Source: Candidatus Iainarchaeum sp.
Lineage (GTDB): Archaea; B1Sed10-29; WALL01
Length of the DNA: 64,000 nucleotides
Reading direction: 5' to 3'
Assembly (NCBI GenBank): GCA_021162685.1
Contig: JAGGYF010000028.1
Location: 4,699-68,698, forward strand
Part shown: positions 1-64,000 of the stretch, in pieces
How the letters are laid out: each line of letters begins with the position of its first letter
How positions within the stretch are numbered: the first letter of the stretch is position 1
Notes under the pieces: model-generated
The model's database searches: none
Seen by the model: only the letters and a program-made list of their open reading frames with translations
What the model was told of the DNA's origin: nothing
Position numbers and translations under genes: made by a program

Positions 1-8
1 GTAGGACA

Positions 9-227
9 ATGTCTAGACACAAAGCAATAAAGACACACTGGGGCGACAAGGTAAAAAAGGAACTGGAACAATCAGGTATTATAGCAAAATCCACACATCC
101 TAAGGTCTTGGCAGAAGAAGCGCCAGATGCCTACAAGGATGTTGATGAGGTCATAGAATCTGTACATAATGCTGGTATCTCAACAAAGGTTGCTAGGATG
201 ACCCCTCTTGGCGTGGCAAAAGGATAG
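9..227 (+). CDS. small conserved hypothetical protein (72 aa)
   Basis: Complete ORF upstream of the rpl3 operon; no family recognised by eye. Confidence 0.4.
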   Translation: MSRHKAIKTHWGDKVKKELEQSGIIAKSTHPKVLAEEAPDAYKDVDEVIESVHNAGISTKVARMTPLGVAKG

Positions 228-262
228 CAAACCTTTTAAACCATTGATGAATTAATCCAGAT

Positions 263-817
263 ATGGCAGTTGAGCCAGAGATTTTGGAAGAGGTCAGACG
301 GCTGAGGGAAGAAGGATTTGATGTAGAGCAGATAAAACAAAATTTGAAGAAGATAGGATATTCTGATACAGATATTGAGGAGATAATGGAGAAAACAAAG
401 CCAAAGCCAGAGAAACCGAAAGGGCCAGAGGTTTACAAACCAGAAGAACAAAAAGAAACGCCTTCTGTCACTGTAAAGAAAGAGCCTGAGGAGAAGCCAG
501 AAGGGGAAGCCGCAATAGCGCTTGAATTTGATGAGGAATTGGAGGCATTAGAAGGACCAAATGTTCAACCAAAGGTTGTAAAAACGCCTGAACCAAAAAC
601 TGTTTACCTTCCAACTCCCCCTGCAGAAAAGAAGGCTGAGGAGAAGGAAATACCAGCACCGCCTCCTCCTGAACCATTTAAGGCTGAGGAAGAAAAACCA
701 AAAAAGCCATCAAAGATTCTTGCATTGTTTATATGGTTATTTGTGCTCCTCATCCTTGCAATGATCATATTATTGGCTGCAGAGAAGGTTGGTATGCAGC
801 TACCATTCAGTTTATAA
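263..817 (+). CDS. low-complexity Pro/Glu/Lys-rich protein with C-terminal transmembrane anchor (tail-anchored)
   Basis: PEKPK/PEEK repeats followed by a single hydrophobic helix ILALFIWLFVLLILAMIILLAA at the C-terminus. Confidence 0.5.
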   Translation: MAVEPEILEEVRRLREEGFDVEQIKQNLKKIGYSDTDIEEIMEKTKPKPEKPKGPEVYKPEEQKETPSVTVKKEPEEKPEGEAAIALEFDEELEALEGPNVQPKVVKTPEPKTVYLPTPPAEKKAEEKEIPAPPPPEPFKAEEEKPKKPSKILALFIWLFVLLILAMIILLAAEKVGMQLPFSL

Positions 818-930
818 ACAAAACCTTTTTAAATACCCAAGTTTCAAATATAAGGGACTGCATGGAACCCATGTGGTCTGGCAACTTCTAGGTTGTTTGG
901 ACTATATAGGGCCAGCAGTTATTCTCATAG

Positions 931-1932
931 GTGATAGCAGTGTCAAAACTTACTGCACCAAGACATGGTTCACTTGGATATGCCCCAAGAAAAAGGGCGA
1001 AGAGGCCTTATGCTAGTTTTAGCACTTATCCTAAGATTGATGAGACAAAACCATTAGCATTTGCAGGATACAAGGCAGGAATGACACATGTTATTGCTAT
1101 TGATAAACACAAGGGCAGCCCTTCCTACGAGCAGAAGGTTGCTATCCCCGTAACCATTGTAGAAGTACCACCAGCAAAGGTTTTTGGTATAAAGGTTTAT
1201 GAGATAACAAATGAAGGATTGAAAGCATTTGGAAGTGTTGTTGCTGAAAAGCTTGATAAGGAACTGAAGAAGAAGTTTAGTATTCCTAAAAAAACAGAAA
1301 CAAAAAAGAAGATGGATGAGATTGAGAAGAATATTGATAGGGTCTCAGAGGTAAGATTGCTGGTTCATACAAAACCAACGTTCAAGAAAAAGCCAGAAGT
1401 ATTTGAAATCTTGGTTAATGCTCCAACAGCAAAGGAGGCATGGGAATACGCAAAGAGTATTTTAGGAAAGGAACTGACAGCAGACCAAATATTCAAGGAA
1501 GGAGATTACATAGATGTTGTTGCGATAACAAAAGGGAAGGGAATACAAGGCCCAGTAAAACGATTTGGTGCGAGGATACAATACAGAAAGGCGCATGGAT
1601 TTAGGAGACATGTTGGTTGTATAAATCCTTGGTCACCAGCAAGGACAATGTGGACATCATTGATGCCTGGACAGATGGGCTATCACAGAAGAACAATGTT
1701 AAACCTAAGGGTTTTGAAGATGGGTGAGAATGGAAAAGAGGTAACGCCAAAAGGAGGAATTCCTCATTATGGTGTTGTAAAATCAAGATATTTGCTGATA
1801 AAGGGTTCACTCCCAGGACCAAAGAAGCGATTGGTTATGATGAGATTTGCTATAAGGCCACCAAAGAAAGAAGTGCCAGCACCAGAGGTTGTGAGTGTAT
1901 CAACAATATCCCAACAGGGGAGAGGTAGGTGA
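931..1932 (+). CDS. rpl3: 50S ribosomal protein L3
   Basis: GSLGYAPRKRAKRP N-terminus and GMTH.., HVGCINPWSPARTMW..GQMGYH motifs typical of archaeal L3; heads the L3-L4-L23-L2 order. Confidence 0.9.
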   Translation: MIAVSKLTAPRHGSLGYAPRKRAKRPYASFSTYPKIDETKPLAFAGYKAGMTHVIAIDKHKGSPSYEQKVAIPVTIVEVPPAKVFGIKVYEITNEGLKAFGSVVAEKLDKELKKKFSIPKKTETKKKMDEIEKNIDRVSEVRLLVHTKPTFKKKPEVFEILVNAPTAKEAWEYAKSILGKELTADQIFKEGDYIDVVAITKGKGIQGPVKRFGARIQYRKAHGFRRHVGCINPWSPARTMWTSLMPGQMGYHRRTMLNLRVLKMGENGKEVTPKGGIPHYGVVKSRYLLIKGSLPGPKKRLVMMRFAIRPPKKEVPAPEVVSVSTISQQGRGR

Positions 1933-2738
1933 AGATGATGAAAGCACCAGTATTGTCAATAGATGGTAAGAAAATCAAAGACATTACACTCCCAGAGGTG
2001 TTTTCCGAGGAATATCATCCCACACTGATAAGAAGGGCTGTTGTTGCACTCCAGAGCAGAAGATTCCAACCACATGCGCCATATAAATACGCAGGTCTTG
2101 AAACAAGTGCAACATATGTTGGAAGAAGAGGAGCATTCAGGGCAGGAATAAATAGAGGCATATCACGATTACCAAGAGTAAAACTACCAGGCGGGGGACT
2201 TGGTGAGGTAAGGAAAGTGCCACATGCAAAAGGTGGAAGAAGAGCCCATCCGCCAAAGGTTGAAAAAATTGTTGAAAAGAAGATAAACAAAAAGGAAAAA
2301 ATAAAGGCAACACGTTCTGCAATTGCGGCAACAGCAAAAAAGGAGATTGTAGAGAAAAGAGGTCATAAGATAGATTCAGTAAAACATCTTCCAATTATTG
2401 TTGAGGATAAGTTCCAGGAACTTAGCAAAACAAAGGATGTTGTTTCTGTGCTTGAGAAGATCGGGCTTAAAGATGAAATAGAGAGGGCCAAAGTGAGAAA
2501 GGAGAGGGCAGGAAAACAGAAGAGAAGGGGAAAAAGATTAAGAAAGAAAAAAAGTGCGCTCATCATCGTCCTTGATGGATCAAAGGTTAGGAGAGCATGT
2601 AAGAACATACCAGGTATTGATGTAACAACACCTAACAGATTGAACGTAGAATTGCTTGCACCAGGAACACATGCTGGAAGGTTGACTATATGGACAGAAT
2701 CAGCAGTAAAGAAGATAGGTGAGAAATATGGTAGTTAA
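1929..2738 (+). CDS. rpl4: 50S ribosomal protein L4
   Basis: Sequence similarity to archaeal L4 (L1e); follows L3 with ATGA start/stop overlap. Confidence 0.9.
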   Translation: MKMMKAPVLSIDGKKIKDITLPEVFSEEYHPTLIRRAVVALQSRRFQPHAPYKYAGLETSATYVGRRGAFRAGINRGISRLPRVKLPGGGLGEVRKVPHAKGGRRAHPPKVEKIVEKKINKKEKIKATRSAIAATAKKEIVEKRGHKIDSVKHLPIIVEDKFQELSKTKDVVSVLEKIGLKDEIERAKVRKERAGKQKRRGKRLRKKKSALIIVLDGSKVRRACKNIPGIDVTTPNRLNVELLAPGTHAGRLTIWTESAVKKIGEKYGS

Positions 2739-2976
2739 TCATCCTCTACTTTCAGAAAAAGCGGTTGACCTCATAGAAAAGGAGAATAAGTTAGTATTCA
2801 TTGTTGATAAGAATGCAACAAAATCTGAGATAAAAGAAGCGGTTGAAAAGCTGTATGATGTGAAAGTTGATGCTGTTAACACATTGATTGATTCAAAAGG
2901 TAGGAAGAAGGCATTTGTTAGATTATCAAAAGAAAGCTCTGCATCAGAGCTGGCAACAAAATTGAATATAATATGA
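2719..2976 (+). CDS. rpl23: 50S ribosomal protein L23
   Basis: 85 aa, L23 fold signature (KAVDLIEKENKLVFIVD...KAFVRL); position between L4 and L2. Confidence 0.9.
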   Translation: MRNMVVNHPLLSEKAVDLIEKENKLVFIVDKNATKSEIKEAVEKLYDVKVDAVNTLIDSKGRKKAFVRLSKESSASELATKLNII

Positions 2977-2977
2977 A

Positions 2978-3703
2978 GTGGTTGATATGGGAAGACCAAT
3001 TGGAACACAAAAGAGAGGAAAAGGAAGTCACAGATACAGGAGACCATCTCATAGATACAAAACTGAAGCACATTATAGGCCAAACAATGGAGGCATACTA
3101 AAAGGGGTTATAACAGGATTTGACCATGACCCATCAAAAACAGCAATACTCATGAAAGTAAAATGGCAGGATGGAAACGAGAGCTTATATCTCGCACCAG
3201 AAGGAGTATTTGTAAATGATATGATTGAGCAAGGAGCAGGCGCTTCATTATCCATTGGTAATGTTCTTCCTTTATCAGAAATACCAGAAGGAATGCCTGT
3301 ATTCAACATAGAAAAGGTTCCTGGAGATGGAGGAACAATAGTTAGAGCATCTGGAACAGCAGCATTCGTCATTGCAAAGAAGGGTGACAAGGTCATTGTG
3401 AGGTTACCCTCAAAGAGGATGAAACCTCTTGATGGAAAGTGCAGGGCAATGATTGGGATTGTTGCTGGTGGTGGAAGGACAGAGGAACCATTCGTAAAAG
3501 CAGGGAATAAATACCACAGAGAAAGAGCAAAGGGGAAGAGGTATCCAATTGTTAGAGGAGTTGCAATGAACCCAGTTGCGCACCCACATGGTGGTTCCCA
3601 ACACCACACTGGAAAAGCAACAACAGTGAAGAGGCAAACACCACCTGGAAGAAAGGTTGGACATATAGCAGCAAGAAGAACAGGAAGGAGAAAGAGGAAG
3701 TGA
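2978..3703 (+). CDS. rpl2: 50S ribosomal protein L2
   Basis: [13 protein letters not shown]..., HPHGG motif ([12 protein letters not shown]). Confidence 0.95.
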
Positions 3704-3707
3704 GAAT

Positions 3708-4091
3708 ATGGCAAAGGTATTTACATTCCATGGAAAAACAATGGATGAACTTAAGGATATGCCTATTGAGGAATTTATGAAGTTAGTTCCATCAAGGCAG
3801 AGAAGATCCCTGAAAAGAGGATTCACAGATGAACAGGAGAAATTCCTAAAAAAATTGAGGAAATATCCTGATAAGATCATACGAACGCATTGCAGAGACA
3901 TGATTATATTACCAGAAATGGTTGGAAGAAAGATTGCAGTCTATAATGGTAAAGAATTTGTTTATATTACAATCCAGCCAGAGATGTTGGGGCATTACCT
4001 TGGTGAGTATGCTCACACAAGAAAACCTGTTAAGCACTCCGCAGCAGGTATTGGTGCTACAAGAAGTACAAAATTCATAGCAGCGAAGTGA
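3708..4091 (+). CDS. rps19: 30S ribosomal protein S19
   Basis: S19p/S15e family ([26 protein letters not shown]). Confidence 0.9.
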
Positions 4092-4095
4092 TAAC

Positions 4096-4530
4096 ATGGC
4101 AAGAAAATATAGTGCTCAAGGTATTGAAGGTGCAAGGGCGTATGGAAGAGAGATGGATATCTCTCCAAAACATGCCATAGAGATATGCAGAGAGATCAGA
4201 GGAAAAAACGTGAATAAGGCTATTACATTCCTTGAGAAGGTCATAAAGAAGGAGGCATTTGTTCCATTCAAACGATTCAATAGCAAGGTTGCACACAGAA
4301 AAGGCGGTAAACCAGGAAGATATCCTGTTAAGGCATCAAAAGCGATATTGAAAGTGCTTGAGAATGCAAAAGCAAATGCTGAGAACCAAGGGATGGACAC
4401 TGATAAACTCATGATAGTACATGCAGCTGCTCATAGGGGCCCTGTATATGATAGAAGGGCACCAAAGGGGAGGATGAGAACATCTGCCATAGAAACCGTA
4501 AATGTTGAAATAATTGTAAAGGAGGCCTGA
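4096..4530 (+). CDS. rpl22: 50S ribosomal protein L22
   Basis: L22/L17e family; conserved position after S19. Confidence 0.9.
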   Translation: MARKYSAQGIEGARAYGREMDISPKHAIEICREIRGKNVNKAITFLEKVIKKEAFVPFKRFNSKVAHRKGGKPGRYPVKASKAILKVLENAKANAENQGMDTDKLMIVHAAAHRGPVYDRRAPKGRMRTSAIETVNVEIIVKEA

Positions 4531-4532
4531 AC

Positions 4533-5228
4533 TTGATAGAGAGAAAATTTGTCAAAGAGGGAATCAATAGGAGCCGATTGAACACATGGCTCAAAAGAAA
4601 ACTGAATAGAGCAGGCTATGTAGGCGTCTCTCTGCAAAAAACCCCTGTTGCAACAAGGGTTGTTATACAAGTTGAAAGGCCTGGTCTTGTAATAGGAAGG
4701 AAGGGGAGTAACATCCAAGAGCTCACAAAAGAAATTGAGAAGAAGTTTGGTTTGGATAATGTTCAGATAAAGATTGAGGAAGTGCCTGTGCCAGAACTTA
4801 ATGCAGCCGTCATGGCAAGACGGATTGCAAGGTCACTGGAAAAGGGACTAAATTTCAGAAGAGTCATGCACTGGTCACTTGACAAGATCATGGCAGCAGG
4901 AGCAAAGGGTGCAGAGATAACGATATCTGGTAAACTTGTTGGAAAAGGAGGAAAAGCACGGTCAGAAAGGGTCAGTGCAGGCTACCTAAAGAAAGCTGGG
5001 GAACCATCACGCCTTGTCCAGGTTAGTCACACACAAGCGATGAAGAAAGCAGGAATCATAGGCGTAACAGTAAAGATTGTCCCACCAGATGTGGTATTCC
5101 CAGACAAAGTTGACATAGAGAAGATTGTAAAAGAAGGAGGTGTAATGAGTGGCGATACTGAAACCAAAGCAGATAAGGGAAATGAGCCCACAGGAGAGGG
5201 AGGAGAAGCTACAGCAGTTGCGCAATGA
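4533..5228 (+). CDS. rps3: 30S ribosomal protein S3
   Basis: KH domain (VIGRKGSNIQELTKEIEKKFG); TTG start; the C-terminal tail overlaps rpl29. Confidence 0.9.
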   Translation: MIERKFVKEGINRSRLNTWLKRKLNRAGYVGVSLQKTPVATRVVIQVERPGLVIGRKGSNIQELTKEIEKKFGLDNVQIKIEEVPVPELNAAVMARRIARSLEKGLNFRRVMHWSLDKIMAAGAKGAEITISGKLVGKGGKARSERVSAGYLKKAGEPSRLVQVSHTQAMKKAGIIGVTVKIVPPDVVFPDKVDIEKIVKEGGVMSGDTETKADKGNEPTGEGGEATAVAQ

Positions 5229-5370
5229 ACTGGCAAAAGAGAGGGCTGCAATCGCCAGTGGCACAAGGCCAGAGAATCCTGGACGAATAAGGGAGATAAG
5301 AAAAACCATTGCGAGGATACTCACAATTCAAAATGAAAAGAAAAACACGGAGGTTGAAAAAACAGAATGA
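5149..5370 (+). CDS. rpl29: 50S ribosomal protein L29
   Basis: AILKPKQIREMSPQEREEKLQQLRNEL is canonical L29; starts at GTG, out of frame inside the 3' end of rps3. Confidence 0.8.
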   Translation: MAILKPKQIREMSPQEREEKLQQLRNELAKERAAIASGTRPENPGRIREIRKTIARILTIQNEKKNTEVEKTE

Positions 5371-5672
5371 CAGATGTCTGTCCTGTGTGTGGACTCCCAA
5401 AGGAGCTATGCGTCTGTCAAGAGCTTGCAAAGGAAAGGCAGAAGATAAAGATAAGAACAGAGGTCAAGAAGTACAGAAAGAAGGTCACAATCATAGAAAA
5501 CCTTGACCAGAGCATTGATCTGCATGCTCTTGCAACCCAACTGAAAAAGAAGATGGCGTGCGGAGGAACCGTCAAGGAAAACCGCATAGAGCTCCAGGGG
5601 GCACACGCAGAGAAGGTAAAGAAAGCTCTTATCGCACTAAACTACCCAGAGGATCAAATTGAAATCGTATAG
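5367..5672 (+). CDS. sui1: translation initiation factor SUI1 (aIF1)
   Basis: N-terminal CPVCG..C.C zinc knuckle plus SUI1 core (MACGGTVKENRIELQG); canonical position after L29. Confidence 0.85.
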   Translation: MTDVCPVCGLPKELCVCQELAKERQKIKIRTEVKKYRKKVTIIENLDQSIDLHALATQLKKKMACGGTVKENRIELQGAHAEKVKKALIALNYPEDQIEIV

Positions 5673-5946
5673 AAAGTTGCGTGCACTTGCACGTAACTTA
5701 TTGATCGGACTGGAGGCAAGGGTAGTCAGAAGCTCGGAGAAATCCCTTGAAGGAATGAAAGGGAAAATCGTTGATGAGACCCTGAATACCCTAGTACTCC
5801 AAACAAAGAATGGTGAGAAAAGGATAGCAAAAGACAAAGTGGTTGTTGAGATATCCTTCCCAGAGGGAACATATACCTTTTCTGGGAAGGAGATAAAGCA
5901 ACGGCCGGATGAACGCTTGAAAAAACTTTGGAGAAAGATAAGGTGA
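5659..5946 (+). CDS. rnp1: RNase P protein component 1 (Rpp29/Pop4)
   Basis: Sm-like Rpp29 fold (GMKGKIVDETLNTLVLQT..GEKRIAKDKVVVEI); TTG start; canonical position between SUI1 and S17. Confidence 0.75.
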   Translation: MKSYRKLRALARNLLIGLEARVVRSSEKSLEGMKGKIVDETLNTLVLQTKNGEKRIAKDKVVVEISFPEGTYTFSGKEIKQRPDERLKKLWRKIR

Positions 5947-5950
5947 GAAG

Positions 5951-6253
5951 ATGAAGGAGAAAAAATGCAACGACAAAAACTGCCCAATACATGGGAACAT
6001 CAAGGTTAGAGGTAACATTATGACTGGGGTTGTTGTTTCAGATAAGATGGATAAATCTGTCATTGTTGAAAGAGAGTACATAAGAAAAGTCCCAAAGTAT
6101 GAGAGATATGAACGAAGAAAATCAAGAATAGCTGTTCATAAACCAGAATGTATGGATGTCAAAGTTGGAGATGTTGTTGAATTTGGAGAAACAAGAAAGA
6201 TTAGCAAAACAAAAAGTTTTGTTATAACAAAGGTGTTGGGTGGTAAGAAATGA
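5951..6253 (+). CDS. rps17: 30S ribosomal protein S17
   Basis: CNDKNCPIHGNIKVRG...VVSDKMDKS, S17 OB fold. Confidence 0.9.
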   Translation: MKEKKCNDKNCPIHGNIKVRGNIMTGVVVSDKMDKSVIVEREYIRKVPKYERYERRKSRIAVHKPECMDVKVGDVVEFGETRKISKTKSFVITKVLGGKK

Positions 6254-6648
6254 AAGGTGTTGCTGCTAGAATCACATCCGGGCTTCATATTGGTTCAGTA
6301 TTAAAATGTGATGACAACACAGGAGCAAAGGAGCTTGAGATCATTGGAGTAAAAGGATACAGAGGAAAAAGAAGAAAGCTTGCCAAAGCGGGCGTTGGTA
6401 GTGTTGTCATCTGTTCAGTAAAAAAAGGCAAACCAGAGATCAAGAAGAAAGTTGTGAAAGCTGTGATAGTCAGACAAAAGAAGGAATACAGGAGAGCAGA
6501 TGGCACAAGAGTAAAGTTTAGCGATAATGCTGCTGTCCTTATAGATGATAAGGGAATGCCAAGAGGTACTGAGATAAAGGGAGTTGTAGCAAAGGAGGTT
6601 GCTGAGAGGTTTGCTAAAATTGCCACATTAGCAAAGAACGTGGTGTGA
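6250..6648 (+). CDS. rpl14: 50S ribosomal protein L14
   Basis: Highly conserved L14 sequence (LKCDDNTGAKE...AVLIDDKG). Confidence 0.95.
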   Translation: MKGVAARITSGLHIGSVLKCDDNTGAKELEIIGVKGYRGKRRKLAKAGVGSVVICSVKKGKPEIKKKVVKAVIVRQKKEYRRADGTRVKFSDNAAVLIDDKGMPRGTEIKGVVAKEVAERFAKIATLAKNVV

Positions 6649-7013
6649 TGGATATGGTATCAAAACAACCAAGAAAACAAAGAAAGGAGCATTTTGCTGC
6701 TCCATTGCATAAAAGGCAGAAAAAGGTAGCTGCGCCTCTTAGTAAAGAACTTAGAAAGACGTACAAGAGGAGAAGTGCAATTGTCCGTGTTGGTGATAAG
6801 GTAAAAATACTGCGTGGAGATTTCAAAGGAAGAACAGGCGAAGTGACAAAAGTATCTCTGAAGAACTATGCAGTACATGTTAAGGGTGTAACAGTAAAAA
6901 AGGCAAATGGTGAAGAGGTGCCAAAACCAATCCACCCATCAAATCTGATGATCATTGAGTTAAAACTTGACGATGAGAAGAGAAAAAAGAAATTCGCTAA
7001 GGAGGAGAAATAG
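6645..7013 (+). CDS. rpl24: 50S ribosomal protein L24
   Basis: KOW motif (VRVGDKVKILRGDFKGRTGEV). Confidence 0.9.
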   Translation: MMDMVSKQPRKQRKEHFAAPLHKRQKKVAAPLSKELRKTYKRRSAIVRVGDKVKILRGDFKGRTGEVTKVSLKNYAVHVKGVTVKKANGEEVPKPIHPSNLMIIELKLDDEKRKKKFAKEEK

Positions 7014-7730
7014 ATGGCAAGAAAAGGAGAGAAAAGAGTGAGGAAGCGACTTACTGCCCCAAAAACAATACCTGTACCGAGGAAGGGATATAAGTTCATA
7101 GTAAAGGCATCACCAGGCCCACATAATATAGAAGAGAGTGTTCCATTACTGGTTGTCATAAGAGATATGCTTCACCTTGCAGACACAGCAAAAGAAGCAA
7201 AGAAGATTATTCATGGAGGAAAGGTGCTTGTTGATGGAAAAGTCGTGAAAAACCCATCTCATCCCATAGGATTTATGGATGTTTTGTCCATACCATCCAT
7301 AAACAAGTTTTATAGGGTGCTCTATGATAGAAAGGGAAGGATAAAGTTGTATGAGATAGAGCCTTCAAACTCAACCTTCAAACTCAGTAAAATAAAAGAT
7401 AAAACTGCGGTGAAGGGTGGGAAGATACAGCTTAATCTACATGATGGCAAGAACATACTTGCAGATAATAAGTACAAGGTAGGGGACGTTGTAAAACTGG
7501 AGATACCACAGATGAAGATTACTGACCATTTCCCACTACAAAAAGGAAGCATTGCCTATGTCACCGGGGGAAAGCACGCTGGTGAAATAGCAACCATTGA
7601 GGAGATTGTTCCAGGCACTGCAACAAGAAAGCCATTAGTCATATTGAAATCTCCTGAAAAGCAATTTGAAACAAGAAAGGATTACGTGTTTGTTATAGGC
7701 ACAAAGGAGCCTGTGATTAAGTTTGATTAA
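7014..7730 (+). CDS. rps4e: 30S ribosomal protein S4e
   Basis: S4e family; GPHNIEESVPLLVVIRD..., KOW-like C-terminus. Confidence 0.9.
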   Translation: MARKGEKRVRKRLTAPKTIPVPRKGYKFIVKASPGPHNIEESVPLLVVIRDMLHLADTAKEAKKIIHGGKVLVDGKVVKNPSHPIGFMDVLSIPSINKFYRVLYDRKGRIKLYEIEPSNSTFKLSKIKDKTAVKGGKIQLNLHDGKNILADNKYKVGDVVKLEIPQMKITDHFPLQKGSIAYVTGGKHAGEIATIEEIVPGTATRKPLVILKSPEKQFETRKDYVFVIGTKEPVIKFD

Positions 7731-8232
7731 GGGTGATAGTGTGATAAGCATAGATAAGGTAACAGTGAACATTGGTGTTGGAGCATCTGGTGAGCCACTG
7801 GAGAAGGCAGAAAAGTTACTGGAAAAACTATGCAATCAGAAGCCGATAAGGACACTCAGTAAGAGCAGAATTCCATCATGGGGCATAAGAAAGAAACAGC
7901 CCATTGGTGTAAAGGTTACACTGAGAGGAAAGAAGGCGCTTGAATTCTTAAATAAAGCAATTGAGGCAAAGGACAGAACCCTAAAGAGAAGCCAATTTGA
8001 TGAGAATGGAAACTTCGCTTTTGGTATTTCAGAATATATTGACCTTCCTGGAGTAAAGTACGACCCAGAGATCGGTATATTTGGATTTGATGTATGTGTA
8101 AGCCTGAAAAAGAGGGGGTATAGGATAAAACGTAGAAAGAGGGAGAAGAAAAAGATTCCTTCTAATCACAAGATAACAAAAGAAGAAGCAATTGAATGGG
8201 TTGAGAAAAACCTTAACATAAAGGTGAGATGA
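7723..8232 (+). CDS. rpl5: 50S ribosomal protein L5
   Basis: L5 family ([13 protein letters not shown]..., [11 protein letters not shown]). Confidence 0.95.
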
Positions 8233-8390
8233 TGGCAAAAGGGAAAAGAAAAAAGGAGAGAAAAGGAGAAGGCAGAAGGAAATGTAGGATATGTGGATCA
8301 AGTGAAGGCCTAATACGAAAGTATGGGCTGAGTATATGTAGAAGGTGTTTCAGAGAAGTCGCAGAAGAGATAGGATTTAGAAAATATTGA
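8232..8390 (+). CDS. rps14: 30S ribosomal protein S14 (zinc-binding type, 52 aa)
   Basis: Manual translation: [52 protein letters not shown] with C-x2-C...C-x2-C; below the 60-aa cutoff of the ORF track; canonical position between L5 and S8; start ATG overlaps the rpl5 stop. Confidence 0.85.
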
Positions 8391-8391
8391 G

Positions 8392-8790
8392 GTGATTAAT
8401 GTGCTAATGGACCCAATTGCAGATGCTCTGTCCGCAATAAAAAATGCGGAAAACGTAGGAAAGAGCGAATGTATAGTAAAACCAGCATCTAAACTGCTAG
8501 GTAACATATTAAAGGTTATGCAAAAAGAGGGATACATCGGAGAATTTGAATTCATTGATGATGGAAAAAGTGGCAAGTACAGGGTAAAACTTATAGGAAA
8601 GATAAACAACTGTGGTGCAATAAAACCAAGGTTTGCTGTGAAGAAGGATGAGTATGAAAAGTATGAGAAGAGATATCTTCCTGCTCAAAATGTTGGTTTT
8701 CTTGTGATATCAACTCCCTTTGGAGTTATGACACAAAAAGAGGCAATAAAAAGAGGAACCGGAGGGAGAGCAATAGCATTTGTATATTGA
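8392..8790 (+). CDS. rps8: 30S ribosomal protein S8
   Basis: [15 protein letters not shown]-terminus typical of S8. Confidence 0.9.
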
Positions 8791-8793
8791 GGG

Positions 8794-9336
8794 ATGGATA
8801 TGGTCTTGGCTGCTGAGATAACAAAAGAGATTGAAATTCCAGACGGAGTAAATATTACTATTGAGGATAGTAAGATCACAGTTAGTGGGCCGAAGGGAAC
8901 ACTAACAAAAACGTTCAAACTTGGGAAAGCTTCTATTACAGTTGATGGAAAGAAGGCTATCATCTCAGCAAAGTTTCCAAGAAGAAAAGATAAAGCGATG
9001 GTTGGAACGATTGCTGCCCACATAAAAAACATGATAAAAGGAGTAACAGAAGGATTTGAGTATAAATTGAAGGTACATTATACACACTTCCCTGTTACTG
9101 TAAGTGTAGAAGGAGACAAGGTGCTAATCAAAAATTTCTTGGGAGAAAAGCATCCACGCATTGCAAAGATTGTTGGGAATGCAAAAGTAGATGTAAAAGG
9201 ACAAGACATAACAATCACTGGCATAGACATAGAAGAGGTAAGTCAAACTGCAGCTAACCTTGTACTAAAAACAAATGTTGGTAGGAGAGACATCAGAGTA
9301 TTCAAGGATGGTATCTTTTTGGTATCCAAAGGGTGA
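8794..9336 (+). CDS. rpl6: 50S ribosomal protein L6
   Basis: Two-domain L6 (ITVSGPKGTLTKTF...). Confidence 0.9.
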   Translation: MDMVLAAEITKEIEIPDGVNITIEDSKITVSGPKGTLTKTFKLGKASITVDGKKAIISAKFPRRKDKAMVGTIAAHIKNMIKGVTEGFEYKLKVHYTHFPVTVSVEGDKVLIKNFLGEKHPRIAKIVGNAKVDVKGQDITITGIDIEEVSQTAANLVLKTNVGRRDIRVFKDGIFLVSKG

Positions 9337-9680
9337 TATTGATGGAAAAGAAAAAACCCAGTTTCAAACGGCAATATTCATCGTATAAGAAGAGGGGGAA
9401 GGTACAGACTAGTTGGAGGAAACCACGTGGAATAGATAGCAAGCAGAGGAAACACAAAAAAGCCAAAGGGGCTCACCCGAGAGTGGGATATGGAAGCCCA
9501 AGAGTCACAAGAGGAATGCACCCAAAAGGAAAACACGAGGTACTTGTGAGAAATATGAAGGATGTTGAATCCCTAAATAAAGATGTTTTGGTTAGGATCT
9601 CTGCCACAGTAGGTGAGAAGAAGAGGAAAGAGATCATAGCAATATGTGAAAAGAAAGGTATAGAGGTAATCAACAGGTGA
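9333..9680 (+). CDS. rpl32e: 50S ribosomal protein L32e
   Basis: L32e family (WRKPRGIDSKQR...GYGSP). Confidence 0.9.
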   Translation: MILMEKKKPSFKRQYSSYKKRGKVQTSWRKPRGIDSKQRKHKKAKGAHPRVGYGSPRVTRGMHPKGKHEVLVRNMKDVESLNKDVLVRISATVGEKKRKEIIAICEKKGIEVINR

Positions 9681-9684
9681 TGAT

Positions 9685-10095
9685 ATGGAACTTAACCAAG
9701 TGAAACAGGTCGCTGCAAAGGTGTACAAAGTTGGAAAGGATAGGGTGAAAATCATAGATGAGACAAGGGCAAGAGAAGCAATCACACGTGATGACATACG
9801 ACAACTTGTTAAGGAAAAGGCAATCATAATAAAAAGCAAGAGGGGAACCAGCAGAGGAAGGGCAAGAGTGCTGAAAGCACAGAAGAAGAGGGGAAGAAGA
9901 AAAGGCCCTGGTATGAGAAAGGGAAAGAAAACAGCAAGAGAGAGCAGGAAGAAGAAATGGATAAAAAAGGTAAGAGCACAGAGGAAGAAGTTGAAAGAGA
10001 TAAGACCTGATGATTACAGAAGCAAATACAGGATGGTCAAAGCAGGGTTCTTCAAGAGCGTTAAACATCTTCTATCAGCAATAAAGAAGGAGTAG
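9685..10095 (+). CDS. rpl19e: 50S ribosomal protein L19e
   Basis: L19e family, basic K/R-rich. Confidence 0.9.
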   Translation: MELNQVKQVAAKVYKVGKDRVKIIDETRAREAITRDDIRQLVKEKAIIIKSKRGTSRGRARVLKAQKKRGRRKGPGMRKGKKTARESRKKKWIKKVRAQRKKLKEIRPDDYRSKYRMVKAGFFKSVKHLLSAIKKE

Positions 10096-10620
10096 GTGAC
10101 TTGGATGACTGAAAAAACTACCCATAGGATGCCACTCAAAAGGAGGAGGCTAGGAAAGACTGATTACAGGAAGAGGTTGGCTTTACTTAAATCTGGGAAG
10201 CATAGGTTAGTTGTTAGAGTTAAACCTAGGCAGATTATTGCTCAGATTATAGAATATAACCCAGAAGGAGATAGGGTAGTTATAAGTGCCACATCACTTG
10301 AATTGAAGAAGATGGGTTGGAAACACCATGGGGGGAATGTATGCGCTGCATACCTCACTGGATTGTTATGTGGCAAAAGAGCAAAAGAGAAGGGCATCAC
10401 TGAGGCAGTACTTGACATTGGACTGCACACGCCAGTACACGGCTCAAATGTGTTTGCTACATTAAAGGGTGCAATTGATGCTGGAATGAACATACCTCAC
10501 TCAGAGGATTGCTTCCCATCAGATGAGAGGATAACAGGAAAAACAATTGAGGAATACAGAAAGAACAACATATCAAAAGATGTTGAGGAGATGAAGAAGA
10601 AGATAATGGGTGGTAGGTGA
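10096..10620 (+). CDS. rpl18: 50S ribosomal protein L18
   Basis: L18p/L5e family ([16 protein letters not shown]). Confidence 0.9.
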
Positions 10621-11287
10621 TAGGATGGAAAAAAAGGAAGAAGAAAAGGGTATTGAATGGGTGCCAAAAACAAGGACAGGAAGGATGGTACTTAATGGAG
10701 AGATTACAACACTTGAACAGATATACAGTAGAAATCTCCCCCTCCTTGAACCAGAAATTGTTGATATGCTCGTTCCAGACCTGAAGGAAGAAGTACTTGA
10801 CATAAAAACTGTACAAAGAACAACAGACTCTGGAAGGAAGATGAGATTCTTGGCAACAGTCGTTGTTGGTAATAAGGATGGTTATGTTGGAGTAGGCATA
10901 GGCAAAGGAGCAAATGTTAGGCCTGCAATAGAAAGGGCAACGAGAAATGCCAAACTCAATATCATTCACATACAAAGAGGATGTGGCTCATGGGAGTGTG
11001 GCTGTGGAACACCTCACTCTGTGCCATATAAAGTTGAAGGAAAATCTGGATCTGTAAGAGTTATACTCATCCCTGCACCAAAGGGAACAGGAATTGTTGC
11101 TGGAAAGAAAGCAAAAAAGGTTTTAGAACTTGCTGGGATAAAGGATGTTTGGAGTAAAACATTTGGAGATCCAAGAACCACATTCAATTTCGCAATGGCA
11201 ACATTGGATGCGCTCAGAAATATAAGAAGGATGAAGATTGAAAAGCCGACAGAGGTGACAGAACATGAAGCGAGTAGCAGTAATTAA
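10610..11287 (+). CDS. rps5: 30S ribosomal protein S5
   Basis: S5 dsRBD plus C-terminal domain ([17 protein letters not shown]). Confidence 0.9.
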
Positions 11288-11732
11288 GGTCAGGAGCAAC
11301 ATTGGTGTGCCGAAAGCAGTAAGGGACACTATGAAAATGCTTAATCTGACAAGGGTTAATCATTGCGTTGTCATTGATGATAGAAAAAGTTATAAGAACA
11401 TGCTACAGAAAGCAAAAGATTATATCACATGGGGAGAGATAACAGAGGACACCTTCTATAAAATGCTTGAGAAGAGGGGGAGAGCAAAAGGAAACAAGCG
11501 TATAGATGACAAATACATAAAAGAACACTCAAAATTCAAAACAATGAAAGAATTTGTCAAAGCATTCATGAACTTTGAAGCAGAGATTAATGATGTTGAT
11601 GGACTAAAAAAGGTGTTTAGATTATCCCCACCAAGAGGAGGATATAAATCAATAAAAAAGAGCTTTGCAAACAGAGGTGCATTGGGATATCGGGGAAGCA
11701 AGATAAATGAGCTCATTGAGAAGATGATATGA
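11265..11732 (+). CDS. rpl30: 50S ribosomal protein L30 (L7e)
   Basis: [25 protein letters not shown] ferredoxin-like L30 domain. Confidence 0.9.
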
Positions 11733-11741
11733 GGTGGTCTG

Positions 11742-12137
11742 ATGCCAAGAAAAAAGAGGAAGATAAACAAACACAGAGGAACTAGGACGTGTGGGAGAGG
11801 TAAAAAAGGGTCTAGGAGAAAAAGTAGTGGGAAAGGTATGGCTGGTGCACACAAGCACAAATGGACATGGATAATAAAAAATAAACCAGACCACTTCGGA
11901 AGCGAGAGCATGAAACCAATAAAGAAGAAAATGAAGGCAATAAACATAGATTATATAAATGAGTTAGCACTAACTAGAAAAATGAAGGAGATTGATGTTG
12001 CCTCTATTGGATATGAAAAGGTACTTGGCAGGGGGAAATTATCAACTCCAATAAAGGTTGTGGCAAAGGCGTTTACAGCTGCCGCAAAAGAGAAGATTGA
12101 AAAAGCTGGTGGAGAAGCAATAATAAAGGGATCCTGA
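11742..12137 (+). CDS. rpl15: 50S ribosomal protein L15
   Basis: L15 family (KRKINKHRGTRTCGRGKK). Confidence 0.9.
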   Translation: MPRKKRKINKHRGTRTCGRGKKGSRRKSSGKGMAGAHKHKWTWIIKNKPDHFGSESMKPIKKKMKAINIDYINELALTRKMKEIDVASIGYEKVLGRGKLSTPIKVVAKAFTAAAKEKIEKAGGEAIIKGS

Positions 12138-13663
12138 TGGCACTTGAATTCCTGGACCCAATAATAAAGATGCTTCCAGAGGTGAAGAAGCCAATACAAA
12201 TGCCTAGTTTTAAGACTAGGATGATGTGGGTTGCCGCAGCACTTATCATATTCTTTGTTCTTGGTCAAATCTCCCCAATTGGACTGCTCAGCCCATCAAG
12301 ATTGGAAAAGATAAAAATGCAGAATCCTGTACTCTATGAACAATTGGCACAACAGAGGCAGGACGTGCTAAACAGAGTAAGCTATCTGGAAAGTGTACAG
12401 ACAATACTTGCATCAAAGATTGGATCAATAGCAACACTAGGTATTGGACCAATTGTTATGGCATCCATTATACTACAACTGCTTGTTGGTGCAGAACTAT
12501 TAAAGATAGATAAGCAAAGGTACCAAGGAGTACAGAAACTCTTTGCTATTCTGTTCTGTTTCTTTGAAGCAGCCATATATGTATATAGTGGTTTTCTACC
12601 TGTTGAACCGTCTGGTATAACCCTCCTCCCATTGCCTCTTCTAGCACAATTCTTTGAGTTGAACAAACTACTCGTTCTTATACAGATAGCATTTGGCTCC
12701 ATCCTTCTTCTGTACCTGGATGAGGTTGTATCAAAATGGGGATTTGGTTCAGGTATAGGGTTGTTCATTGTTGCTGGTGTATCCCAGGGGATTATGTACA
12801 GAAGCCTCAATCCAAACACAGGATTGATCCCAACATTCATTAATCAGATAATGGAGGCTGGAACATTAAATTTTGACCTTTTGGCTCCTCTGCTCTTTAC
12901 AATCATTGTATTCCTCGTTGTTGTGTTCTTTGAGGCGATGAGAATAGAGATCCCACTCACACTTGGCAGAATAAGGGGCGTTGGTGGCAGATATCCGCTA
13001 AAATTCCTATACGTCTCAAACCTTCCTGTCATCCTTGCTGCTGCACTATTTGCCAATGTTGTGTTATTTGCCAGTGTGTTTAATAACCTTGGTTACCCCA
13101 TTCTGGGAACATTCGGAGAAAACGGAATGCCACTACCAAAGTTTTCCATAAGTACTGACCCACATAACATATCTATACCAATAGCATGGATGGTTAGGGC
13201 GCCATATGGTATTCTTGGAAGTGGTAGTGCAATACAGCAATACATCTTGGACCCTGCTGTAAGAGTACTTGGGTTGATCCCACTTGAACTAATACATCTT
13301 GTAGTGTATGCAATACTGCTCATGGGCACTTGTGTTATTTTTGGAAAGTTCTGGGTTGAAACAACAGGCATGGACGCCTCCGCAGTTGCTGAACAACTAC
13401 AAAGCGTTGGATTTAGTGTTCCTGGATTCCGAAGAGATAAAAGGGTAATTGAACGTGTATTAGAGCGATATATACCTATGATAACTATTTTGGGTTCGCT
13501 TGCAGTTGGAGCGTTGGCTGCTGGTGCAGATGTTACTGGCGCACTTGGTACAGGTACTGGAATCCTTTTGAGCGTCGGTATATTGTATAGATTGTATGAA
13601 CAATTAGCAAGCTCCCAACTTATGGAGATGTACCCAGGATTAAAAGGGTTCTTTGGTGGATAA
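12137..13663 (+). CDS. secY: preprotein translocase subunit SecY
   Basis: 10-TM SecY/Sec61alpha; canonical position after L15; 508 aa is slightly long for archaeal SecY. Confidence 0.9.
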   Translation: MALEFLDPIIKMLPEVKKPIQMPSFKTRMMWVAAALIIFFVLGQISPIGLLSPSRLEKIKMQNPVLYEQLAQQRQDVLNRVSYLESVQTILASKIGSIATLGIGPIVMASIILQLLVGAELLKIDKQRYQGVQKLFAILFCFFEAAIYVYSGFLPVEPSGITLLPLPLLAQFFELNKLLVLIQIAFGSILLLYLDEVVSKWGFGSGIGLFIVAGVSQGIMYRSLNPNTGLIPTFINQIMEAGTLNFDLLAPLLFTIIVFLVVVFFEAMRIEIPLTLGRIRGVGGRYPLKFLYVSNLPVILAAALFANVVLFASVFNNLGYPILGTFGENGMPLPKFSISTDPHNISIPIAWMVRAPYGILGSGSAIQQYILDPAVRVLGLIPLELIHLVVYAILLMGTCVIFGKFWVETTGMDASAVAEQLQSVGFSVPGFRRDKRVIERVLERYIPMITILGSLAVGALAAGADVTGALGTGTGILLSVGILYRLYEQLASSQLMEMYPGLKGFFGG

Positions 13664-13665
13664 TT

Positions 13666-14169
13666 ATGATGGAAATACTCGGTATAAAACTTGTGTATCC
13701 AACTGCAACAGCCATAGTCATATGTACTGCTTGTGGTATCTCTATCTTCTCAGCACTCATGCACAGGAAGATGGTGGACAGAAAGAGGATGGATGAGATA
13801 AGGAAGAGGATAGAAACCCACCAGAAAGAGTATCTTGAAGCACAAAAAGCAGGTGACAAAAAGAAGATGAGTAAATTAGAGCAGGAGCAAGCAGAGATAC
13901 TTGGACTTGTCAAGCAGAATATGATGAACTCTATGAAACCAACATTGTTCACAATGCCACTCGTCCTTCTCGTTATATGGTATCTTGGTGCACAGTATGG
14001 CGCGATGGGTCCCCTCATTGACCTTCCTTTTGGAATACCTTTCCTAACAAAGAGTGTAGCTGAAACAGGCATTATAAATGGTGTGGATTGGTTTGGATTA
14101 TATCTTGTTTCAGCAATAACAACTGGGTTGCTCATTGAGCTTGTATTAAGGCGTATCATGAAAAGGTGA
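13666..14169 (+). CDS. DUF106 family membrane protein (archaeal YidC/Oxa1/EMC3-like insertase candidate)
   Basis: 3-TM architecture with a charged coiled-coil segment between TM1 and TM2; DUF106 is commonly found next to secY in archaea. Confidence 0.7.
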   Translation: MMEILGIKLVYPTATAIVICTACGISIFSALMHRKMVDRKRMDEIRKRIETHQKEYLEAQKAGDKKKMSKLEQEQAEILGLVKQNMMNSMKPTLFTMPLVLLVIWYLGAQYGAMGPLIDLPFGIPFLTKSVAETGIINGVDWFGLYLVSAITTGLLIELVLRRIMKR

Positions 14170-14173
14170 TTCT

Positions 14174-14383
14174 ATGAAATGCGCGATATGTGGTGCAAAA
14201 CTGCATGGAGTATCAAATAAGGGCTCAAAAACACAGAAAAGACCAACAAGGATATTTGCAGGTGTTTTATGCCACAGATGCGTAAGGGAGTTAGTTACAA
14301 TAAAAACAAGGATTAAAAATAACACGATAAAGGAAGAAGATGTTGACCCGCGTTTTATCCCTTATCTAAAACAGATGAAGTAA
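14174..14383 (+). CDS. rpl34e: 50S ribosomal protein L34e
   Basis: CAICGAKLHGV...CHRCVRE zinc-ribbon typical of L34e; conserved L34e-cmk-L14e neighbourhood. Confidence 0.8.
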   Translation: MKCAICGAKLHGVSNKGSKTQKRPTRIFAGVLCHRCVRELVTIKTRIKNNTIKEEDVDPRFIPYLKQMK

Positions 14384-14384
14384 T

Positions 14385-14945
14385 ATGATCATTGTTATTG
14401 CCTCCCAGCACGGTGCAGGAAAAACCACATTGATGAACTTGTTGTCAAAACGATTTCCACAACTGAGAGTATTGGAGATGGGAAAGAAATTTAGAGAACT
14501 TGCGATGAAGAGAGGTATGAGCATAGAGGATTTCTCAAAGTATCTGAGTGAGCATCCAGAGGAAAGCGAAAAAATAGACAGAGAGATGGATAGGTGGCAA
14601 AAAGAACAAATAGAAGAAGGGGACATAATGATAAATAGCAACCTGGGAGCAATGGTTGCAAACAATGCAGACATTAAAGTGTTGCTTGTCTGCCCATTGG
14701 ACGTGAGAGCGAAAAGGGTCTTTGAGAAGCAGAGAGAAGGGGACAGAAAAGCAACATCAATTGAGCAAGTGAAACAAAACCTATTAGAAAGGGACAGAAG
14801 CGACAGGGAAAGATATCTAAGATTGTATAACTTTGATATGTTTGATAAAAAACATTACGATATCATACTAAATACTGCTGAAATGACTCCTGAAGAAGAG
14901 GTTGAAACTATCATAAAAGAGCTGAAGAGGAGGTCATTGATATGA
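14385..14945 (+). CDS. cmk: cytidylate kinase (archaeal type)
   Basis: P-loop [11 protein letters not shown]; archaeal Cmk family; conserved position. Confidence 0.85.
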
Positions 14946-15157
14946 TGTTTGATATAGGAAGGGTTTGCGTAAAGAAGACAGGTAGGGAAGCAGGAAAAAA
15001 ATGTGTAGTTGTGGATGTAATTGACCAGAACTTTGTTTTGATTGATGGAGAAGTAAAGAGAAGAAGATGTAATATATTGCACCTTGAACCAACCACGCAG
15101 AAACTAGATATAAAGAAGGGCGCATCAACAGAAGAAGTGAAGGCAGCCCTTAAATAA
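14942..15157 (+). CDS. rpl14e: 50S ribosomal protein L14e
   Basis: KOW-type L14e ([23 protein letters not shown]). Confidence 0.85.
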
Positions 15158-15159
15158 TT

Positions 15160-16050
15160 ATGATTGAATTTAGAAAAGAAACACCGATCAAACACGATTT
15201 TGATAGGATTAAGTGTAGTTTTGTTGCTATTGATAAACCTGCTGGGCCATCATCGCATGAAGTAACTGCATGGGTTAAGAAGATTCTAGATGTAAAGAAA
15301 GCAGGGCATGCTGGTACGTTAGACCCAAACGTTACAGGAGTTTTACCCATAGCAATTGGAAAGGCGACAAAACTTTTGCAGGCATTGGCAAAATGCGATA
15401 AGGAATATGTATGCATAGCTAAGTTTGATAGGCAACCAGATAACATTGAGCAGTATTTTAAAGAATTTACTGGAAAATTTTATCAAACACCTCCAAAGGA
15501 GAGTGCTGTAAAAAAACGCATGAGAGTGAGAAGAATATACGAACTCAGGATATTGGAAAAGGAAGACACAAGGGTTCTTTTCTATGTAAAATGCCAGCAT
15601 GGAACATACATAAGAACATTATGTTCGGATATAGGAGAGGTCATGGGAAATCCATGCAAAATGGAAGAACTCAGGAGAATAAGGGCTGGGCCATTTGATG
15701 AAAAGGATTGCTGTACGTTGCACGAATTAAAGGATTTTGGTCCAGAGAGATGTCTGTTACCTCCTGAGAAAGGTGTTTCCCACCTAAAGAGGATGATTGT
15801 ATCAAATAATGCTGTGTCCGCAGTGTGCCATGGAGCAAACCTTGCAAAGGCGGGTGTTGTTGCTATTGATGAGAACATTGAAAAAGGAGAGATGATAGCA
15901 CTAATGACTGTAAGTAATGAATTGATTGGATTAGGAAAAGCACTGAAGTCAACCAATGAGATCGTAGAATCAAAAAAGGGCTTTGTTTGCTCACCTATAT
16001 CCATAATCATGCCAAAAGATATATACCCAAAGAAGTGGAAGCATGGCTGA
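15160..16050 (+). CDS. cbf5: tRNA/rRNA pseudouridine synthase Cbf5 (H/ACA RNP catalytic subunit)
   Basis: TruB motif GHAGTLDPNVTGVLP plus C-terminal PUA domain. Confidence 0.9.
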   Translation: MIEFRKETPIKHDFDRIKCSFVAIDKPAGPSSHEVTAWVKKILDVKKAGHAGTLDPNVTGVLPIAIGKATKLLQALAKCDKEYVCIAKFDRQPDNIEQYFKEFTGKFYQTPPKESAVKKRMRVRRIYELRILEKEDTRVLFYVKCQHGTYIRTLCSDIGEVMGNPCKMEELRRIRAGPFDEKDCCTLHELKDFGPERCLLPPEKGVSHLKRMIVSNNAVSAVCHGANLAKAGVVAIDENIEKGEMIALMTVSNELIGLGKALKSTNEIVESKKGFVCSPISIIMPKDIYPKKWKHG

Positions 16051-16633
16051 GCACTATTTTACTGAGGAACCTACAAGTAAATTAAGAAAGAAAACGATCA
16101 TCATAGAAGTAAATGGAAAAATGTTGGAACTAGAAACTGCGTCTGGTGTTTTTTCATTCGGAAAGCCAGATACTGGTACACTGACATTAATAAGGTACAT
16201 GGAACTCCCAAAACATGGAAAGATTTTGGACATAGGATGTGGCTACGGAATCATAGGGATTGTTGCTGCACTTGAAACAGATTGTGATGTTACAATGAGC
16301 GATGTAAACAAAAGGGCATTGATGCTTGCAAAGAAAAACGCAAAAATGAATGGAGTTAATGTTAGAATTGTCCATAGTAATCTATTTGAAAACATTAACG
16401 AGATGTTTGAGTGTATACTATCAAACCCTCCAATATCTGCTGGAAAGGATATTGTTTTCAAACTGATAGAACAATCATTTGAACATCTGAACAAGGATGG
16501 AACATTACAGATTGTAGCAAGATCGAAAAAAGGAGGGAGAAGTATAAAACAGAAGATGGAAGAGGTATTTGGAAACGTAGAAACTATAGGGAGGCAATCT
16601 GGTTTCCATGTGTATAAATCTATAAAGTATTAA
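16043..16633 (+). CDS. class I SAM-dependent methyltransferase (RsmC/MJ0882-like)
   Basis: LDIGCGYGIIG SAM-binding motif I and NPP catalytic motif (ILSNPPIS). Confidence 0.7.
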   Translation: MAEHYFTEEPTSKLRKKTIIIEVNGKMLELETASGVFSFGKPDTGTLTLIRYMELPKHGKILDIGCGYGIIGIVAALETDCDVTMSDVNKRALMLAKKNAKMNGVNVRIVHSNLFENINEMFECILSNPPISAGKDIVFKLIEQSFEHLNKDGTLQIVARSKKGGRSIKQKMEEVFGNVETIGRQSGFHVYKSIKY

Positions 16634-16715
16634 TAGAGCAAAACACAAAAGGTATGAGGTTTCGGGATACACCTGCTACTACCATAGAAATCATTGAAGC
16701 TGGGGTCGCATAGGC

Positions 16716-16764
16716 CCAAATTACATATGGGCGTTCGTAGTGGGATACAAGATCCCACTATTAG
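16716..16764 (+). repeat. conserved structured element C1: CCAAATTACATATGG-GCGTTCGTA-GTGGGAT/ACAAG/ATCCCAC hairpin-TATTAG
   Basis: Near-identical copies at 36438-36480 and 36553-36603; the copy 3 hairpin differs by compensatory changes; lies about 10 nt upstream of tRNA-Ser. Confidence 0.6.
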
Positions 16765-16774
16765 AAAACCATAA

Positions 16775-16858
16775 GCTGGGGTCGCATAGCCTGGTAGTGC
16801 GCAGGCCTGGAGAGCCTGTTTCCTTCGGGATGCGTGGGTTCAAATCCCACCCCCAGCG
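16775..16858 (+). tRNA. tRNA-Ser (anticodon GGA)
   Basis: Manual fold: acceptor GCUGGGG/CCCCAGC, D-stem GCAU/GUGC, anticodon stem CAGGC/GCCUG with loop CUGGAGA, 15-nt variable arm with UUCG tetraloop, T-arm GUGGG-UUCAAAU-CCCAC, discriminator G. Confidence 0.85.
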
Positions 16859-16952
16859 CTCTACTACTGGAGCTAATAGCGCCAAGAGAACCAAAAGCAA
16901 TATAAACAATTATTGTATAAACTTATAACGTATAATTTTATAAGGTGATTGA

Positions 16953-17225
16953 ATGGCAACTGCTCAGCAAGTACTGCATTATCCAAGGCTTGACACCGTG
17001 CTCATGATAGAAGATGCAATAAAGAAGGCAGGGGAGTATCCAACGAAAACACAACTGTGGAGAAGCCTTCCGAGGCAGGTGATGTACCGCACCTTCAACC
17101 TAGTTCTTGATTACTTGGAAAGTTCTGGGAAGATTTTGATTGACACAGATGGGAGGATTGTCTGGGTGTTTGCCGACAACCCAAAGCTCAGGAAACTTAT
17201 CAAGGAAAGTGTGAAGGTGCGCTGA
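16953..17225 (+). CDS. putative antitoxin (small protein co-oriented and overlapping the downstream toxin gene)
   Basis: 90 aa; stop overlaps the start of the RelE/ParE-like ORF in classic TA arrangement; preceded by TATA-like tataattttataagg and SD ggtga. Confidence 0.5.
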   Translation: MATAQQVLHYPRLDTVLMIEDAIKKAGEYPTKTQLWRSLPRQVMYRTFNLVLDYLESSGKILIDTDGRIVWVFADNPKLRKLIKESVKVR

Positions 17226-17569
17226 TGTACAGCGTGAAGCTGAGCCCAGAATTCAACAAAGAGTTTGCGAAGCTGCAGCAAAGAGCAGAGAAAGGTGGCG
17301 GAGAGGCCACTTATCTCATGAAAATAGTCAACAAAGGAATCTCAAGGATTGCCACGAAACTCACTGTAGGAAAGAAAGTTCCCAAAAAGCTCTGGCCAAA
17401 AGGATACATCAAAAAGTATGGCATAACTAACCTCTGGAAACTGGACTTGGACAAGCACTGGCGGATGCTTTACACGATAACCGGAGACCAGGCAGAACTC
17501 ATTGGAATCGTTCTGGATGTTATGGACCACAAGAAGTACGATAGGAAATTTGGGTACAAGACCAGCTAA
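17225..17569 (+). CDS. RelE/ParE-family toxin-like protein
   Basis: C-terminal pattern LWKLDLDKHWRMLYTITGDQAELIGIVLDVMDHKKY resembles the RelE/YoeB/ParE core (W/RxxY...Y.V..D...I....H..Y). Confidence 0.55.
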   Translation: MYSVKLSPEFNKEFAKLQQRAEKGGGEATYLMKIVNKGISRIATKLTVGKKVPKKLWPKGYIKKYGITNLWKLDLDKHWRMLYTITGDQAELIGIVLDVMDHKKYDRKFGYKTS

Positions 17570-17703
17570 CTCTTGGCACCGCTATACGGCATAGCGTAGC
17601 ACCTGGCAATTTTCCCATAAAATTGCGTGCCCCAGCGCTCTTTAAAGAACGTAATTCAATATAAATTGTTACAAATTATGATTGGTGGTGGAATGACCCA
17701 GGT

Positions 17704-17938
17704 TGTCGTAACACTAAACAAGGAACTAGATAAAGTAGTGGGCATAATTAAAAGCATGTACGGTTTCTCATCCAAGAACAAAGCAATACAATTCATAATC
17801 AGGAGGGAAGCTGAGGAGCTTCTTGAGAAAGAACTAAGACCTGAGTTCGTGCAGAGGATATTGAGGTTGGAGAGAACTGGTAGGTTTAAGAAGTATGCTT
17901 CTTTAGATGAATTAAGGGATGAGGTAGAGTATGCATAA
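17704..17938 (+). CDS. small ribbon-helix-helix-like DNA-binding protein (orphan antitoxin-like)
   Basis: MTQVVVTLNKELDKVVGIIKSMYGFSSKNKAIQFII is an RHH-like N-terminus; start taken at the internal ATG because the upstream part of the ORF covers the direct repeat. Confidence 0.4.
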
Positions 17939-18113
17939 GCTTAGTTAAATTCTACGACTTTGACCACCATGATAAGGTGTATAAGAAGTAAATGCTCAAT
18001 TTGTATCACTACTAGGGACGGTCCACAGCGCTCTACTGTTGGATTTTTCAAATATAATTGCAATGCAACTGTTTCCCAAATATATTTAAATACTATTACA
18101 TAGGAAAAAACTG

Positions 18114-20888
18114 TTGGTGAGAAGAATGAAAAAAGCCTTAGCAATCCTCTTGTTGGTTTGTGCTGCAGCAGCACTTCCAGACCTAGCAATAGAACGTTTT
18201 TCTCATGAGCTAGGTGAAGATTTTACAGTAAGCTTTACTGCTGTAATTACAAACAAAGGGACTAACTCAACAGAATCCTGTATAATGGCTTTTTCCCAGG
18301 ATGAAGAATGGGCAAATAATAAAATAATAACTATTGGCGCTCTTGAACCAGGCCAGTCCCAAAAAATCAACTGGCAATGGGAGTACTATGAGCCAGGTGA
18401 AAAAAAGCCAGGCATTTTTGTTGACGCATTTAATCCTGAATGCCAATGCTATCAAGGACCTGGTCATGCTGGAAGCATTGAAGAAGAAAACGAGGAAAAC
18501 AATGTCGCTTATCTGAGTTTTGAACTTGAAGCAGAGAATAAGCCGCCAGTAGCGATACTTGCTGTTCCAGTAAGTGTTTGCTTAGAAGGAGGAGAATGCA
18601 CTCCTCCTTGCTCAGTTGGCAAGCCATGCAGGTTTGATTGCTCGCAAAGCTACGACCCTGACGGCTTTATTAGCTGTTGGAGCATTGAATTCGGTGATGG
18701 AACAGCCCAAGCGTCAGAATGCGCAGCAGAAAAAGAAAACAAGCCTGGCGTGATCGAGCACAGCTACACTAAACCAGGAATCTACGAAGTCAAACTTACT
18801 GTCACTGATAACAAGGGAGCTAGTGGTTCAGCTACCGCAGGAATACAGGTCGGTGAAGTCACCAACCAGCCACCAGTAGCAAAAATAAGGCAAGTGGGCG
18901 ACTGCTATGCTTCCCAAAACTGTAATTTTGACGGGTCAAACTCTTATGATGCTGATGGGAAAATAGTGAAGTTTACTGTTGACTTTGGTGATGGTGAAAC
19001 CATTTCCTCAGAAGGCAGTCCAGCAGGGTTCGGGCATTCTTATTCAAGGCCCGGCACTTACGGAGTAACCCTCACCGTATTTGATGACAAAGGAGAAAAA
19101 GGATACGATAAAATTCTTGTCGAAGTTGAAGAATCCCCACTAGAAGAAGGCGTAGTGGAACTAGCAAAATGCCTTGGAGAAAAAAGTGTCCTTTACACGA
19201 ATGATGTCTGTCCATACTGCATAAAACAAAAAAGGCTTTTTGGAAACGCTTACCAGTACTTAACTGTCATGGACTGCGGCATTGACCTCTCCTTATGCAA
19301 AGAAGTGAAAGGTGTACCGACTTGGGAGATAAATGGAGTTAAATACACTGGTTACAAGTCCCTTGAAGAATTAAAGCAATTGAGTGGGTGTGGGGTTCCT
19401 GTTGAGGGATTGTATGCAAAAATCGGGGAGGAGTTTACCCTCTCAATAAACCAGCCAGTAAAAATAGTAGACTATATTGACTCCCATGCAAATCCATTGA
19501 AAATCACGCTACTAAGCATCAACCCGATCTGCCACCCTAAAGAACCGTGTCCCACTGTTATTCCTTATGCCCAAGTAAAAGCAGAGTTTAGTGGAGAAAC
19601 CGAAGTGCGAAAGATTACTACTGGAAGTGAAATAAATTTATTTGGGGTTGTATTGCGCACCATTAGCGTTGACAACATAGCACCGGGGTCAGTAACGCTT
19701 GTTGTCAAAAAGCCAGGAGTTATGTACTGCGAGCCAAACGTGGAATACCATTTTACCAACAAGTGCAAGTGTCCAGAAGGAACAAACTTGGTGTGGTTAA
19801 GCCGCTCTGTTTTTGTCTGCAAGAAAGAAGAGATTGTCCATGCGCGGCTGGGTCAAGCCTTTGAACTAAAGCCCAAGCAAATAGCGAAACTAATGGATTA
19901 TAGAGTCTTGACAATGCGTTTGGACAGCATTGTTTCTTCAGAAAACAAGAAAGCGGCTATTATCACTGTATGGCCAACATATGAGAGAGTCACCTTGGTG
20001 AAAGAGGAACCAATAACAGAAAAAGCAACAATGAGGCCTGTGACAGCCACCGCAGGCAAGGTAGTGACAGGTGTAAAAGTAGTACCAAGTATTACCAAGC
20101 CTGTTGAATCCCCACCAATTGTTCCCAGGCAATACCAAGTTTTAGAAGGAGAGTCAGTTAACGTGTTTGGAGTTAGGATGATGGTTAAAGAATTAACTGA
20201 AAGGTCTGCAGTATTTGTGATAACAAAGCAGACACCTTGGACTTCATGCGACCAAGCATGCAAGCAGAAGGGTTATGCAGGAGGACACTGCTCGTCAGCA
20301 TGTACAGGAGTTAGCATCGGAGAGGAGTTCTGTCCACAGCCAGTATTTGAAGCCAAAGAAGAGACACCCCCTCTTCCTCCAGTGCTGAGTTGCTGCTGCC
20401 AGCCAGAAGAAGAAACAATAAAAATTGTTATTCACAAGGGGTGGAACTTGTTCTCGATGCCTGGTGAAATAAGACCTGTATCAGAAAAGTGTGACAGCAG
20501 GAATTGGAGGGTTTTTGAGTATAACAGGGAAACAAGAAAATTTGAGGCAGTCAAATGGCCTGAGATTGGCAAGGCTTATTGGCTTTATGCTGACAAGCCC
20601 TGCACTGCAGAAGTGAGAATATCAAAACCTGTTTTGCTGGAAGAACTTGAGGGTATTTTGCCTGGTTGGAACCTCGTGCCAGTAGTTCCTGATATGATTG
20701 GAAAATCCCTTGAAGAATTAAGTGATTGTACTGGGCTGAAGGTTTACACATACGATACCAGCAGCAGGAAGTGGATAAAAGTGGATAAAATAACAGAAGA
20801 ATTCTATGGAAGGGGTCTGGCAGTAAAATCAGAGCTCAAATGCTCTTTTAACACACTGCCTTCCATTCCCCCTTTCCCAGAGGAGTGA
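18114..20888 (+). CDS. giant secreted Cys-rich surface protein: signal peptide, CARDB-like domain, two PKD domains, thioredoxin-fold domain with CPYC motif, and a Cys-rich C-terminal region
   Basis: N-terminal signal peptide MKKALAILLLVCAAAALP; PKD signatures CRFDCSQSYDPDG...FGDGT...YTKPGIYEVKLTVTDNKG and NFDGSNSYDADG...FGDGE...YSRPGTYGVTLTVFDDKG; CPYC at nt 19208-19219; many Cys throughout. Confidence 0.8.
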   Translation: MVRRMKKALAILLLVCAAAALPDLAIERFSHELGEDFTVSFTAVITNKGTNSTESCIMAFSQDEEWANNKIITIGALEPGQSQKINWQWEYYEPGEKKPGIFVDAFNPECQCYQGPGHAGSIEEENEENNVAYLSFELEAENKPPVAILAVPVSVCLEGGECTPPCSVGKPCRFDCSQSYDPDGFISCWSIEFGDGTAQASECAAEKENKPGVIEHSYTKPGIYEVKLTVTDNKGASGSATAGIQVGEVTNQPPVAKIRQVGDCYASQNCNFDGSNSYDADGKIVKFTVDFGDGETISSEGSPAGFGHSYSRPGTYGVTLTVFDDKGEKGYDKILVEVEESPLEEGVVELAKCLGEKSVLYTNDVCPYCIKQKRLFGNAYQYLTVMDCGIDLSLCKEVKGVPTWEINGVKYTGYKSLEELKQLSGCGVPVEGLYAKIGEEFTLSINQPVKIVDYIDSHANPLKITLLSINPICHPKEPCPTVIPYAQVKAEFSGETEVRKITTGSEINLFGVVLRTISVDNIAPGSVTLVVKKPGVMYCEPNVEYHFTNKCKCPEGTNLVWLSRSVFVCKKEEIVHARLGQAFELKPKQIAKLMDYRVLTMRLDSIVSSENKKAAIITVWPTYERVTLVKEEPITEKATMRPVTATAGKVVTGVKVVPSITKPVESPPIVPRQYQVLEGESVNVFGVRMMVKELTERSAVFVITKQTPWTSCDQACKQKGYAGGHCSSACTGVSIGEEFCPQPVFEAKEETPPLPPVLSCCCQPEEETIKIVIHKGWNLFSMPGEIRPVSEKCDSRNWRVFEYNRETRKFEAVKWPEIGKAYWLYADKPCTAEVRISKPVLLEELEGILPGWNLVPVVPDMIGKSLEELSDCTGLKVYTYDTSSRKWIKVDKITEEFYGRGLAVKSELKCSFNTLPSIPPFPEE

Positions 20889-21074
20889 TTGAAAATGAAG
20901 TTAATTGTCTTGCTTTTGGTTTGCGCACTTTTGCTTACACTAGGGTGCGTGGAAGTGACAGAAGAAACACCATTAAATGAAACCAATGTAAGTGTTGAGG
21001 AAACAACTGGAATCCCTACGCCAACTCCAGAAATGTGGAATGAGACAGCAGAGCCACCAGAGTTGCCGTTTTAG
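20889..21074 (+). CDS. small secreted Thr/Glu-rich peptide with N-glycosylation sequons
   Basis: Signal peptide MKLIVLLLVCALLLTLGC, then NET, NVS, NET sequons; TTG/ATG start immediately after the stop of the giant protein. Confidence 0.4.
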   Translation: MKMKLIVLLLVCALLLTLGCVEVTEETPLNETNVSVEETTGIPTPTPEMWNETAEPPELPF

Positions 21075-21121
21075 AGATTTCTTGACCCCACTTGCGGTGT
21101 TTCTTCAACTCATAGTCAGGC

Positions 21122-21550
21122 TCATAAAACAAGCAAAATCAGACTTATTGCCCCTAGTATTACTGCAAACAACTTTGTCGTAGTCAAACTCTCGTGAAAG
21201 AACAATATACCTCCCACAACAGCAATGATAAACGAGAGGCTTCTTATTGTGGAGACAAGTGATACTGGCCCGATATGTATCCCATATAGAAATGAAAAAT
21301 ATGCTATCCCCGCAACAACTCCTATCAGTATTATGAGAGGCAGTTCGTTTTTTACACCCATAATATCTGTCTTTCCGAGTATGAGTGAAAGAGCAAGAAC
21401 TGTTAGAAACATAAATAATGTTATCCACGTTACGACGATGAATCTATCCCCTTTGGCAACTTGTATAATAATGTTAGGATACCATAGAGAATCATAGCAG
21501 AAACTGCGGGGATTAACCAGTTCATCACAACACCCCCATAAGCAATGCAA
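21122..21550 (-). CDS. EamA/DMT-superfamily small membrane protein (4 TM)
   Basis: Four hydrophobic helices with an EamA-like pattern; the true start is likely internal, since the annotated N-terminal 45 aa are not hydrophobic. Confidence 0.45.
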   Translation of the reverse strand: MHCLWGCCDELVNPRSFCYDSLWYPNIIIQVAKGDRFIVVTWITLFMFLTVLALSLILGKTDIMGVKNELPLIILIGVVAGIAYFSFLYGIHIGPVSLVSTIRSLSFIIAVVGGILFFHESLTTTKLFAVILGAISLILLVL

Positions 21551-22634
21551 TTCCTAAACCAAGTATAATTATCCCTGCTACAAGGTGCAAGTGCCTAAGC
21601 TTTCCTTTCCTCCACTTCTCAACACGCTCTGGTGACAATCCTTTGTAAACCATAAATGTTATGAAAAGCATTGGGAGAATGAATATGGCATTATACAAAA
21701 GAAGCAACATAATTGCCAATGCCTGTGTTGCTCTTCTCGCTAATAATCCCAAAACAACAATATATGGACCACTTGTACAAGGCAACAAAAACAAACTGAC
21801 AATGAACCCAATAAAGAATGCACCTGGAGCACTTGTAACTGATTTTATTATGCGTTTTAGTGTTGGCCTCCATGACTGTGGGACTTCCATAACAAAGCCG
21901 CCACCACCATATCTCAGATAATCTTTAATGTTTAGTAAACCAACAACAACTGCAAGTGCACCTACTATATAGTAAATGGTTCGCGTTGCACCTGCCCATT
22001 GTATTGCAGAAAATAATCCTAAACCCATCAGAAAGTAAGAGATAAATATTGCTAATGAAAAAGCAATTCCTGCTTTTAACACCCTGAACCTATCACCAGC
22101 CACAAGGATTGTTGTAAGTAGGATAATAAGGACTGCAAATGCACACGGATTTATGGCATCAACAGCAGAACCAGCAATAACTGCTGAAACCAGTGAAAGA
22201 AGATTAACGCCCTCAACAGGCGATACCTCTTTTGTTGTAACGAATGTTGCATTTTCTATCTTTTCTCCAGGAGATGGACAGCCATATGTGATACACTCTT
22301 TAATTGTATTTTCTATGGCTTTTGGTGTTGGTTCACCAAAGATACCACGTGGATCCCATCCAACAATGACTTTGTTACCTATAAATAACGTAGGCACTCC
22401 TTGTATTGTTGTGTTGTATGCTTCTGCAGTCCTTTTAAACAATGCCCGGTTTGTTGTGTTTCTGTATATCTCAAATCGCTCAGCATGGAACTCGGGGTAT
22501 TTTGCCTCCATCTGCTCCAAAAAGGGCTCTTCTTTTGCACAATGCGGGCATCCTTGGCCCCAGAAGAAATATGCTGTTACATTATATGCAAAAACAGACG
22601 AAATGAGCAATAAAAGGAGGAATTTTCCCTTCAT
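21525..22634 (-). CDS. thiol:disulfide oxidoreductase: signal peptide + thioredoxin-fold (CPHC) domain fused to a CcdA/DsbD-like transmembrane domain
   Basis: WGQGCPHCAKEEPFL Trx motif; CcdA-type conserved Cys in TM helices (INPCAFAVL, LPCTSGPY); start moved to MKGKF (ATG at 22634 on the minus strand) with SD AAGGAGTGA. Confidence 0.75.
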   Translation of the reverse strand: MKGKFLLLLLISSVFAYNVTAYFFWGQGCPHCAKEEPFLEQMEAKYPEFHAERFEIYRNTTNRALFKRTAEAYNTTIQGVPTLFIGNKVIVGWDPRGIFGEPTPKAIENTIKECITYGCPSPGEKIENATFVTTKEVSPVEGVNLLSLVSAVIAGSAVDAINPCAFAVLIILLTTILVAGDRFRVLKAGIAFSLAIFISYFLMGLGLFSAIQWAGATRTIYYIVGALAVVVGLLNIKDYLRYGGGGFVMEVPQSWRPTLKRIIKSVTSAPGAFFIGFIVSLFLLPCTSGPYIVVLGLLARRATQALAIMLLLLYNAIFILPMLFITFMVYKGLSPERVEKWRKGKLRHLHLVAGIIILGLGIALLMGVL

Positions 22635-22732
22635 AGTATCACTCCTTTTATTAATCAACCGAAATATTTATATATAATTTTGAATATAAATTCATTACTG
22701 TATTGAATATATATTCAAAAGGAGGTGAATAT

Positions 22733-23065
22733 ATGCCATATGGAGATGGAACAGGACCTTTAGGATTAGGACCAATGACTGGAAGAGGTCTTGGATACTG
22801 CGCTGGATATAATGCTCCAGGTTTTGTTTTTGGCCCAGGTTGGGGCAGAGGAAGAGGCTGGCGCAGAGGATGGGGCAGAGGATTTGGATGGAGGTTTTGG
22901 GGTGCACCATATTGGAGAGCACCATATCCACAACAATACTGGAAACCAACAAAGGAGGAAGAAAAGACCATATTACAAGAAGAACTAAAAGCTTTAGAAG
23001 AAGAAATGAAGGCAATTGAAGAGGAAAGAAAAGCCATCCAGAAAAAACTTGCAGAGCTGAAGTAG
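22733..23065 (+). CDS. DUF5320 family protein (Gly/Arg/Trp-rich N-terminus, C-terminal coiled coil)
   Basis: GPLGLGPMTGRGLGYCAGYNAPGF...GWGRGRGWRRGWGRGFGW, then a coiled coil EEEKTILQEELKALEEEMKAIEEERKAIQKKLAELK; strong SD AAAGGAGGTGA. Confidence 0.6.
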   Translation: MPYGDGTGPLGLGPMTGRGLGYCAGYNAPGFVFGPGWGRGRGWRRGWGRGFGWRFWGAPYWRAPYPQQYWKPTKEEEKTILQEELKALEEEMKAIEEERKAIQKKLAELK

Positions 23066-23497
23066 ATGCCAAGACCAAGAAAACCCAGGTTGGTTGCAGG
23101 CGTCCCATCTATAACATATTTCAAACCTGCTGGCGTGCCTTTGCGTGGGGTTGATGAGGTAGTGTTAACAGTTGAGGAATATGAGGCTATAAAACTAAAA
23201 GACCTCGAAGGAAAGACACAGGAAGAAGCAGCAAAAGAGATGGATGTATCGCAACCAACATTCTTTAGAATATTAGAAAGCGCAAGGAAAAAGATTAGCG
23301 ATGCAATTGTTAATGGAAAGGTAATACGTATAGAAGGAGGTAGTTATATGGTAGGAAGAGGAAGAATGGGAGGGAGCGCACTTGGACCAGGAGGTTACTG
23401 TGTATGCCCAAAGTGTGGATATAAGGTTCCACATCAGAGGGGTGTTCCGTGCTATAGTATGACATGTCCAAAGTGTGGAACACAGATGACAAGGTGA
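23066..23497 (+). CDS. DUF134 (UPF0251) HTH DNA-binding protein with C-terminal Cys4 zinc ribbon
   Basis: MPRPRKPR...F.P.G.P...[39 protein letters not shown] is the DUF134 signature; C-terminus CVCPKCG...CPKCG. Confidence 0.75.
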
Positions 23498-23501
23498 AAA
23501 G

Positions 23502-23864
23502 ATGAAAGTCATCAGGAACCCGAATTGGATAGAAGGAAAGGGCGAGATGAAATACAAGAAGAGGATTTTGATGGAGAATGTCCCACCTTCAGTTAATTTA
23601 ATAGAGGATGTTGTGATACCACCAGGTGGGAAGATCCCCTCACATGCACACAAGGCAACAACCGAGTTGTTTTATATAACAAGTGGGAAGGCAAGGATGA
23701 AAGTCCAGAATAAAGAGTTTGAGGTTAACCCAAAAGATATGGTTTTAGTTGAGGTTGGGGAGAGTCATAGCTTTATCAATAATTCAGATGAAGATTTTGA
23801 AATGATAGTGCTTAAAATAAATTTCAGAAAAGATGACGCAATTTTATATGAGGTGAAAAAATGA
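23502..23864 (+). CDS. cupin domain protein
   Basis: Cupin beta-barrel motifs with conserved His (PPGGKIPSHAHKATTELFYITSGKARM...GESHSF). Confidence 0.6.
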   Translation: MKVIRNPNWIEGKGEMKYKKRILMENVPPSVNLIEDVVIPPGGKIPSHAHKATTELFYITSGKARMKVQNKEFEVNPKDMVLVEVGESHSFINNSDEDFEMIVLKINFRKDDAILYEVKK

Positions 23865-24259
23865 GAATAGCAGTAGCTTCGTCAGGACCAGGGCTTAATG
23901 CAGAAGCAAGCCCAATGTTTGGGAGATGTCCCTTTTTTGTAATTGTCAACATTGAGGAAAACAATATAAAGGAAGTTAAAAGCATTCCAAATACTGCAAC
24001 AGCATATCGTGGCGGAGCAGGTATATCGGCAGCAGAACTTGTGGGCAATGAGAACGTTGATGCAGTAATAGCTGGTGCAATAGGACCAAGGGCGTTTGAT
24101 GTGCTTAAACAGCTTGGGATAAAGCAATACATTGGCGTGCCAGGAACCGTAGAAAAAAACATTGACCTACTACTTAAAGGAGAGCTTAAAATGGTCGGCA
24201 GTCCAACAGGACCAATGAGGATGCCTCCTGGAAGAAGGGGCAGGAGAGGAGGTCAATAA
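23861..24259 (+). CDS. NifX/NafY/NifB-C-terminal-like dinitrogenase FeMo-cofactor-binding family protein
   Basis: MRIAVASSGPGL...FGRCPFFVIVNIEEN...GAG...AELV...VDAVIAGAIGPRAFDVL..LGIK matches the Nitro_FeMo-Co fold family. Confidence 0.75.
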   Translation: MRIAVASSGPGLNAEASPMFGRCPFFVIVNIEENNIKEVKSIPNTATAYRGGAGISAAELVGNENVDAVIAGAIGPRAFDVLKQLGIKQYIGVPGTVEKNIDLLLKGELKMVGSPTGPMRMPPGRRGRRGGQ

Positions 24260-24260
24260 A

Positions 24261-24470
24261 ATGCCAGAAGGAGTACCACGAACTGATGAAGAAAGAAGGG
24301 AAAGGCACAAGGAGAAATATGGAACAGAGGAAATCCCAGAAGAACGAAAAGGAAAGGCATCAAAAGCACTTGAGCAGAAGAAGAATCTGATTTTGGCTAT
24401 AAAGGTAGTGCTGGTGCTTGCAATTCTTTACTTTCTCTGGATAATTGTCAAGAGGGGTTGGGTTACTTGA
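24261..24470 (+). CDS. small membrane protein (single C-terminal TM)
   Basis: 69 aa with a charged N-terminus and one TM helix; sits inside the translationally coupled operon. Confidence 0.35.
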   Translation: MPEGVPRTDEERRERHKEKYGTEEIPEERKGKASKALEQKKNLILAIKVVLVLAILYFLWIIVKRGWVT

Positions 24471-25711
24471 ACAAGCTGAAACAAGGAGAGAGGGCAGCAG
24501 CAAAAGTGAGTGTGGGAACCCTAATCTTATCGCTAACAAAGGGAATTGTTGGATACATCACAGGAAGCACTGCTCTGGTAACAGATGCATTTCATTCCTT
24601 AGCAGACCTTATTGCTGCTGCGTCCTCCTGGTTTGGCCTAAAGATCTCACAGAGAAAACCAGATGAAATATTCCCTTACGGATATTACAAAGCAGAAAAT
24701 CTCGCTGGTCTGGTAGTTGCGTTGGTGATACTATACGCTGCTGCAACCCTACTTTTTGAAGGATTTTCCCGTATTGGTAAACCTGCAACAATACATGAAC
24801 CAATGCTCGCAATTGCAACGTCTATTGTATCCATTGGAATCGCATTTCTTTTCTATAAATATCTTAAGGCAGTAGGAGAGAAGATCAATTCGCCATCGTT
24901 AAAAGCAAATGCTAATGATAAACTTGTAGATATGGCATCTTCTTCGTTGGTGTTTATTGCCCTTGTGGCATCTTACCTAAACATACCTTACATTGAAGGA
25001 ATCGTGACAGTATTGATCTCGTTTTTAGTGATGAAAATTGGCCTAGAAACCGCAAAAGATTCTGTTCTGGCACTTATGGATGTCAGTCCGAGCAAGGATA
25101 TTGAAAAAAGGCTGGAATCTGTTTTATTATCTGTAAAAGGTGTAAGAAAAATAAAAAATCTCAAGCTTAGGAAAGCTGGGCCATTTGTATTTGGTGATGT
25201 TGAAATAGAAGTAAAAGGAAGTATTGATGTAAAAAGGGCACACAGTATAACAGAGGAGATACAAAAGAGTGTGAAGAGGAACATAAAAGAGATAGAGTTC
25301 ATTACAGTACATGTTGAGCCACATAAACCAAGAAGGCAAAAGGTTGTTGTTCCTGTGGAGAATGCAGATGGTATGCGTTCAAAAATAGTGAAGCATTTCG
25401 GGAGAGCCAGATACTTTGTTCTTGTTGAGCTGGATAATAACAAGGTAAAGAAACACAAGGTAGTAAAAAATCCATTTATTGGTGAAAAGATAAGGGCGGG
25501 TCTAAAAACTGCTGGATTTCTTGCTGAAAAAGGGATTGATGCTGTGATAACAAAATCAATAGGTGAGATCTCATTCCATACGCTAAGAGACCACTTTGTG
25601 GAAATCTACCACGCAAAAGGTGAGAATGTTGATGATACTATAAAGCTTTTTATTAGAGGGAAACTTAGACTACTTCGCAGACCGACAAAAGAAGCTGGCG
25701 GAATTGCATGA
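24458..25711 (+). CDS. cation diffusion facilitator (CDF) metal transporter fused to a C-terminal NifX-like cofactor-binding domain
   Basis: N-terminal 6-TM CDF with HSLADL motif and cytoplasmic CTD; the C-terminal 110 aa (VVVPVENADGMRSKIVKHFGRARYFVLV...GIDAVITKSIGEISFHTLRDHFVEIY) resemble the NifX-like protein at 23861; TTG start. Confidence 0.75.
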   Translation: MGYLNKLKQGERAAAKVSVGTLILSLTKGIVGYITGSTALVTDAFHSLADLIAAASSWFGLKISQRKPDEIFPYGYYKAENLAGLVVALVILYAAATLLFEGFSRIGKPATIHEPMLAIATSIVSIGIAFLFYKYLKAVGEKINSPSLKANANDKLVDMASSSLVFIALVASYLNIPYIEGIVTVLISFLVMKIGLETAKDSVLALMDVSPSKDIEKRLESVLLSVKGVRKIKNLKLRKAGPFVFGDVEIEVKGSIDVKRAHSITEEIQKSVKRNIKEIEFITVHVEPHKPRRQKVVVPVENADGMRSKIVKHFGRARYFVLVELDNNKVKKHKVVKNPFIGEKIRAGLKTAGFLAEKGIDAVITKSIGEISFHTLRDHFVEIYHAKGENVDDTIKLFIRGKLRLLRRPTKEAGGIA

Positions 25712-26544
25712 GGATATGTATAACAGGAGGAAAAGGTGGGACAGGTAAGTCATTGATAGCAACATCGCTCGCCTATCATCTTGGAAAAAATCACAAGGTG
25801 CTTCTTGTTGACCTAGATGTTGATTGCCCAAATGACCATCTTATACTGTCAACAAAAAGGGAGGTGTTAAAGGAGGTAAAACAGACCATTCCTGTGCTTA
25901 ACGAAAACAGATGTAAAAAATGTGGGATATGCAGTAATATATGCAGGGAGAATGCCATAGTATTCATAAGAAAACGATTTCCTATCTTCCTTCTTGACCA
26001 GTGTAATGGATGTAAAGCATGTATGGTTGCATGCCCTGCAAATGCAATAGAGGAAGGAGAGCGCGCATATGGTGTAATCTATAAGGGAAAAAATGAACGG
26101 ATTGACATGCTAGTAGCAGAACTCGTGCCAGGACAAAAAGAGGGCTCTCCTTTGGTACATGAAGCAATAAAACTTGTGGGTGAGAACAAAAAATACGATT
26201 TTGTTATTATGGATACTGCAGCAGGAATGCATTGTACTGTCATATCTGCACTTAGAGAATGCGACTATATACTCGCTGTAACCGAACCCACACCATTGGG
26301 CGCACATGATCTCAACCTAATCCTTGATTTAATTGATGAATTAAACATTCCTTCTGGTGTTATATTAAACAAGAGGGGCATTGGAAACGAGAAAGAGGTA
26401 AGAGAAATCACAAAAAGGCATGGAAAGAAGATTGTTGCAGATGTCCCATACAGTAAAGAGGTCATGGAAGCGTATTCCAAAGGCATCCCAGTACCGATTC
26501 GGTTTGTTGAGAAGTTGGTCTCATTTGTGGAGGAGATGAAATGA
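25708..26544 (+). CDS. MinD/Mrp-family P-loop ATPase with inserted double 4Fe-4S ferredoxin domain (COG1149-like, CooC-related)
   Basis: Deviant Walker [10 protein letters not shown]; two Cys clusters [11 protein letters not shown] and [12 protein letters not shown]. Confidence 0.8.
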
Positions 26545-26927
26545 AGGGTATATATGTACTCATTATAGATATTTCAAAGGATGTAACAATCAGAGTTGGC
26601 TCGCTTGGTAATATGCTTTTCAAAAAAGGTACGTATGCATATGTTGGATCTGCCCAAAACAATGTTGAAAAGAGGATTAGAAGGCACATGAATAAGAAGA
26701 AGAAATTATTCTGGCACATTGATTATCTTCTGAAAGAACCAGGGATTAGAATAAGAAGGGTGTTATACAAAAAAGCACCAAAAACAGAGGAATGCAGAAC
26801 AGCATCTGTTATCAGCAAAAGAGGGGAGGCAATTCCACAATTCGGATGCTCTGATTGTAAATGCAATAGCCATCTTTTTAAGATCACAGAGATGCCACTA
26901 AGAGGGTTTAGAGAGGTGATTACCTGA
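26541..26927 (+). CDS. DUF123 family GIY-YIG-like domain protein
   Basis: KGIYVLII...[20 protein letters not shown] matches the archaeal DUF123 / GIY-YIG clan signature; C-terminal Cys pairs (CSDCKC). Confidence 0.6.
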
Positions 26928-26995
26928 ATCCTATTTACGGTCCTGTACCCTCATGGAGACTTGGAGTTTCACTTGGAGTAGACCCTGTATGCAAA

Positions 26996-27685
26996 ATGCC
27001 AAAAATTTGCTCATTTGATTGTATCTATTGTCAGTTGGGAAGAACGGTCGTAAAAACGACAAAAAGGGAGAAATTTGTTGAAGCGGAGATTGTTCGCAGA
27101 GAGTTGAAGAAGGCATTACGTATTGTAACACCAGACGTTATAACATTCTCTGGGGTATCAGAACCAACACTTGCATCAAATATTTCAGACATCGTGAATG
27201 TAATAAAAGAGGAAACCGATATCCCTGTTGCTATTCTAACAAATGCTTCCCTTATATACAAAAAGGAGGTTATGGACGACCTCATGCATTTTGATATTGT
27301 ATGTGCGAAACTTGATGCTCCAAACCAAAAGATATTTGAGCAGGTAAACAGACCATCATACGGAATAAAAATTGATGATATTATCAACGGAATAAAAGAA
27401 TTTAGAAAAGGATTCACGGGGAAACTCGCACTACAAATTATGTTAGTTAACGAAAATAAACCATACGTGAAAGAAATTGCTAACATAGCAAGGGATATAA
27501 AACCTGATGAGATTCAACTTGATACTCCTCTTAGACCCTGTCCTGTACCTGCCCTTCCAGAGGAGGAGATGTATGAGGCAAAGCAATGCTTTGATGGATT
27601 GAATGTGATAATGGTGTATGATAGGAAAAAACCAGAGGCAAAAGCAATAGATAAGTATGAGACACACCTGAGGAGACCCACATGA
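26996..27685 (+). CDS. short radical SAM enzyme (CxxxCxxC)
   Basis: CSFDCIYC at residues 5-12 of the ATG-initiated ORF; the in-frame upstream peptide YGPVPSWRLGVSLGVDPV (open from 26912, after a TAG) resembles the conserved N-terminus of this radical SAM subfamily, so the real start is probably a non-ATG codon near 26924-26933. Confidence 0.7.
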   Translation: MPKICSFDCIYCQLGRTVVKTTKREKFVEAEIVRRELKKALRIVTPDVITFSGVSEPTLASNISDIVNVIKEETDIPVAILTNASLIYKKEVMDDLMHFDIVCAKLDAPNQKIFEQVNRPSYGIKIDDIINGIKEFRKGFTGKLALQIMLVNENKPYVKEIANIARDIKPDEIQLDTPLRPCPVPALPEEEMYEAKQCFDGLNVIMVYDRKKPEAKAIDKYETHLRRPT

Positions 27686-28566
27686 TAAAAATCACAGTAG
27701 TTTCTGGAAAGGGAGGAGTTGGAAAGAGTAGCATAGCAGCATCCATGGCACTGGTCTTGTCAAAAAACAGAGATATTGTTGCTGTTGATTGTGATGTTGA
27801 TGCACCAAACCTTGGGCTGTTGCTTGGTGTAAAAAAGGAGGGCTTCTCATACAAAGAAGTAGGTACAAAAGAGAAAGCGTCTCTCATAGAAGATAGGTGT
27901 ATAAGATGTAGAAAATGCGTGGATATCTGTGTGTTTTCAGCTATCTCATGGGATAACCTACCGATATTTGATAAATATCTGTGTGAGGGATGCGGAGCGT
28001 GCCAACTTGTATGTCCTGTTGATGCAATTGAACTCATAAAAGTGCAGAATGCATTTATTGGATTTACTGACACACAGTATGGGTTCCCTGTTGTTGGTGG
28101 TCAGCTAAAACCAGGAGAATCTGGGTCTGGTGATGTAGTAACATTAGTAAAGGAAAAGGCAGAGGAGATAGCTAACAAAAGAGGGATTGAGACAATGATT
28201 ATAGACTCTGCAGCAGGTATTGGTTGTCCTGTGATTGCCTCAGTAACGGGTTCAGATTACGTTGTCGCTGTCACAGAACCAACACCCGCAGCATTTAGTG
28301 ACCTTAAGAGGGTTTTGGAAGTTGTTGAACATTTCAACATACCATATGGGATAATTATCAATACATGGAACACCAATCCAGCGTTTACAGAAAAGATTGA
28401 GAAATTCGCTTCTGAGAACGAAATAACGTTACTTGGAAAAATCCCATATGACAAAGCCTTTATTGATGCCTTGGTTCAGCTGATGCCTGTTGTTGCTTAC
28501 GATAAGAGGTTTAAAAAATTGTTTAAAAGTATTCTAGAAAAAACTCTGGCAGAGGTAGAGAAATGA
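27682..28566 (+). CDS. second MinD/Mrp-family P-loop ATPase with inserted 4Fe-4S ferredoxin domain
   Basis: Deviant Walker A SGKGGVGKS; CIRCRKCVDIC and CEGCGACQLVCP. Confidence 0.8.
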   Translation: MIKITVVSGKGGVGKSSIAASMALVLSKNRDIVAVDCDVDAPNLGLLLGVKKEGFSYKEVGTKEKASLIEDRCIRCRKCVDICVFSAISWDNLPIFDKYLCEGCGACQLVCPVDAIELIKVQNAFIGFTDTQYGFPVVGGQLKPGESGSGDVVTLVKEKAEEIANKRGIETMIIDSAAGIGCPVIASVTGSDYVVAVTEPTPAAFSDLKRVLEVVEHFNIPYGIIINTWNTNPAFTEKIEKFASENEITLLGKIPYDKAFIDALVQLMPVVAYDKRFKKLFKSILEKTLAEVEK

Positions 28567-29363
28567 AAAGGATTATTATGTTAATGGTGTTGACTATGCT
28601 TTTGGGTTGCATTCAGAAAACAGAAAAATTTGAGGGGGTTTCTGCTGCTTCTGGCAGCATAAGGATCATAACACTTTATGACAACAATCCTTACGATGAA
28701 CGTTTTGAAACGGGTTTTGGCTATTCTTCATTAATTCAAGCTGGAAACAATACTATACTCTTTGACACAGGAGGAGATAGCATCACACTTTTAAGAAACA
28801 TGGAAAAGGCTGGGGTAAAGCCTGAAACAATAAACATTATTGTGCTTTCCCACATACATGGTGATCATACTGGCGGTCTTCTTGGCTTACTTGAGCATAC
28901 GAAAGCCCCCATTGTATACCTTCCATCATCGTTCCCTCAAGATTTTAAAGAAAAGGTAAAGACCAATGCAAAACTTGTTGAAGTCAGTGCGCCATCTGAA
29001 ATAAGCAAGGGGATTTATTCAACAGGAGAGCTTGGAACATGGATAAAAGAACAGTCACTAATCATAAAAAGCAGTAAGGGAATTATAATAATTACAGGGT
29101 GCGCTCATCCAGGGATTGTTGAAATCGTTAAGAAAGCAAAGGAGATTACTGGCGAAAGGGTTTACTTGGTTCTGGGCGGGTTTCATCTCAATGGCGCAAG
29201 TGAGAATGAGATCAGGAACATTGTTAGGGAATTCAGGGAGCTTGGAGTGGAAAAAGTAGCACCATGCCATTGTACTGGAGAAACTGCCACAAAAATTTTT
29301 AAAGAAGAATATAAAGAGTATTTCATAGAAAACGGGGTTGGAAAAACAGTAGTGGTAGAATGA
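28563..29363 (+). CDS. metallo-beta-lactamase-fold lipoprotein
   Basis: Lipobox-like LLGC after a signal peptide; HxHxDH motif SHIHGDHTGG. Confidence 0.7.
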   Translation: MKRIIMLMVLTMLLGCIQKTEKFEGVSAASGSIRIITLYDNNPYDERFETGFGYSSLIQAGNNTILFDTGGDSITLLRNMEKAGVKPETINIIVLSHIHGDHTGGLLGLLEHTKAPIVYLPSSFPQDFKEKVKTNAKLVEVSAPSEISKGIYSTGELGTWIKEQSLIIKSSKGIIIITGCAHPGIVEIVKKAKEITGERVYLVLGGFHLNGASENEIRNIVREFRELGVEKVAPCHCTGETATKIFKEEYKEYFIENGVGKTVVVE

Positions 29364-30193
29364 TTTTGGAAGCTTTAACAGAGACTTTGAAACTCCTTTT
29401 CATAGTTTTTATTCTTATGGTTGTAATTGAATATCTAGTCCTCAGATTTGAGAAAAAGATCAGAAGATATATTACAGGGAATCCTTTCACCCAGTATCTT
29501 GTGGCATCTGCGCTTGGTGCTATTCCAGGATGTATTGACGCATTTTTTGTCGTCTCTTTGTATACTGCTGGAATAGTAGGCTTTGGGGCCCTGGCTGCTG
29601 TAATGATTTCAACAGCAGGAGACGAGGCATTCATCATGCTTGCTATGATACCTGACACAGCCCTAATAATATTTGGAATCTGCTTTGTATTAGGCATTGT
29701 TGGTGGGTTCCTCGCTGACATTTTTGTTAAGAAGTTTAACCTCAAACTCAGTAAGAGTTGTTGCGTTCCAGTGCATAAAAAAGAAAAGGTAATAACATTG
29801 AAGCATTTTGTCAAAGAACATGTTCTCGGCCACATAGTGAAAAAGCACATGCCAAAGCTGTTCCTCTGGCTTTTTTTCACACTCCTTGTTATAAACTGGG
29901 CGCTTGCTAACCTTGAATTGCAATCCCTTCTTCCCAAAAACTACCTCTGGCTACTTGTTTTCGCAGCAATAGTTGGGATAATACCTGAATCAGGCCCCCA
30001 TATAATGTTTGTTGTGCTTTTTTCCAAGGGATTGATTCCCTTTTCAGTGCTCCTTGTGAACACTATAAGCCAGGATGGCCATGGTTTGCTCCCCTTGCTC
30101 TCACACTCAATAAAAGACACTATTTACCTACAAGTATTTACAACATTATTTGCCCTAGGGGTTGGAATAATTTTGTTTCTCTTAGGTGTTTAG
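29360..30193 (+). CDS. polytopic membrane protein, putative metal/metalloid permease (two repeats with Cys/acidic motifs)
   Basis: About 8 TM; internally repeated motifs GCIDAFF and TAGDEAF reminiscent of permease families. Confidence 0.45.
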
Positions 30194-30195
30194 GT

Positions 30196-30771
30196 ATGTT
30201 GGATGAAATTGCTGAAGAAATAAGAAAATGTAGAAGATGTGACCTATGGAAAACGAGAAAGAACACCGTACCAGGAGAAGGAAATGAAAATGCAGAGGTC
30301 ATGTTTATTGGAGAAGCACCTGGGAGAAAAGAAGATGAAACAGGAAAACCATTTGTTGGTGCTGCTGGAGATGTCTTGAACGAAATGCTTGATGGTATTG
30401 AATTGAAAAGAGAAGATGTTTTTATAACAAGTGTGTTGAAGTGTAGGCCCCCAAACAATAGAAATCCTAGACCAGATGAAATTGCTGCCTGTTCCTTATT
30501 TCTTGAAGAACAGATGAGAACTATAAAGCCAAGAGTAATTTGCACATTGGGGAATGTGGCAACTGCCTATCTCTTAAGGAGGTTTGGAATGAAACCGCAA
30601 CCAATTAGCAGAATACACGGAAAACCAATAAATATTGATACACTTGATTTGCATTTCACACTCATTCCGATGTATCATCCAGCAGCTGTCATATACAATG
30701 CTGGGATGAGGAATGCCTTAGTCAACGATTTTAAAACACTGAAGAAAGTGATTTATAGAAGAACGAGGTAG
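30196..30771 (+). CDS. udg: uracil-DNA glycosylase family 4 (Fe-S type)
   Basis: CRRCDL...[17 protein letters not shown] family 4 signature; H-P-A motif near the C-terminus. Confidence 0.85.
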
Positions 30772-30772
30772 T

Positions 30773-32836
30773 ATGGTTATGCCTGAGAAGATACGAAAAA
30801 GGGATGGGAGTGTTGTAAAATTTGACCAGAGGAGGATAACAAAGGCCATAGAAAGAGCAATAAAAGCCATAGGAAAAAAGGATGGAAAACTTGCTAAAAA
30901 ACTCTCGGATAGGGTTGTCAAAAAACTTGGAAAGGTAAAAATCACAACAGTTGAGAGGGTACAAGACGTTGTTGAAGAAGTTTTGGTGGAGTACGGCAAT
31001 GTAAAACTTGTGAGAGCGTATATTAGGTACAGATACCAACATGAAAAACTTAGAAAAACAAAGAGCCTATTTGAAGAAACCGATAAAATCATTGATAGTT
31101 ATCTGAAACAAAAGGATTGGAGAGTTAGGGAAAACAGTAACATCACGTATTCATTTGCTGGGCTCGTCATGTATGTATCAAATGCAGCAATTGCAAACTA
31201 CACTCTTGATAGAATCTATCCAGCGGAGATATCAAAAGCGCACAAATCAGGAGATATACACATACATGACTTACAGTTCGGATTAACAGGCTATTGCGCT
31301 GGTTGGTCACTAAAACAATTATTGCTTGATGGATTTGGTGGAGTTCCTGGAAGAACATCATCAAAGCCTGCAAAGCACTTTGATACCGCATTGTTGCAGA
31401 TGGTGAACTTTTTAGGTACGCTACAAAATGAATGGGCTGGAGCAATGGCATTTAGCTCTGTTGACACATACCTAGCACCATTTGTAGCCAAAGATAAACT
31501 CAGCTATAAGCAAGTACTCCAGGGCATGCAGAAGTTCATTTTCAATCTGAATATAACATCAAGGTGGGGCGGGCAGACACTATTCACAAATGTTACATTT
31601 GATTGGAAAGCACCAGAAGACCTAAGAGAAGAGCACATTATTATCGGAGGCAAACAATTAAGGCAGACATATGGCGAGTTCCAAGATGAAATGGACATGA
31701 TAAACAAGGCATTCATAGAGATCATGATGCAAGGAGATGCAAATGGAAGACCTTTCACTTTCCCAATACCAACATATAACATAACAAAAGAATTTGATTG
31801 GAATTCAGAAAATGCTGATCTACTGTTTGAGATGACAGCAAAATATGGGCTGCCCTACTTCTCAAACTTTGTTAATAGTGACTTGGATCCAAAAGATATA
31901 CGAAGCATGTGCTGCCACCTCAGACTGGATTTGAGACAACTTGAGAGGAATATCACTGGTGGATTATTTGGCTCTGCTGAACTTACTGGTTCTGTTGGCG
32001 TTGTAACCATAAATATGCCAAGGATTGGGTATCTGAGCAAAGATGAGGTAGAATTTTTTGAGAGACTTGATAAACTTATGGAGATAGCAAAAAACTCATT
32101 AGAGATAAAAAGAAAGGTTGTAGCAAGAAACATGGAAAATGGGTTGTTGCCATACTCAAAACGGTATTTGGGCAGTCTAGCAAACCACTTCTCAACTATT
32201 GGTCTTGTGGGAATGAATGAGGCTTGCCTTAATCTCTTCGGAAAGGACATAAGTACCAAAAAGGGAAAAGCATTTGCTGAAAGAACATTGAAACACATGC
32301 TTGAAAGATTGAAGGATTTCCAGGAAGAAACAGGAAACCTCTACAATCTAGAAGCAACACCTGCAGAAGGGTCATCATATAGATTGGCTTATCTTGACAA
32401 AAAGAAGTATCCAAAGATCATCACAGCAAGTAAGGAAGTTCCTAGATATACAAACTCAACGTGGCTGCCTGTGGATAAAACAGACGACGTTATCTATGCG
32501 CTAAAACATCAAGAAGCATTACAAACATTGTATACTGGTGGTACTGTTTTCCATGCATTTTTTGGAGAACGATTGAATAGCGGGAAGGCATGTAAGCGAT
32601 TTGTTAAAAAGGTCATGTATAAAACAAGGATTCCATACCTAACAGTTACACCAACATTTAGTATTTGCCAGGAGCATGGATACATTGTTGGTGAAGAAAA
32701 AACCTGTCCTATATGCGGAAAAGAAACAGAGGTGTATAGTAGAGTTGTTGGATATTTCAGACCAGTAAAGGATTGGAACCCTGGGAAGCAGCAGGAATTC
32801 AAGGAGAGAAAAACATACAATCCAAAGAAGGCGTAG
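30773..32836 (+). CDS. nrdD: anaerobic ribonucleoside-triphosphate reductase (class III RNR)
   Basis: N-terminal ATP-cone; C-terminal Zn ribbon CPICGKE plus glycyl-radical region (RVVGYFRPVKDWNPGKQQEFKERK). Confidence 0.9.
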   Translation: MVMPEKIRKRDGSVVKFDQRRITKAIERAIKAIGKKDGKLAKKLSDRVVKKLGKVKITTVERVQDVVEEVLVEYGNVKLVRAYIRYRYQHEKLRKTKSLFEETDKIIDSYLKQKDWRVRENSNITYSFAGLVMYVSNAAIANYTLDRIYPAEISKAHKSGDIHIHDLQFGLTGYCAGWSLKQLLLDGFGGVPGRTSSKPAKHFDTALLQMVNFLGTLQNEWAGAMAFSSVDTYLAPFVAKDKLSYKQVLQGMQKFIFNLNITSRWGGQTLFTNVTFDWKAPEDLREEHIIIGGKQLRQTYGEFQDEMDMINKAFIEIMMQGDANGRPFTFPIPTYNITKEFDWNSENADLLFEMTAKYGLPYFSNFVNSDLDPKDIRSMCCHLRLDLRQLERNITGGLFGSAELTGSVGVVTINMPRIGYLSKDEVEFFERLDKLMEIAKNSLEIKRKVVARNMENGLLPYSKRYLGSLANHFSTIGLVGMNEACLNLFGKDISTKKGKAFAERTLKHMLERLKDFQEETGNLYNLEATPAEGSSYRLAYLDKKKYPKIITASKEVPRYTNSTWLPVDKTDDVIYALKHQEALQTLYTGGTVFHAFFGERLNSGKACKRFVKKVMYKTRIPYLTVTPTFSICQEHGYIVGEEKTCPICGKETEVYSRVVGYFRPVKDWNPGKQQEFKERKTYNPKKA

Positions 32837-32843
32837 TGGTTGG

Positions 32844-33548
32844 ATGGAATTTAAAGGATTACAAAAGTTAACATTAATAGACTATCCTGGAAAATTGGCA
32901 TGCATAGTATTTACAGGAGGCTGTAATCTCAGATGTCCATTCTGCCAAAACAAGGACCTTGTTCTGAATTATGAAAAACTGCCATCAATATCAGAAGAAG
33001 AAATCATTAAGTTCCTTGAATCAAGAAGGAAATGGTTGGATGGGATTGTTATTACTGGTGGAGAGCCAACAATACACAGTGACCTACCAGAATTTATAAA
33101 AAAAGTTAAAGAGAGGAGGTTTCTTGTCAAGTTGGACACAAATGGCTCAAACCCGGCTATGTTGAAGATGCTTATTGAAAATAGACTCATTGATTATATC
33201 GCAATGGATGTCAAAGCACCATTGGAATGGGAAAAATACAGTAAAGCATCTGGCATAAAAAACAGAGAGATATTTGAGAACATCTTGAAGAGCATAGACA
33301 TACTTATGCACTCAAACATTGATTATGAGTTCAGGACAACTGTTGTTCCAGGATTGCACACAGAGGAGGACATCTTAAAAATTGCTGAGCAGTTGAAAGG
33401 AGCAAGGGCATATTATCTACAACAGTTTAGGCCAAGAACTACGTTGGACCCAAACTATGAAAAGATAGAGCCATATCCAAGAAAAATGCTTGAGAAACTT
33501 GTTGAAAAGATAAAAGGTTACTTTAAACATTGTGGTGTCAGAGGCTAA
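32844..33548 (+). CDS. nrdG: anaerobic RNR activating enzyme (radical SAM)
   Basis: CNLRCPFCQN radical SAM motif; immediately downstream of nrdD. Confidence 0.85.
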   Translation: MEFKGLQKLTLIDYPGKLACIVFTGGCNLRCPFCQNKDLVLNYEKLPSISEEEIIKFLESRRKWLDGIVITGGEPTIHSDLPEFIKKVKERRFLVKLDTNGSNPAMLKMLIENRLIDYIAMDVKAPLEWEKYSKASGIKNREIFENILKSIDILMHSNIDYEFRTTVVPGLHTEEDILKIAEQLKGARAYYLQQFRPRTTLDPNYEKIEPYPRKMLEKLVEKIKGYFKHCGVRG

Positions 33549-33588
33549 TGTAGAACATTATTGCTAGAAACTGTTTGGTTTCTGTTTA

Positions 33589-33855
33589 TTGGTTATCACC
33601 AATAACGTTAACCACCAAACTGCCATAACATTTATAAATCCCTTTTTCATTGTTCAGAACATGGCAAAGAAATGTGAATGTGTGATATGTAACATGCCGA
33701 ACCCAATGTTTTGGGGCATTGTCCTGACCATAGTTGGTATAGTGTACATCCTACAAGAGATGGGCACACAGATCCTACCAAAAGGGGTCTCGCTCTGGTC
33801 AGTGCTTGTCTTGATACTGGGTCTGTTCACACTATACCACAAGATACAGCAATAA
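33589..33855 (+). CDS. small membrane protein (2 TM, CxCxxC N-terminus)
   Basis: Hydrophobic helices IVLTIVGIVYIL and SVLVLILGLFTLY; probable start at the internal ATG 33661 (MAKKCECVIC). Confidence 0.35.
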   Translation: MVITNNVNHQTAITFINPFFIVQNMAKKCECVICNMPNPMFWGIVLTIVGIVYILQEMGTQILPKGVSLWSVLVLILGLFTLYHKIQQ

Positions 33856-33891
33856 TCGCAATAAATGCCCCAAAACGCTAGGTGAACCGTA

Positions 33892-33906
33892 TCATTTATA
33901 AATATA
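33892..33906 (+). promoter_or_regulatory. TATA-box-like element upstream of the rps13-rps4-rps11-rpoD operon
   Basis: ATTTATAAATATAAG about 105 nt upstream of the rps13 ATG. Confidence 0.3.
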
Positions 33907-33957
33907 AGTATGCAAAATAATAGGCATCTGGGCGAGTTTGCTATGCAAACGTGGACC

Positions 33958-33982
33958 CTAGAATAAGTGCTACTTATTCTAG
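33958..33982 (+). promoter_or_regulatory. perfect palindrome CTAGAATAAGTGCTACTTATTCTAG in the rps13 operon leader
   Basis: 11-bp inverted-repeat arms around GC...G, between the putative TATA box and the rps13 start codon. Confidence 0.4.
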
Positions 33983-34009
33983 TATGTCCAAAAACAAAGA
34001 GGGATTACT

Positions 34010-34534
34010 ATGGCAAAGAAAGAGAAGGTTGAACCAAAACCAAAGAAAGAGGTAGAGGACAAGAATATAAGAGGGATTGTGAGAATTGCAGGCAAAGACT
34101 TGGATGGCACATTACCTATCCCACGAGCGCTGCTTGGCATAAAGGGAATTGGCCATAATCTCGCACGCTCTATTGCGTACAAGGCAGAAGAAACCCTTGG
34201 TATTCCGTATAATCAAAAACTTGGTTATTTGACAGAAGAACAATCTGAAACACTTGAGAAGATTATATTAGATCCTGTTAAGTTTGGATTACCTTCATGG
34301 AGTGTCAATAGAAGAAAGGATTACGCAACAGGAAAGGACATTCATCTGACTGGTCATGATCTTGAATTCGCTGTAAAAGATGATATAGGAAGAGAGAAGA
34401 AGATGAAGAGTTACAAAGGAGTAAGGCATGCTGCTGGATTAACAGTTAGGGGACAAAGGACAAAAACATCTGGAAGAAAAGGTGCCACTGTTGGTGTGCA
34501 GAGAAGAAAGAACGTCAAGGGTTCAGGTAAGTAA
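34010..34534 (+). CDS. rps13: 30S ribosomal protein S13
   Basis: S13 family (IRGIVRIAGKDLDGTLPIPRALLGIKGIG); N-terminal K/E-rich extension. Confidence 0.9.
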   Translation: MAKKEKVEPKPKKEVEDKNIRGIVRIAGKDLDGTLPIPRALLGIKGIGHNLARSIAYKAEETLGIPYNQKLGYLTEEQSETLEKIILDPVKFGLPSWSVNRRKDYATGKDIHLTGHDLEFAVKDDIGREKKMKSYKGVRHAAGLTVRGQRTKTSGRKGATVGVQRRKNVKGSGK

Positions 34535-34544
34535 GGTGATATAG

Positions 34545-35150
34545 ATGGGAGATCCAAAACGATTGAGAAAAAAATATACTACACCTGGACATCCTTTTGA
34601 GAAGGAAAGGATTGAAGAGGAAAATAGGTTACTAAAAGAATATGGATTAAAGAACAAAAAGGAGATCTGGAAGGCAAAGAGTAGAATCAGAAACTTTAGG
34701 GCAATTGCGAGGAGATTAGAGGCAGAGAGAGGCCCGCAGAGAGAGACAAAAGAGAAGGAACTTATGAACAAATTGAAGAAAATAGGTTTGGTAGGAGAGG
34801 GTGCAACACTTGATGATGTTCTCTCATTAGAAGTAACAAACATATTGGATAGAAGGCTGCAGACCCTTGTTTTCAAAAAAGGGCTTGCCAGAACCATAAA
34901 ACAGGCAAGGCAGTTTATTGTACATGGGCATATCGCAATTGATGGAAGAAAGGTAGATGTTCCTGGTTACATAGTGCCTGTTGATGAGGAGGGAAAGATT
35001 GGATACTATGGTGAACCTCCTGCAGTTATGAGAAAGACTGAAGAGACTATGCCAGCAACAGTTGAGAAAGAACCAGAAACAAAACCAAAGATAGTTGAGA
35101 AGGCGCCTGAAACAAAGCCAGCTATACCTCAAAAGGAGGGGTCTAAATGA
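34545..35150 (+). CDS. rps4: 30S ribosomal protein S4
   Basis: S4 domain ([35 protein letters not shown]); Pro/Glu/Lys-rich C-terminal extension. Confidence 0.9.
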
Positions 35151-35539
35151 GCACAAAAGAGAAGTGGGGGATAGCCCATATCTATGCATCAGCAAACAAT
35201 ACAATAATAACAATAACAGACCTTACTGGAGCTGAAACATTTGCTAAGTGTTCTGGCGGTATGGTTGTTGACCAGGACTCAAAGCAGGGTTCTCCATATG
35301 CTGCAATGGAAGCTGCACTAAAAGCAGCTGAACAAGCAATGGCAAAAGGAATAACAGGAGTACATGTCAAGATAAGGGCACCTGGTGGACATAAATCAAA
35401 GCATCCTGGTAAAGGTGCGCAGGGAGCAATAAGGGCACTAACCAGGGCAGGATTGAGAATAGGAAAAATAGAAGATGTAACGCCAATCCCACATGATGGA
35501 ACAAAGGCTCCTGGTGGAAAGAGAGGGAGGCGTATCTGA
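35147..35539 (+). CDS. rps11: 30S ribosomal protein S11
   Basis: [22 protein letters not shown] typical of S11. Confidence 0.9.
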
Positions 35540-36312
35540 TGAGGGTAAAGGTTCTTGAAAGCAAGCCAAATAAAGTAAAGCTTCATATAAGCGGCACAAA
35601 ACCCGTTATTGTTAACTCTTTAAGAAGGGCAATCCTGGGTCTAGTACCCGCGATGGCAATAACAGAGGTGAACATATACGAAAATACATCCGTGATGTTT
35701 GATGAATATATTGCGCACAGGCTTGCAATGATTCCACTAACAACAGATTTGAAAACATATAAGATGCCAGAGGAATGCGAGGGAGGTGGATATAATACAT
35801 GTTCTGTTGATTTGAGTTTAGATGTAAGCGGACCAAAGATGGTTTATTCCTCTGATCTCAAAACAACTGACCCAAAAGTAAAACCTGTTAGTGGAAAGAT
35901 ACCTATTATTGAACTTCAACCAGGGCAACGCCTGAGGCTTGAGGCAAAAGCAACATTGGGTTATCCAGAAGAGCATGTGAGATGGCAGGTTGGAAACGCA
36001 GCATATAGATATGTATTTAACGTGAAGATAGGAAAGGAATGTGAGAACTGTCTTGAATGTGTTAAAGCGTGTCCAAAAAAGGTATTAAAGAAAGGAAGTA
36101 AGAAAATAGAGGTCGCAAATCCGCTAGAATGCAATGGATGTGGCATATGCAAAGAGGTATGCAAAAAGGGCGCCATTGAAATAATACCAGACACAACATC
36201 ATTCATATTCACCATAGAGACAAACGGGCAGATGAGTGCGAGGGACGCACTTAACACAGCAGTAAGTGCACTCCAGAAAAAGGTCTCAGAGATGAGAGAG
36301 ATAATGAAATAA
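35539..36312 (+). CDS. rpoD: DNA-directed RNA polymerase subunit D
   Basis: RpoD/Rpb3 fold with inserted 4Fe-4S ferredoxin-like Cys clusters (CENCLECVKACP, CNGCGICKEVC). Confidence 0.9.
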   Translation: MRVKVLESKPNKVKLHISGTKPVIVNSLRRAILGLVPAMAITEVNIYENTSVMFDEYIAHRLAMIPLTTDLKTYKMPEECEGGGYNTCSVDLSLDVSGPKMVYSSDLKTTDPKVKPVSGKIPIIELQPGQRLRLEAKATLGYPEEHVRWQVGNAAYRYVFNVKIGKECENCLECVKACPKKVLKKGSKKIEVANPLECNGCGICKEVCKKGAIEIIPDTTSFIFTIETNGQMSARDALNTAVSALQKKVSEMREIMK

Positions 36313-36314
36313 AT

Positions 36315-36433
36315 GCGGGGGTGCCGGAGCCTCCCTCGTGCCTTCATTGGCACGAAGGCTCAAGTGGTCAAACGGGCAGGATTGAGGGTCCTGTGGCTTA
36401 GTGCCTGCGCGAGTTCGAAGCTCGTCCCCCGCA
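36315..36433 (+). tRNA. tRNA-Leu (anticodon GAG) with a roughly 30-35 nt intron in the D-loop (non-canonical position)
   Basis: Acceptor GCGGGGG/CCCCCGC, anticodon stem CAGGA/UCCUG with loop UUGAGGG, long variable arm, T-arm GCGAG-UUCGAAG-CUCGU, discriminator A; the extra segment containing hairpin CCCUCGUGCC-UUCAUU-GGCACGAAGG lies between D-stem strands at about 36330-36361. Confidence 0.75.
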
Positions 36434-36662
36434 CTGACCAAATTACATATGGTCGTTCGTGGTGGGATACAAGATCCCACTTACAGCAGGAGGGGGTGTG
36501 GAATCCGAGGGTTTCCAGGGGGAACCTGGGTTCCCCATAAAGGACGCTCTGACCAAATTACATATGGTCGTTCGTGGTGTGGCATAAAGCCACACTATTA
36601 GAGGGGGATGTGCCCCCATAAAGGACGCTCTTCGAAGCTCGTCCCCCGCACTGACCAAATTA
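36434..36662 (+). repeat. tRNA-Leu-proximal repeat array: two tandem units (C-element + GC hairpin + ATAAAGGACGCTCT) ending in a 32-nt duplicate of the tRNA-Leu 3' end
   Basis: Unit A 36434-36550, unit B 36551-36631; C-elements at 36438-36480 and 36553-36603; ATAAAGGACGCTCT at 36537-36550 and 36618-36631; TTCGAAGCTCGTCCCCCGCACTGACCAAATTA at 36414-36445 and 36631-36662. Confidence 0.7.
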
Positions 36663-36709
36663 AACAACCTAGAAAATCCGAGTCCGAAAGGGCGTAAGGA
36701 GGTATTGGG

Positions 36710-37006
36710 ATGATATCAAAAAAGATTGCGAAGACAAAACTTGGAAAGGAAATAAAGAAACGCATGGAAAAGAGCAGAAAGAACAAGGCAGAAGTAAACA
36801 TAGGTAAGATTGCGAAGTATACAAAAAAAGGCGATAAGGTTGTGGTCGTTGGAAAGGTCCTGGGCATGGGTAGTATAAGTCATGCTGTAACTGTTGCTGC
36901 TCTAGCCTTTTCAAAATCTGCAAAAGAAAAGATAGAGAAGGCAGGGGGAAAAGCGATCCGTATACATGAACTTGAAGAAACAAAGGGAGTTAAATTGATG
37001 GCATGA
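36710..37006 (+). CDS. rpl18e: 50S ribosomal protein L18e
   Basis: L18e family; conserved position before L13. Confidence 0.85.
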   Translation: MISKKIAKTKLGKEIKKRMEKSRKNKAEVNIGKIAKYTKKGDKVVVVGKVLGMGSISHAVTVAALAFSKSAKEKIEKAGGKAIRIHELEETKGVKLMA

Positions 37007-37015
37007 GGTGTTGTT

Positions 37016-37453
37016 ATGAAGGTCATAGATGCAGACGGGCTTGTGCTTGGAAGGCTTGCAAGTAATGTTGCTAAGATGCTGCTCAATGGAGAAAAGGTTG
37101 TTATAGTGAACGCAGAAAAGGCAGTGATCACTGGAAGGAGAGATGATATATTTGAGAAATATAAGCAACGCATTGACAGAGCAGATAGAGCAAATCCCAG
37201 GAGAGGGCCAAAGTTTCCAAAGGTTCCAGATAGGCTTGTAAAGAGAACAATAAGGGGAATGGTTGGATATAGAACAAAACGTGGAAAAAGAGCATTAAGG
37301 GCATTGAAGGTGTATATAGGTGTACCAAAAGAGTTTGATGGTAAAGCAGAGGACATCAAAAATATAAAAAAGGCTGGTAAGGATGTTAGAGGCATTCGCG
37401 TTGGAGAATTATGTAAGATGCTTGGATGGAAAAACCCATTAGGAGGAAGATAG
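37016..37453 (+). CDS. rpl13: 50S ribosomal protein L13
   Basis: VIDADGLVLGRLAS N-terminus typical of L13. Confidence 0.9.
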   Translation: MKVIDADGLVLGRLASNVAKMLLNGEKVVIVNAEKAVITGRRDDIFEKYKQRIDRADRANPRRGPKFPKVPDRLVKRTIRGMVGYRTKRGKRALRALKVYIGVPKEFDGKAEDIKNIKKAGKDVRGIRVGELCKMLGWKNPLGGR

Positions 37454-37454
37454 G

Positions 37455-37880
37455 ATGGCGAGAAAGAAAGCAGATATACTGACAAAAGCAAAGAAAAAAA
37501 CAGCAATAGCAAGAGCTGTGATAAAAAAGGGTACAGGAAATATACGAATTAATTCAAAATCCATTGACACAATAACTGATGAGATGGTCAGAGATGAGAT
37601 AATGATTCCTTTTAAGATTGCATCAAATATATTGGGCGAAGGGTTTGAGGATAACATTGATATTTATGTTAACGTCAGAGGCGGAGGAGTAATGGGGAGA
37701 GCAGAAGCAGTAAAATCAGCAATAGCAAGAGCAATAGTAAAATACACAAATAATGATAAGTTGAAGGATGCATTCCTTTCGTATGACAGGCATCTTCTCG
37801 TAGATGATGTAAGGAGGAAGGAGCCAAAGAAGGCGTTAAGGAAAGGAGCAAGGGCAAAATATCAGAAGAGTTATAGGTGA
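37455..37880 (+). CDS. rps9: 30S ribosomal protein S9
   Basis: S9 family ([19 protein letters not shown]...KYQKSYR). Confidence 0.9.
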
Positions 37881-37884
37881 TGTT

Positions 37885-38079
37885 ATGCATATACCAGTAA
37901 GATGTTTTACATGTGGAAAATTGATAGGACATAAATGGGAAGAATTTAAGAAAAGAGTTGATAAAGGGGAGGATCCAGAGAAGGTGTTGGATAGTCTTGG
38001 ATTTGATAGATACTGCTGCAGAAGAATGTTCATAAGCCATGTTGAGGTGATGGATGAGATAAAGAAATACCCAAGATAA
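37885..38079 (+). CDS. rpoN: DNA-directed RNA polymerase subunit N (Rpb10)
   Basis: [10 protein letters not shown]...RYCCRRM zinc-bundle signature. Confidence 0.9.
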
Positions 38080-38107
38080 CATCCCTCCCCCTTCGGATCA
38101 ATGAGAA

Positions 38108-38180
38108 GGGGCCGTAGGGTAGCTTGGTATCCTACCAGCTTGGGGTGCTGGCAACCCGAGTTCAAATCTCGGCGGCCCCA
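38108..38180 (+). tRNA. tRNA-Pro (anticodon GGG)
   Basis: Acceptor GGGGCCG/CGGCCCC, anticodon stem CCAGC/GCUGG with loop UUGGGGU, T-arm CCGAG-UUCAAAU-CUCGG, discriminator A; followed by a T-tract (TTGTTTTTTG) terminator; the D-arm register is uncertain by 1 nt. Confidence 0.8.
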
Positions 38181-38248
38181 CTGGTATTTCATGCTAATCT
38201 CCCTGGTTTGTTTTTTGAAAGCGATGGGGAGTTAAAAGAGGTGTAAAA

Positions 38249-38932
38249 ATGCCTGAAACCAAAAAGAAAAAAGTGATGAAAAAGAAAATTACAAAAAAAA
38301 TAGTGAAAAAAACTGAAGGTGAGGAAAAGCCACAGGAAGAATATCTTGTGCCAATAGATGAATATCTGAAAGCAGGTATACACATAGGTTCGCAATACAA
38401 AACAGGTGATATGCGGCCATACATATACAAGACAAGGCAAGATGGGCTTCATGTTCTTGATATAAAAACAATTGACAAAAGGATCAGACTTGCTGCAAAC
38501 TTCTTGGCAAACTATGAACCATCAAAGATACTTGTTGTTGCTGGAAGGGTATACGCAAGAACACCCGCAAGAAGATTTGCTGAGAATGTTGGGTGCTTAC
38601 TATCAACAAAGCGCTTTGTCCCAGGTACATTGACAAATCCGAATAATCCAAACTTTGTTGAGCCAGATGTTGTTCTTGTCTCAGACCCTGGCGTGGATAG
38701 ACAGGTTATAAGAGAGGCAAAGAAAGTCAGGATCCCTGTTGTTGCATTTTGCGACACAAACAACTTATTAAAAAACATTGACTTCTGCGTACCATTGAAT
38801 AATAAGGGGAAGAAGGCGCTTGCGCTTGCGTACTGGCTTCTAGCAAGGGAACTCATGCTGAAGAAAGGGATAATATCCAACAGAACCGATTTCAGGGAGA
38901 CATTAGAGTCATTTGAGGCATCAGGTAAGTAA
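38249..38932 (+). CDS. rps2: 30S ribosomal protein S2
   Basis: S2 family (LLKAGIHIGSQ...); Lys-rich N-terminal extension of about 30 aa. Confidence 0.9.
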   Translation: MPETKKKKVMKKKITKKIVKKTEGEEKPQEEYLVPIDEYLKAGIHIGSQYKTGDMRPYIYKTRQDGLHVLDIKTIDKRIRLAANFLANYEPSKILVVAGRVYARTPARRFAENVGCLLSTKRFVPGTLTNPNNPNFVEPDVVLVSDPGVDRQVIREAKKVRIPVVAFCDTNNLLKNIDFCVPLNNKGKKALALAYWLLARELMLKKGIISNRTDFRETLESFEASGK

Positions 38933-38933
38933 C

Positions 38934-39701
38934 ATGCGAAGAGAACCTGTTGTTGCAGGCCAGTTCTATCCTTTTTCAGAGGACGCATTGAGAAAGATGA
39001 TTGAAGAGTATGTAAGCCAAGGTGAACCAGAAAAGGATGTAATTGCTGCTGTTTCTCCACATGCTGGATACATGTATTCTGGTCCTGTTGCTGGTTTCAC
39101 ATATGCGGCAATCTCAGAAATGAAACCAAAGGTTATAGCCATTATTGGCCCGGACCACACTGGCGCAGCGATGAACAGAACATATTGCTATCCAGATGGG
39201 GAATGGGAAACTCCACTGGGAGTGGTAGAAACTGTTGCGATGGATGGTATTGAAGTAAATGAGAACGCACATGCATTTGAACATTCTATTGAGGTGCAAG
39301 TACCATTCCTGCAGTATATATACAAACACAACTTCAAGATCTCTCCGATTATTATGGGCAACCAAAGCTTGGATGAAGCATTACTTGTTGGAGAGAGAAT
39401 AAGGGCAGACCTTGTTATAGCATCGTCTGATTTCTCACATTATGTTCCGTACGACACAGCAGTGAAAAACGACTTATACGCAATAGAAGCAGTTGAAAGA
39501 ATGGATGAAAAATTGTTTTACGAGCGCATATATGAAAAGAATGTTACAGCATGTGGATATGGTCCTATAACTGCTGCAATGCATTACGCAAAATTAAACA
39601 GGGCAAAACAGGGCAAACTTCTGAAGTATGCAACATCTGGTGATGTAACAGGGGACAAAGGAGCAGTTGTGGGATATGCATCCATAATATTCAAAAGATG
39701 A
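38934..39701 (+). CDS. MEMO1-family protein (AmmeMemoRadiSam system protein B-like)
   Basis: VVAGQFYP N-terminal motif and His/Asp ligands typical of Memo1; conserved S2-Memo-MVK neighbourhood in archaea. Confidence 0.8.
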   Translation: MRREPVVAGQFYPFSEDALRKMIEEYVSQGEPEKDVIAAVSPHAGYMYSGPVAGFTYAAISEMKPKVIAIIGPDHTGAAMNRTYCYPDGEWETPLGVVETVAMDGIEVNENAHAFEHSIEVQVPFLQYIYKHNFKISPIIMGNQSLDEALLVGERIRADLVIASSDFSHYVPYDTAVKNDLYAIEAVERMDEKLFYERIYEKNVTACGYGPITAAMHYAKLNRAKQGKLLKYATSGDVTGDKGAVVGYASIIFKR

Positions 39702-39751
39702 AAATGTGTTGATTGTCGTAATCATGTTTTTATATCAGCGAGGTTATAAAG

Positions 39752-40705
39752 ATGAAAATGCGAGATTTTATGGCCTCTGCGCCTGGAAAAGTGATATTGC
39801 TTGGAGAGCATGCTGTTGTCTATAATAGACCTGCTATAGCTGTGCCTGTAAATGCGGTGGAAGCAACATCAGAGGTTTCATATAGAGAGGGTGGCGTTTT
39901 TGTAAAGGCTCTGGACTTTGCTAAGGAGTATGATATTACAAAGAGGCCATTGAAAGAGGGAGATGATGGATTCGCATTGCAGGAGACAGTATACCACACA
40001 TATGAATACTTACAGAAAAGGCCAGAGGACGTAGAGATAAGGGTTACATCAACCATACCCGTTGCCGCAGGCATGGGTTCTGGTGCTGCTATTGCTGTTT
40101 CAATGATCAGAGCAATTGCTGGATATCTGAAGAAGGAACTATTACCAGAGGAGGTCAATTATCTTGCGTATAAAACAGAGATCATACACCATGGTACTCC
40201 ATCGGGTATTGACAATACAGTAATCACATACAATAAACCCGTATATTTCATAAGCGAACCTAGGAAGATGGAACGATTGGACATAGCAAAACCATTTATG
40301 CTTGTTATTGGTGATACGGGAATAAGATCAAATACAAAAGAAGTTGTTGCAATGGTGAGAGAGAACAGAAAAAAGAATTACAGCAAATATAAACAGATAT
40401 GGAATGAGATCGCAGATATAGTTAATGAAGCAAGGGATGCGATCATAAATGGAGACATAGAACATATCGGTCCACTAATGAACAGGAATCATGAACTACT
40501 AAAACAAATACATGTTTCCTGTGATGAGCTGGATAAACTTGTAGATGCTGCATTAGATGCTGGAGCAATAGGTGCAAAACTTTCTGGCGCTGGAAGAGGA
40601 GGAGATATGATTGCACTGGTGAATGAAGGCACAAAAGAAGATGTGGCAAATGCCCTGCGTAGAGCAGGGGCAAAAAATGTAATTATCACAGAGGTAAAAC
40701 CATGA
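39752..40705 (+). CDS. mvk: mevalonate kinase
   Basis: GHMP kinase motifs (PGKVILLGEHAVV, PVAAGMGSGAAIAVS). Confidence 0.85.
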   Translation: MKMRDFMASAPGKVILLGEHAVVYNRPAIAVPVNAVEATSEVSYREGGVFVKALDFAKEYDITKRPLKEGDDGFALQETVYHTYEYLQKRPEDVEIRVTSTIPVAAGMGSGAAIAVSMIRAIAGYLKKELLPEEVNYLAYKTEIIHHGTPSGIDNTVITYNKPVYFISEPRKMERLDIAKPFMLVIGDTGIRSNTKEVVAMVRENRKKNYSKYKQIWNEIADIVNEARDAIINGDIEHIGPLMNRNHELLKQIHVSCDELDKLVDAALDAGAIGAKLSGAGRGGDMIALVNEGTKEDVANALRRAGAKNVIITEVKP

Positions 40706-41256
40706 GGATTATTGTGGGAATTACAGGTGCATCTGGAAGCATTATAGGAAAGAGGATACTTGAAGTGCTAAAAGAAAAAGATATTGAAACACATTTGGTT
40801 ATAACAGATGCTGGAAAAACCACCATGAGTTATGAAATCGGTGATGTCAGAACAGTGGAGGAACTAGCAACAAAGACCTATGATATAAATGATATAGGCG
40901 CTGCTATTGCAAGTGGTTCATTTGAAACTCAGGGTATGATTGTTGCTCCATGCTCAATGAAAACAATGTCTGCAATAGCAAATGGCTTTGAAATAAACCT
41001 TCTGGTAAGGGCAGCAGATGCCTGCCTAAAACAGAGGAGGAGACTGATTCTCGTACCAAGGGAAACACCAATAATAAAAAGTTATGCAGAGAACATGGTA
41101 AAATGCCTTGAACTAGGAGCCATAGTTGTTCCGCCTATGGTACCATATTACGAAAAGCCTAAGACTGTTGACGAGATAACAGATTTCTTTGTGGGGAGAG
41201 TATTGGACTTCTTTGGGATTGAACATAGCTTATACAAAAAATGGGGTGGACTATGA
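40702..41256 (+). CDS. ubiX: UbiX-family flavin prenyltransferase
   Basis: Flavoprotein fold (IIVGITGASGSIIG..., VAPCSMKTMSAIANG). Confidence 0.85.
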   Translation: MRIIVGITGASGSIIGKRILEVLKEKDIETHLVITDAGKTTMSYEIGDVRTVEELATKTYDINDIGAAIASGSFETQGMIVAPCSMKTMSAIANGFEINLLVRAADACLKQRRRLILVPRETPIIKSYAENMVKCLELGAIVVPPMVPYYEKPKTVDEITDFFVGRVLDFFGIEHSLYKKWGGL

Positions 41257-41888
41257 AAGCCATTGTATTTGACATAGATGGTGTGCTTGTGGATACTGTA
41301 GGCAGCTTCTATACTGCATACAATGAAGCTATGAAAAGTGTTGGGAGTTACATTACAGAAAAGGAGTACCTTGATAGGGTTCACCTGCAAGGCTATAAAA
41401 TATTTGAAGAGATTCTGAAGATTAGAGGGATTGAAGCAGATGCAAAAGAGTTGAATCATTTGAAAAATAAGATTGTCAATAATATGCTTAAGAATGCAAA
41501 ACTGAAAAAAGGTGTTAATGAAATATTGAAAATGTTGAGTGAAAACAATATTAAGTATTGTATTGCAACAGCATCAGAACGTGAACAAACTGAAATCATA
41601 TTAAATGCTGTTGGCATTTCACATCTATTTCCCATAGTTGTGACTGCAAGTGATACTGAAGATGATGATGTAAAACCAAATATATATTACATTGCAGCAG
41701 ATAGACTTAAAGAACCAATAGAAAATTGCGTATTGGTTGAGGATTCACTGCATAATATCAAAGTGGGAAAATCTATAGGCATGGGCTGCATTGGTGTCAT
41801 TGGCAAATATTCAAAAGAAGGACTAAAAGAGGCTGCAGACTATGTTGTAGGACATGTTGGAGAGATAAAAACGGAGTGGTTAAGATGA
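41253..41888 (+). CDS. HAD-superfamily hydrolase (subfamily IA-like)
   Basis: Motif I VFDIDGVLVDT; ATGA overlap with the ubiX stop. Confidence 0.7.
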   Translation: MKAIVFDIDGVLVDTVGSFYTAYNEAMKSVGSYITEKEYLDRVHLQGYKIFEEILKIRGIEADAKELNHLKNKIVNNMLKNAKLKKGVNEILKMLSENNIKYCIATASEREQTEIILNAVGISHLFPIVVTASDTEDDDVKPNIYYIAADRLKEPIENCVLVEDSLHNIKVGKSIGMGCIGVIGKYSKEGLKEAADYVVGHVGEIKTEWLR

Positions 41889-43093
41889 ACCTAACAAAAG
41901 AAGAACAGAAAATGCTTGATGGAGAATATGGAGAGGGTGTACAAAAAGCAATGGAAATCATTGTTGCCCTTGGGAAGATTTATGGCGCTGAAAATTTGGT
42001 AGAAGTTGCATCAGTCCAAGTGGCAGGAGTCTCCTACAAGAATCTGGGAGATGCAGGCATTGAATTTTTAGAGGAGTGGGCATCAAAGGGGGCCAAGGTC
42101 AAAGTGCCAACAACATTGAACCCAGCAGGCATGGACCTTGATGACTGGAAAAGCATTGGATTTGCAGAGGAATTTGCTGATAAGCAATTAGAGGTTATTA
42201 AAGCATTTAGTAAAATGGGTATCCCACCGACATGCACATGCACGCCATATCTTGCTGGTAATATCCCAAAATTTGGCGACCATATCGCATGGGCTGAGAG
42301 TTCTGCTGTCTCATTTGCAAACTCTGTCATAGGTGCTAGAACAAATAGAGAAGGAGGACCATCTGCTATTGCAGCAGCAGTAACAGGAAGAACAGCAAAT
42401 TTTGGGTATCATCTTGATGAAAACAGGGTGGCAACATTTAAGATCATTGTTGAAGCAGACATGAAAGATACAAGTGATTTTGGTGCATTGGGGTACTGGA
42501 CAGGAAAACAATTGCGTAATAAAGTGCCTTTCTTTGTTGGTATAAAACACGCTACTACTGATTGCCTAAAATCGCTTGGCGCTGCCTCTGCTGCTAGTGG
42601 AGGTATTGCTCTGTACCATATTGAAAATATAACAGCTGAAGCAAGAGCAAAAGCAATGCTCAGCGATGACCATGAAACAGTCACATTTACAGATAAAGAG
42701 AAAAGAGATGTATTTGAAGCCATTGGCTTTTCTGAATCAGAAATAGACCTTGTTGTCTTTGGGTGCCCACATGCAAGTCTTGAAGAAGTGAGAACAATCG
42801 CAGAACGTGTAAAAGGAAAAAAACTCAAAGCAATGTTATGGATAACAACTTCAAAGCAAGTAAAATCTATGGCTGAGAGGATGGGTCTTGTAAAGGATAT
42901 AGAGGACGCTGGGGGTTATATCATAGCTGACATGTGCGCTGTTGTTGCTCCGGTAAAGTCGTTTGGGTTCAAGAACATAGCTGTAAATTCCGGAAAATAT
43001 GCGTGGTATCTTCCAAACCAAGGCTTTAATGTAAGGTTTGGCTCAACAGAAAAGTGCATAGAAGCAGCAATAACAGGAAGGTGGGAACCATGA
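41885..43093 (+). CDS. aconitase X large subunit (DUF521), putative phosphomevalonate dehydratase large subunit
   Basis: AcnX catalytic-domain family; paired with the DUF126 swivel subunit downstream. Confidence 0.8.
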   Translation: MNLTKEEQKMLDGEYGEGVQKAMEIIVALGKIYGAENLVEVASVQVAGVSYKNLGDAGIEFLEEWASKGAKVKVPTTLNPAGMDLDDWKSIGFAEEFADKQLEVIKAFSKMGIPPTCTCTPYLAGNIPKFGDHIAWAESSAVSFANSVIGARTNREGGPSAIAAAVTGRTANFGYHLDENRVATFKIIVEADMKDTSDFGALGYWTGKQLRNKVPFFVGIKHATTDCLKSLGAASAASGGIALYHIENITAEARAKAMLSDDHETVTFTDKEKRDVFEAIGFSESEIDLVVFGCPHASLEEVRTIAERVKGKKLKAMLWITTSKQVKSMAERMGLVKDIEDAGGYIIADMCAVVAPVKSFGFKNIAVNSGKYAWYLPNQGFNVRFGSTEKCIEAAITGRWEP

Positions 43094-43476
43094 TTGAATT
43101 GCATGGAAGAATTGTAAAGAGGGGTGCTGCAGAAGGAATCGCGCTCGTATCAAATGAACCTATTGGATTCTATGGTAATATTGACCCAGACACAGGAATC
43201 GTCATAGAAAAAGGACATCCTCTTGAAGGGCAATGTATTGCTGGAAAGGTTCTTGTTTTCCCGACAGGAAAAGGGAGTACTGTTGGTTCTTATACCATGT
43301 ACAGACTAAAGAAGAATGGAAAAGCTCCTATAGCAATAATAAATGAGGAGAGTGAACCCATAATCGCCGTTGGTGCTATAATATCAGATATACCACTAGT
43401 TGACAAGGTAGATATCTCAAAAATAAGGACAGGAGACAAGGTCAAAATTGACGGGGAGGTCGTTCGCATTGAGTGA
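43090..43476 (+). CDS. aconitase X swivel-domain small subunit (DUF126), putative phosphomevalonate dehydratase small subunit
   Basis: MIELHGRIVKRGAAEG...GKVLVFPTGKGSTVGSY matches the DUF126 pattern; ATGA overlap with the large subunit. Confidence 0.75.
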   Translation: MIELHGRIVKRGAAEGIALVSNEPIGFYGNIDPDTGIVIEKGHPLEGQCIAGKVLVFPTGKGSTVGSYTMYRLKKNGKAPIAIINEESEPIIAVGAIISDIPLVDKVDISKIRTGDKVKIDGEVVRIE

Positions 43477-43477
43477 A

Positions 43478-45055
43478 TTGGTGCTTTTGAAACTTGGTGG
43501 TTCCCTCATAACGGATAAAACAAAACCAGAGACAGCAAGGGTTGATGTAATAAGAAGGATTGCACAAGAGATAAAGAGAGCATTAACCAAGAGGGGAGAT
43601 ATAAAGTTAATTATAGGACATGGTGGTGGTTCATTTCCTCACTATCCTGCAAAGAGGTATAGAGTGAATGAGGGGATAATAAACAAGGATTCATGGAGAG
43701 GGTTTGCTGAGACAAGAGCAGCAGCATCAAAGCTGAATCAGATTGTTACAGAGATATTTCTTGAGGAAGGGCTGGATGTAGTATCACTACAACCGAGTTC
43801 ATCTGTTCTCTGTGAAAATGGGGTTATAGTGCATATGGACCTGAGGCAGATAAAATTCCTCATAGATAGACATCAGATCCCGGTAACCTATGGTGATGCT
43901 GTTTTGGACAGAGAAAAAGGATGTACAATTGTGTCAACAGAGGCACTGTTTGACTATATTGCACGAAAGCTTTTTCCAGATAGGATAATACTAGCAGGAG
44001 AGGTTGAGGGCGTCTATGATTCAGACCCGCATAAAAATCCAAATGCAAAACTTATTCCGGAGATAACAAACAAGAACTTTGAAAAAATCAAAAAGATGCT
44101 CACTGGTTCACATGGTTATGATGTAACAGGCGGCATGGCAACAAAAATAGAGAGCATGTATAACCTGTTACATATTCTCCCATCAATGAAGGTGCAGATT
44201 ATATCCGGAAAAATTCCAGGTGTTATTGAGAAAGCAATTGTTGGAAGAGAACACATCGGAACAATTATGAGATACTTGGGAAAGAGCAAGATACCTAAGA
44301 TAATTGTTGTTGAGGTTAATGGCATTATTGTAAAAAATGGCTTTAAGCCGTGGAAAGAAGCATTAACTATGATGGTAGAAAGAGGAGATATACCGCGAGA
44401 TGCATGGGAGAGAGAAATAAAGCCAATTGTTGATGGATATCTATCAAAGAAGATAGATAGAGATGAAGCAGTGAAACTTGTTATGATGGGCGTTGCAAAG
44501 GCACTGAAAGGAAAACCATACAAAGAGATAGAAGGAGTGATAAACAAAACAATGGAGAAGGTTAGGCAGAACTATGATCCATTTGTGATAGATATGCTGA
44601 AATATGCAAAGAATGAAAGAGGTTATAAGCTGGCAACAATCTCAGCAAATTTTTATGACATTGCAAAACATATTGCCAAGGATATTGGCGCAGAATATGT
44701 TTATGATACTACACTTGGCGTCAAAAACGGAAAACTTACAGGAACATTAAAGGGAGAATTCATGACATCCGTTGGAAAGTTGTGGGCAGTGAGAGACCTC
44801 ATGGAGAGAGCAAAATGTGTGAAGGAACGTATGATATACATAGGTAATAGGATATCAGATTGGAAAGCAATGAACGAATGCGGCATTAGCATACTATACA
44901 AACCAGATTTGAGTGTAAAGGCAGAAAAAACACTTGAAGAAAAGGAGTGGATTAAGGAGATACTAAAAGTCATGAGGACAAATGAGTTGAGCAACCTGAT
45001 TGTGATATCAAACAAATCAGACACAAAAAAACTGAAGGAGATCATAGATAGGTGA
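43478..45055 (+). CDS. ipk: isopentenyl phosphate kinase fused to a C-terminal degenerate HAD-IB (phosphoserine-phosphatase-like) domain
   Basis: N-terminal amino-acid-kinase fold LLKLGGSLITDK...GHGGGSF; the C-terminal 270 aa resemble HAD-IB, but motif I (DxDxT) is VEVNG and motif IV is GNRISDW; the TTG/GTG start just after the upstream stop is inferred. Confidence 0.7.
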   Translation: MVLLKLGGSLITDKTKPETARVDVIRRIAQEIKRALTKRGDIKLIIGHGGGSFPHYPAKRYRVNEGIINKDSWRGFAETRAAASKLNQIVTEIFLEEGLDVVSLQPSSSVLCENGVIVHMDLRQIKFLIDRHQIPVTYGDAVLDREKGCTIVSTEALFDYIARKLFPDRIILAGEVEGVYDSDPHKNPNAKLIPEITNKNFEKIKKMLTGSHGYDVTGGMATKIESMYNLLHILPSMKVQIISGKIPGVIEKAIVGREHIGTIMRYLGKSKIPKIIVVEVNGIIVKNGFKPWKEALTMMVERGDIPRDAWEREIKPIVDGYLSKKIDRDEAVKLVMMGVAKALKGKPYKEIEGVINKTMEKVRQNYDPFVIDMLKYAKNERGYKLATISANFYDIAKHIAKDIGAEYVYDTTLGVKNGKLTGTLKGEFMTSVGKLWAVRDLMERAKCVKERMIYIGNRISDWKAMNECGISILYKPDLSVKAEKTLEEKEWIKEILKVMRTNELSNLIVISNKSDTKKLKEIIDR

Positions 45056-45059
45056 AAGG

Positions 45060-45578
45060 ATGAAAGAAACAGAAGTTGAGATTGAAATAAAACATCTCGC
45101 ACCAGTACGGAAAAGGTTGGAATCAATAGGTGTACTTGTGGAGAAAGCATTATTTAGGGATGTGTATTTTGATAAAAAAATGTTTTTGAAAGGAGCAAGA
45201 GTAAGATTGAGAGAGAGAAAGGTCAGATATCCACATAAGAAATATGAAGCAAAATTAACACTCAAAAAACCAAGAATAAAAGGTGGTATCCAGAGGAGTG
45301 AAGAACTTGAGGTTAGATTAGATGACTTTAAGACAATGTATAAGATACTAGAAAGGTTATACGGTCCACCCTACTTTGATGAAGTACTATCTGTTGAGAG
45401 ATACAAGGTGGGCAGTTCAGTCGTGGACTTGAGAGCAGTAAAAGGTCTGTTTAAATATGTTGAGATTGAGGGGAATACTAAACAGATAAAGCGATTAGAG
45501 AAGAGACTTGGAATTGTAGGAAAGAGAATAACGGAGGGAGCATTCAAAAGAATATGTAAAATGCGGGGATTACTATGA
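45060..45578 (+). CDS. CYTH-domain (triphosphate tunnel metalloenzyme) protein
   Basis: N-terminal EVEIEIK (ExExK) motif and alternating basic and acidic beta-strands. Confidence 0.7.
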   Translation: MKETEVEIEIKHLAPVRKRLESIGVLVEKALFRDVYFDKKMFLKGARVRLRERKVRYPHKKYEAKLTLKKPRIKGGIQRSEELEVRLDDFKTMYKILERLYGPPYFDEVLSVERYKVGSSVVDLRAVKGLFKYVEIEGNTKQIKRLEKRLGIVGKRITEGAFKRICKMRGLL

Positions 45579-46627
45579 TAAAAAAACGAAAACTTGACCA
45601 TATTGAGATATGCACAGAGAAGGATGTGGAGGTTGGGAGCAATTGGTTTGAATATGTTCAGTTAATACATAATGCTGTTCCTGAGATAAATCTTGACGAT
45701 GTAGAGACAAAAACCACATTTCTCGGAAAAGAATTGAAAGCACCACTCATGGTCGCTGCTATAACTGGAGGAGTAGAAGAAGCCAAAGAGATAAACAAAT
45801 CACTGGCAAAGGTATGTGAGGAGTTCGGTATTGCATTCGGCCTTGGCTCACAAAGGGCAATGATAGAACATCCAGAACTATGGGATACATACTATGTAAG
45901 GGATGTTGCACCTAATATTCCTATTTTTGGAAATATTGGACTAGCAAATCTTGGTGATATAGGTATCAATGAGATTATAAAATCTATCAAAAGGGTTGAT
46001 GCAGATTTTCTGTGCGTGCATCTCAATGCTGCCCAGGAAGCAGCACAACCAGAAGGGAACACGCAATTTGCAGAGAAGATAAAGGAGTTGGCAAAACTAT
46101 CAAAGAAAATCCCCATAATTGCGAAAGAGGTTGGCAATGGCATATCAAGAGAAACAGCGATATTGCTGAAGGAGGCTGGAGTAAAGGCCATAGATGTCGG
46201 AGGATTTGGGGGAACAAGTTGGATCAAGGTTGAGGAGTACAGGAGTAAGAATAGTAGTGGATTTGTCAATTGGGGAATACCCACTGCTGCAGCCGTTATG
46301 GAATGTAGTGCTGTTGGTCTACCAATTATTGCAACAGGAGGCATAAGAAGAGGATTAGAATGTGCAAAAGCCATTGCGCTTGGTGCAAGCATATGTGGTA
46401 TGGCGTTGCCCTGTCTAAGATGGCATTACAAAGGAAAACTTAGGGAAAACATGAGCAATGTAATAAAAGAATTGAAAACCGCGATGTTCTTAACAGGAAG
46501 TAGAAGTATAGGTGAGCTAAAACAAACGAATGCTGTTATATCAGGCAAACTAAAGGAATGGTGTGAGGCGAGGTCTATTCCTATAAAACATTATGCAATG
46601 CGGAGAAGTCATTTAAAGATGTTCTAA
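45575..46627 (+). CDS. fni: isopentenyl-diphosphate delta-isomerase, type 2 (FMN-dependent)
   Basis: TIM-barrel IDI-2 motifs (LMVAAITGG, HLNAAQE, GGFGGTSW, ATGGIRRG). Confidence 0.85.
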   Translation: MIKKRKLDHIEICTEKDVEVGSNWFEYVQLIHNAVPEINLDDVETKTTFLGKELKAPLMVAAITGGVEEAKEINKSLAKVCEEFGIAFGLGSQRAMIEHPELWDTYYVRDVAPNIPIFGNIGLANLGDIGINEIIKSIKRVDADFLCVHLNAAQEAAQPEGNTQFAEKIKELAKLSKKIPIIAKEVGNGISRETAILLKEAGVKAIDVGGFGGTSWIKVEEYRSKNSSGFVNWGIPTAAAVMECSAVGLPIIATGGIRRGLECAKAIALGASICGMALPCLRWHYKGKLRENMSNVIKELKTAMFLTGSRSIGELKQTNAVISGKLKEWCEARSIPIKHYAMRRSHLKMF

Positions 46628-46640
46628 CATAGTTGATAGT

Positions 46641-48242
46641 ATGGACAAAACAATATTGAAATACGCATTGAAGAATGCACTTGATTATGGAAAAGCAAAT
46701 GAGAGGGCAGTTATTGCTAAGGTTATGGGGGAGCACCCAGAATGGAGAAAAAACGCCAAAGAGATCGTAAAAAGAACAAAGGAAATTATTGAGGAGATAG
46801 ACGCGTGGGATGATGATAAAAAAAGGAAGAAGCTCTTAGAGCTATGGCCAGATGTATTTGAAGAAAAAGAGAAAAAAGAAGAATTACCCGAACTTCCAGG
46901 AGCAGTTAAAGGAAACGTTGTTATGATGTTCCCACCAGAACCATCTAAATATCCACACATTGGGCATGCGAAAGCAGCATTATTGAACTATGTATATGCA
47001 AGGAAATACAATGGAACATTTATATTAAGATTTGAAGATTCAAATCCAGCAAAGGTTGAAGAACAGTATTACAAAATACAAGAAGAGGATTATAAATGGC
47101 TTGGGATGGAATGGGATAAAGTTGATTATATCTCTGACCACATGGACACATTTTATAGCATAGTGGAACGATTGTTGGCAGAGAAAAAAGCGTATGTTTG
47201 CACATGCGAGAAGGAGAAGATAAGGAGAGATAGGACAGAGAAAAAAGCGTGCGAATGTAGAGATGGAAGAAACAACAGGCTTTGGGAGGAGATAAAGAAA
47301 GGCGCAGGATATGTTGTCAGAATGAAGATAGATATGACACATAAGAATGCTGCTATGCGCGACCCCACAATCATGAGGGTTGTGGACAAGGAGCATCCAC
47401 GGACTGGAAACAAATACAAAGCATGGCCAACATACGAATTTGCTACATCTGTCATGGATGGTATTGAGGGCATAACCCACAGAATAAGATCAAAAGAGTT
47501 TGAAACAAAGAATGAAGTACAAGCATTTATGAGAACTGCTTGCGGTTTCCATAACCCTGTTATAATCTCAATAGGTAGATTGAATCTAGAAGGGATTGAA
47601 GCTGCTGGTAGGAAAAATAGAGAACTTGTTGAATCTGGAAAGTATATGGGATGGGATGACCCACGATTGCCAACCCTAAGGAGTTTCAAAAGAAGGGGAT
47701 TTAAACCAGAGGCCATAAAGGAGTTTGTCCTTAGGTCAGGCATATCAAAGGCGGATTCAACCTTGCCCATGAGCGTCCTTGAGTCAATAAACAGGAAGTA
47801 CATAGAACCAGAGGCAAACAGGTTGTTCTTTGTTCCAGATCCAAAGAAGATTGTTGTTGAGGGTATACCAAAAACAGTAGTAAGGCTAAAAAATCATCCC
47901 TCATTCCCAGAGAGAGGATTTAGAGAATACGTGCTTGAAGGAACTGTTACATTCTATGTTCCAGAGGTCCTCAATGAGTTCAGGTTGAAGGATGCATTTA
48001 ATGTAAAGGATGGCCAATACAATGGAGAAGAGTTAATGGACATACCAAAAATCCAATGGGTGCACGAGGGAAATCACGTAGAATGTAGTGTGGTTATGCC
48101 AGATGCCTCAATTGTAAGTGGGGTCATTGAAAAGGCCATTTTGGACGCAAAGGTGGGGCAGAGGTTCCAGCTCGAGAGGTTTGGATATGTAATCCTGGAT
48201 AGCCTTAAGGATGGTATCTCGTTCTGGTATACTCATAAGTAA
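46641..48242 (+). CDS. gltX: glutamyl-tRNA synthetase (archaeal/eukaryotic type)
   Basis: Class I HIGH motif PHIGHAKAA; archaeal GluRS/GlnRS catalytic core. Confidence 0.85.
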   Translation: MDKTILKYALKNALDYGKANERAVIAKVMGEHPEWRKNAKEIVKRTKEIIEEIDAWDDDKKRKKLLELWPDVFEEKEKKEELPELPGAVKGNVVMMFPPEPSKYPHIGHAKAALLNYVYARKYNGTFILRFEDSNPAKVEEQYYKIQEEDYKWLGMEWDKVDYISDHMDTFYSIVERLLAEKKAYVCTCEKEKIRRDRTEKKACECRDGRNNRLWEEIKKGAGYVVRMKIDMTHKNAAMRDPTIMRVVDKEHPRTGNKYKAWPTYEFATSVMDGIEGITHRIRSKEFETKNEVQAFMRTACGFHNPVIISIGRLNLEGIEAAGRKNRELVESGKYMGWDDPRLPTLRSFKRRGFKPEAIKEFVLRSGISKADSTLPMSVLESINRKYIEPEANRLFFVPDPKKIVVEGIPKTVVRLKNHPSFPERGFREYVLEGTVTFYVPEVLNEFRLKDAFNVKDGQYNGEELMDIPKIQWVHEGNHVECSVVMPDASIVSGVIEKAILDAKVGQRFQLERFGYVILDSLKDGISFWYTHK

Positions 48243-48248
48243 GCATAC

Positions 48249-48258
48249 ATTTATAAAT
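48249..48258 (+). promoter_or_regulatory. TATA-box-like element upstream of the L7Ae-S28e-L24e-adk operon
   Basis: ATTTATAAAT about 80 nt upstream of the rpl7ae ATG. Confidence 0.3.
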
Positions 48259-48334
48259 TCTAATGCTCAGAATATACTGCTAATTTTTATTAGCATCTGT
48301 GAAAGAGGCAAAAGCCGATGATTGAGGTGAGTAT

Positions 48335-48688
48335 ATGGCGTTTGAAGTACCGAAGGAAGTAGTTGAAAAGGTCTACGAAGCTGTAGAAATGGCAACAAAC
48401 ACTGGAAAGGTGAGAAAAGGAGTAAACGAAACAACAAAAGCTGTTGAGAGAGAACAGGCAAAGCTTGTCGTTATTGCATCAGATGTCTCCCCAGCAGAGA
48501 TTACAATGCATCTACCTATCCTATGCGATGAGAAGAACATTGTATATGTGTATGTTCCAACAAGGAAGGAGCTTGGGGAAGCAGTAGGTATATCTGTTGG
48601 AACAAGTGCTGTTGCAATAACTGAGCCAGGAAACGCAAAAGATATCATTGAGGACCTGAAAAAGAAGATTGCTGAACTGAAGAAGTAG
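48335..48688 (+). CDS. rpl7ae: 50S ribosomal protein L7Ae (K-turn binding)
   Basis: L7Ae/L30e fold ([24 protein letters not shown]). Confidence 0.9.
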
Positions 48689-48696
48689 GTGATCAG

Positions 48697-48912
48697 ATGG
48701 CAGAAGAAGAGCAGGGTGTTCCTGCAGAAGTGATGGAGATTGTTGGGAAGACTGGTGTCTATGGAGAGATACATCAAGTGATGGCAAAAGTACTGGAAGG
48801 AAGGGACAAGGGCAGAATACTGAGGAGAAACGTTAAGGGCCCTGTCAAAGTCGGTGACATTCTCATACTTATGGATACAAGAACAGAGGCAAAACAGATA
48901 AAAGCAAGGTGA
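48697..48912 (+). CDS. rps28e: 30S ribosomal protein S28e
   Basis: [47 protein letters not shown] is canonical S28e. Confidence 0.9.
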
Positions 48913-48916
48913 GGAG

Positions 48917-49258
48917 ATGAAGTGTAGTTTTTGTGGTAGAGAGATTCCAAGAGGCACTGGGAAGATTATAGCCACAAGGGAAGGAGACATCTATTACATA
49001 TGCTCTTCAAAGTGCGAGAAGAACATGTTCAAATTGAAGAGAAAGCCACAGAAGGTAAAATGGACCATGAGATACCAATACGAGAAGAACATCAGGTCAT
49101 CTGAGCCAAAGAAAGAGGAAAAGGTTGAGAAGAAAAAGGTGAAGAAAAAGAAGACAACAAGACAGGAGAGAAGAAAAGCAAGATTAGAGAAGAAACTAGC
49201 AAAAAAGAGGAAGAAGCAGGAGCTCAAGAAGAAGTCAAAAGAAGAGGGAAAGCAATGA
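48917..49258 (+). CDS. rpl24e: 50S ribosomal protein L24e
   Basis: MKCSFCGREIPRGTGKI...YICSSKC zinc motif; K/E-rich C-terminal extension. Confidence 0.9.
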   Translation: MKCSFCGREIPRGTGKIIATREGDIYYICSSKCEKNMFKLKRKPQKVKWTMRYQYEKNIRSSEPKKEEKVEKKKVKKKKTTRQERRKARLEKKLAKKRKKQELKKKSKEEGKQ

Positions 49259-49896
49259 AAACCAGGGTGATTTTCCTTGGGCCTCCTGGCGCAGGCAAGG
49301 GAACATATGCCTCACGTATTATGGAACGGTTAAATATTCCGCAGATATCTACGGGTGACCTACTGAGGGAAGCAATAAGGAATAGGACAGAGATAGGAAT
49401 AAAAGCAGAAGAGTATGTAAGTCAAGGAAAGCTTGTGCCAGACGATATTGTCATAGAAATATTAAAACAACGTCTTGCGAAAGATGACTGTAAAAATGGG
49501 TTCATCCTGGATGGTTTTCCACGAACAATTGAACAAGCAAAAGCACTTGATAACATAACACATATTGATCTTGTGATAAATCTTGTTGTACCAGATGAGA
49601 TAATTGTCAAGAGGTTATCATCCAGGATTATATGCAAAAGGTGTGGGGCAGTGTACAACCTCATCACACTACCACCAAAAAAAGAAGGTATTTGTGATAA
49701 ATGCGGTGGTCCACTCTACCAAAGAGAGGATGATAAACCAGAGGTTATAATGCAACGGTTAGACGTCTACAAAAAACAAACTGCACCACTAGTAGAGTAT
49801 TATAGAAATAGAGGCATTTTAGTTGATATTGTCTGTGATAAAGTAGATACTCCTCCAGAAGAGGTTGTTGATAGGATAATTAAGATTATGAGGTGA
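49255..49896 (+). CDS. adk: adenylate kinase (long form with Zn-binding lid)
   Basis: P-loop GPPGAGKGT; lid Cys CKRCG...CDKCG. Confidence 0.85.
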   Translation: MKTRVIFLGPPGAGKGTYASRIMERLNIPQISTGDLLREAIRNRTEIGIKAEEYVSQGKLVPDDIVIEILKQRLAKDDCKNGFILDGFPRTIEQAKALDNITHIDLVINLVVPDEIIVKRLSSRIICKRCGAVYNLITLPPKKEGICDKCGGPLYQREDDKPEVIMQRLDVYKKQTAPLVEYYRNRGILVDIVCDKVDTPPEEVVDRIIKIMR

Positions 49897-49900
49897 TTAA

Positions 49901-50092
49901 ATGGTAAAAAAGAAGAAGCTTGTGAGGTCCAACAAAGGAACGCTTGCTGGTATATGCACGGGTATTGCTGAATATCTTGAACTAGACCCTGCATTAATCA
50001 AGTTCGTATTTTGGTGCTTCTTGCTGGCAACAGGCATGCTACCAGGAATAATAGCATACCTTATTGGCTTAGCAATAATACCAAAGGAATGA
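49901..50092 (+). CDS. PspC-domain small membrane protein
   Basis: GTLAGICTGIAEYLELDPALIKFVFWCFLL matches the PspC pattern, followed by a TM helix. Confidence 0.6.
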   Translation: MVKKKKLVRSNKGTLAGICTGIAEYLELDPALIKFVFWCFLLATGMLPGIIAYLIGLAIIPKE

Positions 50093-50203
50093 CTTATACA
50101 TTTATAAATGCAGATACTCATAACAATACTGCCTCGGGACTGGGCTGATTAAGTTCCCAAAAAAGTCGCTGAGGTGCACTAATTCAGAGAAGGATTTGGT
50201 CGG

Positions 50204-51964
50204 ATGAAGGTCAGACAACCAATAATCGCAGTTCTGGCGCATGTAGACCATGGAAAGACTACCCTACTTGATAAGATCAGGGATACTGCTATTGCTGCAA
50301 AGGAAGCTGGGGGGATAACGCAAGAGATTGGTGCAACTGTTGTTCCAAGAGAGGTAATTGAAAGTATTTGTGGAGAAGAATTGAAAAAATTAGGTGTAAA
50401 GCTTACAATACCTGGCTTGCTTTTCATTGATACACCTGGGCATGAAGCATTTACAAACCTGAGGAAAAGAGGAGGAAGTATCTCAGACCTAGCAATCCTT
50501 CTCATAGATGTAACAGCGGGCATACAACCACAAACAATTGAGTCCATAGAAATACTAAAGATGAATAAGGTTCCATTTGTTATTGGCCTTAACAAGATAG
50601 ACCTATTGCCTGGATGGGAGCCAAATGAAAACATGTGCTTTAAAGGAACTATAGAAAAACAGGCAAAGGATGTTCAATTAGAGCTTGACAAGAGATTGTA
50701 TGATATTGTTGGGAAGATGTATGAACTTGGATTTAACTGTGAGAGGTTTGATAGAGTAGATGATTTTACAAAGCAGATTGTCATAATACCTATATCTGCA
50801 AAAACAGGGGAAGGGATACCAGAACTTCTGCTGTTCATCTCTGGACTTACGCAAAAGTATATGGCAAACAAATTGGAGATAGATGAATCAAAGCCAGGTA
50901 GAGGCACAATTCTTGAAGTAAAAGAAGTAAAAGGAATGGGCACAACGATTGATGTGATCATCTATGATGGTGTAATAAGAAAAGGAGACACAATAGTTGT
51001 TGGAGGAAGAGACAAACCAATCATTACAAAGGTTAGGGCATTGCTTCAACCAAAACCACTACAAGAGATTAGGGATATAAAAAGGCAATTTGAACATGTA
51101 GATGAGGTTGTTGCAAGTGCAGGTGTGAAAATTATAGCACCAGGGCTTGAAGATGCTGTTGCAGGTTCAACTGTATGCGTAGCAAGTGAACGTGTTGATG
51201 AAATTGTTGATGAAGTTGCTTCTGAAATGAGAGCAATGGAAGTTGAGACAGATAAGAATGGTATCATAGTAAAAACAAACTCATTAGGAAGTTTAGAGGC
51301 ACTGATCCATCTCCTTGGAAAGTACAATATCCCAATAAGAAGAGCATCTGTAGGGAATGTGACAAAGAGAGATGTGGTAGAAGCAGAATCAGTTGAGGAG
51401 TTTAATCACTATCTCGGAGTTATATTCGCATTTAACACAAAGGTGCTTGATGAAGCAAGAGATGAGGCAGAGGAAGCAGGTATTAAAATATTTGAAACAG
51501 ATGTTATATACAAACTTGTTGAAGAATATGAGAAATGGAAGGAAGAGGAGAAAAAGAGGGAGATTGAGGAATTATTGAAAAGCAACCTCTATCCTGTGAA
51601 AATAGAGATATTACGTGGGTATGTATTCAGAAAAAGCAAACCTGCTATTGTTGGCGTAGAGGTTTTGGATGGTATACTAAAATCTCCGTTACCTATTATG
51701 AACGAAAATGGTAGGAGAGTAGGGAAGATAAAAAGCATACAGAAAGAAGGGGAAAATGTTGAAAAAGCGGAGAAAGGAGAGAGAGTGGCTGTGTCTATTG
51801 AAGGCGTTACAATTGGTAGACAGATAAAAGAGGGAGATATATTATATGCTAACATTCCTCTGAAACAGATTCCTGAACTTGAAGAGGAAGTAGAGCATAA
51901 GGAACTGTTAGAGGAAATAAAGATAGTAAAAAAGAAACATAAACTAATGGAGGAAAGAACATGA
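50204..51964 (+). CDS. infB: translation initiation factor aIF5B (IF2 homolog)
   Basis: GTPase G1 [13 protein letters not shown]3 DTPGHEAF, NKID; four-domain aIF5B, no intein. Confidence 0.9.
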   Translation: MKVRQPIIAVLAHVDHGKTTLLDKIRDTAIAAKEAGGITQEIGATVVPREVIESICGEELKKLGVKLTIPGLLFIDTPGHEAFTNLRKRGGSISDLAILLIDVTAGIQPQTIESIEILKMNKVPFVIGLNKIDLLPGWEPNENMCFKGTIEKQAKDVQLELDKRLYDIVGKMYELGFNCERFDRVDDFTKQIVIIPISAKTGEGIPELLLFISGLTQKYMANKLEIDESKPGRGTILEVKEVKGMGTTIDVIIYDGVIRKGDTIVVGGRDKPIITKVRALLQPKPLQEIRDIKRQFEHVDEVVASAGVKIIAPGLEDAVAGSTVCVASERVDEIVDEVASEMRAMEVETDKNGIIVKTNSLGSLEALIHLLGKYNIPIRRASVGNVTKRDVVEAESVEEFNHYLGVIFAFNTKVLDEARDEAEEAGIKIFETDVIYKLVEEYEKWKEEEKKREIEELLKSNLYPVKIEILRGYVFRKSKPAIVGVEVLDGILKSPLPIMNENGRRVGKIKSIQKEGENVEKAEKGERVAVSIEGVTIGRQIKEGDILYANIPLKQIPELEEEVEHKELLEEIKIVKKKHKLMEERT

Positions 51965-52368
51965 AGATAGTTGTGTCTAACCCAGAGGATGGGAAAAGCT
52001 ACCAAAAAGAGCTAGAAAAAGCACAGGAGAAGACATTATACGGAAAAAGGATAGGTGATAAGATCAGTGGCGACACAATAGGACTTACAGGATACGAACT
52101 AGTGATTACAGGTGGTTCTGACAAGCAGGGATTTCCAATGAGGGCAGACCTCCACGGTACAGCAAGAAAGAAGGTCTTACTCTCAAAAGGTCCTGGCTTT
52201 CATCCAAAGAGAAAGGGTGAGCGAAGGAGAAAAAGTGTGCGTGGAAATACAATATCAGAAGAGATTGCACAAGTGAACATGAAGGTCTCTAAGAAAGGAA
52301 AGGAGCCGCTTGAGAAATTGTTTGGAAAAGGTGAAGAGGAGAAAAAGGAAGAAAAGGAGAAGAAGTGA
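51961..52368 (+). CDS. rps6e: 30S ribosomal protein S6e
   Basis: S6e family (GFPMRADLHGTARKKVLLSKGPGF). Confidence 0.85.
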   Translation: MKIVVSNPEDGKSYQKELEKAQEKTLYGKRIGDKISGDTIGLTGYELVITGGSDKQGFPMRADLHGTARKKVLLSKGPGFHPKRKGERRRKSVRGNTISEEIAQVNMKVSKKGKEPLEKLFGKGEEEKKEEKEKK

Positions 52369-52372
52369 GTAG

Positions 52373-53563
52373 ATGTCAGAACAAGCAGAGGTAAATATTG
52401 GGTTGGTAGGTCATGTAGACCATGGAAAGACAACGATAGTCAAAGCACTAACAGGAGTATGGACAGATACCCACAGCGAGGAACTGAAGAGAGGGATAAC
52501 AATAAGACTAGGGTATGCAGATGTTGAATTTAGAAGGTGTGAATCGTGTGGAAAGTACACAGTATCAGAGATGTGCGGGAAGTGCAACCATAAGACAAAA
52601 TCAGTAAGGAGGGTTGCGTTCGTTGATGCACCTGGACATGAAACACTGATGACAGTAATGATATCGGGAGCAGCGATAATGGATGGCGCGTTATTGGTAA
52701 TTGCAGCAAATGAACATTGCCCACAACCACAGACATACGAACACCTGATGGCATTGGACATTGTAGGAGTGAAGAATATTGTAATAGTACAAAACAAAGT
52801 GGACCTAGTGACAAAAGAAGAAGCTATGAAGAACTACAAGGAGATCAAAGCATTTGTAAAAGGGACAATCGCAGAGAATGCTCCGATTATACCAGTGGCT
52901 GCACACCATGGATTAAACATAGATGCCCTTATTGAAGCAATTGAAGAGTATATACCAACACCAAAAAGAGATGAGAAAAAACCAGCAAGGATGTTTGTGG
53001 CGAGAAGTTTTGACGTAAACAAGCCAGGAACACCTATTGAGAAATTGAATGGAGGAGTAGTAGGAGGAAGCTTAATACAGGGGAAACTAAAAATCGGAGA
53101 TGAGATAGAGATAAGGCCAGGGATAAGCAGAGACAACAAATGGATGACAATAAAAACAAAGGTCACAGGGCTTAGTACATGTGGGAAAAATGTCAAAGAG
53201 GCAAGACCTGGTGGGCTTATAGGTGTTGCAACATCTCTTGACCCTGCACTAACAAAAACAGATATGCTTGTTGGGAGTATTGTCGGCGCAACAGGAACAT
53301 TGCCACCTGTGCTGGCAGAACTAACCCTTGATGTAACACTCATGGAAAGAGCAGTAGGTGTTGAGAAAGTAGACCCACTCCGCATTGGAGAACCCATCGT
53401 GATAAGCGCGGGCACTGCAACGACATTGGGCACAGTGACTTCTGCAAAACCTGTGAAGGTTTCTTTAAAGCGGCCGGTATGCGCAGAAAAGGGATGGAAT
53501 GTAGCAATAAGTAGAAGAGTAGGAAACAGATGGAGGCTAATAGGTTATGGCAAGATCATATAA
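52373..53563 (+). CDS. eif2g: translation initiation factor 2 subunit gamma
   Basis: GHVDHGKTT, zinc ribbon CESCGKY...CGKC, DAPGHE. Confidence 0.9.
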
Positions 53564-53921
53564 GGTGATCATAGATGCAAACTTTGCAATGGTTCCAGTG
53601 CAATTCAGGGTGGACATATACAACGAATTAAAAAGAATTATAGATAGGAGATTTGAATTAATCACGTTCACACCAATCATAGAGGAGATAAAAGGAATAA
53701 AAGGGGGGAAACTCGCGATTGAGATCATGAAAAAGAATGGCGTAAAGATAATAGAAACAAAAGAGAAAACAGGGGACAAAGCAATAATGGACCACATAAA
53801 AGCCAGAGAAACGATTGTGTGTACAAATGATAAAGAACTGGAGAAGAAACTGAGGGAAAAAGGTGTGACTGTAATATATTTGAGAGGTAAAAAAAAGATT
53901 GAGGCAAAAGGAGAGGTATAG
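53547..53921 (+). CDS. PIN-domain protein
   Basis: N-terminal VIIDANF motif with acidic residues; conserved archaeal position between eIF2gamma and rpoE. Confidence 0.6.
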
Positions 53922-53933
53922 GAGGATGAGAGT

Positions 53934-54518
53934 ATGTATAAATTGCTGTCCATAAAAGATACAGTTAGAGTACCACCAAAAGAGTTTGGTACTGACATAA
54001 AAAAATCCATCATAAAGGTGTTGAGAGAAAAATATGAGAGCAGGATAGACCCAGAGCTTGGTGTAATCCTATCCATATCCAATATAAGAGATATCAGCAA
54101 GGGGAGGATTATCCCAGGTGACGGAGCAAGCTATCATGACCTTGTATTTGATGTGCTCATCTTCTCTCCAAAATTACATGAAACAGTTATGGGAAGAGTG
54201 TCAGAAATCGCACAATTCGGAGCATTTGTACGAATTGGTCCAATAGATGGGCTTGTGCATATATCCCAGGTAACAGATGATTTTATATCATATAATGAAA
54301 AGACTGGGGTTTTATCAGGAAAGGAATCTGGAAAGGTGTTGAAGGTGGGAGACATCGTAAGGGCAAAGGTTGTTACATTGAGCTTAAAATCTTCCATCAC
54401 AGATAGCAAGATAGGATTAACCATGAGGCAACCTGGACTTGGAAAACTTGAATGGATAGAGCAGAAGAAAAAGGAAGAGAAGAAGAAGGCGAAGAAAGGG
54501 AAAAAAGGTGGTGAGTAA
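53934..54518 (+). CDS. rpoE: DNA-directed RNA polymerase subunit E (Rpb7 homolog)
   Basis: N-terminal RNP-like plus S1 domain (GRVSEIAQFGAFVRIGPIDGLVHISQV). Confidence 0.85.
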   Translation: MYKLLSIKDTVRVPPKEFGTDIKKSIIKVLREKYESRIDPELGVILSISNIRDISKGRIIPGDGASYHDLVFDVLIFSPKLHETVMGRVSEIAQFGAFVRIGPIDGLVHISQVTDDFISYNEKTGVLSGKESGKVLKVGDIVRAKVVTLSLKSSITDSKIGLTMRQPGLGKLEWIEQKKKEEKKKAKKGKKGGE

Positions 54519-54713
54519 ATGCCATCAGAAAAAGCATGTAAACACTGTAAACTTATAGTACAGAAGGGGGACAAATGCCCACTTTGTGGAAGCACAGAAT
54601 TAACAACGAGTTGGAAAGGGTATGTCATCATATTCAACCCAGAGGTCTCAGAGATTGCAAAGAAGATGGGGATAAACGCCCCAGGAAAATATGCACTGAG
54701 GATTGGTAAATAA
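54519..54713 (+). CDS. spt4: transcription elongation factor Spt4 (RpoE'')
   Basis: CKHCK...CPLCGS zinc ribbon; 64 aa; conserved position after rpoE. Confidence 0.8.
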   Translation: MPSEKACKHCKLIVQKGDKCPLCGSTELTTSWKGYVIIFNPEVSEIAKKMGINAPGKYALRIGK

Positions 54714-55201
54714 TGTATACTATAACTGAAGATTTGAAAAAAGAGTTGAAAAAGCCACTTGGTGATCTTACTAATGATTTCCCTACTGGTAAGGAGATAA
54801 TAACAGTTGGAGATGTGTGCTCAAGGGATGCATTACTAAAGGGCATAGAACCAAAGCTTCTTGTGTACGATAATATGATTGAGAGGAAGCCATCTGACGA
54901 CGAGACAAAAAGGATAATTGAAAATTGGAATGTTATAACACTTAAAGTAAAAAACGATGCTGGCACAATTAGCGAACAATCAATTAAATCAATAGAGCTA
55001 GCATTGACTAGTGATGGGAAGTATAAGGTAGAGGTTGAGGGAGAAGAAGACCTATTGACATTGATATGTGTACTCTATGCAGAGGTGGGAACTGCTGTAT
55101 GTTATGGCCAACCAGGGGAAGGTATTGTTGTAGTTGATGTTAATAAATCATCAAAGGATATGGTTAAAGATATTCTTTCAAGAATGGAGGTTAGAAAATG
55201 A
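54713..55201 (+). CDS. DUF359 family protein (GTP-dependent dephospho-CoA kinase candidate)
   Basis: DUF359 pattern with GEED motif (EVEGEEDLLTL); conserved archaeal neighbour of spt4/S24e. Confidence 0.6.
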   Translation: MYTITEDLKKELKKPLGDLTNDFPTGKEIITVGDVCSRDALLKGIEPKLLVYDNMIERKPSDDETKRIIENWNVITLKVKNDAGTISEQSIKSIELALTSDGKYKVEVEGEEDLLTLICVLYAEVGTAVCYGQPGEGIVVVDVNKSSKDMVKDILSRMEVRK

Positions 55202-55542
55202 ACATAGAAATAAAAAACGAGCGAGTAAATAGGCTCTTGAACAGAACAGAGATTGAGTGTATTGCTGAGGGATATAATGTAACACCTTCAAGAGAGGAGA
55301 TAGTAAAACAGATTGCAGCTAAGAAGGGAGTAAGCGAAAATCAGGTCCTAGTGGACAAGATAGAACAGGAATATGGAACAAATAGGGCAAGGGTATACGT
55401 AAAAGTGTACGAATCAGAAAAAGCGCTTCAAACAACAGAACCAAAATACAAGATTGAAAGGCACAAAAAGAAAAAGGAGGAGAAGGAGGAAGCACCAAAG
55501 GAAAGTAGTGAAGAGACAAAAGAGGAGAAGAAGGAGGAGTAA
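55198..55542 (+). CDS. rps24e: 30S ribosomal protein S24e
   Basis: S24e family with K/E-rich tail. Confidence 0.9.
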
Positions 55543-55544
55543 CT

Positions 55545-55739
55545 ATGGCAGAGAAGAAGGGTAAAAGAAAAAAGAGGCAGAGAAGAAGGGTAAAGAAGAG
55601 CAGCTTTTATGAGGTAAAGGAAGGCAAGATAGTAAAAAAGAGGCAGGAATGCCCTAAATGTGGTGCTGGCGTTTTTATGGCCGAGCATAAAGATAGGTAT
55701 ACGTGTGGAAGGTGTGGTTATACAAAGTGGAAAAAATGA
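55545..55739 (+). CDS. rps27ae: 30S ribosomal protein S27ae
   Basis: CPKCG...CGRCG zinc ribbon, basic N-terminus. Confidence 0.9.
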
Positions 55740-56698
55740 TCTGTTTAGGTATAGAAAGCACTGCGCACACATTTGGAGTAGGAATAACAGATGGGAGAAA
55801 ATGTCTAGCAAATAGAAAGCTTATGTACAGGGCAAAAGGGGGCATACATCCGAGAGAAGCAGCGCAGTATATGACTGACAACGCACACCTTGTTCTAAAA
55901 GAGGCAATAGAAGAAGCAGACATATCTATGGATGACATAGGATTATTTGCATTTGCACAGGGACCTGGACTTGGACCATGTTTAAGGGTTGGTGCTGCAA
56001 TTGCGCGGGTTCTATCACTCAGATACAAAAAACCCATTGTTGGAGTAAATCATTGTATTGCACATGTTGAAGTTGGTAAGTGGGATGGTAAACTAAAGGA
56101 CCCTTTGGTTGTGTATGTATCAGGCGCAAATACCCAGATCCTTGGATTAGCAAAGAAGAGGTACAGAATATATGGGGAGACACTGGACATTGGTCTTGGG
56201 AATGCCATAGACGTGTTCGCTAGGGAGTTCGGGGTGCCAATGCCAGGAGGCCCATGGTTAGAGAAAACAGCAAAAAAAGGAAAGAGATACATAGAACTGC
56301 CATATACTGTTAAGGGGATGGACCTCGCCTTTTCTGGGTTACTTACTGCAGCAAAAAAGCTCGCTAGGAAGAAGAATAGGTATGACCTATGCTATTCATT
56401 CCAGGAAACACTTTTTGGTATGCTTGTTGAAGTGTCTGAAAGGGCATTAGCACACACAAAAAAAAGAGAGGTGCTTTTGGTTGGGGGAGTTGCACAGAAC
56501 AAACGCCTGAACAATATGTTTAATGAGATGTGCAGATTCCACAATGCAAAGTTTTTTGTTTCAAAACCGGAATATAACGCAGACAATGGGTTTATGATTG
56601 CACTTACAGGATTAAAAATGTTCAAAGCAGGCGTCAGACAAAAAGACTTACATATAAACCAGAAGTGGAGAACTGATGAAGTAGAAGTTATTTGGTAA
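55736..56698 (+). CDS. kae1: tRNA N6-adenosine threonylcarbamoyltransferase Kae1 (KEOPS catalytic subunit)
   Basis: [16 protein letters not shown]..., HCIAH metal-binding motifs; start set at the internal ATG overlapping the rps27ae stop; not fused to Bud32. Confidence 0.9.
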
Positions 56699-57794
56699 GA
56701 ACTATCATACTCTCTCTTGTAATACCTATCTTTTTTGTTCGTTGTTTAGTGCACCACCTTTTGTTCAAAACAATTATTCTATCAACTGCAAACCCTACGC
56801 TCTCAGCAATCTCTGATAGGATTATATCACTCTCAACAACACCATCTGGGAAGCAACCATTTCCAACAACAATTGCTACCTTCGCCCCTTGCTTACAGAC
56901 CCTATAAAGCTCATGTATAACCATATCCATGTCCTTGAAATATGCTCTTGCTATTGGAGGAAGGTCCTTATTCACAAGAAAATCCGCAGTAGTATCCAAT
57001 CCTATTGCGCTTCTTATGGCTGTTGTTTTCATATGTTTGAAGAAAAGCTCGGTTTCTATTGAGTAAACCCTTGTATACTCAATCTTATTTAGATAAGGAG
57101 GAGATGTTATGACAGCATCTACACTCTCATCTTCCATATCTAACATACGTGCATCTCCAATCCTCGCCTCTGCTTTTGCTTCTGTTGTTTCAAATGTCTT
57201 CACATCATGTAGCATCTTCATGAGCGTCCTCCGCAGCATCTTCCTAAGTGGAGGAACGGGTTTTTTCTTTATCCTCAGGACAGAACCGTCCTTTATCACA
57301 TATGAGCACTTCATCGCAGCATTCATCAATCCTAACAACAAGAAATCCCTTATCTTCTCGTCTTCAAATCTCATTATTGCATCCCTGAACACAAAGATAT
57401 CATCAAGCACATATTTTGAAAATGCTTTTTTTACAAACGATGAAACATCACACTCCTTCTTAACAAATTTTATTTTCATCAACCTCTTTATTGCCTGAAA
57501 TAGTTCATCTGGATCATATTCCCTTAATTTGACATTTGAAACAAAAACTGCTATTGGTGACACATCAAAACCTAAGGAATCTATGCCTCTTTGTTTACAT
57601 GCAACTAGTGTTGTACCAACGCCACAAAAAGGATCCAAAACCAAACCATTAGCACCAAACATATCAAGAACATTGAAAACTAATTGCTTTGAGAAACCCT
57701 CTTTATAGTAAAACCAGTCATATACAGGTTCATGTTTATTAGGAATGAATGTAGCAAATGGGCCCCATTCCAATTTCTCAACAATCTTATACAT
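56688..57794 (-). CDS. orphan DNA methyltransferase (N6-adenine/N4-cytosine, alpha-class motif order)
   Basis: Motif I DPFCGVGTT near the N-terminus and motif IV SPPY about 170 aa downstream; only minus-strand gene in this stretch; no adjacent nuclease-like ORF. Confidence 0.75.
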   Translation of the reverse strand: MYKIVEKLEWGPFATFIPNKHEPVYDWFYYKEGFSKQLVFNVLDMFGANGLVLDPFCGVGTTLVACKQRGIDSLGFDVSPIAVFVSNVKLREYDPDELFQAIKRLMKIKFVKKECDVSSFVKKAFSKYVLDDIFVFRDAIMRFEDEKIRDFLLLGLMNAAMKCSYVIKDGSVLRIKKKPVPPLRKMLRRTLMKMLHDVKTFETTEAKAEARIGDARMLDMEDESVDAVITSPPYLNKIEYTRVYSIETELFFKHMKTTAIRSAIGLDTTADFLVNKDLPPIARAYFKDMDMVIHELYRVCKQGAKVAIVVGNGCFPDGVVESDIILSEIAESVGFAVDRIIVLNKRWCTKQRTKKIGITRESMIVLTK

Positions 57795-57974
57795 ATGTAT
57801 GAATTAGAATGTGTACTTTTATATGGTTTTGCATGATAATTCAAATCTTTGTGGAGTTGCCAGCTCAGAGGTAAAAACAAAAGACTAAAAACTAGTTTTC
57901 CTAGTTCTTGAGATATTCTTACTAGTTTATTTTTATTTTTTGTATAAAATGCTGTTTATCACCACATTCCCTTT

Positions 57975-58160
57975 CTAATCGCTTTCATGTTCATAACAAT
58001 AGGGACATACTTCATATCCACCAAAAATCCCAAGAAATGCGCCTTTCTTCCTCACACAGAATGGGCATAATATTCTTCCACACACCGCGCATCTGTGTGT
58101 GACCAACCTGCCTATAATCTCTCTTCCACAATATCCACAGAAGATATGCTTAGGGCTCAT
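57975..58160 (-). CDS. small Cys-rich zinc-ribbon protein (61 aa)
   Basis: Four CxxC pairs (CGYCG, CAVCG, CPFC, CPYC); co-oriented and upstream of the methyltransferase. Confidence 0.4.
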   Translation of the reverse strand: MSPKHIFCGYCGREIIGRLVTHRCAVCGRILCPFCVRKKGAFLGIFGGYEVCPYCYEHESD

Positions 58161-58193
58161 ATTTTTTAATTATGTTATGTTAAATATAAAAAG

Positions 58194-58898
58194 GTGGTAT
58201 ATTTGACCGAACTTCTTTATATGAAAGATTGCTACATCAAAGAATTTGATGCAAATGTTATAGAGAATGGTAGAGATTACGTTGTATTGGACAGGACTGC
58301 ATTCTATCCAGAAGGGGGAGGACAAGAATCTGATACAGGCACACTAGATGATATTAGGGTAATTAAAGTAAAAAAGGATGGTGGAAAGATAAAACATTTT
58401 GTTGAGGCACCCATTGAGAATAGTGTGGTACATGGTGTCATTGATTGGGATAGAAGATATAAGCATATGAGGATGCATACTGCACAACATTTAGTATCTG
58501 CAATTGTTCTTGATAGATATGGTGCTGAAACAAAAGGCAATCAGATACATGCTGATTATTCACGTATTGATTTTTCGCTTGATAAGATAACGCAGGAGAT
58601 GGTGGATGAGATAACAAGATTGTTCAACGACTATGTTGATAAATCAATTCCAGTGAAGATATATTTTACAAATAGGGAGGAAGTTATCAAAACCATTGAT
58701 GAAAGGAGAAGGAACCTATTCAATCGCGTTCCCTCATTTGTGAAGGAGATAAGGGTTGTTGAGATTGTTGGAGTGGATAAATGTCCATGTGCTGGTACAC
58801 ATGTGTCCAACACAAACGAGATAGGGCACATAAAGATAAAGGACGTGGTAAGTAAGGGCAAGGGTATTACAAGAATTGTGTACGAGTTGGTAAAATGA
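58194..58898 (+). CDS. alaX: AlaX-type alanyl-tRNA editing protein (AlaRS second additional domain)
   Basis: HxxxH (MHTAQHL) and CxxxH (CPCAGTH) zinc motifs; N-terminus YIKEFDANVI...VLDRTAFYPEGGGQ; GTG start or internal ATG at 58221. Confidence 0.8.
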   Translation: MVYLTELLYMKDCYIKEFDANVIENGRDYVVLDRTAFYPEGGGQESDTGTLDDIRVIKVKKDGGKIKHFVEAPIENSVVHGVIDWDRRYKHMRMHTAQHLVSAIVLDRYGAETKGNQIHADYSRIDFSLDKITQEMVDEITRLFNDYVDKSIPVKIYFTNREEVIKTIDERRRNLFNRVPSFVKEIRVVEIVGVDKCPCAGTHVSNTNEIGHIKIKDVVSKGKGITRIVYELVK

Positions 58899-59128
58899 GT
58901 GGGGCTGGTGAAGGAAAATATGAACTTAAAAACGCAAAAGTGTACATACACGAAAGAGGTAAATCAAATGCGAAGATTACGCATATAGATGTAGAACACC
59001 CTTTACTCAATGAGATAATAAAACCAGGAGAAAGCACATATGTTGGGGCGAAGGAGGGCGGTGTTTTCATAGGGCTGAAAAAAGAGATGATAAAAAGAGC
59101 AGAAAGGTTATTGGAGAGGTTGAGATGA
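58895..59128 (+). CDS. small hypothetical protein (77 aa) upstream of bud32
   Basis: Translationally coupled with bud32 (ATGA overlap); no family recognised. Confidence 0.35.
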   Translation: MSGAGEGKYELKNAKVYIHERGKSNAKITHIDVEHPLLNEIIKPGESTYVGAKEGGVFIGLKKEMIKRAERLLERLR

Positions 59129-59715
59129 AACTCATACAAAGGGGGGCAGAAGCATTATTATATAAAGACAAATACCTAGGCATAGATGTGATAAGAAAGA
59201 TACGAACAGAGAAGCCGTACAAGGATAAAACACTTGATGAACGATTGAGAGCATTTAGGACAAGAAACGAGGCAAGATTATTAAACAGAGCAAGATGTGC
59301 AGTAAACACCCCACATGTAATTGAAGTTATCAAAAACAGAAATGAGATAGTAATGGAATTTATTGATGGAGAGCGCATTAAAGAGCGGTTTTTTAGAGGA
59401 GAACTGAGAGGAGCAAAAAAGATCGGAGAGCATATAAAAAAAATGCATGACCATAACATAATACACAATGACCTAACAACCTCAAATATGATAATGAGCC
59501 AACATACAATATATTTTATTGATTTTGGCTTGGGATTTATCTCTCCATCTATTGAGGATAAAGCAACAGACCTTGTTGTTCTTAAAAAGATGCTACAGAG
59601 CACCCATTTTGACCATTTCAGTAGGGTATGGGGAAAGATAATAAGAGGGTATAAACCAAGCAAGGCAATAGAACAGAAGATTGCGGATATAGAGTCAAGG
59701 GTCAGATATAAGTGA
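59125..59715 (+). CDS. bud32: Bud32/PRPK atypical protein kinase (KEOPS subunit)
   Basis: Kinase motifs (HNDLTTSNMIM, IDFGLG); size of archaeal Bud32. Confidence 0.8.
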   Translation: MKLIQRGAEALLYKDKYLGIDVIRKIRTEKPYKDKTLDERLRAFRTRNEARLLNRARCAVNTPHVIEVIKNRNEIVMEFIDGERIKERFFRGELRGAKKIGEHIKKMHDHNIIHNDLTTSNMIMSQHTIYFIDFGLGFISPSIEDKATDLVVLKKMLQSTHFDHFSRVWGKIIRGYKPSKAIEQKIADIESRVRYK

Positions 59716-59749
59716 AACATTTTTATACTGCTGTATATTAAAGAATAGT

Positions 59750-60403
59750 ATGGCAACAATCTTTCATCTTGATAGGTTCAGGGGCACAGAGAGGGATAGG
59801 CTTGCTTCTATAAGTGAAGATACACATGACGCAAATATACGGATGTACCAAGAAGAAACAGATGGCCCTGTAACACTTGAGCTCAAGGTTAGGTTGTACA
59901 GCAATCATAGGGAGGGTTACAACCTGCTTGAGAGATTCAGAAAAGCAGTTACACTTGAACATGAGAATGAGAAGAAGGATATTCCATTCCACGAGGACAT
60001 AAAGAAGGTAATAAAAGGTCTGAGTACAGACATCAACAATGTTTACACAGAGGTTGAGACAAGTGAGATACAACCATATAGAACAGGTAGCACGCAGATG
60101 GGCCATGAGATGTATGTTACTGTAAGATTTAGGAGTTGGGACCCAAGAGTACTTAGAGAAACAGAGGAGTATATCAGAAACCTCAGGAATAAACCAGCAG
60201 AAAACGTGGAACTCATTCTTGAAATTGTTGGGCACAATCCTGCTGCTGTCCAGAAACTACATCAAACATTAAAAACAGTTGTTGAAAGGGCAAAGGAGGA
60301 GATGAGAAGAAAACAAACAAGAGCACCAATGGGACCATCACTAGAGAGGATTGGTGCTGGACCAGAAATTCCAAAAAAGGGAAGATATGAAAGGATCAAA
60401 TGA
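59750..60403 (+). CDS. conserved hypothetical protein (217 aa)
   Basis: Well-formed ORF between bud32 and ham1; no recognisable motifs. Confidence 0.4.
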   Translation: MATIFHLDRFRGTERDRLASISEDTHDANIRMYQEETDGPVTLELKVRLYSNHREGYNLLERFRKAVTLEHENEKKDIPFHEDIKKVIKGLSTDINNVYTEVETSEIQPYRTGSTQMGHEMYVTVRFRSWDPRVLRETEEYIRNLRNKPAENVELILEIVGHNPAAVQKLHQTLKTVVERAKEEMRRKQTRAPMGPSLERIGAGPEIPKKGRYERIK

Positions 60404-60409
60404 TGCACT

Positions 60410-60952
60410 ATGTATTTTATTACATCAAATAAAAACAAAGTAGAGGAAGCTAGGAAGATTTTGGGAGACATAAGATGGAAGCGCATGGACGTGCCCGAGA
60501 TACAGAGCAATACAATAGAGGAGATTGCAAAAGAGAGCGCCAGATATGCCTTCTCAAGGATAAAAAAGCCCCTCTTTGTTGAAGATGCTGGTCTATTCAT
60601 GAAGGCCCTAGCAGGCTTTCCTGGCCCATACTCCAAATATGTATACAACACAATTGGCTGTAAGGGTATAATAAAACTCATGAGGGGAGTACAGACAAGA
60701 GATGCTGAATTTAGGGCTGCTGTGGCATATGCTGACAAGCGTGGCAGGATACATGTGTTCGTTGGCAGAGTTAATGGAACCATAGCAACGTCAGAAAGAG
60801 GAAACCACGGATTTGGCTTTGATCCTATATTCATCCCGAGAAACAAGAAGAAGACATTTGCACAGGACCCTGAGTACAAGGCCAAAATCAGCCATAGAAC
60901 AAAGGCTCTGCTCAAATTGAAGGCCTTTCTTGAGCAAAAGGTTTATAAATAA
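60410..60952 (+). CDS. non-canonical purine NTP pyrophosphatase (Ham1/RdgB/ITPase)
   Basis: FITSNKNKVEE N-terminus, FGFDPIF, SHR motifs. Confidence 0.85.
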   Translation: MYFITSNKNKVEEARKILGDIRWKRMDVPEIQSNTIEEIAKESARYAFSRIKKPLFVEDAGLFMKALAGFPGPYSKYVYNTIGCKGIIKLMRGVQTRDAEFRAAVAYADKRGRIHVFVGRVNGTIATSERGNHGFGFDPIFIPRNKKKTFAQDPEYKAKISHRTKALLKLKAFLEQKVYK

Positions 60953-61030
60953 AGATAGGCAAAATATAGCCACGCCAACGCCACCAGACCCTGTTTCTCG
61001 TTCCAGTTAGGAGCATAAGGAGTTGAAAAT

Positions 61031-61489
61031 ATGGCAAGAATGCATGCTAGAAAGAAAGGTAAGAGCGGGAGTAAGAGGCCTCCGACAAAAATTGCACCTG
61101 AATGGGTGGATATGAGTGCAAAGCAGGTGGAGGAGCTAGTTGTTAAACTTGCAAAAGAAGGCAAATCCATGAGTATCATTGGGGTTATACTAAGAGACCA
61201 ATACGGAATCCCATCTATAAAAGCTGTTTGTGGGAAAAGCGTGAAGGACATACTCAAAGAAAACAACCTTCTGCCAGAATTACCAGAGGACCTGCGAAAT
61301 CTCATGGAGAAGGCAGTTAAACTAAGAAAACATCTTGAGAAGAACAAAAAGGACCTACACAATAGAAGAGGGCTTATGCTTATTGAATCAAAGATAAAGC
61401 GATTGCAGAAGTACTACAAGAGAAAGAAGGTATTGCCACAGAACTGGTATTACAACCCAGAAGAAGCAGCACTTTTGGTGAAACGATGA
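61031..61489 (+). CDS. rps15: 30S ribosomal protein S15 (S13e)
   Basis: S13e N-terminal domain plus S15 helical core ([18 protein letters not shown]). Confidence 0.9.
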
Positions 61490-61595
61490 AGTATGCATTC
61501 AAAATAAAAATTGGTAAGAGAGTATTTTCAAAAACAATGGAGATGGACGATCTAATAAAGATGGTTGATAAGATGATTGTAAAGGAGAGGATTAA

Positions 61596-62192
61596 ATGGC
61601 AGTAAGAAAGAAAAAAACAGCGGATAGGTGGAAAACAAAAAAGTGGTATACACTTCTTGCACCAAAATGTTTTGAGGAAAAGGAGATAGGACAAACTGTT
61701 GCATCAGAACCTAAACAGATTGTAGGCAGGATAATACGAACTCCACTCAATGTTATAACAGGAAACATATCACAGCAGAGTATGATACTAAAATTTAGGG
61801 TTGTTGATGTAAAAGGAGAATACGGAAAAACTGCTATTGCTGGGCATGAGATTCAAAGAGGGTATATGGAAAGGCTTGTTAGAAGAATGCACTCAATAGT
61901 TACAGCTATTGGACCAGTAACAACAAAGGATGGGTATACATTGCAGATAACTAGTGTTGCAATTGCTAGAAACAAGATGGCGTCAACTCAGAGAAAAGCA
62001 ATAAGGAAAGTCATGTATGATTACATAAAAACAAAGGCATCAAAGATGAAACTTGACAAATTCTTCCAGGAGATGATTTTTGGGAAGGTATCATCAGAGA
62101 TTGCAAAAGAGATAAAAAAGATATACCCTGTATCAAGGGTAGAGATAAAAAAGAGTAGGATTATATCCGAACCTGGAAAGAAGAGTGAGTAG
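61596..62192 (+). CDS. rps3ae: 30S ribosomal protein S3Ae (S1e)
   Basis: KKWYTLLAPK...GRIIRTPL signature of S3Ae. Confidence 0.9.
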   Translation: MAVRKKKTADRWKTKKWYTLLAPKCFEEKEIGQTVASEPKQIVGRIIRTPLNVITGNISQQSMILKFRVVDVKGEYGKTAIAGHEIQRGYMERLVRRMHSIVTAIGPVTTKDGYTLQITSVAIARNKMASTQRKAIRKVMYDYIKTKASKMKLDKFFQEMIFGKVSSEIAKEIKKIYPVSRVEIKKSRIISEPGKKSE

Positions 62193-62867
62193 ATGTATGG
62201 GGCAGAGCTACTACTTCCCCTCATAGTAGGGATTGTAGCATATGGAACTGGTAGTTTAGACCTCCTAAGCTCTATAACTGGCATTGTTATGGGTTATACA
62301 ATCATCTTTGCAAGGGGGTTTGACTGGTTTCTTGTTCTTCTCTTCTTCTTTGTATTGAGTATTGCTGCAACCAGATATAAGTACAAAAGAAAGGAGAGAT
62401 ATCACGTATCCCAGAAAAAAAGAACAGTTGAAAACGTCTTAGGTAATGGTTTGGTTGCAGTTGCTTGTGCAGTCTATGGCAACATATATGGATTCTTTGG
62501 TGCAATATCAACAGCCACATCAGATACTGTTTCATCAGAACTTGGAGTATTATCAAAAGATGACCCTATTGATATTCTCACAGGAAGAACAGTAAGAAGA
62601 GGGGCAAATGGTGGCATATCAGTACTTGGGAACGTTGCTATGTTTGCCAGCTCATTTATACTCTCTTTGTCTGCTATTGTATTGTTCAATGATTTCCTTT
62701 TATTCTGGATAGCATTATGGTCTGGCATCTTTGGATGCATCATTGACTCAATATTTGGCTCTTGGCTTGAGAATAAGGGCGTCATAGGGAACAGTCTTGT
62801 CAATTTCATTGCAACAGTTTTTGGCGCAGGAATGGCTATTTGGCTGAGTACAATTATATCCATGTAA
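62193..62867 (+). CDS. DUF92 (TMEM19-like) integral membrane protein
   Basis: About 6 TM with the conserved basic loop KRKERYHVSQKKRTVENVLGNG. Confidence 0.65.
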   Translation: MYGAELLLPLIVGIVAYGTGSLDLLSSITGIVMGYTIIFARGFDWFLVLLFFFVLSIAATRYKYKRKERYHVSQKKRTVENVLGNGLVAVACAVYGNIYGFFGAISTATSDTVSSELGVLSKDDPIDILTGRTVRRGANGGISVLGNVAMFASSFILSLSAIVLFNDFLLFWIALWSGIFGCIIDSIFGSWLENKGVIGNSLVNFIATVFGAGMAIWLSTIISM

Positions 62868-62895
62868 ACAAACATTTAAATAAACAAGATGAATA

Positions 62896-63594
62896 ATGAG
62901 AATTATGCGAAGGATACTCAGTGGGATATCTGGGCTTGACAGGTTGCTGGAAGGGGGGTTTCCAGAAGGAAGCGCAATACTGGTCACAGGAGAGCCTGGA
63001 ACTGGAAAAACATTGTTCGGATTACAATATCTATACAATGGATGTAGCAGGTATGATGAGCCAGGTGTTCTCATACAAGCAGGAGAATTTAATAGTACAA
63101 TATACTGGTATGAGGAGATGATGCGCTGGAACCTTGCAGACATGCAAGACAAGAATAAACTCATGATATATGCATTTAAGCCAACTGACTATGATAAATT
63201 CCTACCAGAATCGCTTGAAAGTGAGGTTCTCTCAAAATTAAGGAATATCCTTGTCCCAATGCATGTAAAAAGGGCGGTTATTGATGCAATCACTCCTCTC
63301 AGTTTAGGAATGGATTTGAGTAGATACAGAAAGAGTTTGTATCTGTTAATATCGTTTATGAAAGAACTTGGTGTAACATCTGTTCTCATCTCTGAGAGTA
63401 GTTTAAAAGAACAAATGGCAGTTGAAGAACATATCTGTGACGGGGTTATAAGAATAAAACATGAGATAGATGAAACAGGACAGTACAACAAGCGCTTGTT
63501 GGTTGCAAAGATGGTAGCAACAAATGCACCAATGGCGTGGTATCCTGTAACTATATCCAGTAGGCTTGGTTTCTCTGTAAGGCCATTTCTGTAA
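62896..63594 (+). CDS. KaiC-like RecA-superfamily ATPase (single domain)
   Basis: GISGLDRLLEGGFPEGS and Walker A GEPGTGKT. Confidence 0.7.
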   Translation: MRIMRRILSGISGLDRLLEGGFPEGSAILVTGEPGTGKTLFGLQYLYNGCSRYDEPGVLIQAGEFNSTIYWYEEMMRWNLADMQDKNKLMIYAFKPTDYDKFLPESLESEVLSKLRNILVPMHVKRAVIDAITPLSLGMDLSRYRKSLYLLISFMKELGVTSVLISESSLKEQMAVEEHICDGVIRIKHEIDETGQYNKRLLVAKMVATNAPMAWYPVTISSRLGFSVRPFL

Positions 63595-63635
63595 ATAACA
63601 TATTTTTATATGATAATCAACACAATAGAGTAGGC

Positions 63636-63766
63636 AGCCCCGTAGTCTAGTGGCCAAGGATGCAGGCCTTTGGAGCCTGCGACGGCGGTTCGAAAATGAG
63701 GAACCTCCAGCGGGTTCCTCATCCACCTCCAGCAACCACTGGAGTTCGAAAATCCGCCCGGGGCTA
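63636..63766 (+). tRNA. tRNA-Gln (anticodon UUG) with a roughly 56-nt intron inside the T-loop (non-canonical position)
   Basis: Acceptor AGCCCCG/CGGGGCU, D-stem GUCU/GGAU, anticodon stem CAGGC/GCCUG with loop CUUUGGA, T-stem GGCGG/CCGCC; the T-loop is interrupted, with GTTCGAAAAT repeated at 63688-63697 and 63744-63753. Confidence 0.7.
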
Positions 63767-63946
63767 CTTAAACAAAATGTGTTTATTCTCAATCCTCAGC
63801 ACTATAGCATACAATAAGAGCACAATCACTACTGAAGCAATCCACAGGGTATCATGAATAACAAAAGAATCTGTTATCATTGTTAGATATACTCGTAGTA
63901 TATTCCACAACAAAAATATGGGGAAGGAGAGGAGGGCATATATCAC
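63764..63946 (-). CDS. small hydrophobic ORF (60 aa)
   Basis: Two predicted TM helices; poorly supported. Confidence 0.2.
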   Translation of the reverse strand: MIYALLSFPIFLLWNILRVYLTMITDSFVIHDTLWIASVVIVLLLYAIVLRIENKHILFK

Positions 63947-64000
63947 CTTTTTCTCGCTGTCTATGTTATTGGTCGCATATAATAGCGCTGCGAATATTGA

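Follow-up and report, generated by a model that had tools for sequence, protein, structure and literature searches.

Two small toxin-antitoxin cassettes in tandem between repeats of a tRNA-Ser 3' end in a Diapherotrites archaeon

How did two small operons of the toxin-antitoxin type come to lie between copies of the end of a tRNA gene? This question is raised by a locus of an uncultured DPANN archaeon (Candidatus Iainarchaeum sp., Diapherotrites), in which these operons form an array directly behind a tRNA-Ser gene. A sequence-only reading of the region had described a mini-island flanked by nested repeats of the tRNA ends, and had proposed that two successive integrations had decayed down to an addiction module. 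Here, we follow up this proposal in the 64,000-nucleotide stretch of DNA analysed (the window). All coordinates are window positions, and the features described lie on the forward strand, apart from one palindrome to which no strand is assigned.

Repeats of the tRNA-Ser 3' end and layout of the array

The tRNA-Ser(GGA) gene (16775-16859) is intact (ARAGORN; 57.2 bits to Rfam RF00005) and also sits after the methyltransferase gene, in the same position, in the related loci L009-L012. The 12-mer CCCCAGCGCTCT, made up of the 3'-terminal 8 nt of the tRNA and the next 4 nt, occurs exactly at 16851-16862 and 17630-17641 and with one mismatch at 18023-18034, and CAGCGCTCTACT occurs in the window at 16854 and 18026 only. 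Both recurrences of the tRNA 3' end reported earlier, at 17630-17641 and at 18026-18037, were thus recovered, the one as the exact 12-mer and the other as CAGCGCTCTACT. With up to one mismatch, three copies of CCCCAGCGCTCT were found in the 64-kb window against 0.06 expected, a count reached by none of 100 shuffles, so that the repeats do stand far above chance. All three copies lie on one strand within 1.2 kb, and none was found elsewhere in the window.

Core copy a (16851-16871; CCCCAGCGCTCTACTACTGGA) is attL-like and consists of the 3' strand of the tRNA acceptor, the discriminator and 13 nt of trailer. Core copy b (17630-17641) is an exact CCCCAGCGCTCT at the junction of the two cassettes, and core copy c (18023-18043; CCaCAGCGCTCTACTgtTGGA) is attR-like. 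The outer pair, a and c, extends to 21 nt at 86% identity (18/21) and also has trailer sequence in common (ACT..TGGA), while the inner copy is only 12 nt long. Further upstream of copies b and c, no significant similarity to the tRNA is seen (p 0.27 and ~1, respectively). Only the 6 nt adjoining copy b, TGCGTG, have a counterpart in tRNA-Ser (positions 16831-16836), which is weak evidence. They close a 58-nt spacer (17572-17629) that runs from the stop codon of toxin 1 to copy b and contains two small hairpins (GCTAT..ATAGC and GCAATTTT..AAAATTGC), although its fold is no better than that of shuffles (z=-0.88). Candidate attP sequences are CCCCAGCGCTCT(ACTNNTGGA), AAGCTGGGGTCGCATAG and TTCGAAGCTCGTCCCCCGCAC.

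From the tRNA and its core onwards, cassettes and cores alternate (cassette 1, core, cassette 2, core), meaning that the repeats are arranged in tandem and not nested as had been proposed. Cassette 1 (16863-17629) and cassette 2 (17642-18022) each end in a copy of the last bases of tRNA-Ser, the units measure 0.4-0.8 kb, and the cargo of each is a toxin-antitoxin operon and nothing else. The segments between the three cores show no relation to one another. A gene for a PKD-domain surface protein (18126-20888) and its promoter region come after core copy c. Moreover, an ENA contig of 1071 nt from a second assembly is 100% identical to 16702-17772 and takes in everything from the two-hairpin element described below through the tRNA, cassette 1 and the second repeat into the first part of cassette 2. 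Since this independent contig spans them, these junctions are not a binning artefact. Intrinsic terminators and sigma-70-type promoters were not found in the array above the level of shuffles, such models being unsuited to an archaeon, and the PADLOC defence models gave no match.

Cargo of the two cassettes

Module 1 (16890-17571), the promoter/operator, antitoxin and toxin of cassette 1, was delimited by DNA homology. The ~75% DNA identity to L003/L005 and L006/L008 coincides with this span and stops at its ends, which indicates that cassette 1 is a discrete transferable unit. As the sequence-only reading had stated, a 90-aa ORF (antitoxin 1, 16953-17225) overlaps a 114-aa RelE/ParE-like ORF (toxin 1, 17225-17569); the two genes are co-oriented, antitoxin first, and have one base in common (TGATG). 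Toxin 1 was assigned a RelE/ParE-superfamily fold, YoeB/YafQ-like, from Pfam, AF2 and Foldseek. Its AF2 model (pLDDT 88.4) retrieved ParE2 (5cw7), YoeB (6l8e/2a6r), YafQ (4mmj) and RelK (3oei) as top PDB matches in Foldseek, with a probability of 1.0 and TM-scores of 0.5-0.6 (query-normalised) and at most 0.71 (target-normalised).

Toxin 1 passes no curated threshold of the named Pfam and NCBIfam families. It matches Pfam ParE_toxin with E=3.7e-4 and 21.4 bits, under the 23-bit cut-off, and scores 13.9 for RelE_StbE (cut-off 27.9) and 14 for YafQ (cut-off 87) in NCBIfam; 10 of the 31 members of its family match ParE_toxin at E<=0.01. W79, R80, Y83, H102, Y105, F109 and Y111 are invariant among these 31 sequences. 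The WRxxYT motif aligns with HRLVYT of S. aureus YoeB, with R80 at its Arg, and H102/Y105 presumably correspond by position to YoeB His83/Tyr84. A total of 877 cluster representatives were collected at E<=1e-3, and the named close matches are Diapherotrites or unclassified archaea. Judged from its sequence, toxin 1 belongs to a RelE/YoeB-like clade of its own, which is uncharacterised.

Antitoxin 1 is predicted from AF2, Foldseek and synteny to be a winged helix-turn-helix protein with a C-terminal helix. Its single-sequence AF2 model (pLDDT 77) has the order H-H-H-beta-beta-H and matches winged-helix domains of the BlaI/MarR/Fur/IclR/DtxR type in Foldseek (probability ~1, E 0.02-0.08), and no Pfam family was found above threshold. 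Upstream lies an imperfect palindrome, TATAAACTTATA-ACG-TATAATTTTATA (16913-16945), recognised as a self-match in reverse orientation in the homologous loci. It is kept in L003 and L006, with the D4 repeat in L006, and is predicted to serve as the operator/promoter of the module. Overall, these data support module 1 being a genuine and complete type II toxin-antitoxin operon of the RelE/ParE superfamily.

As in YefM-YoeB, DinJ-YafQ, RelBE and ParDE, the antitoxin gene of module 1 comes first and overlaps the next, the toxin falls in the range of ~90-115 aa and the predicted promoter carries a palindrome; toxin 1 presumably also has the central-strand Arg and the His/Tyr near the C-terminus of YoeB/YafQ. 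Unlike these RelE/ParE systems, toxin 1 stays below the threshold of every named Pfam and NCBIfam family, and its antitoxin is a predicted winged-helix protein outside Pfam families, in contrast to the usual Phd/YefM, RelB/DinJ ribbon-helix-helix and ParD antitoxins.

Module 1 homologues occupy unrelated positions in other Diapherotrites genomes. Some lie between two genes, T2SSF and PAC2 in L003 and EF-2 and EF-1alpha in L013-L018, and others adjoin a cold-shock gene (L006), HicA (L019) or NMD3 (L022). Each toxin 1 homologue seen has an upstream partner of 87-95 aa, and the two genes overlap by 1-4 nt in the window, L003/L004, L006, L019 and L022 or abut directly in L013. In none of these five other contexts does a homologue adjoin a tRNA, so the module family does not generally travel via tRNA integration. 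Flanking repeats of the homologues in L003 and L006 (14/19 and 14/17 matches) were considered and set aside, as they are close to the chance level, which we estimate at about one per 1.3 kb.

The codon usage and GC content of the island ORFs had been described as higher than those of their surroundings, and this holds for cassette 1. GC3 reaches 0.59 in the toxin gene and 0.55 in the other gene, the two highest values among 84 ORFs (mean 0.36, sd 0.059), that is, 3-4 sd over the window mean, and the GC content of module 1 (16890-17571) is 0.435, at the 92nd percentile. Module 1 and its homologues have a GC3 of 0.45-0.66 (0.53-0.66 when the L013 toxin is left aside) in hosts with a GC3 of 0.36, 0.46, 0.43 and 0.82. 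Module 1 is supported as compositionally foreign. The description does not hold for cassette 2, whose GC content is 0.377 (23rd percentile) and whose GC3 is mildly raised (0.43-0.45).

The small ribbon-helix-helix-like ORF seen past the second repeat proved to be the DUF2683 antitoxin of a second toxin-antitoxin operon. Module 2 (17660-17991) comprises an imperfect palindrome/promoter (17660-17680), antitoxin 2 and a toxin relic, and is 70% identical in DNA to L026 over 17660-17901. Antitoxin 2 (81 aa, 17693-17938) is intact, has a ribbon-helix-helix-like N-terminus and matches PF10884 with 28.6 bits (cut-off 27 bits). The NCBI call also has 81 aa (P0155), a start at the GTG at 17627 being unlikely, and the identical NCBI protein is named DUF2683 family protein. 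Antitoxin 2 has five homologues, 65-67% identical, and that in L026/L027 is overlapped by a downstream partner of 90 aa. This partner matches YhaV weakly (E=0.019) and has a RelE-like C-terminus, which hints that it might be a RelE-like toxin.

Module 2 has no intact downstream toxin gene. What is left is a relic (17931-17991) formed by the start codon pair ATG CAT at 17931-17936 and, read in a different frame, the final ~16 codons (SLVKFYDFDHHDKVYKK*, 17938-17991). In tblastn, the L026 partner aligns to 17941-17985 with 80% identity over its residues 75-89 (E=0.002), and the initial MH is conserved. The gene has lost about 210 nt, and with this internal deletion decay is directly visible in cassette 2. 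As to the families expected for these ORFs, toxin 1 is indeed RelE/ParE/YoeB-like and antitoxin 2 ribbon-helix-helix-like, whereas antitoxin 1 is a predicted winged-helix protein.

A two-hairpin element in the tRNA-Ser leader and its copies at tRNA-Leu

The first 15 nt of tRNA-Ser had also been seen duplicated upstream and assigned to the island. The duplication is present, but its length is 17 nt (AAGCTGGGGTCGCATAG): the left direct repeat (16697-16713) is an exact copy of AA and tRNA nucleotides 1-15, and the right copy, at 16773, comprises the first 15 nt of the tRNA and the 2 nt before them. Even with 3 mismatches allowed, the window contains these two matches and no other, against 0.08 expected. 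The two copies do not belong to the island; they bracket a separate 59-nt two-hairpin element in the tRNA leader (16714-16772), and the 5' duplication is an event separate from the cassette insertions.

This element was recognised from its repeat copies, covariance and fold (fold z-score -5.1). Hairpin 1 pairs GCCCA with TGGGC around the loop AAUUACAUA, and hairpin 2 has a 9-bp stem and the loop ACAAG. The element is 95% identical to 36438-36481 and 85% identical to 36553-36602, behind an intron-containing tRNA-Leu gene. The covariance model finds three copies, all inside the window; 97.6% of cells are paired and 4 pairs show compensatory changes. A search for further copies gave three unrelated AT-rich matches in the JGI metagenome, none in IMG/VR and, with the covariance model, none in 11 related loci; no Rfam family was found for the hairpin units or spacers.

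Behind the tRNA-Leu gene lies a gene-less insert of ~185 nt, bracketed by a 32-nt repeat of the tRNA end that takes in the first 11 nt of the hairpin unit, and the sequence past the second repeat copy has AATCCGAG in common with unit 1. In L009/L010, CCCAGCGCT recurs 132 nt behind tRNA-Ser, with only two copies in 12.6 kb.

Three further ideas were rejected. An end motif common to the cassettes and the tRNA-Leu unit (CCCATAAA..CGCTCT) is a marginal 11-nt match (p about 0.05). The 76-nt 5' unit is not an archaeal tRNA intron, in that no register gives H, h1 and h2 of the bulge-helix-bulge together (a helix of 4 bp with a 3-nt bulge on either side, at the exon-intron junctions; the tRNA-Leu intron, taken as positive control, has a perfect motif). 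The boundary of this unit does not coincide with the position of the tRNA-Leu intron either, the predicted splice site lying 3 nt further on.

Origin of the array and its relation to known elements

No integrase, recombinase or transposase domain was found by Pfam in ORFs from 15 to 64 kb of the window, in line with the earlier remark that no integrase is present; the first 15 kb are a ribosomal-protein/SecY cluster syntenic with the annotated clusters of relatives. IMG/VR yielded no attP-bearing contig, no core match and no toxin-bearing contig, and tblastn against plasmid and phage collections gave no homologue of the cassette genes. Given the absence of a recombinase from 15-64 kb, the cassettes are today either scars unable to move or units that only a recombinase acting in trans could mobilise.

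A comparison with related genomes for an empty tRNA-Ser site had been suggested. The four related loci (L009-L012) retain Cbf5-methyltransferase-tRNA-Ser and lack both cassettes, but they are distant (their methyltransferases, the closest relatives, are 55-59% identical, pointing to a different genus or higher) and carry other genes after tRNA-Ser. They also retain S13-S4-S11-RpoD-tRNA-Leu, and the interval from tRNA-Ser to S13 is rearranged, measuring 17 kb here versus 2.2 kb in relatives. Because of this distance and rearrangement, the lack of the cassettes in other genomes says little in favour of a precise insertion. A search with Cbf5 among GTDB representatives found no close relative, the one match being from Micrarchaeota at 44%.

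We favour, with a probability of about 0.6, serial site-specific insertion at the tRNA-Ser 3' end in at least two events, giving a two-cassette head-to-tail array. The 3' end of tRNA-Ser(GGA) would have been used at least twice as an attachment site in conservative site-specific recombination, each insertion leaving a very small cassette bounded by the core CCCCAGCGCTCT, with 21 nt in the outer pair. We infer that the repeats are of recombinase-mediated origin. Two distinct operons and three cores agree with the two successive insertions proposed earlier, as a minimum. Cassette 1 would be a complete, recently imported type II operon, in which the winged-helix antitoxin presumably binds the upstream palindrome, represses the operon and neutralises a RelE/YoeB-like toxin that is probably a ribosome-dependent mRNA endonuclease. 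Cassette 2 would be an older operon of the same logic, combining a DUF2683 ribbon-helix-helix antitoxin with a RelE-like toxin, and the internal deletion would have destroyed the toxin gene, leaving an orphan antitoxin. In a third, independent event, the 59-nt two-hairpin element would have been inserted into the tRNA leader together with the 17-nt duplication.

Decay, as proposed earlier, is directly visible for the toxin gene of cassette 2 only. A larger, integrase-bearing ancestor is another matter, for the gaps between operon and cores are short, 27 and 58 nt in cassette 1 and 18 and 31 nt in cassette 2, and two independent decays that both stopped at little more than the operon would be a coincidence. 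An alternative that fits the locus equally well, though we give it a lower probability than serial insertion as such, is that the cassettes were never larger: miniature non-autonomous units, each an operon with a short site, would be moved by a recombinase encoded elsewhere, like cis-mobilizable elements or dif modules, and the same machinery would make the other tRNA-end duplications. The two tiny gene-less inserts between duplicated tRNA ends (one of 59 nt at the 5' end of tRNA-Ser, the other of ~185 nt behind tRNA-Leu), the CCCAGCGCT repeat in L009/L010 and the lack of a nearby recombinase over 15-64 kb fit this account. It sits less well with the module 1 homologues, which lie away from tRNAs in five other contexts with flanking repeats no better than chance, or with the marginal 11-nt match as the sole common end of cassettes and hairpin-element inserts. 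Moreover, neither a candidate recombinase nor a free form is known, and selection for the addiction module would by itself explain why an operon survives deletion.

The repeats might also have arisen without a dedicated recombinase, through slippage, unequal crossing-over or repair at a hairpin-rich tRNA, as local duplications or products of illegitimate recombination, the toxin-antitoxin modules having entered by unrelated illegitimate insertion. The tRNA-Leu locus, with its 32-nt repeat and AATCCGAG, can be interpreted as the tRNA 3' end plus hairpin unit duplicated in tandem, and module 1 homologues do occupy many non-tRNA sites that have no recognisable att sites. We nevertheless hold this to be quite improbable for the array: the segments between the cores are unrelated and thus did not arise by duplication, what is repeated is in every case exactly a tRNA terminus, and the outer pair matches in the trailer, as expected of attL/attR. 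Least credible of all is that the repeats are fortuitous and the genes ancestral to the intergenic region. The repeats are short (12 nt) and the relatives distant, but the count of copies lies far above expectation, the GC3 of module 1 is outlying, the module is found elsewhere in unrelated contexts with a composition foreign to each host, and all four related loci lack it at tRNA-Ser.

Serial insertion at the tRNA 3' end, our preferred reading, has precedents. Integrated elements of archaea use tRNA targets, their att sites can be as short as 8 bp (median 17 bp) and they form arrays by site re-use, and those of Thaumarchaeota have short cores of 8-26 bp (PMC6563490). The array resembles the tRNA-targeted elements and genomic islets that tyrosine recombinases produce in archaea and bacteria in its 3'-end insertion, intact tRNA, tRNA-terminus repeats, foreign cargo, site re-use and short cores, and differs from them in having no integrase in or near it, units of only 0.4-0.8 kb and no attP partner found. 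It is an ordinary kind of insertion scar, unusually small, and a well-documented instance of a familiar phenomenon.

Cis-mobilizable elements (CIMEs) are found in streptococci, and the Xer-dependent dif modules of Acinetobacter plasmids often carry toxin-antitoxin genes. Like these, the present units are small, recombinase-less, placed between recombination sites, arranged in tandem (accretion) and loaded with addiction modules. CIMEs and dif modules are, however, bacterial, and their sites are the att of a known ICE or 28-bp XerC/XerD sites in alternating orientation, whereas the sites here are direct copies of a tRNA end with no known cognate recombinase or autonomous partner. Gene-cassette arrays of integrons, reported in Archaea too, are likewise head-to-tail, consist of small promoter-poor or self-contained cassettes with a short closing site and commonly carry toxin-antitoxin genes; in contrast to them, the array is tied to a tRNA end and has no IntI among the ORFs from 15 to 64 kb, no attI, no R''-L''/L'-R' imperfect palindrome and no GTTRRRY. 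The inter-cassette stretches (17572-17659 and 17992-18043) showed no attC-like sites by inspection and fold no better than shuffles. The CIME concept appears in PMC5704250 and PMC6323972.

The mobile genetic elements of DPANN archaea are, to our knowledge, almost unknown. The array indicates that tiny DPANN genomes, too, acquire addiction modules by horizontal transfer, and that a tRNA 3' end bordering the ribosomal-protein cluster has served as a landing site more than once. In cassette 2, a toxin-antitoxin pair is caught decaying to an orphan antitoxin, and cassette 1 brings to light a RelE/YoeB-like toxin clade that is uncharacterised and whose antitoxin, predicted to be a winged-helix protein, is unusual. 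An unlikely but far-reaching idea is that Diapherotrites may insert very small DNA units at tRNA termini by an undescribed route with no element-borne integrase, each event producing a tRNA-end duplication of 12-32 nt and the cargo ranging from a 59-nt foldable two-hairpin element to single toxin-antitoxin operons, an archaeal, tRNA-anchored analogue of cassette systems whose recombinase acts in trans. If the hairpin element and the tRNA-end duplications do share one mechanism, they would make up a novel class of miniature mobile DNA in archaea.

A tandem array of tRNA-Ser 3' ends

The tRNA-Ser array sits downstream of the archaeal ribosomal-protein/SecY/Cmk/Cbf5 cluster. Cbf5 (15160-16050) is followed by a small-domain methyltransferase gene (16043-16633) and then by tRNA-Ser(GGA) (16775-16859; ARAGORN, Rfam). 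In the core of the array, CCCCAGCGCTCT, the 7 nt of the acceptor 3' strand are joined by the discriminator G and four trailer nucleotides. This core is found at 16851 (core a), again exactly at 17630 (core b) and with one mismatch at 18023 (core c), with no further copy on either strand of the 64-kb window. Only 0.06 matches are expected, and three were reached in none of 100 shuffles. Cores a and c are equal at 18 of 21 positions (CCCCAGCGCTCTACTACTGGA versus CCaCAGCGCTCTACTgtTGGA). All tRNA 3'-end repeats named in the sequence-only reading are present; their nesting, however, is not, as core a, cassette 1 (16863-17629), core b, cassette 2 (17642-18022) and core c follow one another in tandem. 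Moreover, a separate ENA assembly has a 1071-nt contig without a single difference from 16702-17772, indicating that the order of hairpin element, tRNA, cassette 1, core b and cassette 2 start is no assembly or binning artefact.

Two toxin-antitoxin modules

Cassette 1 has two ORFs, of 90 aa and 114 aa (module 1), which share one base, with AGGTGA and GAAGGTG ahead of them. At 21.4 bits, the 114-aa product narrowly misses the Pfam ParE_toxin threshold of 23, and it scores weakly against RelE_StbE/YafQ. AlphaFold modelled it with confidence from an alignment (pLDDT 88), and the best PDB matches of the model, ParE2, YoeB, YafQ and RelK (probability 1.0), are all RelE/ParE-superfamily toxins, with TM-scores of 0.5-0.6 (query-normalised) and up to 0.71 (target-normalised), in agreement with the RelE/ParE-like pair proposed earlier. 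The WRxxYT strand aligns to HRLVYT of YoeB, and W79, R80, Y83, H102, Y105, F109 and Y111 are invariant across 31 family members. An Arg combined with a C-terminal His/Tyr is the signature of YoeB/YafQ-type RNases; the toxin probably shares it, which makes an mRNA interferase more likely than a gyrase poison of the ParE type. In all, the family counts 34 matches at 90% clustering and 877 representatives at profile level, and the few named matches belong to Diapherotrites or unclassified archaea. The 90-aa partner, which matches no Pfam family, lies upstream of the toxin in every homologous locus, abutting or overlapping it. A single-sequence model (pLDDT 77) gives it the topology of a winged helix with an additional helix at the C-terminus, and resembles regulators of the winged-helix type. 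Upstream of the module, a palindrome, TATAAACTTATA-N3-TATAATTTTATA (16916-16942), is kept in L003 and L006, two homologous loci of other genomes.

The modules of L003 and L006 show ~75% DNA homology to the window, which starts at the predicted operator, stops with the toxin gene (16890-17571) and reaches no further on either side. Homologues occupy unrelated sites, e.g., between EF-2 and EF-1alpha, and no tRNA lies beside the operon in any homologous locus. The cassette 1 genes have the two highest GC3 values of the 84 window ORFs (0.59 and 0.55 versus 0.36 +/- 0.06). Across loci, module 1 GC3 is 0.45-0.66 (0.53-0.66 apart from the L013 toxin), while the hosts stand at 0.36, 0.43, 0.46 and 0.82. 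Because the module holds its own GC3 across hosts of differing GC3, it appears to have been imported; the window and L003 show this best. The EF-2/EF-1alpha insertion, in the str operon of L013-L018 (~3655-4512; toxin 50% identical), was seen in 24 contigs from several samples. L003/L004 represent a higher-GC Diapherotrites MAG, whose toxin is 82% identical to that of the window and which also has an IS605 OrfB/TnpB gene, a MazE-PIN pair and a further PIN gene within 10 kb (2461-3417, 5031-5789, 18997-19395); this lineage is rich in addiction modules.

The 81-aa ORF of cassette 2 scores above the DUF2683 threshold, and its first strand and helices resemble a ribbon-helix-helix. In L026/L027, which hold the closest homologue with known surroundings (65% identity), a 90-aa gene overlaps the end of that homologue; this partner ends in LVKFYDFRHHDDIYKT and matches YhaV weakly. 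The ATGCAT start of this partner persists in the window (17931), its frame being gone within a few codons; in another frame, SLVKFYDFDHHDKVYKK, followed by a stop, matches the last 15 residues of the partner at 80% (E=0.002). The kept start and this C-terminal match show that the putative toxin 2 gene lost ~210 nt internally. Cassette 2 is thus a decayed toxin-antitoxin operon, and the small RHH-like ORF noted earlier is its orphaned antitoxin. The higher GC and codon usage claimed for all three ORFs apply to cassette 1 only, whereas the composition of cassette 2 is near that of the host, consistent with a greater age. Decay and composition together suggest that cassette 2 is older than cassette 1.

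Related loci and insertions at tRNA ends

No close relative of the window genome was found in the collections scanned. Four relatives' loci (55-59% methyltransferase identity) retain Cbf5-methyltransferase-tRNA-Ser(GGA) and, further on, S13-S4-S11-RpoD-tRNA-Leu(GAG)-L18e-L13-S9. All four keep the tRNA-Ser trailer CAGCGCTC, and none has a toxin-antitoxin gene downstream of tRNA-Ser. The comparison, made with distant relatives, supports insertion, short of a strict empty-site test. From tRNA-Ser to S13, the window has 17 kb (16860-34010) versus 2.2 kb in relatives (L009, 6697-8874), filled with ordinary genes (PKD surface protein, DsbD-like, EamA, DUF5320, DUF134, cupin, NifB-like, cation efflux pump, two Fe-S MinD-type ATPases, GIY-YIG/DUF123, radical SAM, UDG, NrdD and its activase). 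This interval is therefore a rearrangement hot spot that splits the ribosomal-protein supercluster. Within it, a DsbD-like gene on the minus strand and the divergent DUF5320/DUF134 genes are separated by an intergenic region with a 43-nt AT-rich near-perfect palindrome, TTTTGAATATAAATTCATTACTGTATTGAATATATATTCAAAA (22678-22720), possibly an operator or promoter that serves both sides. Elsewhere, an apparently solitary N6/N4 DNA methyltransferase gene (56688-57794, minus strand) lies opposite the Kae1/TsaD gene, just upstream of which GGCAGAGAAGAAGGGTAAA, a 19-nt exact tandem-spaced repeat, occurs at 55547 and 55576 (55547-55594).

The duplication reported for the tRNA 5' end is present, but spans 17 nt (AAGCTGGGGTCGCATAG, at 16697 and 16773, 59 nt between copies) and belongs to a separate insertion. 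The 59-nt two-hairpin element in the tRNA-Ser leader recurs at 36435-36492 and 36550-36607. Over the three copies, 14 proposed pairs are standard in 97.6% of cells, with four pairs changed on both sides, versus only 33-62% in shifted registers, which argues that the hairpins are maintained, as RNA or single-stranded DNA. An intron reading of the 76-nt unit at tRNA-Ser was rejected, a bulge-helix-bulge motif appearing in no register. The other two copies lie directly behind tRNA-Leu(GAG) (36315-36433), which escaped ARAGORN and Rfam owing to its 31-35-nt D-loop intron, predicted at 36333-36363 from a perfect bulge-helix-bulge motif; this tRNA is intron-free in L009 and L011. A 32-nt exact repeat (36414-36445/36631-36662) brackets the insert of ~185 nt. 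It joins the final 21 nt of tRNA-Leu, the first trailer base included, to the initial 11 nt of the element. Inside are two units in tandem, both of which open with the element and close with CCCCATAAAGGACGCTC.

At these tRNAs, relatives have small GC-rich inserts of their own, with different hairpins: before and after tRNA-Ser in L009/L010 (6683-6828) and L011 (6600-6697, 6900-6952), with the motif ..ACGTGCC and hairpin AGCTGAGTTTCAGCT or GCCTGAGTTTCAGGC, and downstream of tRNA-Leu in L009, as a GC hairpin of ~50 nt. In L009/L010, the tRNA end, CCCAGCGCT, is repeated 132 nt downstream of tRNA-Ser (CTCACCCCCAGCGCT versus CTCACCACCCAGCGCT).

Origin of the array

We favour integration as a whole, at a probability of about 0.85. 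In the simplest account, serial conservative site-specific recombination at the tRNA-Ser 3' end would have left core a as attL-like, core b as a hybrid junction and core c as attR-like, with the native trailer still present; both orders of arrival would fit. We consider this origin of the three cores probable, whatever the original size of the cassettes. Cores of 12-21 nt, insertion at tRNAs and re-use of one site in tandem all fall within the range documented for archaeal integrated elements (PMC6563490). In line with the sequence-only reading, Pfam scans of ORFs from 15 to 64 kb gave no integrase, recombinase or transposase; the first 15 kb are, by synteny, the ribosomal-protein/SecY cluster. 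IMG/VR scans for the three tRNA-end cores and for the toxin, and toxin tblastn against phage and plasmid collections, gave no match.

That the cassettes were always miniature and moved in trans is a less probable, narrower reading. In its favour, their margins are very tight (18-58 nt) and gene-less inserts with duplicated tRNA ends exist elsewhere in this genome. The toxin-antitoxin 1 family, however, occurs elsewhere without tRNA linkage and addiction modules naturally survive deletion, both of which speak for remnants of larger, integrase-bearing elements, as proposed in the sequence-only reading. A local duplication that made the repeats is improbable, and chance matches or ancestral genes are more improbable still. 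On the integration reading, the array is a tRNA-anchored islet of addiction modules, of a known kind, here in a DPANN archaeon.

Follow-up and report, generated by a model that had tools for sequence, protein, structure and literature searches.

Gene content of the locus

The DNA studied here, referred to below as the window, is a 64-kb stretch of a metagenome-assembled contig of Candidatus Diapherotrites (DPANN); its Cbf5 matches, at 100% identity, a protein of a Candidatus Diapherotrites MAG encoded on a 73-kb contig. Over its whole length the window shows the large-scale order of the archaeal supercluster (S10-spc-secY...L14e-cbf5, S13-S4-S11-rpoD-tRNA-Leu-L18e-L13-S9-rpoN...S2, gltX and the L7Ae cluster; PMC10833476), including the conserved boundary tRNAs: tRNA-Ser before S13, tRNA-Leu after rpoD and tRNA-Pro after rpoN. 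Between cbf5/methyltransferase and tRNA-Ser(GGA), which ends at 16859, and rps13 (S13), which starts at 34010, about 24 genes occupy ~17 kb (Table 1), and all but two of them share the orientation of the flanking operons, with which they are tightly packed. The original prediction had described such a segment, bordered by a tRNA gene on one side, and its coordinates, its listed content and the bordering tRNA are all present; the "tRNA island" it mentioned, however, amounts to a single intact tRNA and a 15-nt 5' fragment, and its "giant" secreted protein, at 924 aa, is large rather than giant. Its placing of a secY-(adk)-cmk-L14e-cbf5 block near S13-S4-S11-rpoD holds for the linkage, which is found in L003 and L006/L007 and has been described as cbf5-S13 linkage for several Asgard genomes (PMC10833476), but not for adk, which lies outside that block.

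Table 1. Features of the cbf5-rps13 interval and its flanks, in window coordinates
Feature	Position	Strand	Evidence or remark
Left conserved flank: secY, EMC3/DUF106-like, cmk, L14e (about 14942-15157), cbf5, MTS-type methyltransferase (end 16633)	12137..16633	+	Pfam
Duplicated first 15 nt of tRNA-Ser	16699-16713	+	exact 15-mer 2x vs 0.01 expected
55-nt two-hairpin repeat element, one copy	16712-16766	+	repeat family D1; covariance model 83 bits
tRNA-Ser(GGA)	16775..16859	+	ARAGORN, Rfam
tRNA-Ser 3' end + trailer, three direct copies	16851-16871, 17630-17641, 18023-18043	+	delimit cassettes A and B
Cassette A putative antitoxin, 90 aa	16953-17225	+	ORF overlapping toxin start
Cassette A RelE/ParE/YoeB-superfamily putative toxin, 114 aa	17225-17569	+	weak Pfam ParE_toxin match
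Cassette B gene, small DUF2683 protein	17669..17938	+	Pfam DUF2683, 27.7 bits vs cutoff 27
Secreted Cys-rich CARDB/PKD protein, 924 aa, internal CPYC glutaredoxin-like stretch	18114-20888	+	Pfam, translation
Lipoprotein-like ORF, 61 aa	20889-21074	+	translation
Membrane protein, 142 aa	21122-21550	-	
DsbD-TM/thioredoxin-like membrane protein	21525-22658	-	Pfam, NCBIfam
ORP-like metal-cluster operon	22703..30193	+	Pfam
Operon, Nitro_FeMo-Co	23861-24259; C-terminus of 24458-25711		Pfam
Operon, 69-aa membrane protein	24261-24470		
Operon, CbiA/ParA + Fer4	25708-26544, 27682-28566		Pfam
Family-4 uracil-DNA glycosylase (UDG4)	30196..30771	+	NCBIfam Arch_udg equivalog, 255 bits vs cutoff 250
Anaerobic ribonucleotide reductase nrdD + activase nrdG	30773..33548	+	Pfam NRDD 649 bits + ATP-cone
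Zinc-ribbon/LiaF-TM-like membrane protein, 88 aa, GC3 0.53	33589..33855	+	Pfam, composition
Right conserved flank: S13, S4, S11, rpoD	34010..36312	+	Pfam
tRNA-Leu(GAG)	36315-36434		35-nt D-loop insertion
adk	49255-49896		

The ORP-like operon encodes, in order, DUF5320, DUF134, cupin and NifX-like proteins, the 69-aa membrane protein, a CDF-NifX fusion, a MinD/Fer4 ATPase, DUF123, radical SAM, a second MinD/Fer4 ATPase, MBL and ArsP_2. Orthologous operons (46–71% identity) occur in other genomic contexts in L092, L093 and L094, the first of which comes from the assembly of relative L007 and lies there on another contig. The L092 block (DUF5320-DUF134-NifX-small ORF-CDF/NifX-MBL-MinD-rSAM-MinD-UDG-DsbD-like-large secreted protein) is 44–71% identical to its counterpart in the window, compared with 52–80% for core genes; UDG4 shares 56% identity with the UDG located after the operon in both L092 and L093, and the DsbD-like protein and the neighbouring 142-aa membrane protein show 43–44% identity to a 463-aa protein that comes after the UDG in L092. 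The nrdDG pair has the features of class III enzymes, namely an NrdD with ATP-cone and glycyl-radical domain and an adjacent radical-SAM activase that scores 222 bits against the NrdG2 equivalog (cutoff 131), and its nearest homologs (79, 71 and 67% identity) are located in unrelated archaeal contexts.

In Desulfovibrio vulgaris, the ORP complex cluster comprises the MinD-like ATPases Orp3 and Orp4, the Di-Nase-domain protein Orp8 and MrpORP (PMC6345978). The archaeal operon resembles it in having NifX/NifB-type Di-Nase proteins alongside two P-loop ATPases of the MinD/Mrp type that carry inserted 4Fe-4S ferredoxin domains, likewise in an anaerobe, but adds DUF5320, DUF134, a Di-Nase domain fused to a CDF transporter, radical SAM, MBL and ArsP_2; no MrpORP-type protein was detected in it, scores against the NCBIfam equivalog being 33–62 bits (cutoff 450). 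Any ORP-like function of the archaeal operon is putative.

The cbf5/S13 junction in relatives

The synteny comparison agreed with the original prediction. Gene-by-gene tblastn against four relatives (L002, L003, L005 and L006), together with Pfam, confirmed the collinearity of the S10/spc...secY...cbf5 and S13-S4-S11-rpoD-L18e-L13-S9...S2 blocks: each window gene at 4533–16633 and 34010–41256 has a collinear ortholog in these loci, with identities of 52–73% for the left flank (in L002–L007) and 52–80% for the right flank. The 20 segment genes listed between 16.9 and 33.9 kb were all missing from the interval and from the 10-kb flanks covered by the comparison in each of the four relatives, which are distant (Cbf5 52–58% identity, SecY up to 73%). 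The interval consists of tRNA-Ser only in L003 (0.15 kb), of three hypothetical genes in L006/L007 (2.2 kb) and of nine genes in L005 (6.2 kb), and in L002 the cbf5 side is joined differently, to Kae1, which in the window is located at 55.7 kb; the junction studied here holds 17 kb of unrelated genes, that of the relatives 0.15–6 kb. Because the size of the interval differs and the interval proteins are mutually unrelated between different relatives, the cbf5/S13 junction is a recurrent variable spot in these genomes. In this respect it resembles regions of genomic plasticity or recurrent synteny breakpoints, where a given position between operons is taken up by different, unrelated sets of genes from one related genome to another, but it lies inside the most conserved archaeal gene array and is filled, in this genome, mainly by native genes.

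L003, L005 and L006/L007, as well as more distant archaea, carry an orthologous tRNA-Ser(GGA) at this position, and all three boundary tRNAs are also found in L003 and L006; tRNA-Ser is therefore an old resident of the junction and no marker of an island. A broader scan of metagenome contigs from diverse archaea (at most 45% identity, with a Cbf5 alignment that includes universal TruB motifs) gave 17 loci where Cbf5 matched at archaeal level and the sequence continued for at least 5 kb downstream; S13 was within reach in only 4 of the 17, and tRNA-Ser follows cbf5/methyltransferase in 13 loci. The Cbf5 scan of genome contigs returned a single locus, from a distant Micrarchaeota genome, whose flanks were too short, and a look-up of the exact methyltransferase protein gave no record.

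Repeats and small cassettes at tRNA-Ser

The sequence CAGCGCTCT occurs three times in the 64 kb, always on the + strand and always within 16.85–18.04 kb (0.19 copies expected), and the 21-mer formed by the tRNA-Ser 3' end and trailer recurs at 18/21, these att-like repeats being short (12 nt exact; 18/21). They bound 1.2 kb of DNA (16860–18043), divided into mini-cassettes A (16860–17641; 0.78 kb) and B (17642–18043; 0.39 kb). No copy or fragment of the tRNA-Ser 3' end was found beyond 18043 in the window, nor any att-like tRNA-Ser repeat in the intervals of the relatives. The two genes of cassette A are translationally coupled, the TGA stop of the first and the ATG of the second sharing one base at 17225, and L072 likewise carries the two side by side. 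The toxin assignment is a putative one: the protein scores 21.4 bits against Pfam ParE_toxin (cutoff 23), members of its family match ParE_toxin in 16/50 cases and YoeB_toxin in 5/50, and the family profile gives weak matches to the structures of YoeB (8yxv, E=1.4e-3) and RelE (E about 0.5–0.9). A phmmer search of PDB with the toxin alone gave no match, and its single-sequence AF2 model (pLDDT 46) was unusable. In cassette B, the DUF2683 gene is flanked by att-like copies 2 and 3. The cassette proteins had no match in PADLOC or NCBIfam, viral searches with the three of them were equally negative, and the cassette region matched no Rfam family, whether judged by gathering or by E-value threshold.

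The element just upstream of tRNA-Ser is an uncharacterised hairpin repeat present in three copies, exclusively beside tRNA genes; a search of the window and of 50 loci of relatives with its covariance model revealed no extra copy, and the element matches no Rfam family at gathering or E-value thresholds. From its sequence, a C/D-box or H/ACA RNA, a split tRNA and a MITE were set aside because a C box, terminal inverted repeats and an acceptor complement are absent. On the far side of rpoD, tRNA-Leu(GAG) carries a 35-nt D-loop insertion, read as a putative intron, and was found only once this insertion was allowed, whereas tRNA-Ser and tRNA-Pro were detected by ARAGORN and Rfam. A 32-nt perfect repeat occurs at the tRNA-Leu 3' end; viral searches with this att repeat and with the hairpin element gave nothing. 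It is conceivable, although doubtful, that the tRNA-end duplications and the hairpin belong to an undescribed, very small, integrase-less DPANN element with tRNA genes as its targets, from which variable regions arise within the supercluster. Its traces might then be the tRNA-Ser 3' end in three copies, the 15 nt of the tRNA-Ser 5' end in two and the 32-nt repeat at tRNA-Leu, and, with the same reserve, the putative toxin/antitoxin cassettes might be its cargo-bearing forms.

Composition and hallmarks of mobility

Between 21 and 34 kb, tetranucleotide z ranges from -1.2 to +0.5, GC3 from 0.27 to 0.42 against a background of 0.36±0.05, and codon usage is native; from 21 kb through to 64 kb there is no break in GC, codon usage or strand skew. 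The only GC3 outliers are the two cassette A genes (0.55 and 0.59) and the 88-aa ORF near rps13, whose protein has no homolog in the intervals of the relatives. The PKD gene is a tetranucleotide outlier (z=3.6), yet its GC3 is 0.39 and its codon usage native; for this reason, the reading of 18–21 kb as foreign DNA was rejected, and the deviation is attributed to amino-acid composition. No integrase or transposase was identified with Pfam and NCBIfam in the segment ORFs or in small ORFs of the gaps, or in 41–60 kb, and no repeat, IS element or recombinase that could account for transfer of the 16-kb native part was found.

In archaea and bacteria, integrative elements targeted to tRNA genes leave attL and attR tRNA fragments (Reiter et al. 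1989 and Williams 2002, as cited in PMC9897764). The locus shares with such islands the insertion directly 3' of a tRNA, the direct repetition of tRNA 3'-end sequence at the borders, a cargo of putative toxin/antitoxin type and, in cassette A, a foreign GC3; it differs in that only 1.2 kb is repeat-bounded, by very short repeats and with no integrase, and in that the other 16 kb is devoid of any island hallmark. As a whole, the 17 kb adjoins a tRNA and is absent from the same site in relatives, but a distal attR, an integrase and a deviating composition were not found. The gene gain at a tRNA hotspot proposed in the original prediction is therefore valid only for 16860–18043, where site-specific insertion at the tRNA-Ser 3' end is apparent, and not for the remaining ~16 kb, which is native in composition and lies outside the repeats. 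Two observations had been named there as arguing against gain: the same gene content at this position was not seen in relatives, whereas the uniform composition was largely found.

Origin of the segment

The segment is probably a mosaic at a recurrent breakpoint, made up mostly of relocated native genes, and not one acquired island. Most of it would be relocated native DNA because its composition is native and because the block and nrdDG are found elsewhere in relatives, the former at core-like identity; the genes first taken for gained accessory ones would thus be mostly native and relocated, and some are housekeeping genes. The interval from cbf5/methyltransferase-tRNA-Ser(GGA) to rps13 would represent the border of two supercluster transcription units, tolerant of insertion, and the phylum may have started from a compact cbf5-(MTase)-tRNA-Ser-S13 order. 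The gap would have been filled in this lineage by events of at least three kinds: a native Diapherotrites neighbourhood, comprising the secreted protein and its DsbD-like redox partner, the ORP-like operon and UDG4, would have moved in; nrdDG, located elsewhere in relatives, would have been relocated too; and, most recently, two small elements would have integrated site-specifically at the tRNA-Ser 3' end, leaving the 12–21-nt att-like repeats and cargo of putative toxin/antitoxin type with no integrase, so that this enzyme may have acted in trans. We infer the direction, relocation into the site, and the order of these events, the polarity resting on parsimony among distant relatives rather than on a rooted tree.

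The arrangement in the window may instead be ancestral, the relatives having independently lost or exported the interval genes, in agreement with the co-orientation and tight packing of all but two genes with the flanking operons, the native composition and the distance of the relatives. Nevertheless, at least four lineages would each have had to remove the genes independently and to put different, unrelated ones in their place; the operon-UDG block stands in three different non-ribosomal contexts, and both the cbf5-tRNA-Ser-S13 order of L003 and the cbf5-S13 proximity in Asgard genomes (PMC10833476) fit a compact ancestor, which makes an ancestral arrangement unlikely. Acquisition of the whole 17 kb as one island, through integrase-mediated integration into tRNA-Ser, would explain its position beside a tRNA, its absence from this site in every relative examined and the putative toxin/antitoxin module and tRNA-end repeats at its proximal end, and integrations of 9–23 kb into archaeal tRNA genes are well documented (PMC9897764). 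It is very unlikely and already largely refuted: no tRNA-Ser fragment occurs past 18043 in the window, the ORFs include no integrase, 21–34 kb is compositionally native, the main block has an ortholog of core-like identity elsewhere in the genome of the closest relative, and in an anaerobe nrdDG and UDG4 serve housekeeping functions. A metagenomic misjoin of the segment at the tRNA or the repeats is more improbable still. In its favour are the MAG origin of the contig, the only one to span the segment, the recovery of no more than 1.3–1.6 kb pieces with the window's own Cbf5 from independent assemblies of SPET22-1 samples and the short repeats at the tRNA. Against it, the perfect collinearity on either side would have to result from two separate misjoins, GC, codon usage and strand skew run unbroken through 21–64 kb, and the boundaries lack long repeats.

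Implications

The feature is real; on the mosaic reading it is fairly ordinary, and only the first 1.2 kb by the tRNA looks like inserted mobile DNA. A weak joint exists even in the best-conserved archaeal gene array, at the boundary between cbf5/tRNA-Ser and the S13 operon, where different Diapherotrites lineages carry different genes. The conserved linkage of the ORP-like operon to UDG4 and to the DsbD-like/secreted-protein pair across Diapherotrites offers a lead to the function of this little-understood operon. For the annotation of MAGs, tRNA-Leu with its putative intron, missed by default tRNA finders, and the tiny integration scars marked by tRNA fragments are both relevant. A large synteny gap beside a tRNA should not automatically be taken for a horizontally acquired island; the gap described here appears to be filled mostly by housekeeping and anaerobe-specific genes that belong to the organism itself and came from another place in its genome.

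Gene order at the cbf5/S13 junction

The window derives from an archaeon of Candidatus Diapherotrites (DPANN). Its Cbf5 matches a MAG protein on a 73-kb contig at 100% identity and shares only 52–58% with the next-closest sequences; GC is ~40% all along the window, and the + strand carries nearly all genes. Pfam and NCBIfam agree with the coordinates and gene list of the original prediction, so that the observed interruption between cbf5/methyltransferase and S13, which holds ~24 genes, is correct, small corrections aside: a single tRNA and one fragment stand for the described tRNA island, and adk, which adjoins secY in many archaea, is located outside the secY-cmk block here. The premise that the secY–cbf5 block is usually close to S13-S4-S11-rpoD is sound, since S13-S4-S11 adjoins L34e-L14e-Cbf5 in five Asgard genomes (PMC10833476). 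Beyond the right flank, the window continues with S2, mevalonate-pathway genes, GluRS, L7Ae, L24e, aIF5B, S6e, aIF2-gamma, PIN, RpoE, S24e, and Kae1, a mega-order also known from an Asgard genome; adk, inside the L7Ae-L24e-aIF5B cluster, occupies the place held by ndk in an Asgard genome (PMC10833476).

Features of the locus and of related loci
Feature	Position or length	Content
Left flank (Pfam, NCBIfam)	end 16633	secY, EMC3/DUF106-like, cmk, L14e, cbf5, MTS-type methyltransferase
tRNA-Ser 5' end, duplicated	16699-16713; 16775-16789	first 15 nt, 76 nt upstream of gene
55-nt hairpin element	16712-16766; 36434-36488; 36549-36603	three copies, only beside tRNA-Ser and tRNA-Leu
tRNA-Ser(GGA)	16775-16859	
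CCCCAGCGCTCTACTACTGGA	16851-16871	final 9 nt of tRNA-Ser, 12 nt trailer
CCCCAGCGCTCTACTACTGGA, direct copies	17630-17641; 18023-18043	12/12 and 18/21 matches
Cassette A	16860-17641	90-aa ORF, 114-aa protein
Cassette B	17642-18043	one DUF2683 gene
Secreted CARDB/PKD protein	18114-20888	
Inverted repeat, 21 nt	22678-22720	90% complementary, 1-nt spacer
ORP-like operon	22703-30193 (+)	DUF5320 to ArsP_2
Right flank (Pfam, NCBIfam)	S13 from 34010	S13, S4, S11, rpoD
tRNA-Leu(GAG)	36315-36434	between rpoD and L18e
32-nt direct repeat	36414-36445; 36631-36662	perfect
adk	49255-49896	
Kae1	55703-56698	
DNA N6/N4 methyltransferase	56688-57794 (-)	between Kae1 and AlaX
L003, cbf5 to S13	~0.15 kb from tRNA to S13	tRNA-Ser(GGA) alone
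L006/L007, cbf5 to S13	2.2 kb	methyltransferase, tRNA-Ser(GGA), three hypothetical genes
L005 (1.17-Mb contig), cbf5 to S13	6.2 kb	nine genes, tRNA-Ser(GGA) amid them
L002	12091-13163	methyltransferase, tRNA-Ser(GCT) not GGA, then Kae1; past this stretch KaiC-like, reverse gyrase
L072 (groundwater contig)	3-562	homologs of the cassette A pair
L092		DUF5320, DUF134, NifX, 72-aa ORF, CDF-NifX, MBL, MinD/Fer4, radical SAM, MinD/Fer4; onward ACT gene (opposite strand), UDG, 463-aa DsbD-like, 840-aa secreted beta-helix protein
ORP-like operon with its following UDG	L092 8648-19652; L093 8657-15627	

Each window gene was checked against the 10-kb flanks of cbf5 in four different relatives, and the gap proved real: all genes at 4533-16633 and 34010-41256 have collinear orthologs there (45–80% identity), and none of the 20 listed genes of 16.9–33.9 kb was matched in these flanks. 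The relatives' intervals, including that of the closest relative by SecY (L006/L007, 73%), differ in content, and no homology of their proteins, either among themselves or to the window, was detectable. In L002, where S13 was not found within 10 kb, the Kae1 directly after tRNA-Ser(GCT) is orthologous (68% identity) to a Kae1 lying 39 kb downstream in the window, and therefore represents a different, independent rearrangement at the same joint. In a wider archaeal cbf5 sample, broader and less specific than the four relatives, tRNA-Ser follows cbf5 or the methyltransferase at 13 loci, and S13 is within reach at only 4 of the 17 loci whose match is of archaeal level and whose downstream sequence spans 5 kb or more. 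The differing contents in the relatives, together with this survey, identify the junction as a recurrent breakpoint and tRNA-Ser as its ancient resident. An ancestral 17-kb state is distinctly unlikely, as it requires repeated independent export from the relatives.

Composition and origin of the distal 16 kb

The ~16 kb beyond the cassettes are native DNA. Tetranucleotide distance, GC3, and codon-usage distance of 21–34 kb are indistinguishable from those of the ribosomal flanks; the sole tetranucleotide outlier window (18–21 kb, z=3.6) corresponds to the Cys/Gly/Pro-rich PKD protein, whose gene has a GC3 of 0.39 and normal codon usage. The best named homologs of the CDF-NifX fusion are in DPANN archaea (46–54% identity), and its ortholog in GCA_023129115.1 is on a 143-kb contig (L092), separate from that assembly's compact-junction contig (L007). 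L092 proteins share 44–71% identity with their window counterparts, the range for core genes compared between these two genomes is 52–80%, and the ORP-like operon recurs in other contexts in L093 (with ArsP_2 and UDG) and L094 (with DUF123); on these matches, window 18.1–30.8 kb is recognizable as a conserved Diapherotrites neighbourhood that is sited elsewhere in relatives. The nearest NrdD sequences are archaeal (79, 71, and 67% identity) in surroundings unrelated to UDG or S13, and UDG4 and the class III RNR, formerly listed as accessory, are housekeeping functions in an anaerobe. Acquisition of the whole segment as a single island is thus very improbable, the composition being native, the orthologous block sitting elsewhere in a relative, and both a distal att site and an integrase missing. 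Misassembly is hardly credible, requiring two misjoins that together restored collinearity.

Family-4 UDG consistently follows the ORP-like operon across Diapherotrites-like genomes, and a minus-strand ACT-domain gene between the two in L092 and L093 is absent in the window. In its MinD-like Fer4 ATPases and Di-Nase-domain proteins, this operon is similar to the ORP complex cluster of Desulfovibrio, where such proteins are involved in Fe-S handling (PMC6345978), and it falls outside the MrpORP equivalog; judged by its protein families, it is likely a putative metal-cluster trafficking system coupled to a CDF transporter. The DsbD-like gene and DUF5320/DUF134 are divergently oriented, and the 44 bp that separate them hold the inverted repeat, which may serve the DUF134 HTH protein as an operator. 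The translated secreted protein contains many cysteines and, internally, a glutaredoxin-like stretch bearing a CPYC motif; its gene adjoins that of a thioredoxin-DsbD-TM protein, which suggests transmembrane electron transfer to an extracellular thiol-redox protein; L092 likewise pairs a DsbD-like membrane protein with a large secreted protein.

Further downstream, the DNA N6/N4 methyltransferase gene, among the very few on the minus strand, lies where the window's GC is lowest (0.36–0.38, tetranucleotide z=1.8) and could represent another small insertion within the supercluster.

tRNA-associated repeats and cassettes

The tRNA-proximal 1.2 kb looks like inserted mobile DNA. Copies of the tRNA-Ser 3' end delimit two cassettes, and the 64 kb contain CAGCGCTCT three times (0.19 expected), always at these repeats and on the + strand; repeats of this kind were not found in the relatives' intervals, nor was an integrase in Pfam and NCBIfam scans of the segment ORFs. 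In cassette A, both genes have a GC3 of 0.55–0.59, against 0.36±0.05 for the window, and the stop of the 90-aa ORF overlaps the start of the 114-aa protein gene. The family of the latter (~550 representative clusters) matches YoeB structure 8yxv by profile (E=1.4e-3) and RelE structures weakly, and 16 of 50 members match Pfam ParE_toxin, which supports a predicted RelE/ParE-superfamily toxin. On L072, a 1657-bp, low-GC, archaeon-like contig, homologs of the 90-aa ORF (50% identity) and the toxin (38%) directly precede a cbf5 gene, with 1 bp between, and thus constitute a second case of this pair beside cbf5.

A 55-nt two-hairpin element (consensus CTGACCAAATTACATATGGTCGTTCGTGGTGGGATACAAGATCCCACTATTAG), with compensatory changes at four base pairs, makes up the window's longest repeat family; neither an Rfam match for it nor further copies among relatives' loci and viral contigs were found. 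One copy sits between the duplicated tRNA-Ser 5' end and tRNA-Ser itself, and the duplication ends at tRNA position 15/16, matching the point after position 15 where a 35-nt hairpin is inserted in the D-loop of tRNA-Leu(GAG). This insertion, because of which default ARAGORN and Rfam missed the gene, is missing from the L003 and L006 orthologs and is probably a non-canonical intron. The 32-nt repeat, comprising the final 20 nt of tRNA-Leu (T-loop onward) and 12 nt of trailer, frames a 185-nt insert that carries no gene and is built from two hairpin-element units; the arrangement looks like an att scar.

History of the locus

Most likely, the ancestral junction was compact, native blocks would then have been relocated into the spacer between the operons, downstream of tRNA-Ser, where no repeats or IS elements revealing the mechanism were found, and two recent site-specific integrations at the tRNA 3' end, which the repeats and GC3 show, would have followed, presumably catalysed in trans. 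The feature is real and the original prediction partly supported: gene gain at the tRNA holds, at miniature scale, for the 1.2 kb of repeats and cassettes, and not for the other 16 kb. The locus adds a further case to processes already known, namely plasticity at an operon boundary and tRNA-targeted mini-insertions, and its most unusual item is the tRNA-associated hairpin element.

Follow-up and report, generated by a model that had tools for sequence, protein, structure and literature searches.

Three copies of a conserved structured sequence of about 50 bases with two hairpins, hereafter the C-element, lie next to tRNA genes in the 64,000-nt stretch of Candidatus Iainarchaeum sp. DNA that was analysed here (the window). 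With about even confidence, they are regarded as the conserved structured arm of a family of miniature, non-coding, integrase-less units (C-units) integrated in tRNA genes. This reading draws on perfect repeats of tRNA-gene ends, on the geometry of these repeats, on an architecture shared by all three units and on integration activity at a neighbouring site; an integrase would be the agent of insertion, the hairpins would serve as its arm site, and the units may have been mobilised in trans.

The window comes from an archaeal chromosome, is densely packed with genes and encodes the ribosomal proteins L3/L4/L2, L18e, L13 and S2, as well as SecY, Cbf5, RpoD, aIF2-gamma and aIF5B, and the closest non-identical RpoD is only 56% identical, which leaves the window without a close relative for comparison. 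The 15-mer CCAAATTACATATGG occurs in it exactly three times, at 16716, 36438 and 36553, always on the + strand; by simple arithmetic, exact matches of one 15-mer are expected ~1e-4 times in 128 kb (two strands). The initial annotation had described here a motif in three copies, each followed by a 7-bp hairpin, and both this arrangement and the hairpin sequences it gave (GTGGGAT-ACAAG-ATCCCAC in copies 1 and 2, GTGTGGC-ATAAA-GCCACAC in copy 3) were found again, while the TATTAG said to trail every copy follows copies 1 and 3 but not copy 2. Copies 1 and 2 are identical at 42 of 44 positions (blastn), and copies 2 and 3 at 31 of 31 up to hairpin 2. The proximity to tRNA genes noted earlier also holds, since copy 1 ends 10 nt 5' of tRNA-Ser(GGA) and copy 2 begins 5 nt past the tRNA-Leu(GAG) discriminator, and all three copies are in the sense orientation of their tRNAs. 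At both loci the C-element sequence is identical in independent ENA contigs from three samples, so that it is not an assembly artefact. The search for population variants by exact-protein look-ups returned only short ENA contigs, all identical to the window. As a side observation, ENA contigs end at the tRNA-Ser repeats, which is at most a hint of mobility.

At the tRNA-Ser locus, the intact tRNA-Ser(GGA) gene (16775-16859, + strand; called by ARAGORN, 57.2 bits with the Rfam tRNA model) is preceded by C-unit 1, a 59-bp insertion (16714..16772, +; 82.4 bits with the covariance model described below) that is bracketed by the two copies of a 17-bp direct repeat, AAGCTGGGGTCGCATAG, composed of two upstream bases AA and tRNA-Ser positions 1-15. 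The left copy (16697..16713, +) is a displaced 5' fragment of tRNA-Ser, 100% identical to the right copy (16773-16789, +) at a spacing of 76, and the right copy runs into the intact gene. C-unit 1 consists of hairpin 1, the linker GTTCGT, hairpin 2 (16740-16758, +, which extends in the fold with G.U pairs to 16737-16761), TATTAGA and the right-end motif CCAT(AA) at 16769-16772.

At the second locus, tRNA-Leu(GAG) (36315..36433, +) starts 3 nt past the RpoD stop codon and was read by eye, because a D-loop intron of ~33 nt kept it undetected by ARAGORN and Rfam. Its identity is confirmed by comparison with the intron-less tRNA-Leu(GAG) that follows RpoD in the nearest available, yet very distant relative (L003; 53% RpoD identity). 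In that relative RpoD, tRNA-Leu and L18e succeed one another with neither a C-element nor a tRNA fragment, and the spacer between tRNA-Leu and L18e is also strongly structured (z -4.5), its sequence being unrelated. In the window, the 32-bp direct repeat TTCGAAGCTCGTCCCCCGCACTGACCAAATTA, which begins at T54 in the T-loop, covers the rest of the tRNA-Leu(GAG) gene and includes 12 nt of its trailer, is present in a left copy (36414..36445, +) and, as a displaced 3' fragment with trailer, in a right copy (36631..36662, +) that is 100% identical at a spacing of 217. Between the two 32-mers, two units are placed in tandem: C-unit 2 (U1; 115 bp, 36436..36550, +; 78 bits, z -2.38), in which hairpin 2 (36462-36480) is followed by a structured, G-rich tail and by CCCCATAAAGGACGCTC as the right end (36533-36549), and C-unit 3 (U2; 80 bp, 36551..36630, +; 80.6 bits, z -3.92), with a variant stem in hairpin 2 (36577-36595), a hairpin 3 of GGGGG-ATGTG-CCCCC (36603-36617) and the same right end at 36614-36630. 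U1 and U2 differ in the hairpin-2 stem, in a few bases after it and in ~31 extra bases within the third, G/C hairpin of U1. Native downstream sequence and then L18e (36710-37006; Pfam) follow the right repeat. Transcription of copies 2 and 3 is probable, given their place between RpoD/tRNA-Leu on one side and L18e on the other and the lack of anything resembling a promoter on inspection by eye. When the Leu insert is folded, the two Leu T-arm copies pair around it and leave a 1-nt bulge.

The perfect direct repeats of tRNA-gene ends that bracket the inserts (17/17 at the Ser 5' end, 32/32 at the Leu 3' end) would be expected by chance, by arithmetic for the whole window, about 4e-4 and 1e-12 times, respectively. 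Islands in tRNA genes are mapped by the Islander rule, according to which the displaced fragment shares the strand of the gene and lies upstream if it is a 5' fragment, downstream if a 3' one (PMC4383910); here the 5' fragment of tRNA-Ser lies upstream and the 3' fragment of tRNA-Leu downstream, each on the strand of its gene. Read from the sequence, this combination of an intact tRNA gene and a correctly placed and oriented displaced fragment is the signature of site-specific integration, and among the three roles that the initial annotation had proposed for the C-element, that of an att-type site of a tRNA-targeting element is best supported by these perfect repeats. Further details agree with what is known of such elements. 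The T-loop is a classical crossover sublocation in tRNA genes (PMC8371274), and the Leu repeat begins exactly at T54, this very sublocation. Archaeal pTN3-like elements integrate into the 5' half of a tRNA gene, and target switching among pT26-2-like archaeal elements stays within the class II tRNAs Ser/Leu (PMC8371274); the C-unit family occupies two loci 20 kb apart, both of them class II tRNAs (Ser and Leu).

The order of parts is common to the three units, i.e., hairpin 1, GTTCGT, hairpin 2, TATTAGA or a variant, an optional hairpin 3 and CCATAA(A)G, which indicates units that are homologous over their whole length. The sole segment that varies among them is the CCATAA-to-CCAAATT stretch, which equals the local tRNA sequence. 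In the proposed mechanism, an element would bring an attP site with a copy of one tRNA gene end, and crossover in the shared segment would regenerate the intact tRNA gene, with the original fragment displaced to the other end of the insert. Closed as circles, the units would present a CCATAA(A)G P arm, a core matching the tRNA, and a P' arm of (G/T)(C/A)CCAAATTACATATGG with the two hairpins; the variable cores would be the 17-bp Ser 5' end, the 32-bp Leu 3' end and, between U1 and U2, a 16-bp truncated Leu 3' end. Related integrases that differ in their targets are built likewise, from conserved arms and a core that varies. The C-element would thus be the P' arm of an attP-like site, which a recombinase or an accessory protein supplied in trans may recognise and which would have been retained while all cargo was lost. 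Because the units are homologous end to end, they would have spread or duplicated as miniature units rather than arisen by three independent deletions. Before insertion, the empty site would have read CATTGAAGCTGGGGTCGCATAGCCTGGTAG at the Ser locus, and at the Leu locus the intact tRNA-Leu would have run straight into ...CTGACCAAATTAAACAACC.

Several observations speak against integration. The units are too small to encode an integrase, and no sign of an empty-site allele, a circular junction or an excision product was observed, the sequences from all three ENA samples being the same as the window. Moreover, for one integrase family to act on a Ser 5' end and a Leu 3' end with arms that are 95% identical, very recent core swapping would be required.

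The two-hairpin structure bears on what the C-element does. Besides the hairpin reported previously (hairpin 2), a second one, absent from the initial annotation and termed here hairpin 1, was recognised when the alignment of the three copies (A3) was begun two bases further left; it reads G[C/A]CCA-AATTACATA-TGG[G/T]C, where AATTACATA is a 9-nt loop, and is found at 16714-16732, 36436-36454 and 36551-36569 (+), its C/A difference being compensated by G/T. On the 3-sequence alignment the two-hairpin structure comprises 15 pairs with 95.6% of cells paired, and just 33-58% pairing is obtained when it is slid by 1-3 columns. Four pairs are changed on both sides, three in hairpin 2 and one in hairpin 1, with none broken in the core stems; this count is drawn from n=3 sequences and two hairpin variants, so few that no real covariation statistic is possible. 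Compared with shuffles, the + strand folds with z of -5.1, -2.4 and -3.9 for units 1, 2 and 3 (for unit 1, MFE -22 kcal/mol and z -5.09) and the - strand with -3.4/-1.5/-3.3, the + strand being better in all three. Hairpin 2 reaches 10 bp on the + strand via G.U pairs in copies 1 and 3, and these pairs of the extension would become A.C on the opposite strand.

The compensatory change in hairpin 2 had been taken in the initial annotation as the mark of selection on structure. The pairing is indeed preserved, but the inference of selection is too strong, because hairpin 2 of copy 3 differs from that of copy 2 at 8/19 positions while the preceding 31 nt are identical. Such a pattern suggests that a block was replaced, or a palindrome corrected from a template, rather than that the pairs covaried gradually. 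Compensated changes together with strand-specific G.U pairs fit a single-strand structure (RNA or ssDNA) better than a palindrome bound as duplex, and the block difference, too, would be explained more readily by templated correction of a palindrome than by a binding site in duplex DNA.

A single-strand structure may be an RNA. The C-element could be a structured leader or trailer module that is co-transcribed with tRNAs and whose hairpins are kept by selection, however they were acquired; it could act, for instance, as a 5' hairpin that protects the L18e-L13-S9 mRNA after RNase Z has freed tRNA-Leu, as a processing signal or as a small ncRNA. The sense orientation of every copy relative to its tRNA agrees with such a role, and so do the position of copies 2 and 3 inside the probably transcribed RpoD-tRNA-Leu-L18e cluster, the better folding of the + strand with the G.U pairs in the hairpin-2 extension, the four compensatory pairs with unbroken core stems, and the strong structure (z -4.5) of the equivalent spacer in the distant relative, even though its sequence is unrelated. 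On the other hand, an RNA role leaves the perfect tRNA-fragment repeats around every copy unexplained, and it offers no single processing logic, since copy 1 would be a leader and copies 2 and 3 trailers. There are also just three copies, with none in the other genomes searched, and neither an Rfam match nor features of known sRNAs. An RNA function is therefore possible, although we think it somewhat unlikely.

It is still less probable, in our judgement, that the units are decaying, functionless relics derived from tRNA, which old integration or duplication events would have left behind, which local tandem duplication and gene conversion would have copied, and whose hairpins would be kept by templated correction of quasi-palindromes instead of by selection. 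The linker and hairpin 2 are colinear with the variable-arm/T-arm region of tRNA-Ser (TCGTTCG--TG-GTGGGATACAAGATCCCAC against TCCTTCGGGATGCGTGGG-TTCAA-ATCCCAC in tRNA-Ser; p about 0.02-0.03 with the hairpin-aware null), and the U1 tail aligns with the same region (p about 0.035), the p values of the tRNA-Ser similarity being based on hairpin-aware or dinucleotide nulls. Hairpin 1, with U-UAC-A in its loop, resembles an anticodon arm, the two units of the Leu locus are arranged in tandem, and hairpin 2 differs as a block between identical flanks, all of which is in keeping with relics. Against them stands the marginal significance of the tRNA similarity, together with the Rfam tRNA model, which gives the C-element no score even at E < 10. 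The perfect 17- and 32-bp repeats and the 95% identity across 20 kb argue for recent events, not for long decay. A history as relics still requires an integration-type event, so that it differs from integrated units just in denying them present activity or function. The marginal similarity to tRNA-Ser would suit an att segment of tRNA origin as well, though not firmly. For tRNA-Leu, neither the resemblance between its variable arm and the hairpin of copy 3 nor that between its 5' end and the tail of U1 was significant, and a degenerate upstream extension of the tRNA-Ser repeat was not supported (p = 0.18).

The insertion at its 5' end separates tRNA-Ser from its upstream region, and promoters of elements are known to drive the regenerated tRNAs at 5'-half att sites (PMC8371274). 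The C-element could accordingly be a portable archaeal promoter (BRE CCAAA and TATA TTACATAT) that restores transcription of the tRNA cut off by insertion, much as the integrase promoter does in pTN3-like elements, and an A/T-rich motif is indeed placed 47-54 nt upstream of tRNA-Ser, facing the gene. The promoter role, already suggested in the initial annotation, is weak and in our opinion highly improbable. With C at position 4, TTACATAT agrees poorly with the box TTTTATAT that precedes tRNA-Gln by 31 nt in the window (a comparison made by eye), and the spacing puts the predicted start ~26 nt downstream, inside hairpin 2. The motif is besides the loop of a conserved hairpin with a co-varying stem, which a promoter does not need, and at the Leu locus it follows the tRNA within an operon. 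Least credible of all is that the units derive from miniature single-strand transposons (IS200/IS605-type PATE, IS91 or Helitron-like) or from a rolling-circle origin with hairpin ends recognised by HUH proteins, for despite subterminal hairpins whose structure is conserved while their sequence varies, a TTAC 15 nt upstream of hairpin 2, ATTAC in the loop AATTACATA and the absence of terminal inverted repeats, such transposons insert without target duplication while 16-32-bp target repeats flank each unit here, and neither a TnpA, TnpB or Rep gene in the window nor a match in viral contigs was found.

The C-element was searched for well beyond the window. The covariance model built from the three copies (R1) scores each of them at 78-82 bits, the next best hit in the window being 10 (filters off), and found no match in 11 loci from relatives (~100 kb). 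The DNA pattern AAATTACATATGGNCGTTCG gave 0 matches in GTDB representative genomes and 0 in IMG/VR, and five matches in JGI metagenomes were discarded as two unrelated families, similar only in the pattern; the patterns CCAAATTACATATGGNCG and CCCCATAAAGGACGCTC gave 0 matches in IMG/VR. Six-frame peptides of the units, searched against 5.8 billion proteins for spurious ORFs predicted over other C-element copies, returned nothing at E <= 10. In units of 59-115 bp no conserved ORF was found, and from an internal ATG copy 3 reaches a stop after 7 codons. No Rfam family matched over the C-element even at E < 10 (360-420-nt slices), where only the two intron-less tRNAs were hit, and by eye it contains no C/D or H/ACA boxes, K-turn or oligo-T terminator; readings as a C/D box or H/ACA RNA, a CRISPR repeat, attC or a terminator were rejected on sequence features. 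As regards the recombination machinery, no recombinase domain was detected among 50 window ORFs scanned with Pfam, and there are no TnpA, TnpB or Rep genes in the window. A parent element was sought in IMG/VR with the tRNA-Ser att core and with the toxin encoded downstream of tRNA-Ser, with no match. A match in a phage record, to the SSV-RH attachment site, covers solely the tRNA-Leu 3' end and was set aside, because both sequences are tRNA-Leu.

The neighbouring site of integration is the 3' side of the same tRNA-Ser gene, where a tandem array of gene-bearing micro-islands (16851..18034, +) is delimited by the repeated core CCCCAGCGCTCT at 16851-16862 (the tRNA-Ser gene end), 17630-17641 and 18023-18034 (the last at 11/12 positions); CAGCGCTCT occurs three times in the window, always in this array. 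Island E-a (16863-17629; repeat-delimited unit of 779 bp) encodes an antitoxin and a ParE/RelE-like toxin, and island E-b (17642-18022; repeat-delimited unit of 393 bp) a DUF2683 protein, both assigned with Pfam. Other Diapherotrites genomes encode the E-a toxin at 78-85% identity, among them the genome carrying P0124/P0011, whose RpoD is only 52% identical to that of the window. In another genome (L019) a 14-bp repeat of the tRNA-Ser core, CAGCGCTATACTAC, brackets the toxin-antitoxin pair, and the cassette preceding the pair ends in TTGCCGTGCCCCCAGCGCT, which resembles TTGCGTGCCCCAGCGCT of the window; around the pair in L014 and L016, different and imperfect repeats are found. The shared toxin, the distant RpoD and the core repeat in L019 show small integrase-less islands bounded by tRNA-end repeats to be a feature of the lineage and to be exchanged horizontally. 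The C-unit right end resembles that of the toxin-antitoxin island (TTyCCCATAAA) at no better than p about 0.05, so that the direct sequence link between C-units and gene-bearing islands is weak.

It may be asked which of the known systems resemble C-units. The islands of tRNA-targeting tyrosine integrases (Islander; SSV, pT26-2 and pTN3-type) are alike in the regenerated tRNA with a displaced fragment, in the start of crossover in the T-loop (at tRNA-Leu), in the use of a 5' half as by pTN3-like elements, in tandem arrays and in class II targets. Such islands are normally multi-gene, whereas C-units are of 59-115 bp, without an integrase or any cargo. Unlike in these islands, the arms of C-units are 95% identical yet joined to cores of two tRNAs at opposite gene ends, and the conserved arm consists of two hairpins that vary in a compensatory manner. 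The CIMEs, cis-mobilisable elements of streptococcal ICEs, have kept both att sites, lost the recombination genes and accrete in tandem at a tRNA site. They share with C-units the att-bounded, integrase-less form, the tandem placement at one tRNA and presumed mobilisation in trans; CIMEs are bacterial, kilobases long and gene-bearing, whereas C-units are tiny and non-coding and their mobilisation in trans is only presumptive. To our knowledge, att-bounded integrase-less elements of such small size or of a purely non-coding nature have not been described.

Integron gene cassettes with their attC sites have been reported from archaeal MAGs too, and attC resembles the C-element as a recombination-associated sequence of conserved secondary structure and variable sequence; the tandem small cassettes 3' of tRNA-Ser, including a toxin-antitoxin pair and lacking a recombinase of their own, add to this likeness. 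However, the C-element was rejected as an attC site, as it has no R''/R' core sites (GTTCGTR is not GTTRRRY, and there is no RYYYAAC partner), and unlike in integrons there is no IntI or attI and the boundaries of C-units are copies of tRNA-gene ends. With MITEs they share a miniature, non-coding, structured and multi-copy nature and presumed mobilisation in trans, but this assignment was rejected because terminal inverted repeats are missing from C-units (none beyond the 5-bp TATGG/CCATA) and the flanking repeats of 16, 17 and 32 bp are target-specific, not a fixed short duplication. For PATE of the IS200/IS605 type the hairpins would be appropriate, but not the long target repeats or the absence of TnpA/TnpB from the window. 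Finally, non-canonical archaeal tRNA introns (BHB) are found in this genome too, in the same tRNA loops (D-loop, T-loop), as structured inserts beside duplicated UUCGAA. C-units are not such introns, as they lie outside mature tRNA sequences, need no splicing and coexist with a complete copy of the tRNA gene, and the Leu pairing has a 1-nt bulge, compared with 3-nt in the genuine tRNA-Gln intron; a BHB has two such 3-nt bulges, set apart by a 4-bp helix, where exon and intron meet. Conversely, the 10-bp repeat GTTCGAAAAT at the T-loop insert of tRNA-Gln was tried as a third target duplication and rejected in favour of an ordinary BHB intron, because UUCGAA is a palindrome and its two copies form the central helix of the intron.

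A broader and rather doubtful extension of integrated C-units is that tRNA ends serve in Diapherotrites (DPANN) as landing pads for arrays of tiny integrase-less cassettes, which are exchanged and moved in trans. These cassettes may range from 59-bp non-coding hairpins to promoter-bearing ones of 0.4-1.8 kb (toxin-antitoxin, DUF2683, DUF4411), and each may end in a truncated copy of a tRNA end. Such landing pads would constitute an integron-like system on tRNA genes, in which the C-element would be the smallest structure-defined mobile unit, and they could also be the source of the non-canonical tRNA introns in the same genome.

For annotation, the C-element flags tRNA loci that standard finders miss or mis-annotate, i.e., intron-bearing genes and fragments, and it cautions that compensatory hairpin changes in a repeated element are no proof of an RNA gene. 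Mobile elements of DPANN archaea are almost unknown. If they are what we propose, C-units would be, as far as we know, the smallest units with all the marks of site-specific integration at tRNA genes, and recombination arms could persist and spread without any gene. Together with the toxin-antitoxin micro-islands, they would point to cassette-style exchange at tRNA genes in very small archaeal genomes.

The C-element, a two-hairpin motif of about 50 bases, may be of tRNA origin, as judged from its sequence. Its linker and hairpin 2 (window 16733-16761) are colinear with the variable-arm/T-arm portion of tRNA-Ser (16820-16850), as is the tail (36510-36533) of U1, a 115-bp unit at the tRNA-Leu locus (p about 0.02-0.035 for the two alignments), and the hairpin-1 loop, AAUUACAUA, resembles an anticodon loop (UAC) in its U33-NNN-R37 pattern. 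At tRNA-Ser, where copy 1 lies in a 59-bp insert between 17-bp repeats of the 5' end of the gene, two samples of the same organism yielded ENA contigs that start at window positions 16702 (L018) and 16789 (L020), exactly inside or just past the two repeat copies. A repeat of 17 bp falls below the k-mer lengths normally used in assembly, so these breaks may reflect variation within the population in presence or absence of the 59-bp insert.

The other two copies adjoin tRNA-Leu(GAG) (36315-36433), which starts 3 nt past the RpoD stop codon, carries a D-loop intron of about 33 nt (about 36331-36363) and was detected neither by ARAGORN nor by Rfam. Its 3' part (36403-36435) is 88% identical over 33 nt to positions 3986-4018 of Sulfolobus virus Ragged Hills, a segment annotated as the attachment site within the integrase gene; the two match because both are tRNA-Leu 3' ends, and the likeness illustrates the use of this segment as an archaeal att site. 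The C-element is absent from the tRNA-Leu-to-L18e spacer of the nearest available relative (L003 4181-4290), and this spacer contains ACCATCGT three times, forming strong hairpins (z -4.5); a structured tRNA-Leu-to-L18e spacer may be a trait in common. The two tools also failed to detect tRNA-Gln(UUG) (63636-63766), which is interrupted at T-loop position 59/60 by an intron of about 60 nt with a bulge-helix-bulge motif. The palindrome UUCGAA occurs twice there, the pair forming the central 4-bp helix of the motif, which has an AAU bulge; 31 nt ahead of the gene is a TTTTATAT box.

Repeats of the tRNA-Ser 3' end bound a 779-bp unit, within window 16863-18034, that encodes an antitoxin and a ParE/RelE-like toxin. 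The pair recurs in other Diapherotrites genomes (L019 1870-2640, L014 3590-4370 and L016 3610-4450), in which different short direct repeats flank the toxin, and identity to the window's proteins is 78-85% for the toxin and about 52% for RpoD. In L019 the pair belongs to an array with M78 peptidase/HTH and DUF4411 genes, whose boundaries repeat ...GCCGTKCCCCCA..., and in one sample of the window's organism the locus is identical except that the toxin gene (L020 437-772 versus window 17225-17569) has an in-frame 9-bp deletion (111 versus 114 aa). The intergenic region 5' of the pair in L014, a Diapherotrites MAG (3400-3660), is full of GTTGGG...CCCAAC hairpins, which could be further tRNA-derived boundary elements; one of them, GTTGGGGG...GGGTGGGTTCACCCCCAACCA, is similar to an acceptor-stem/T-arm minihelix. 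The toxin-antitoxin unit itself has the appearance of a micro-island or cassette passed horizontally between genomes.
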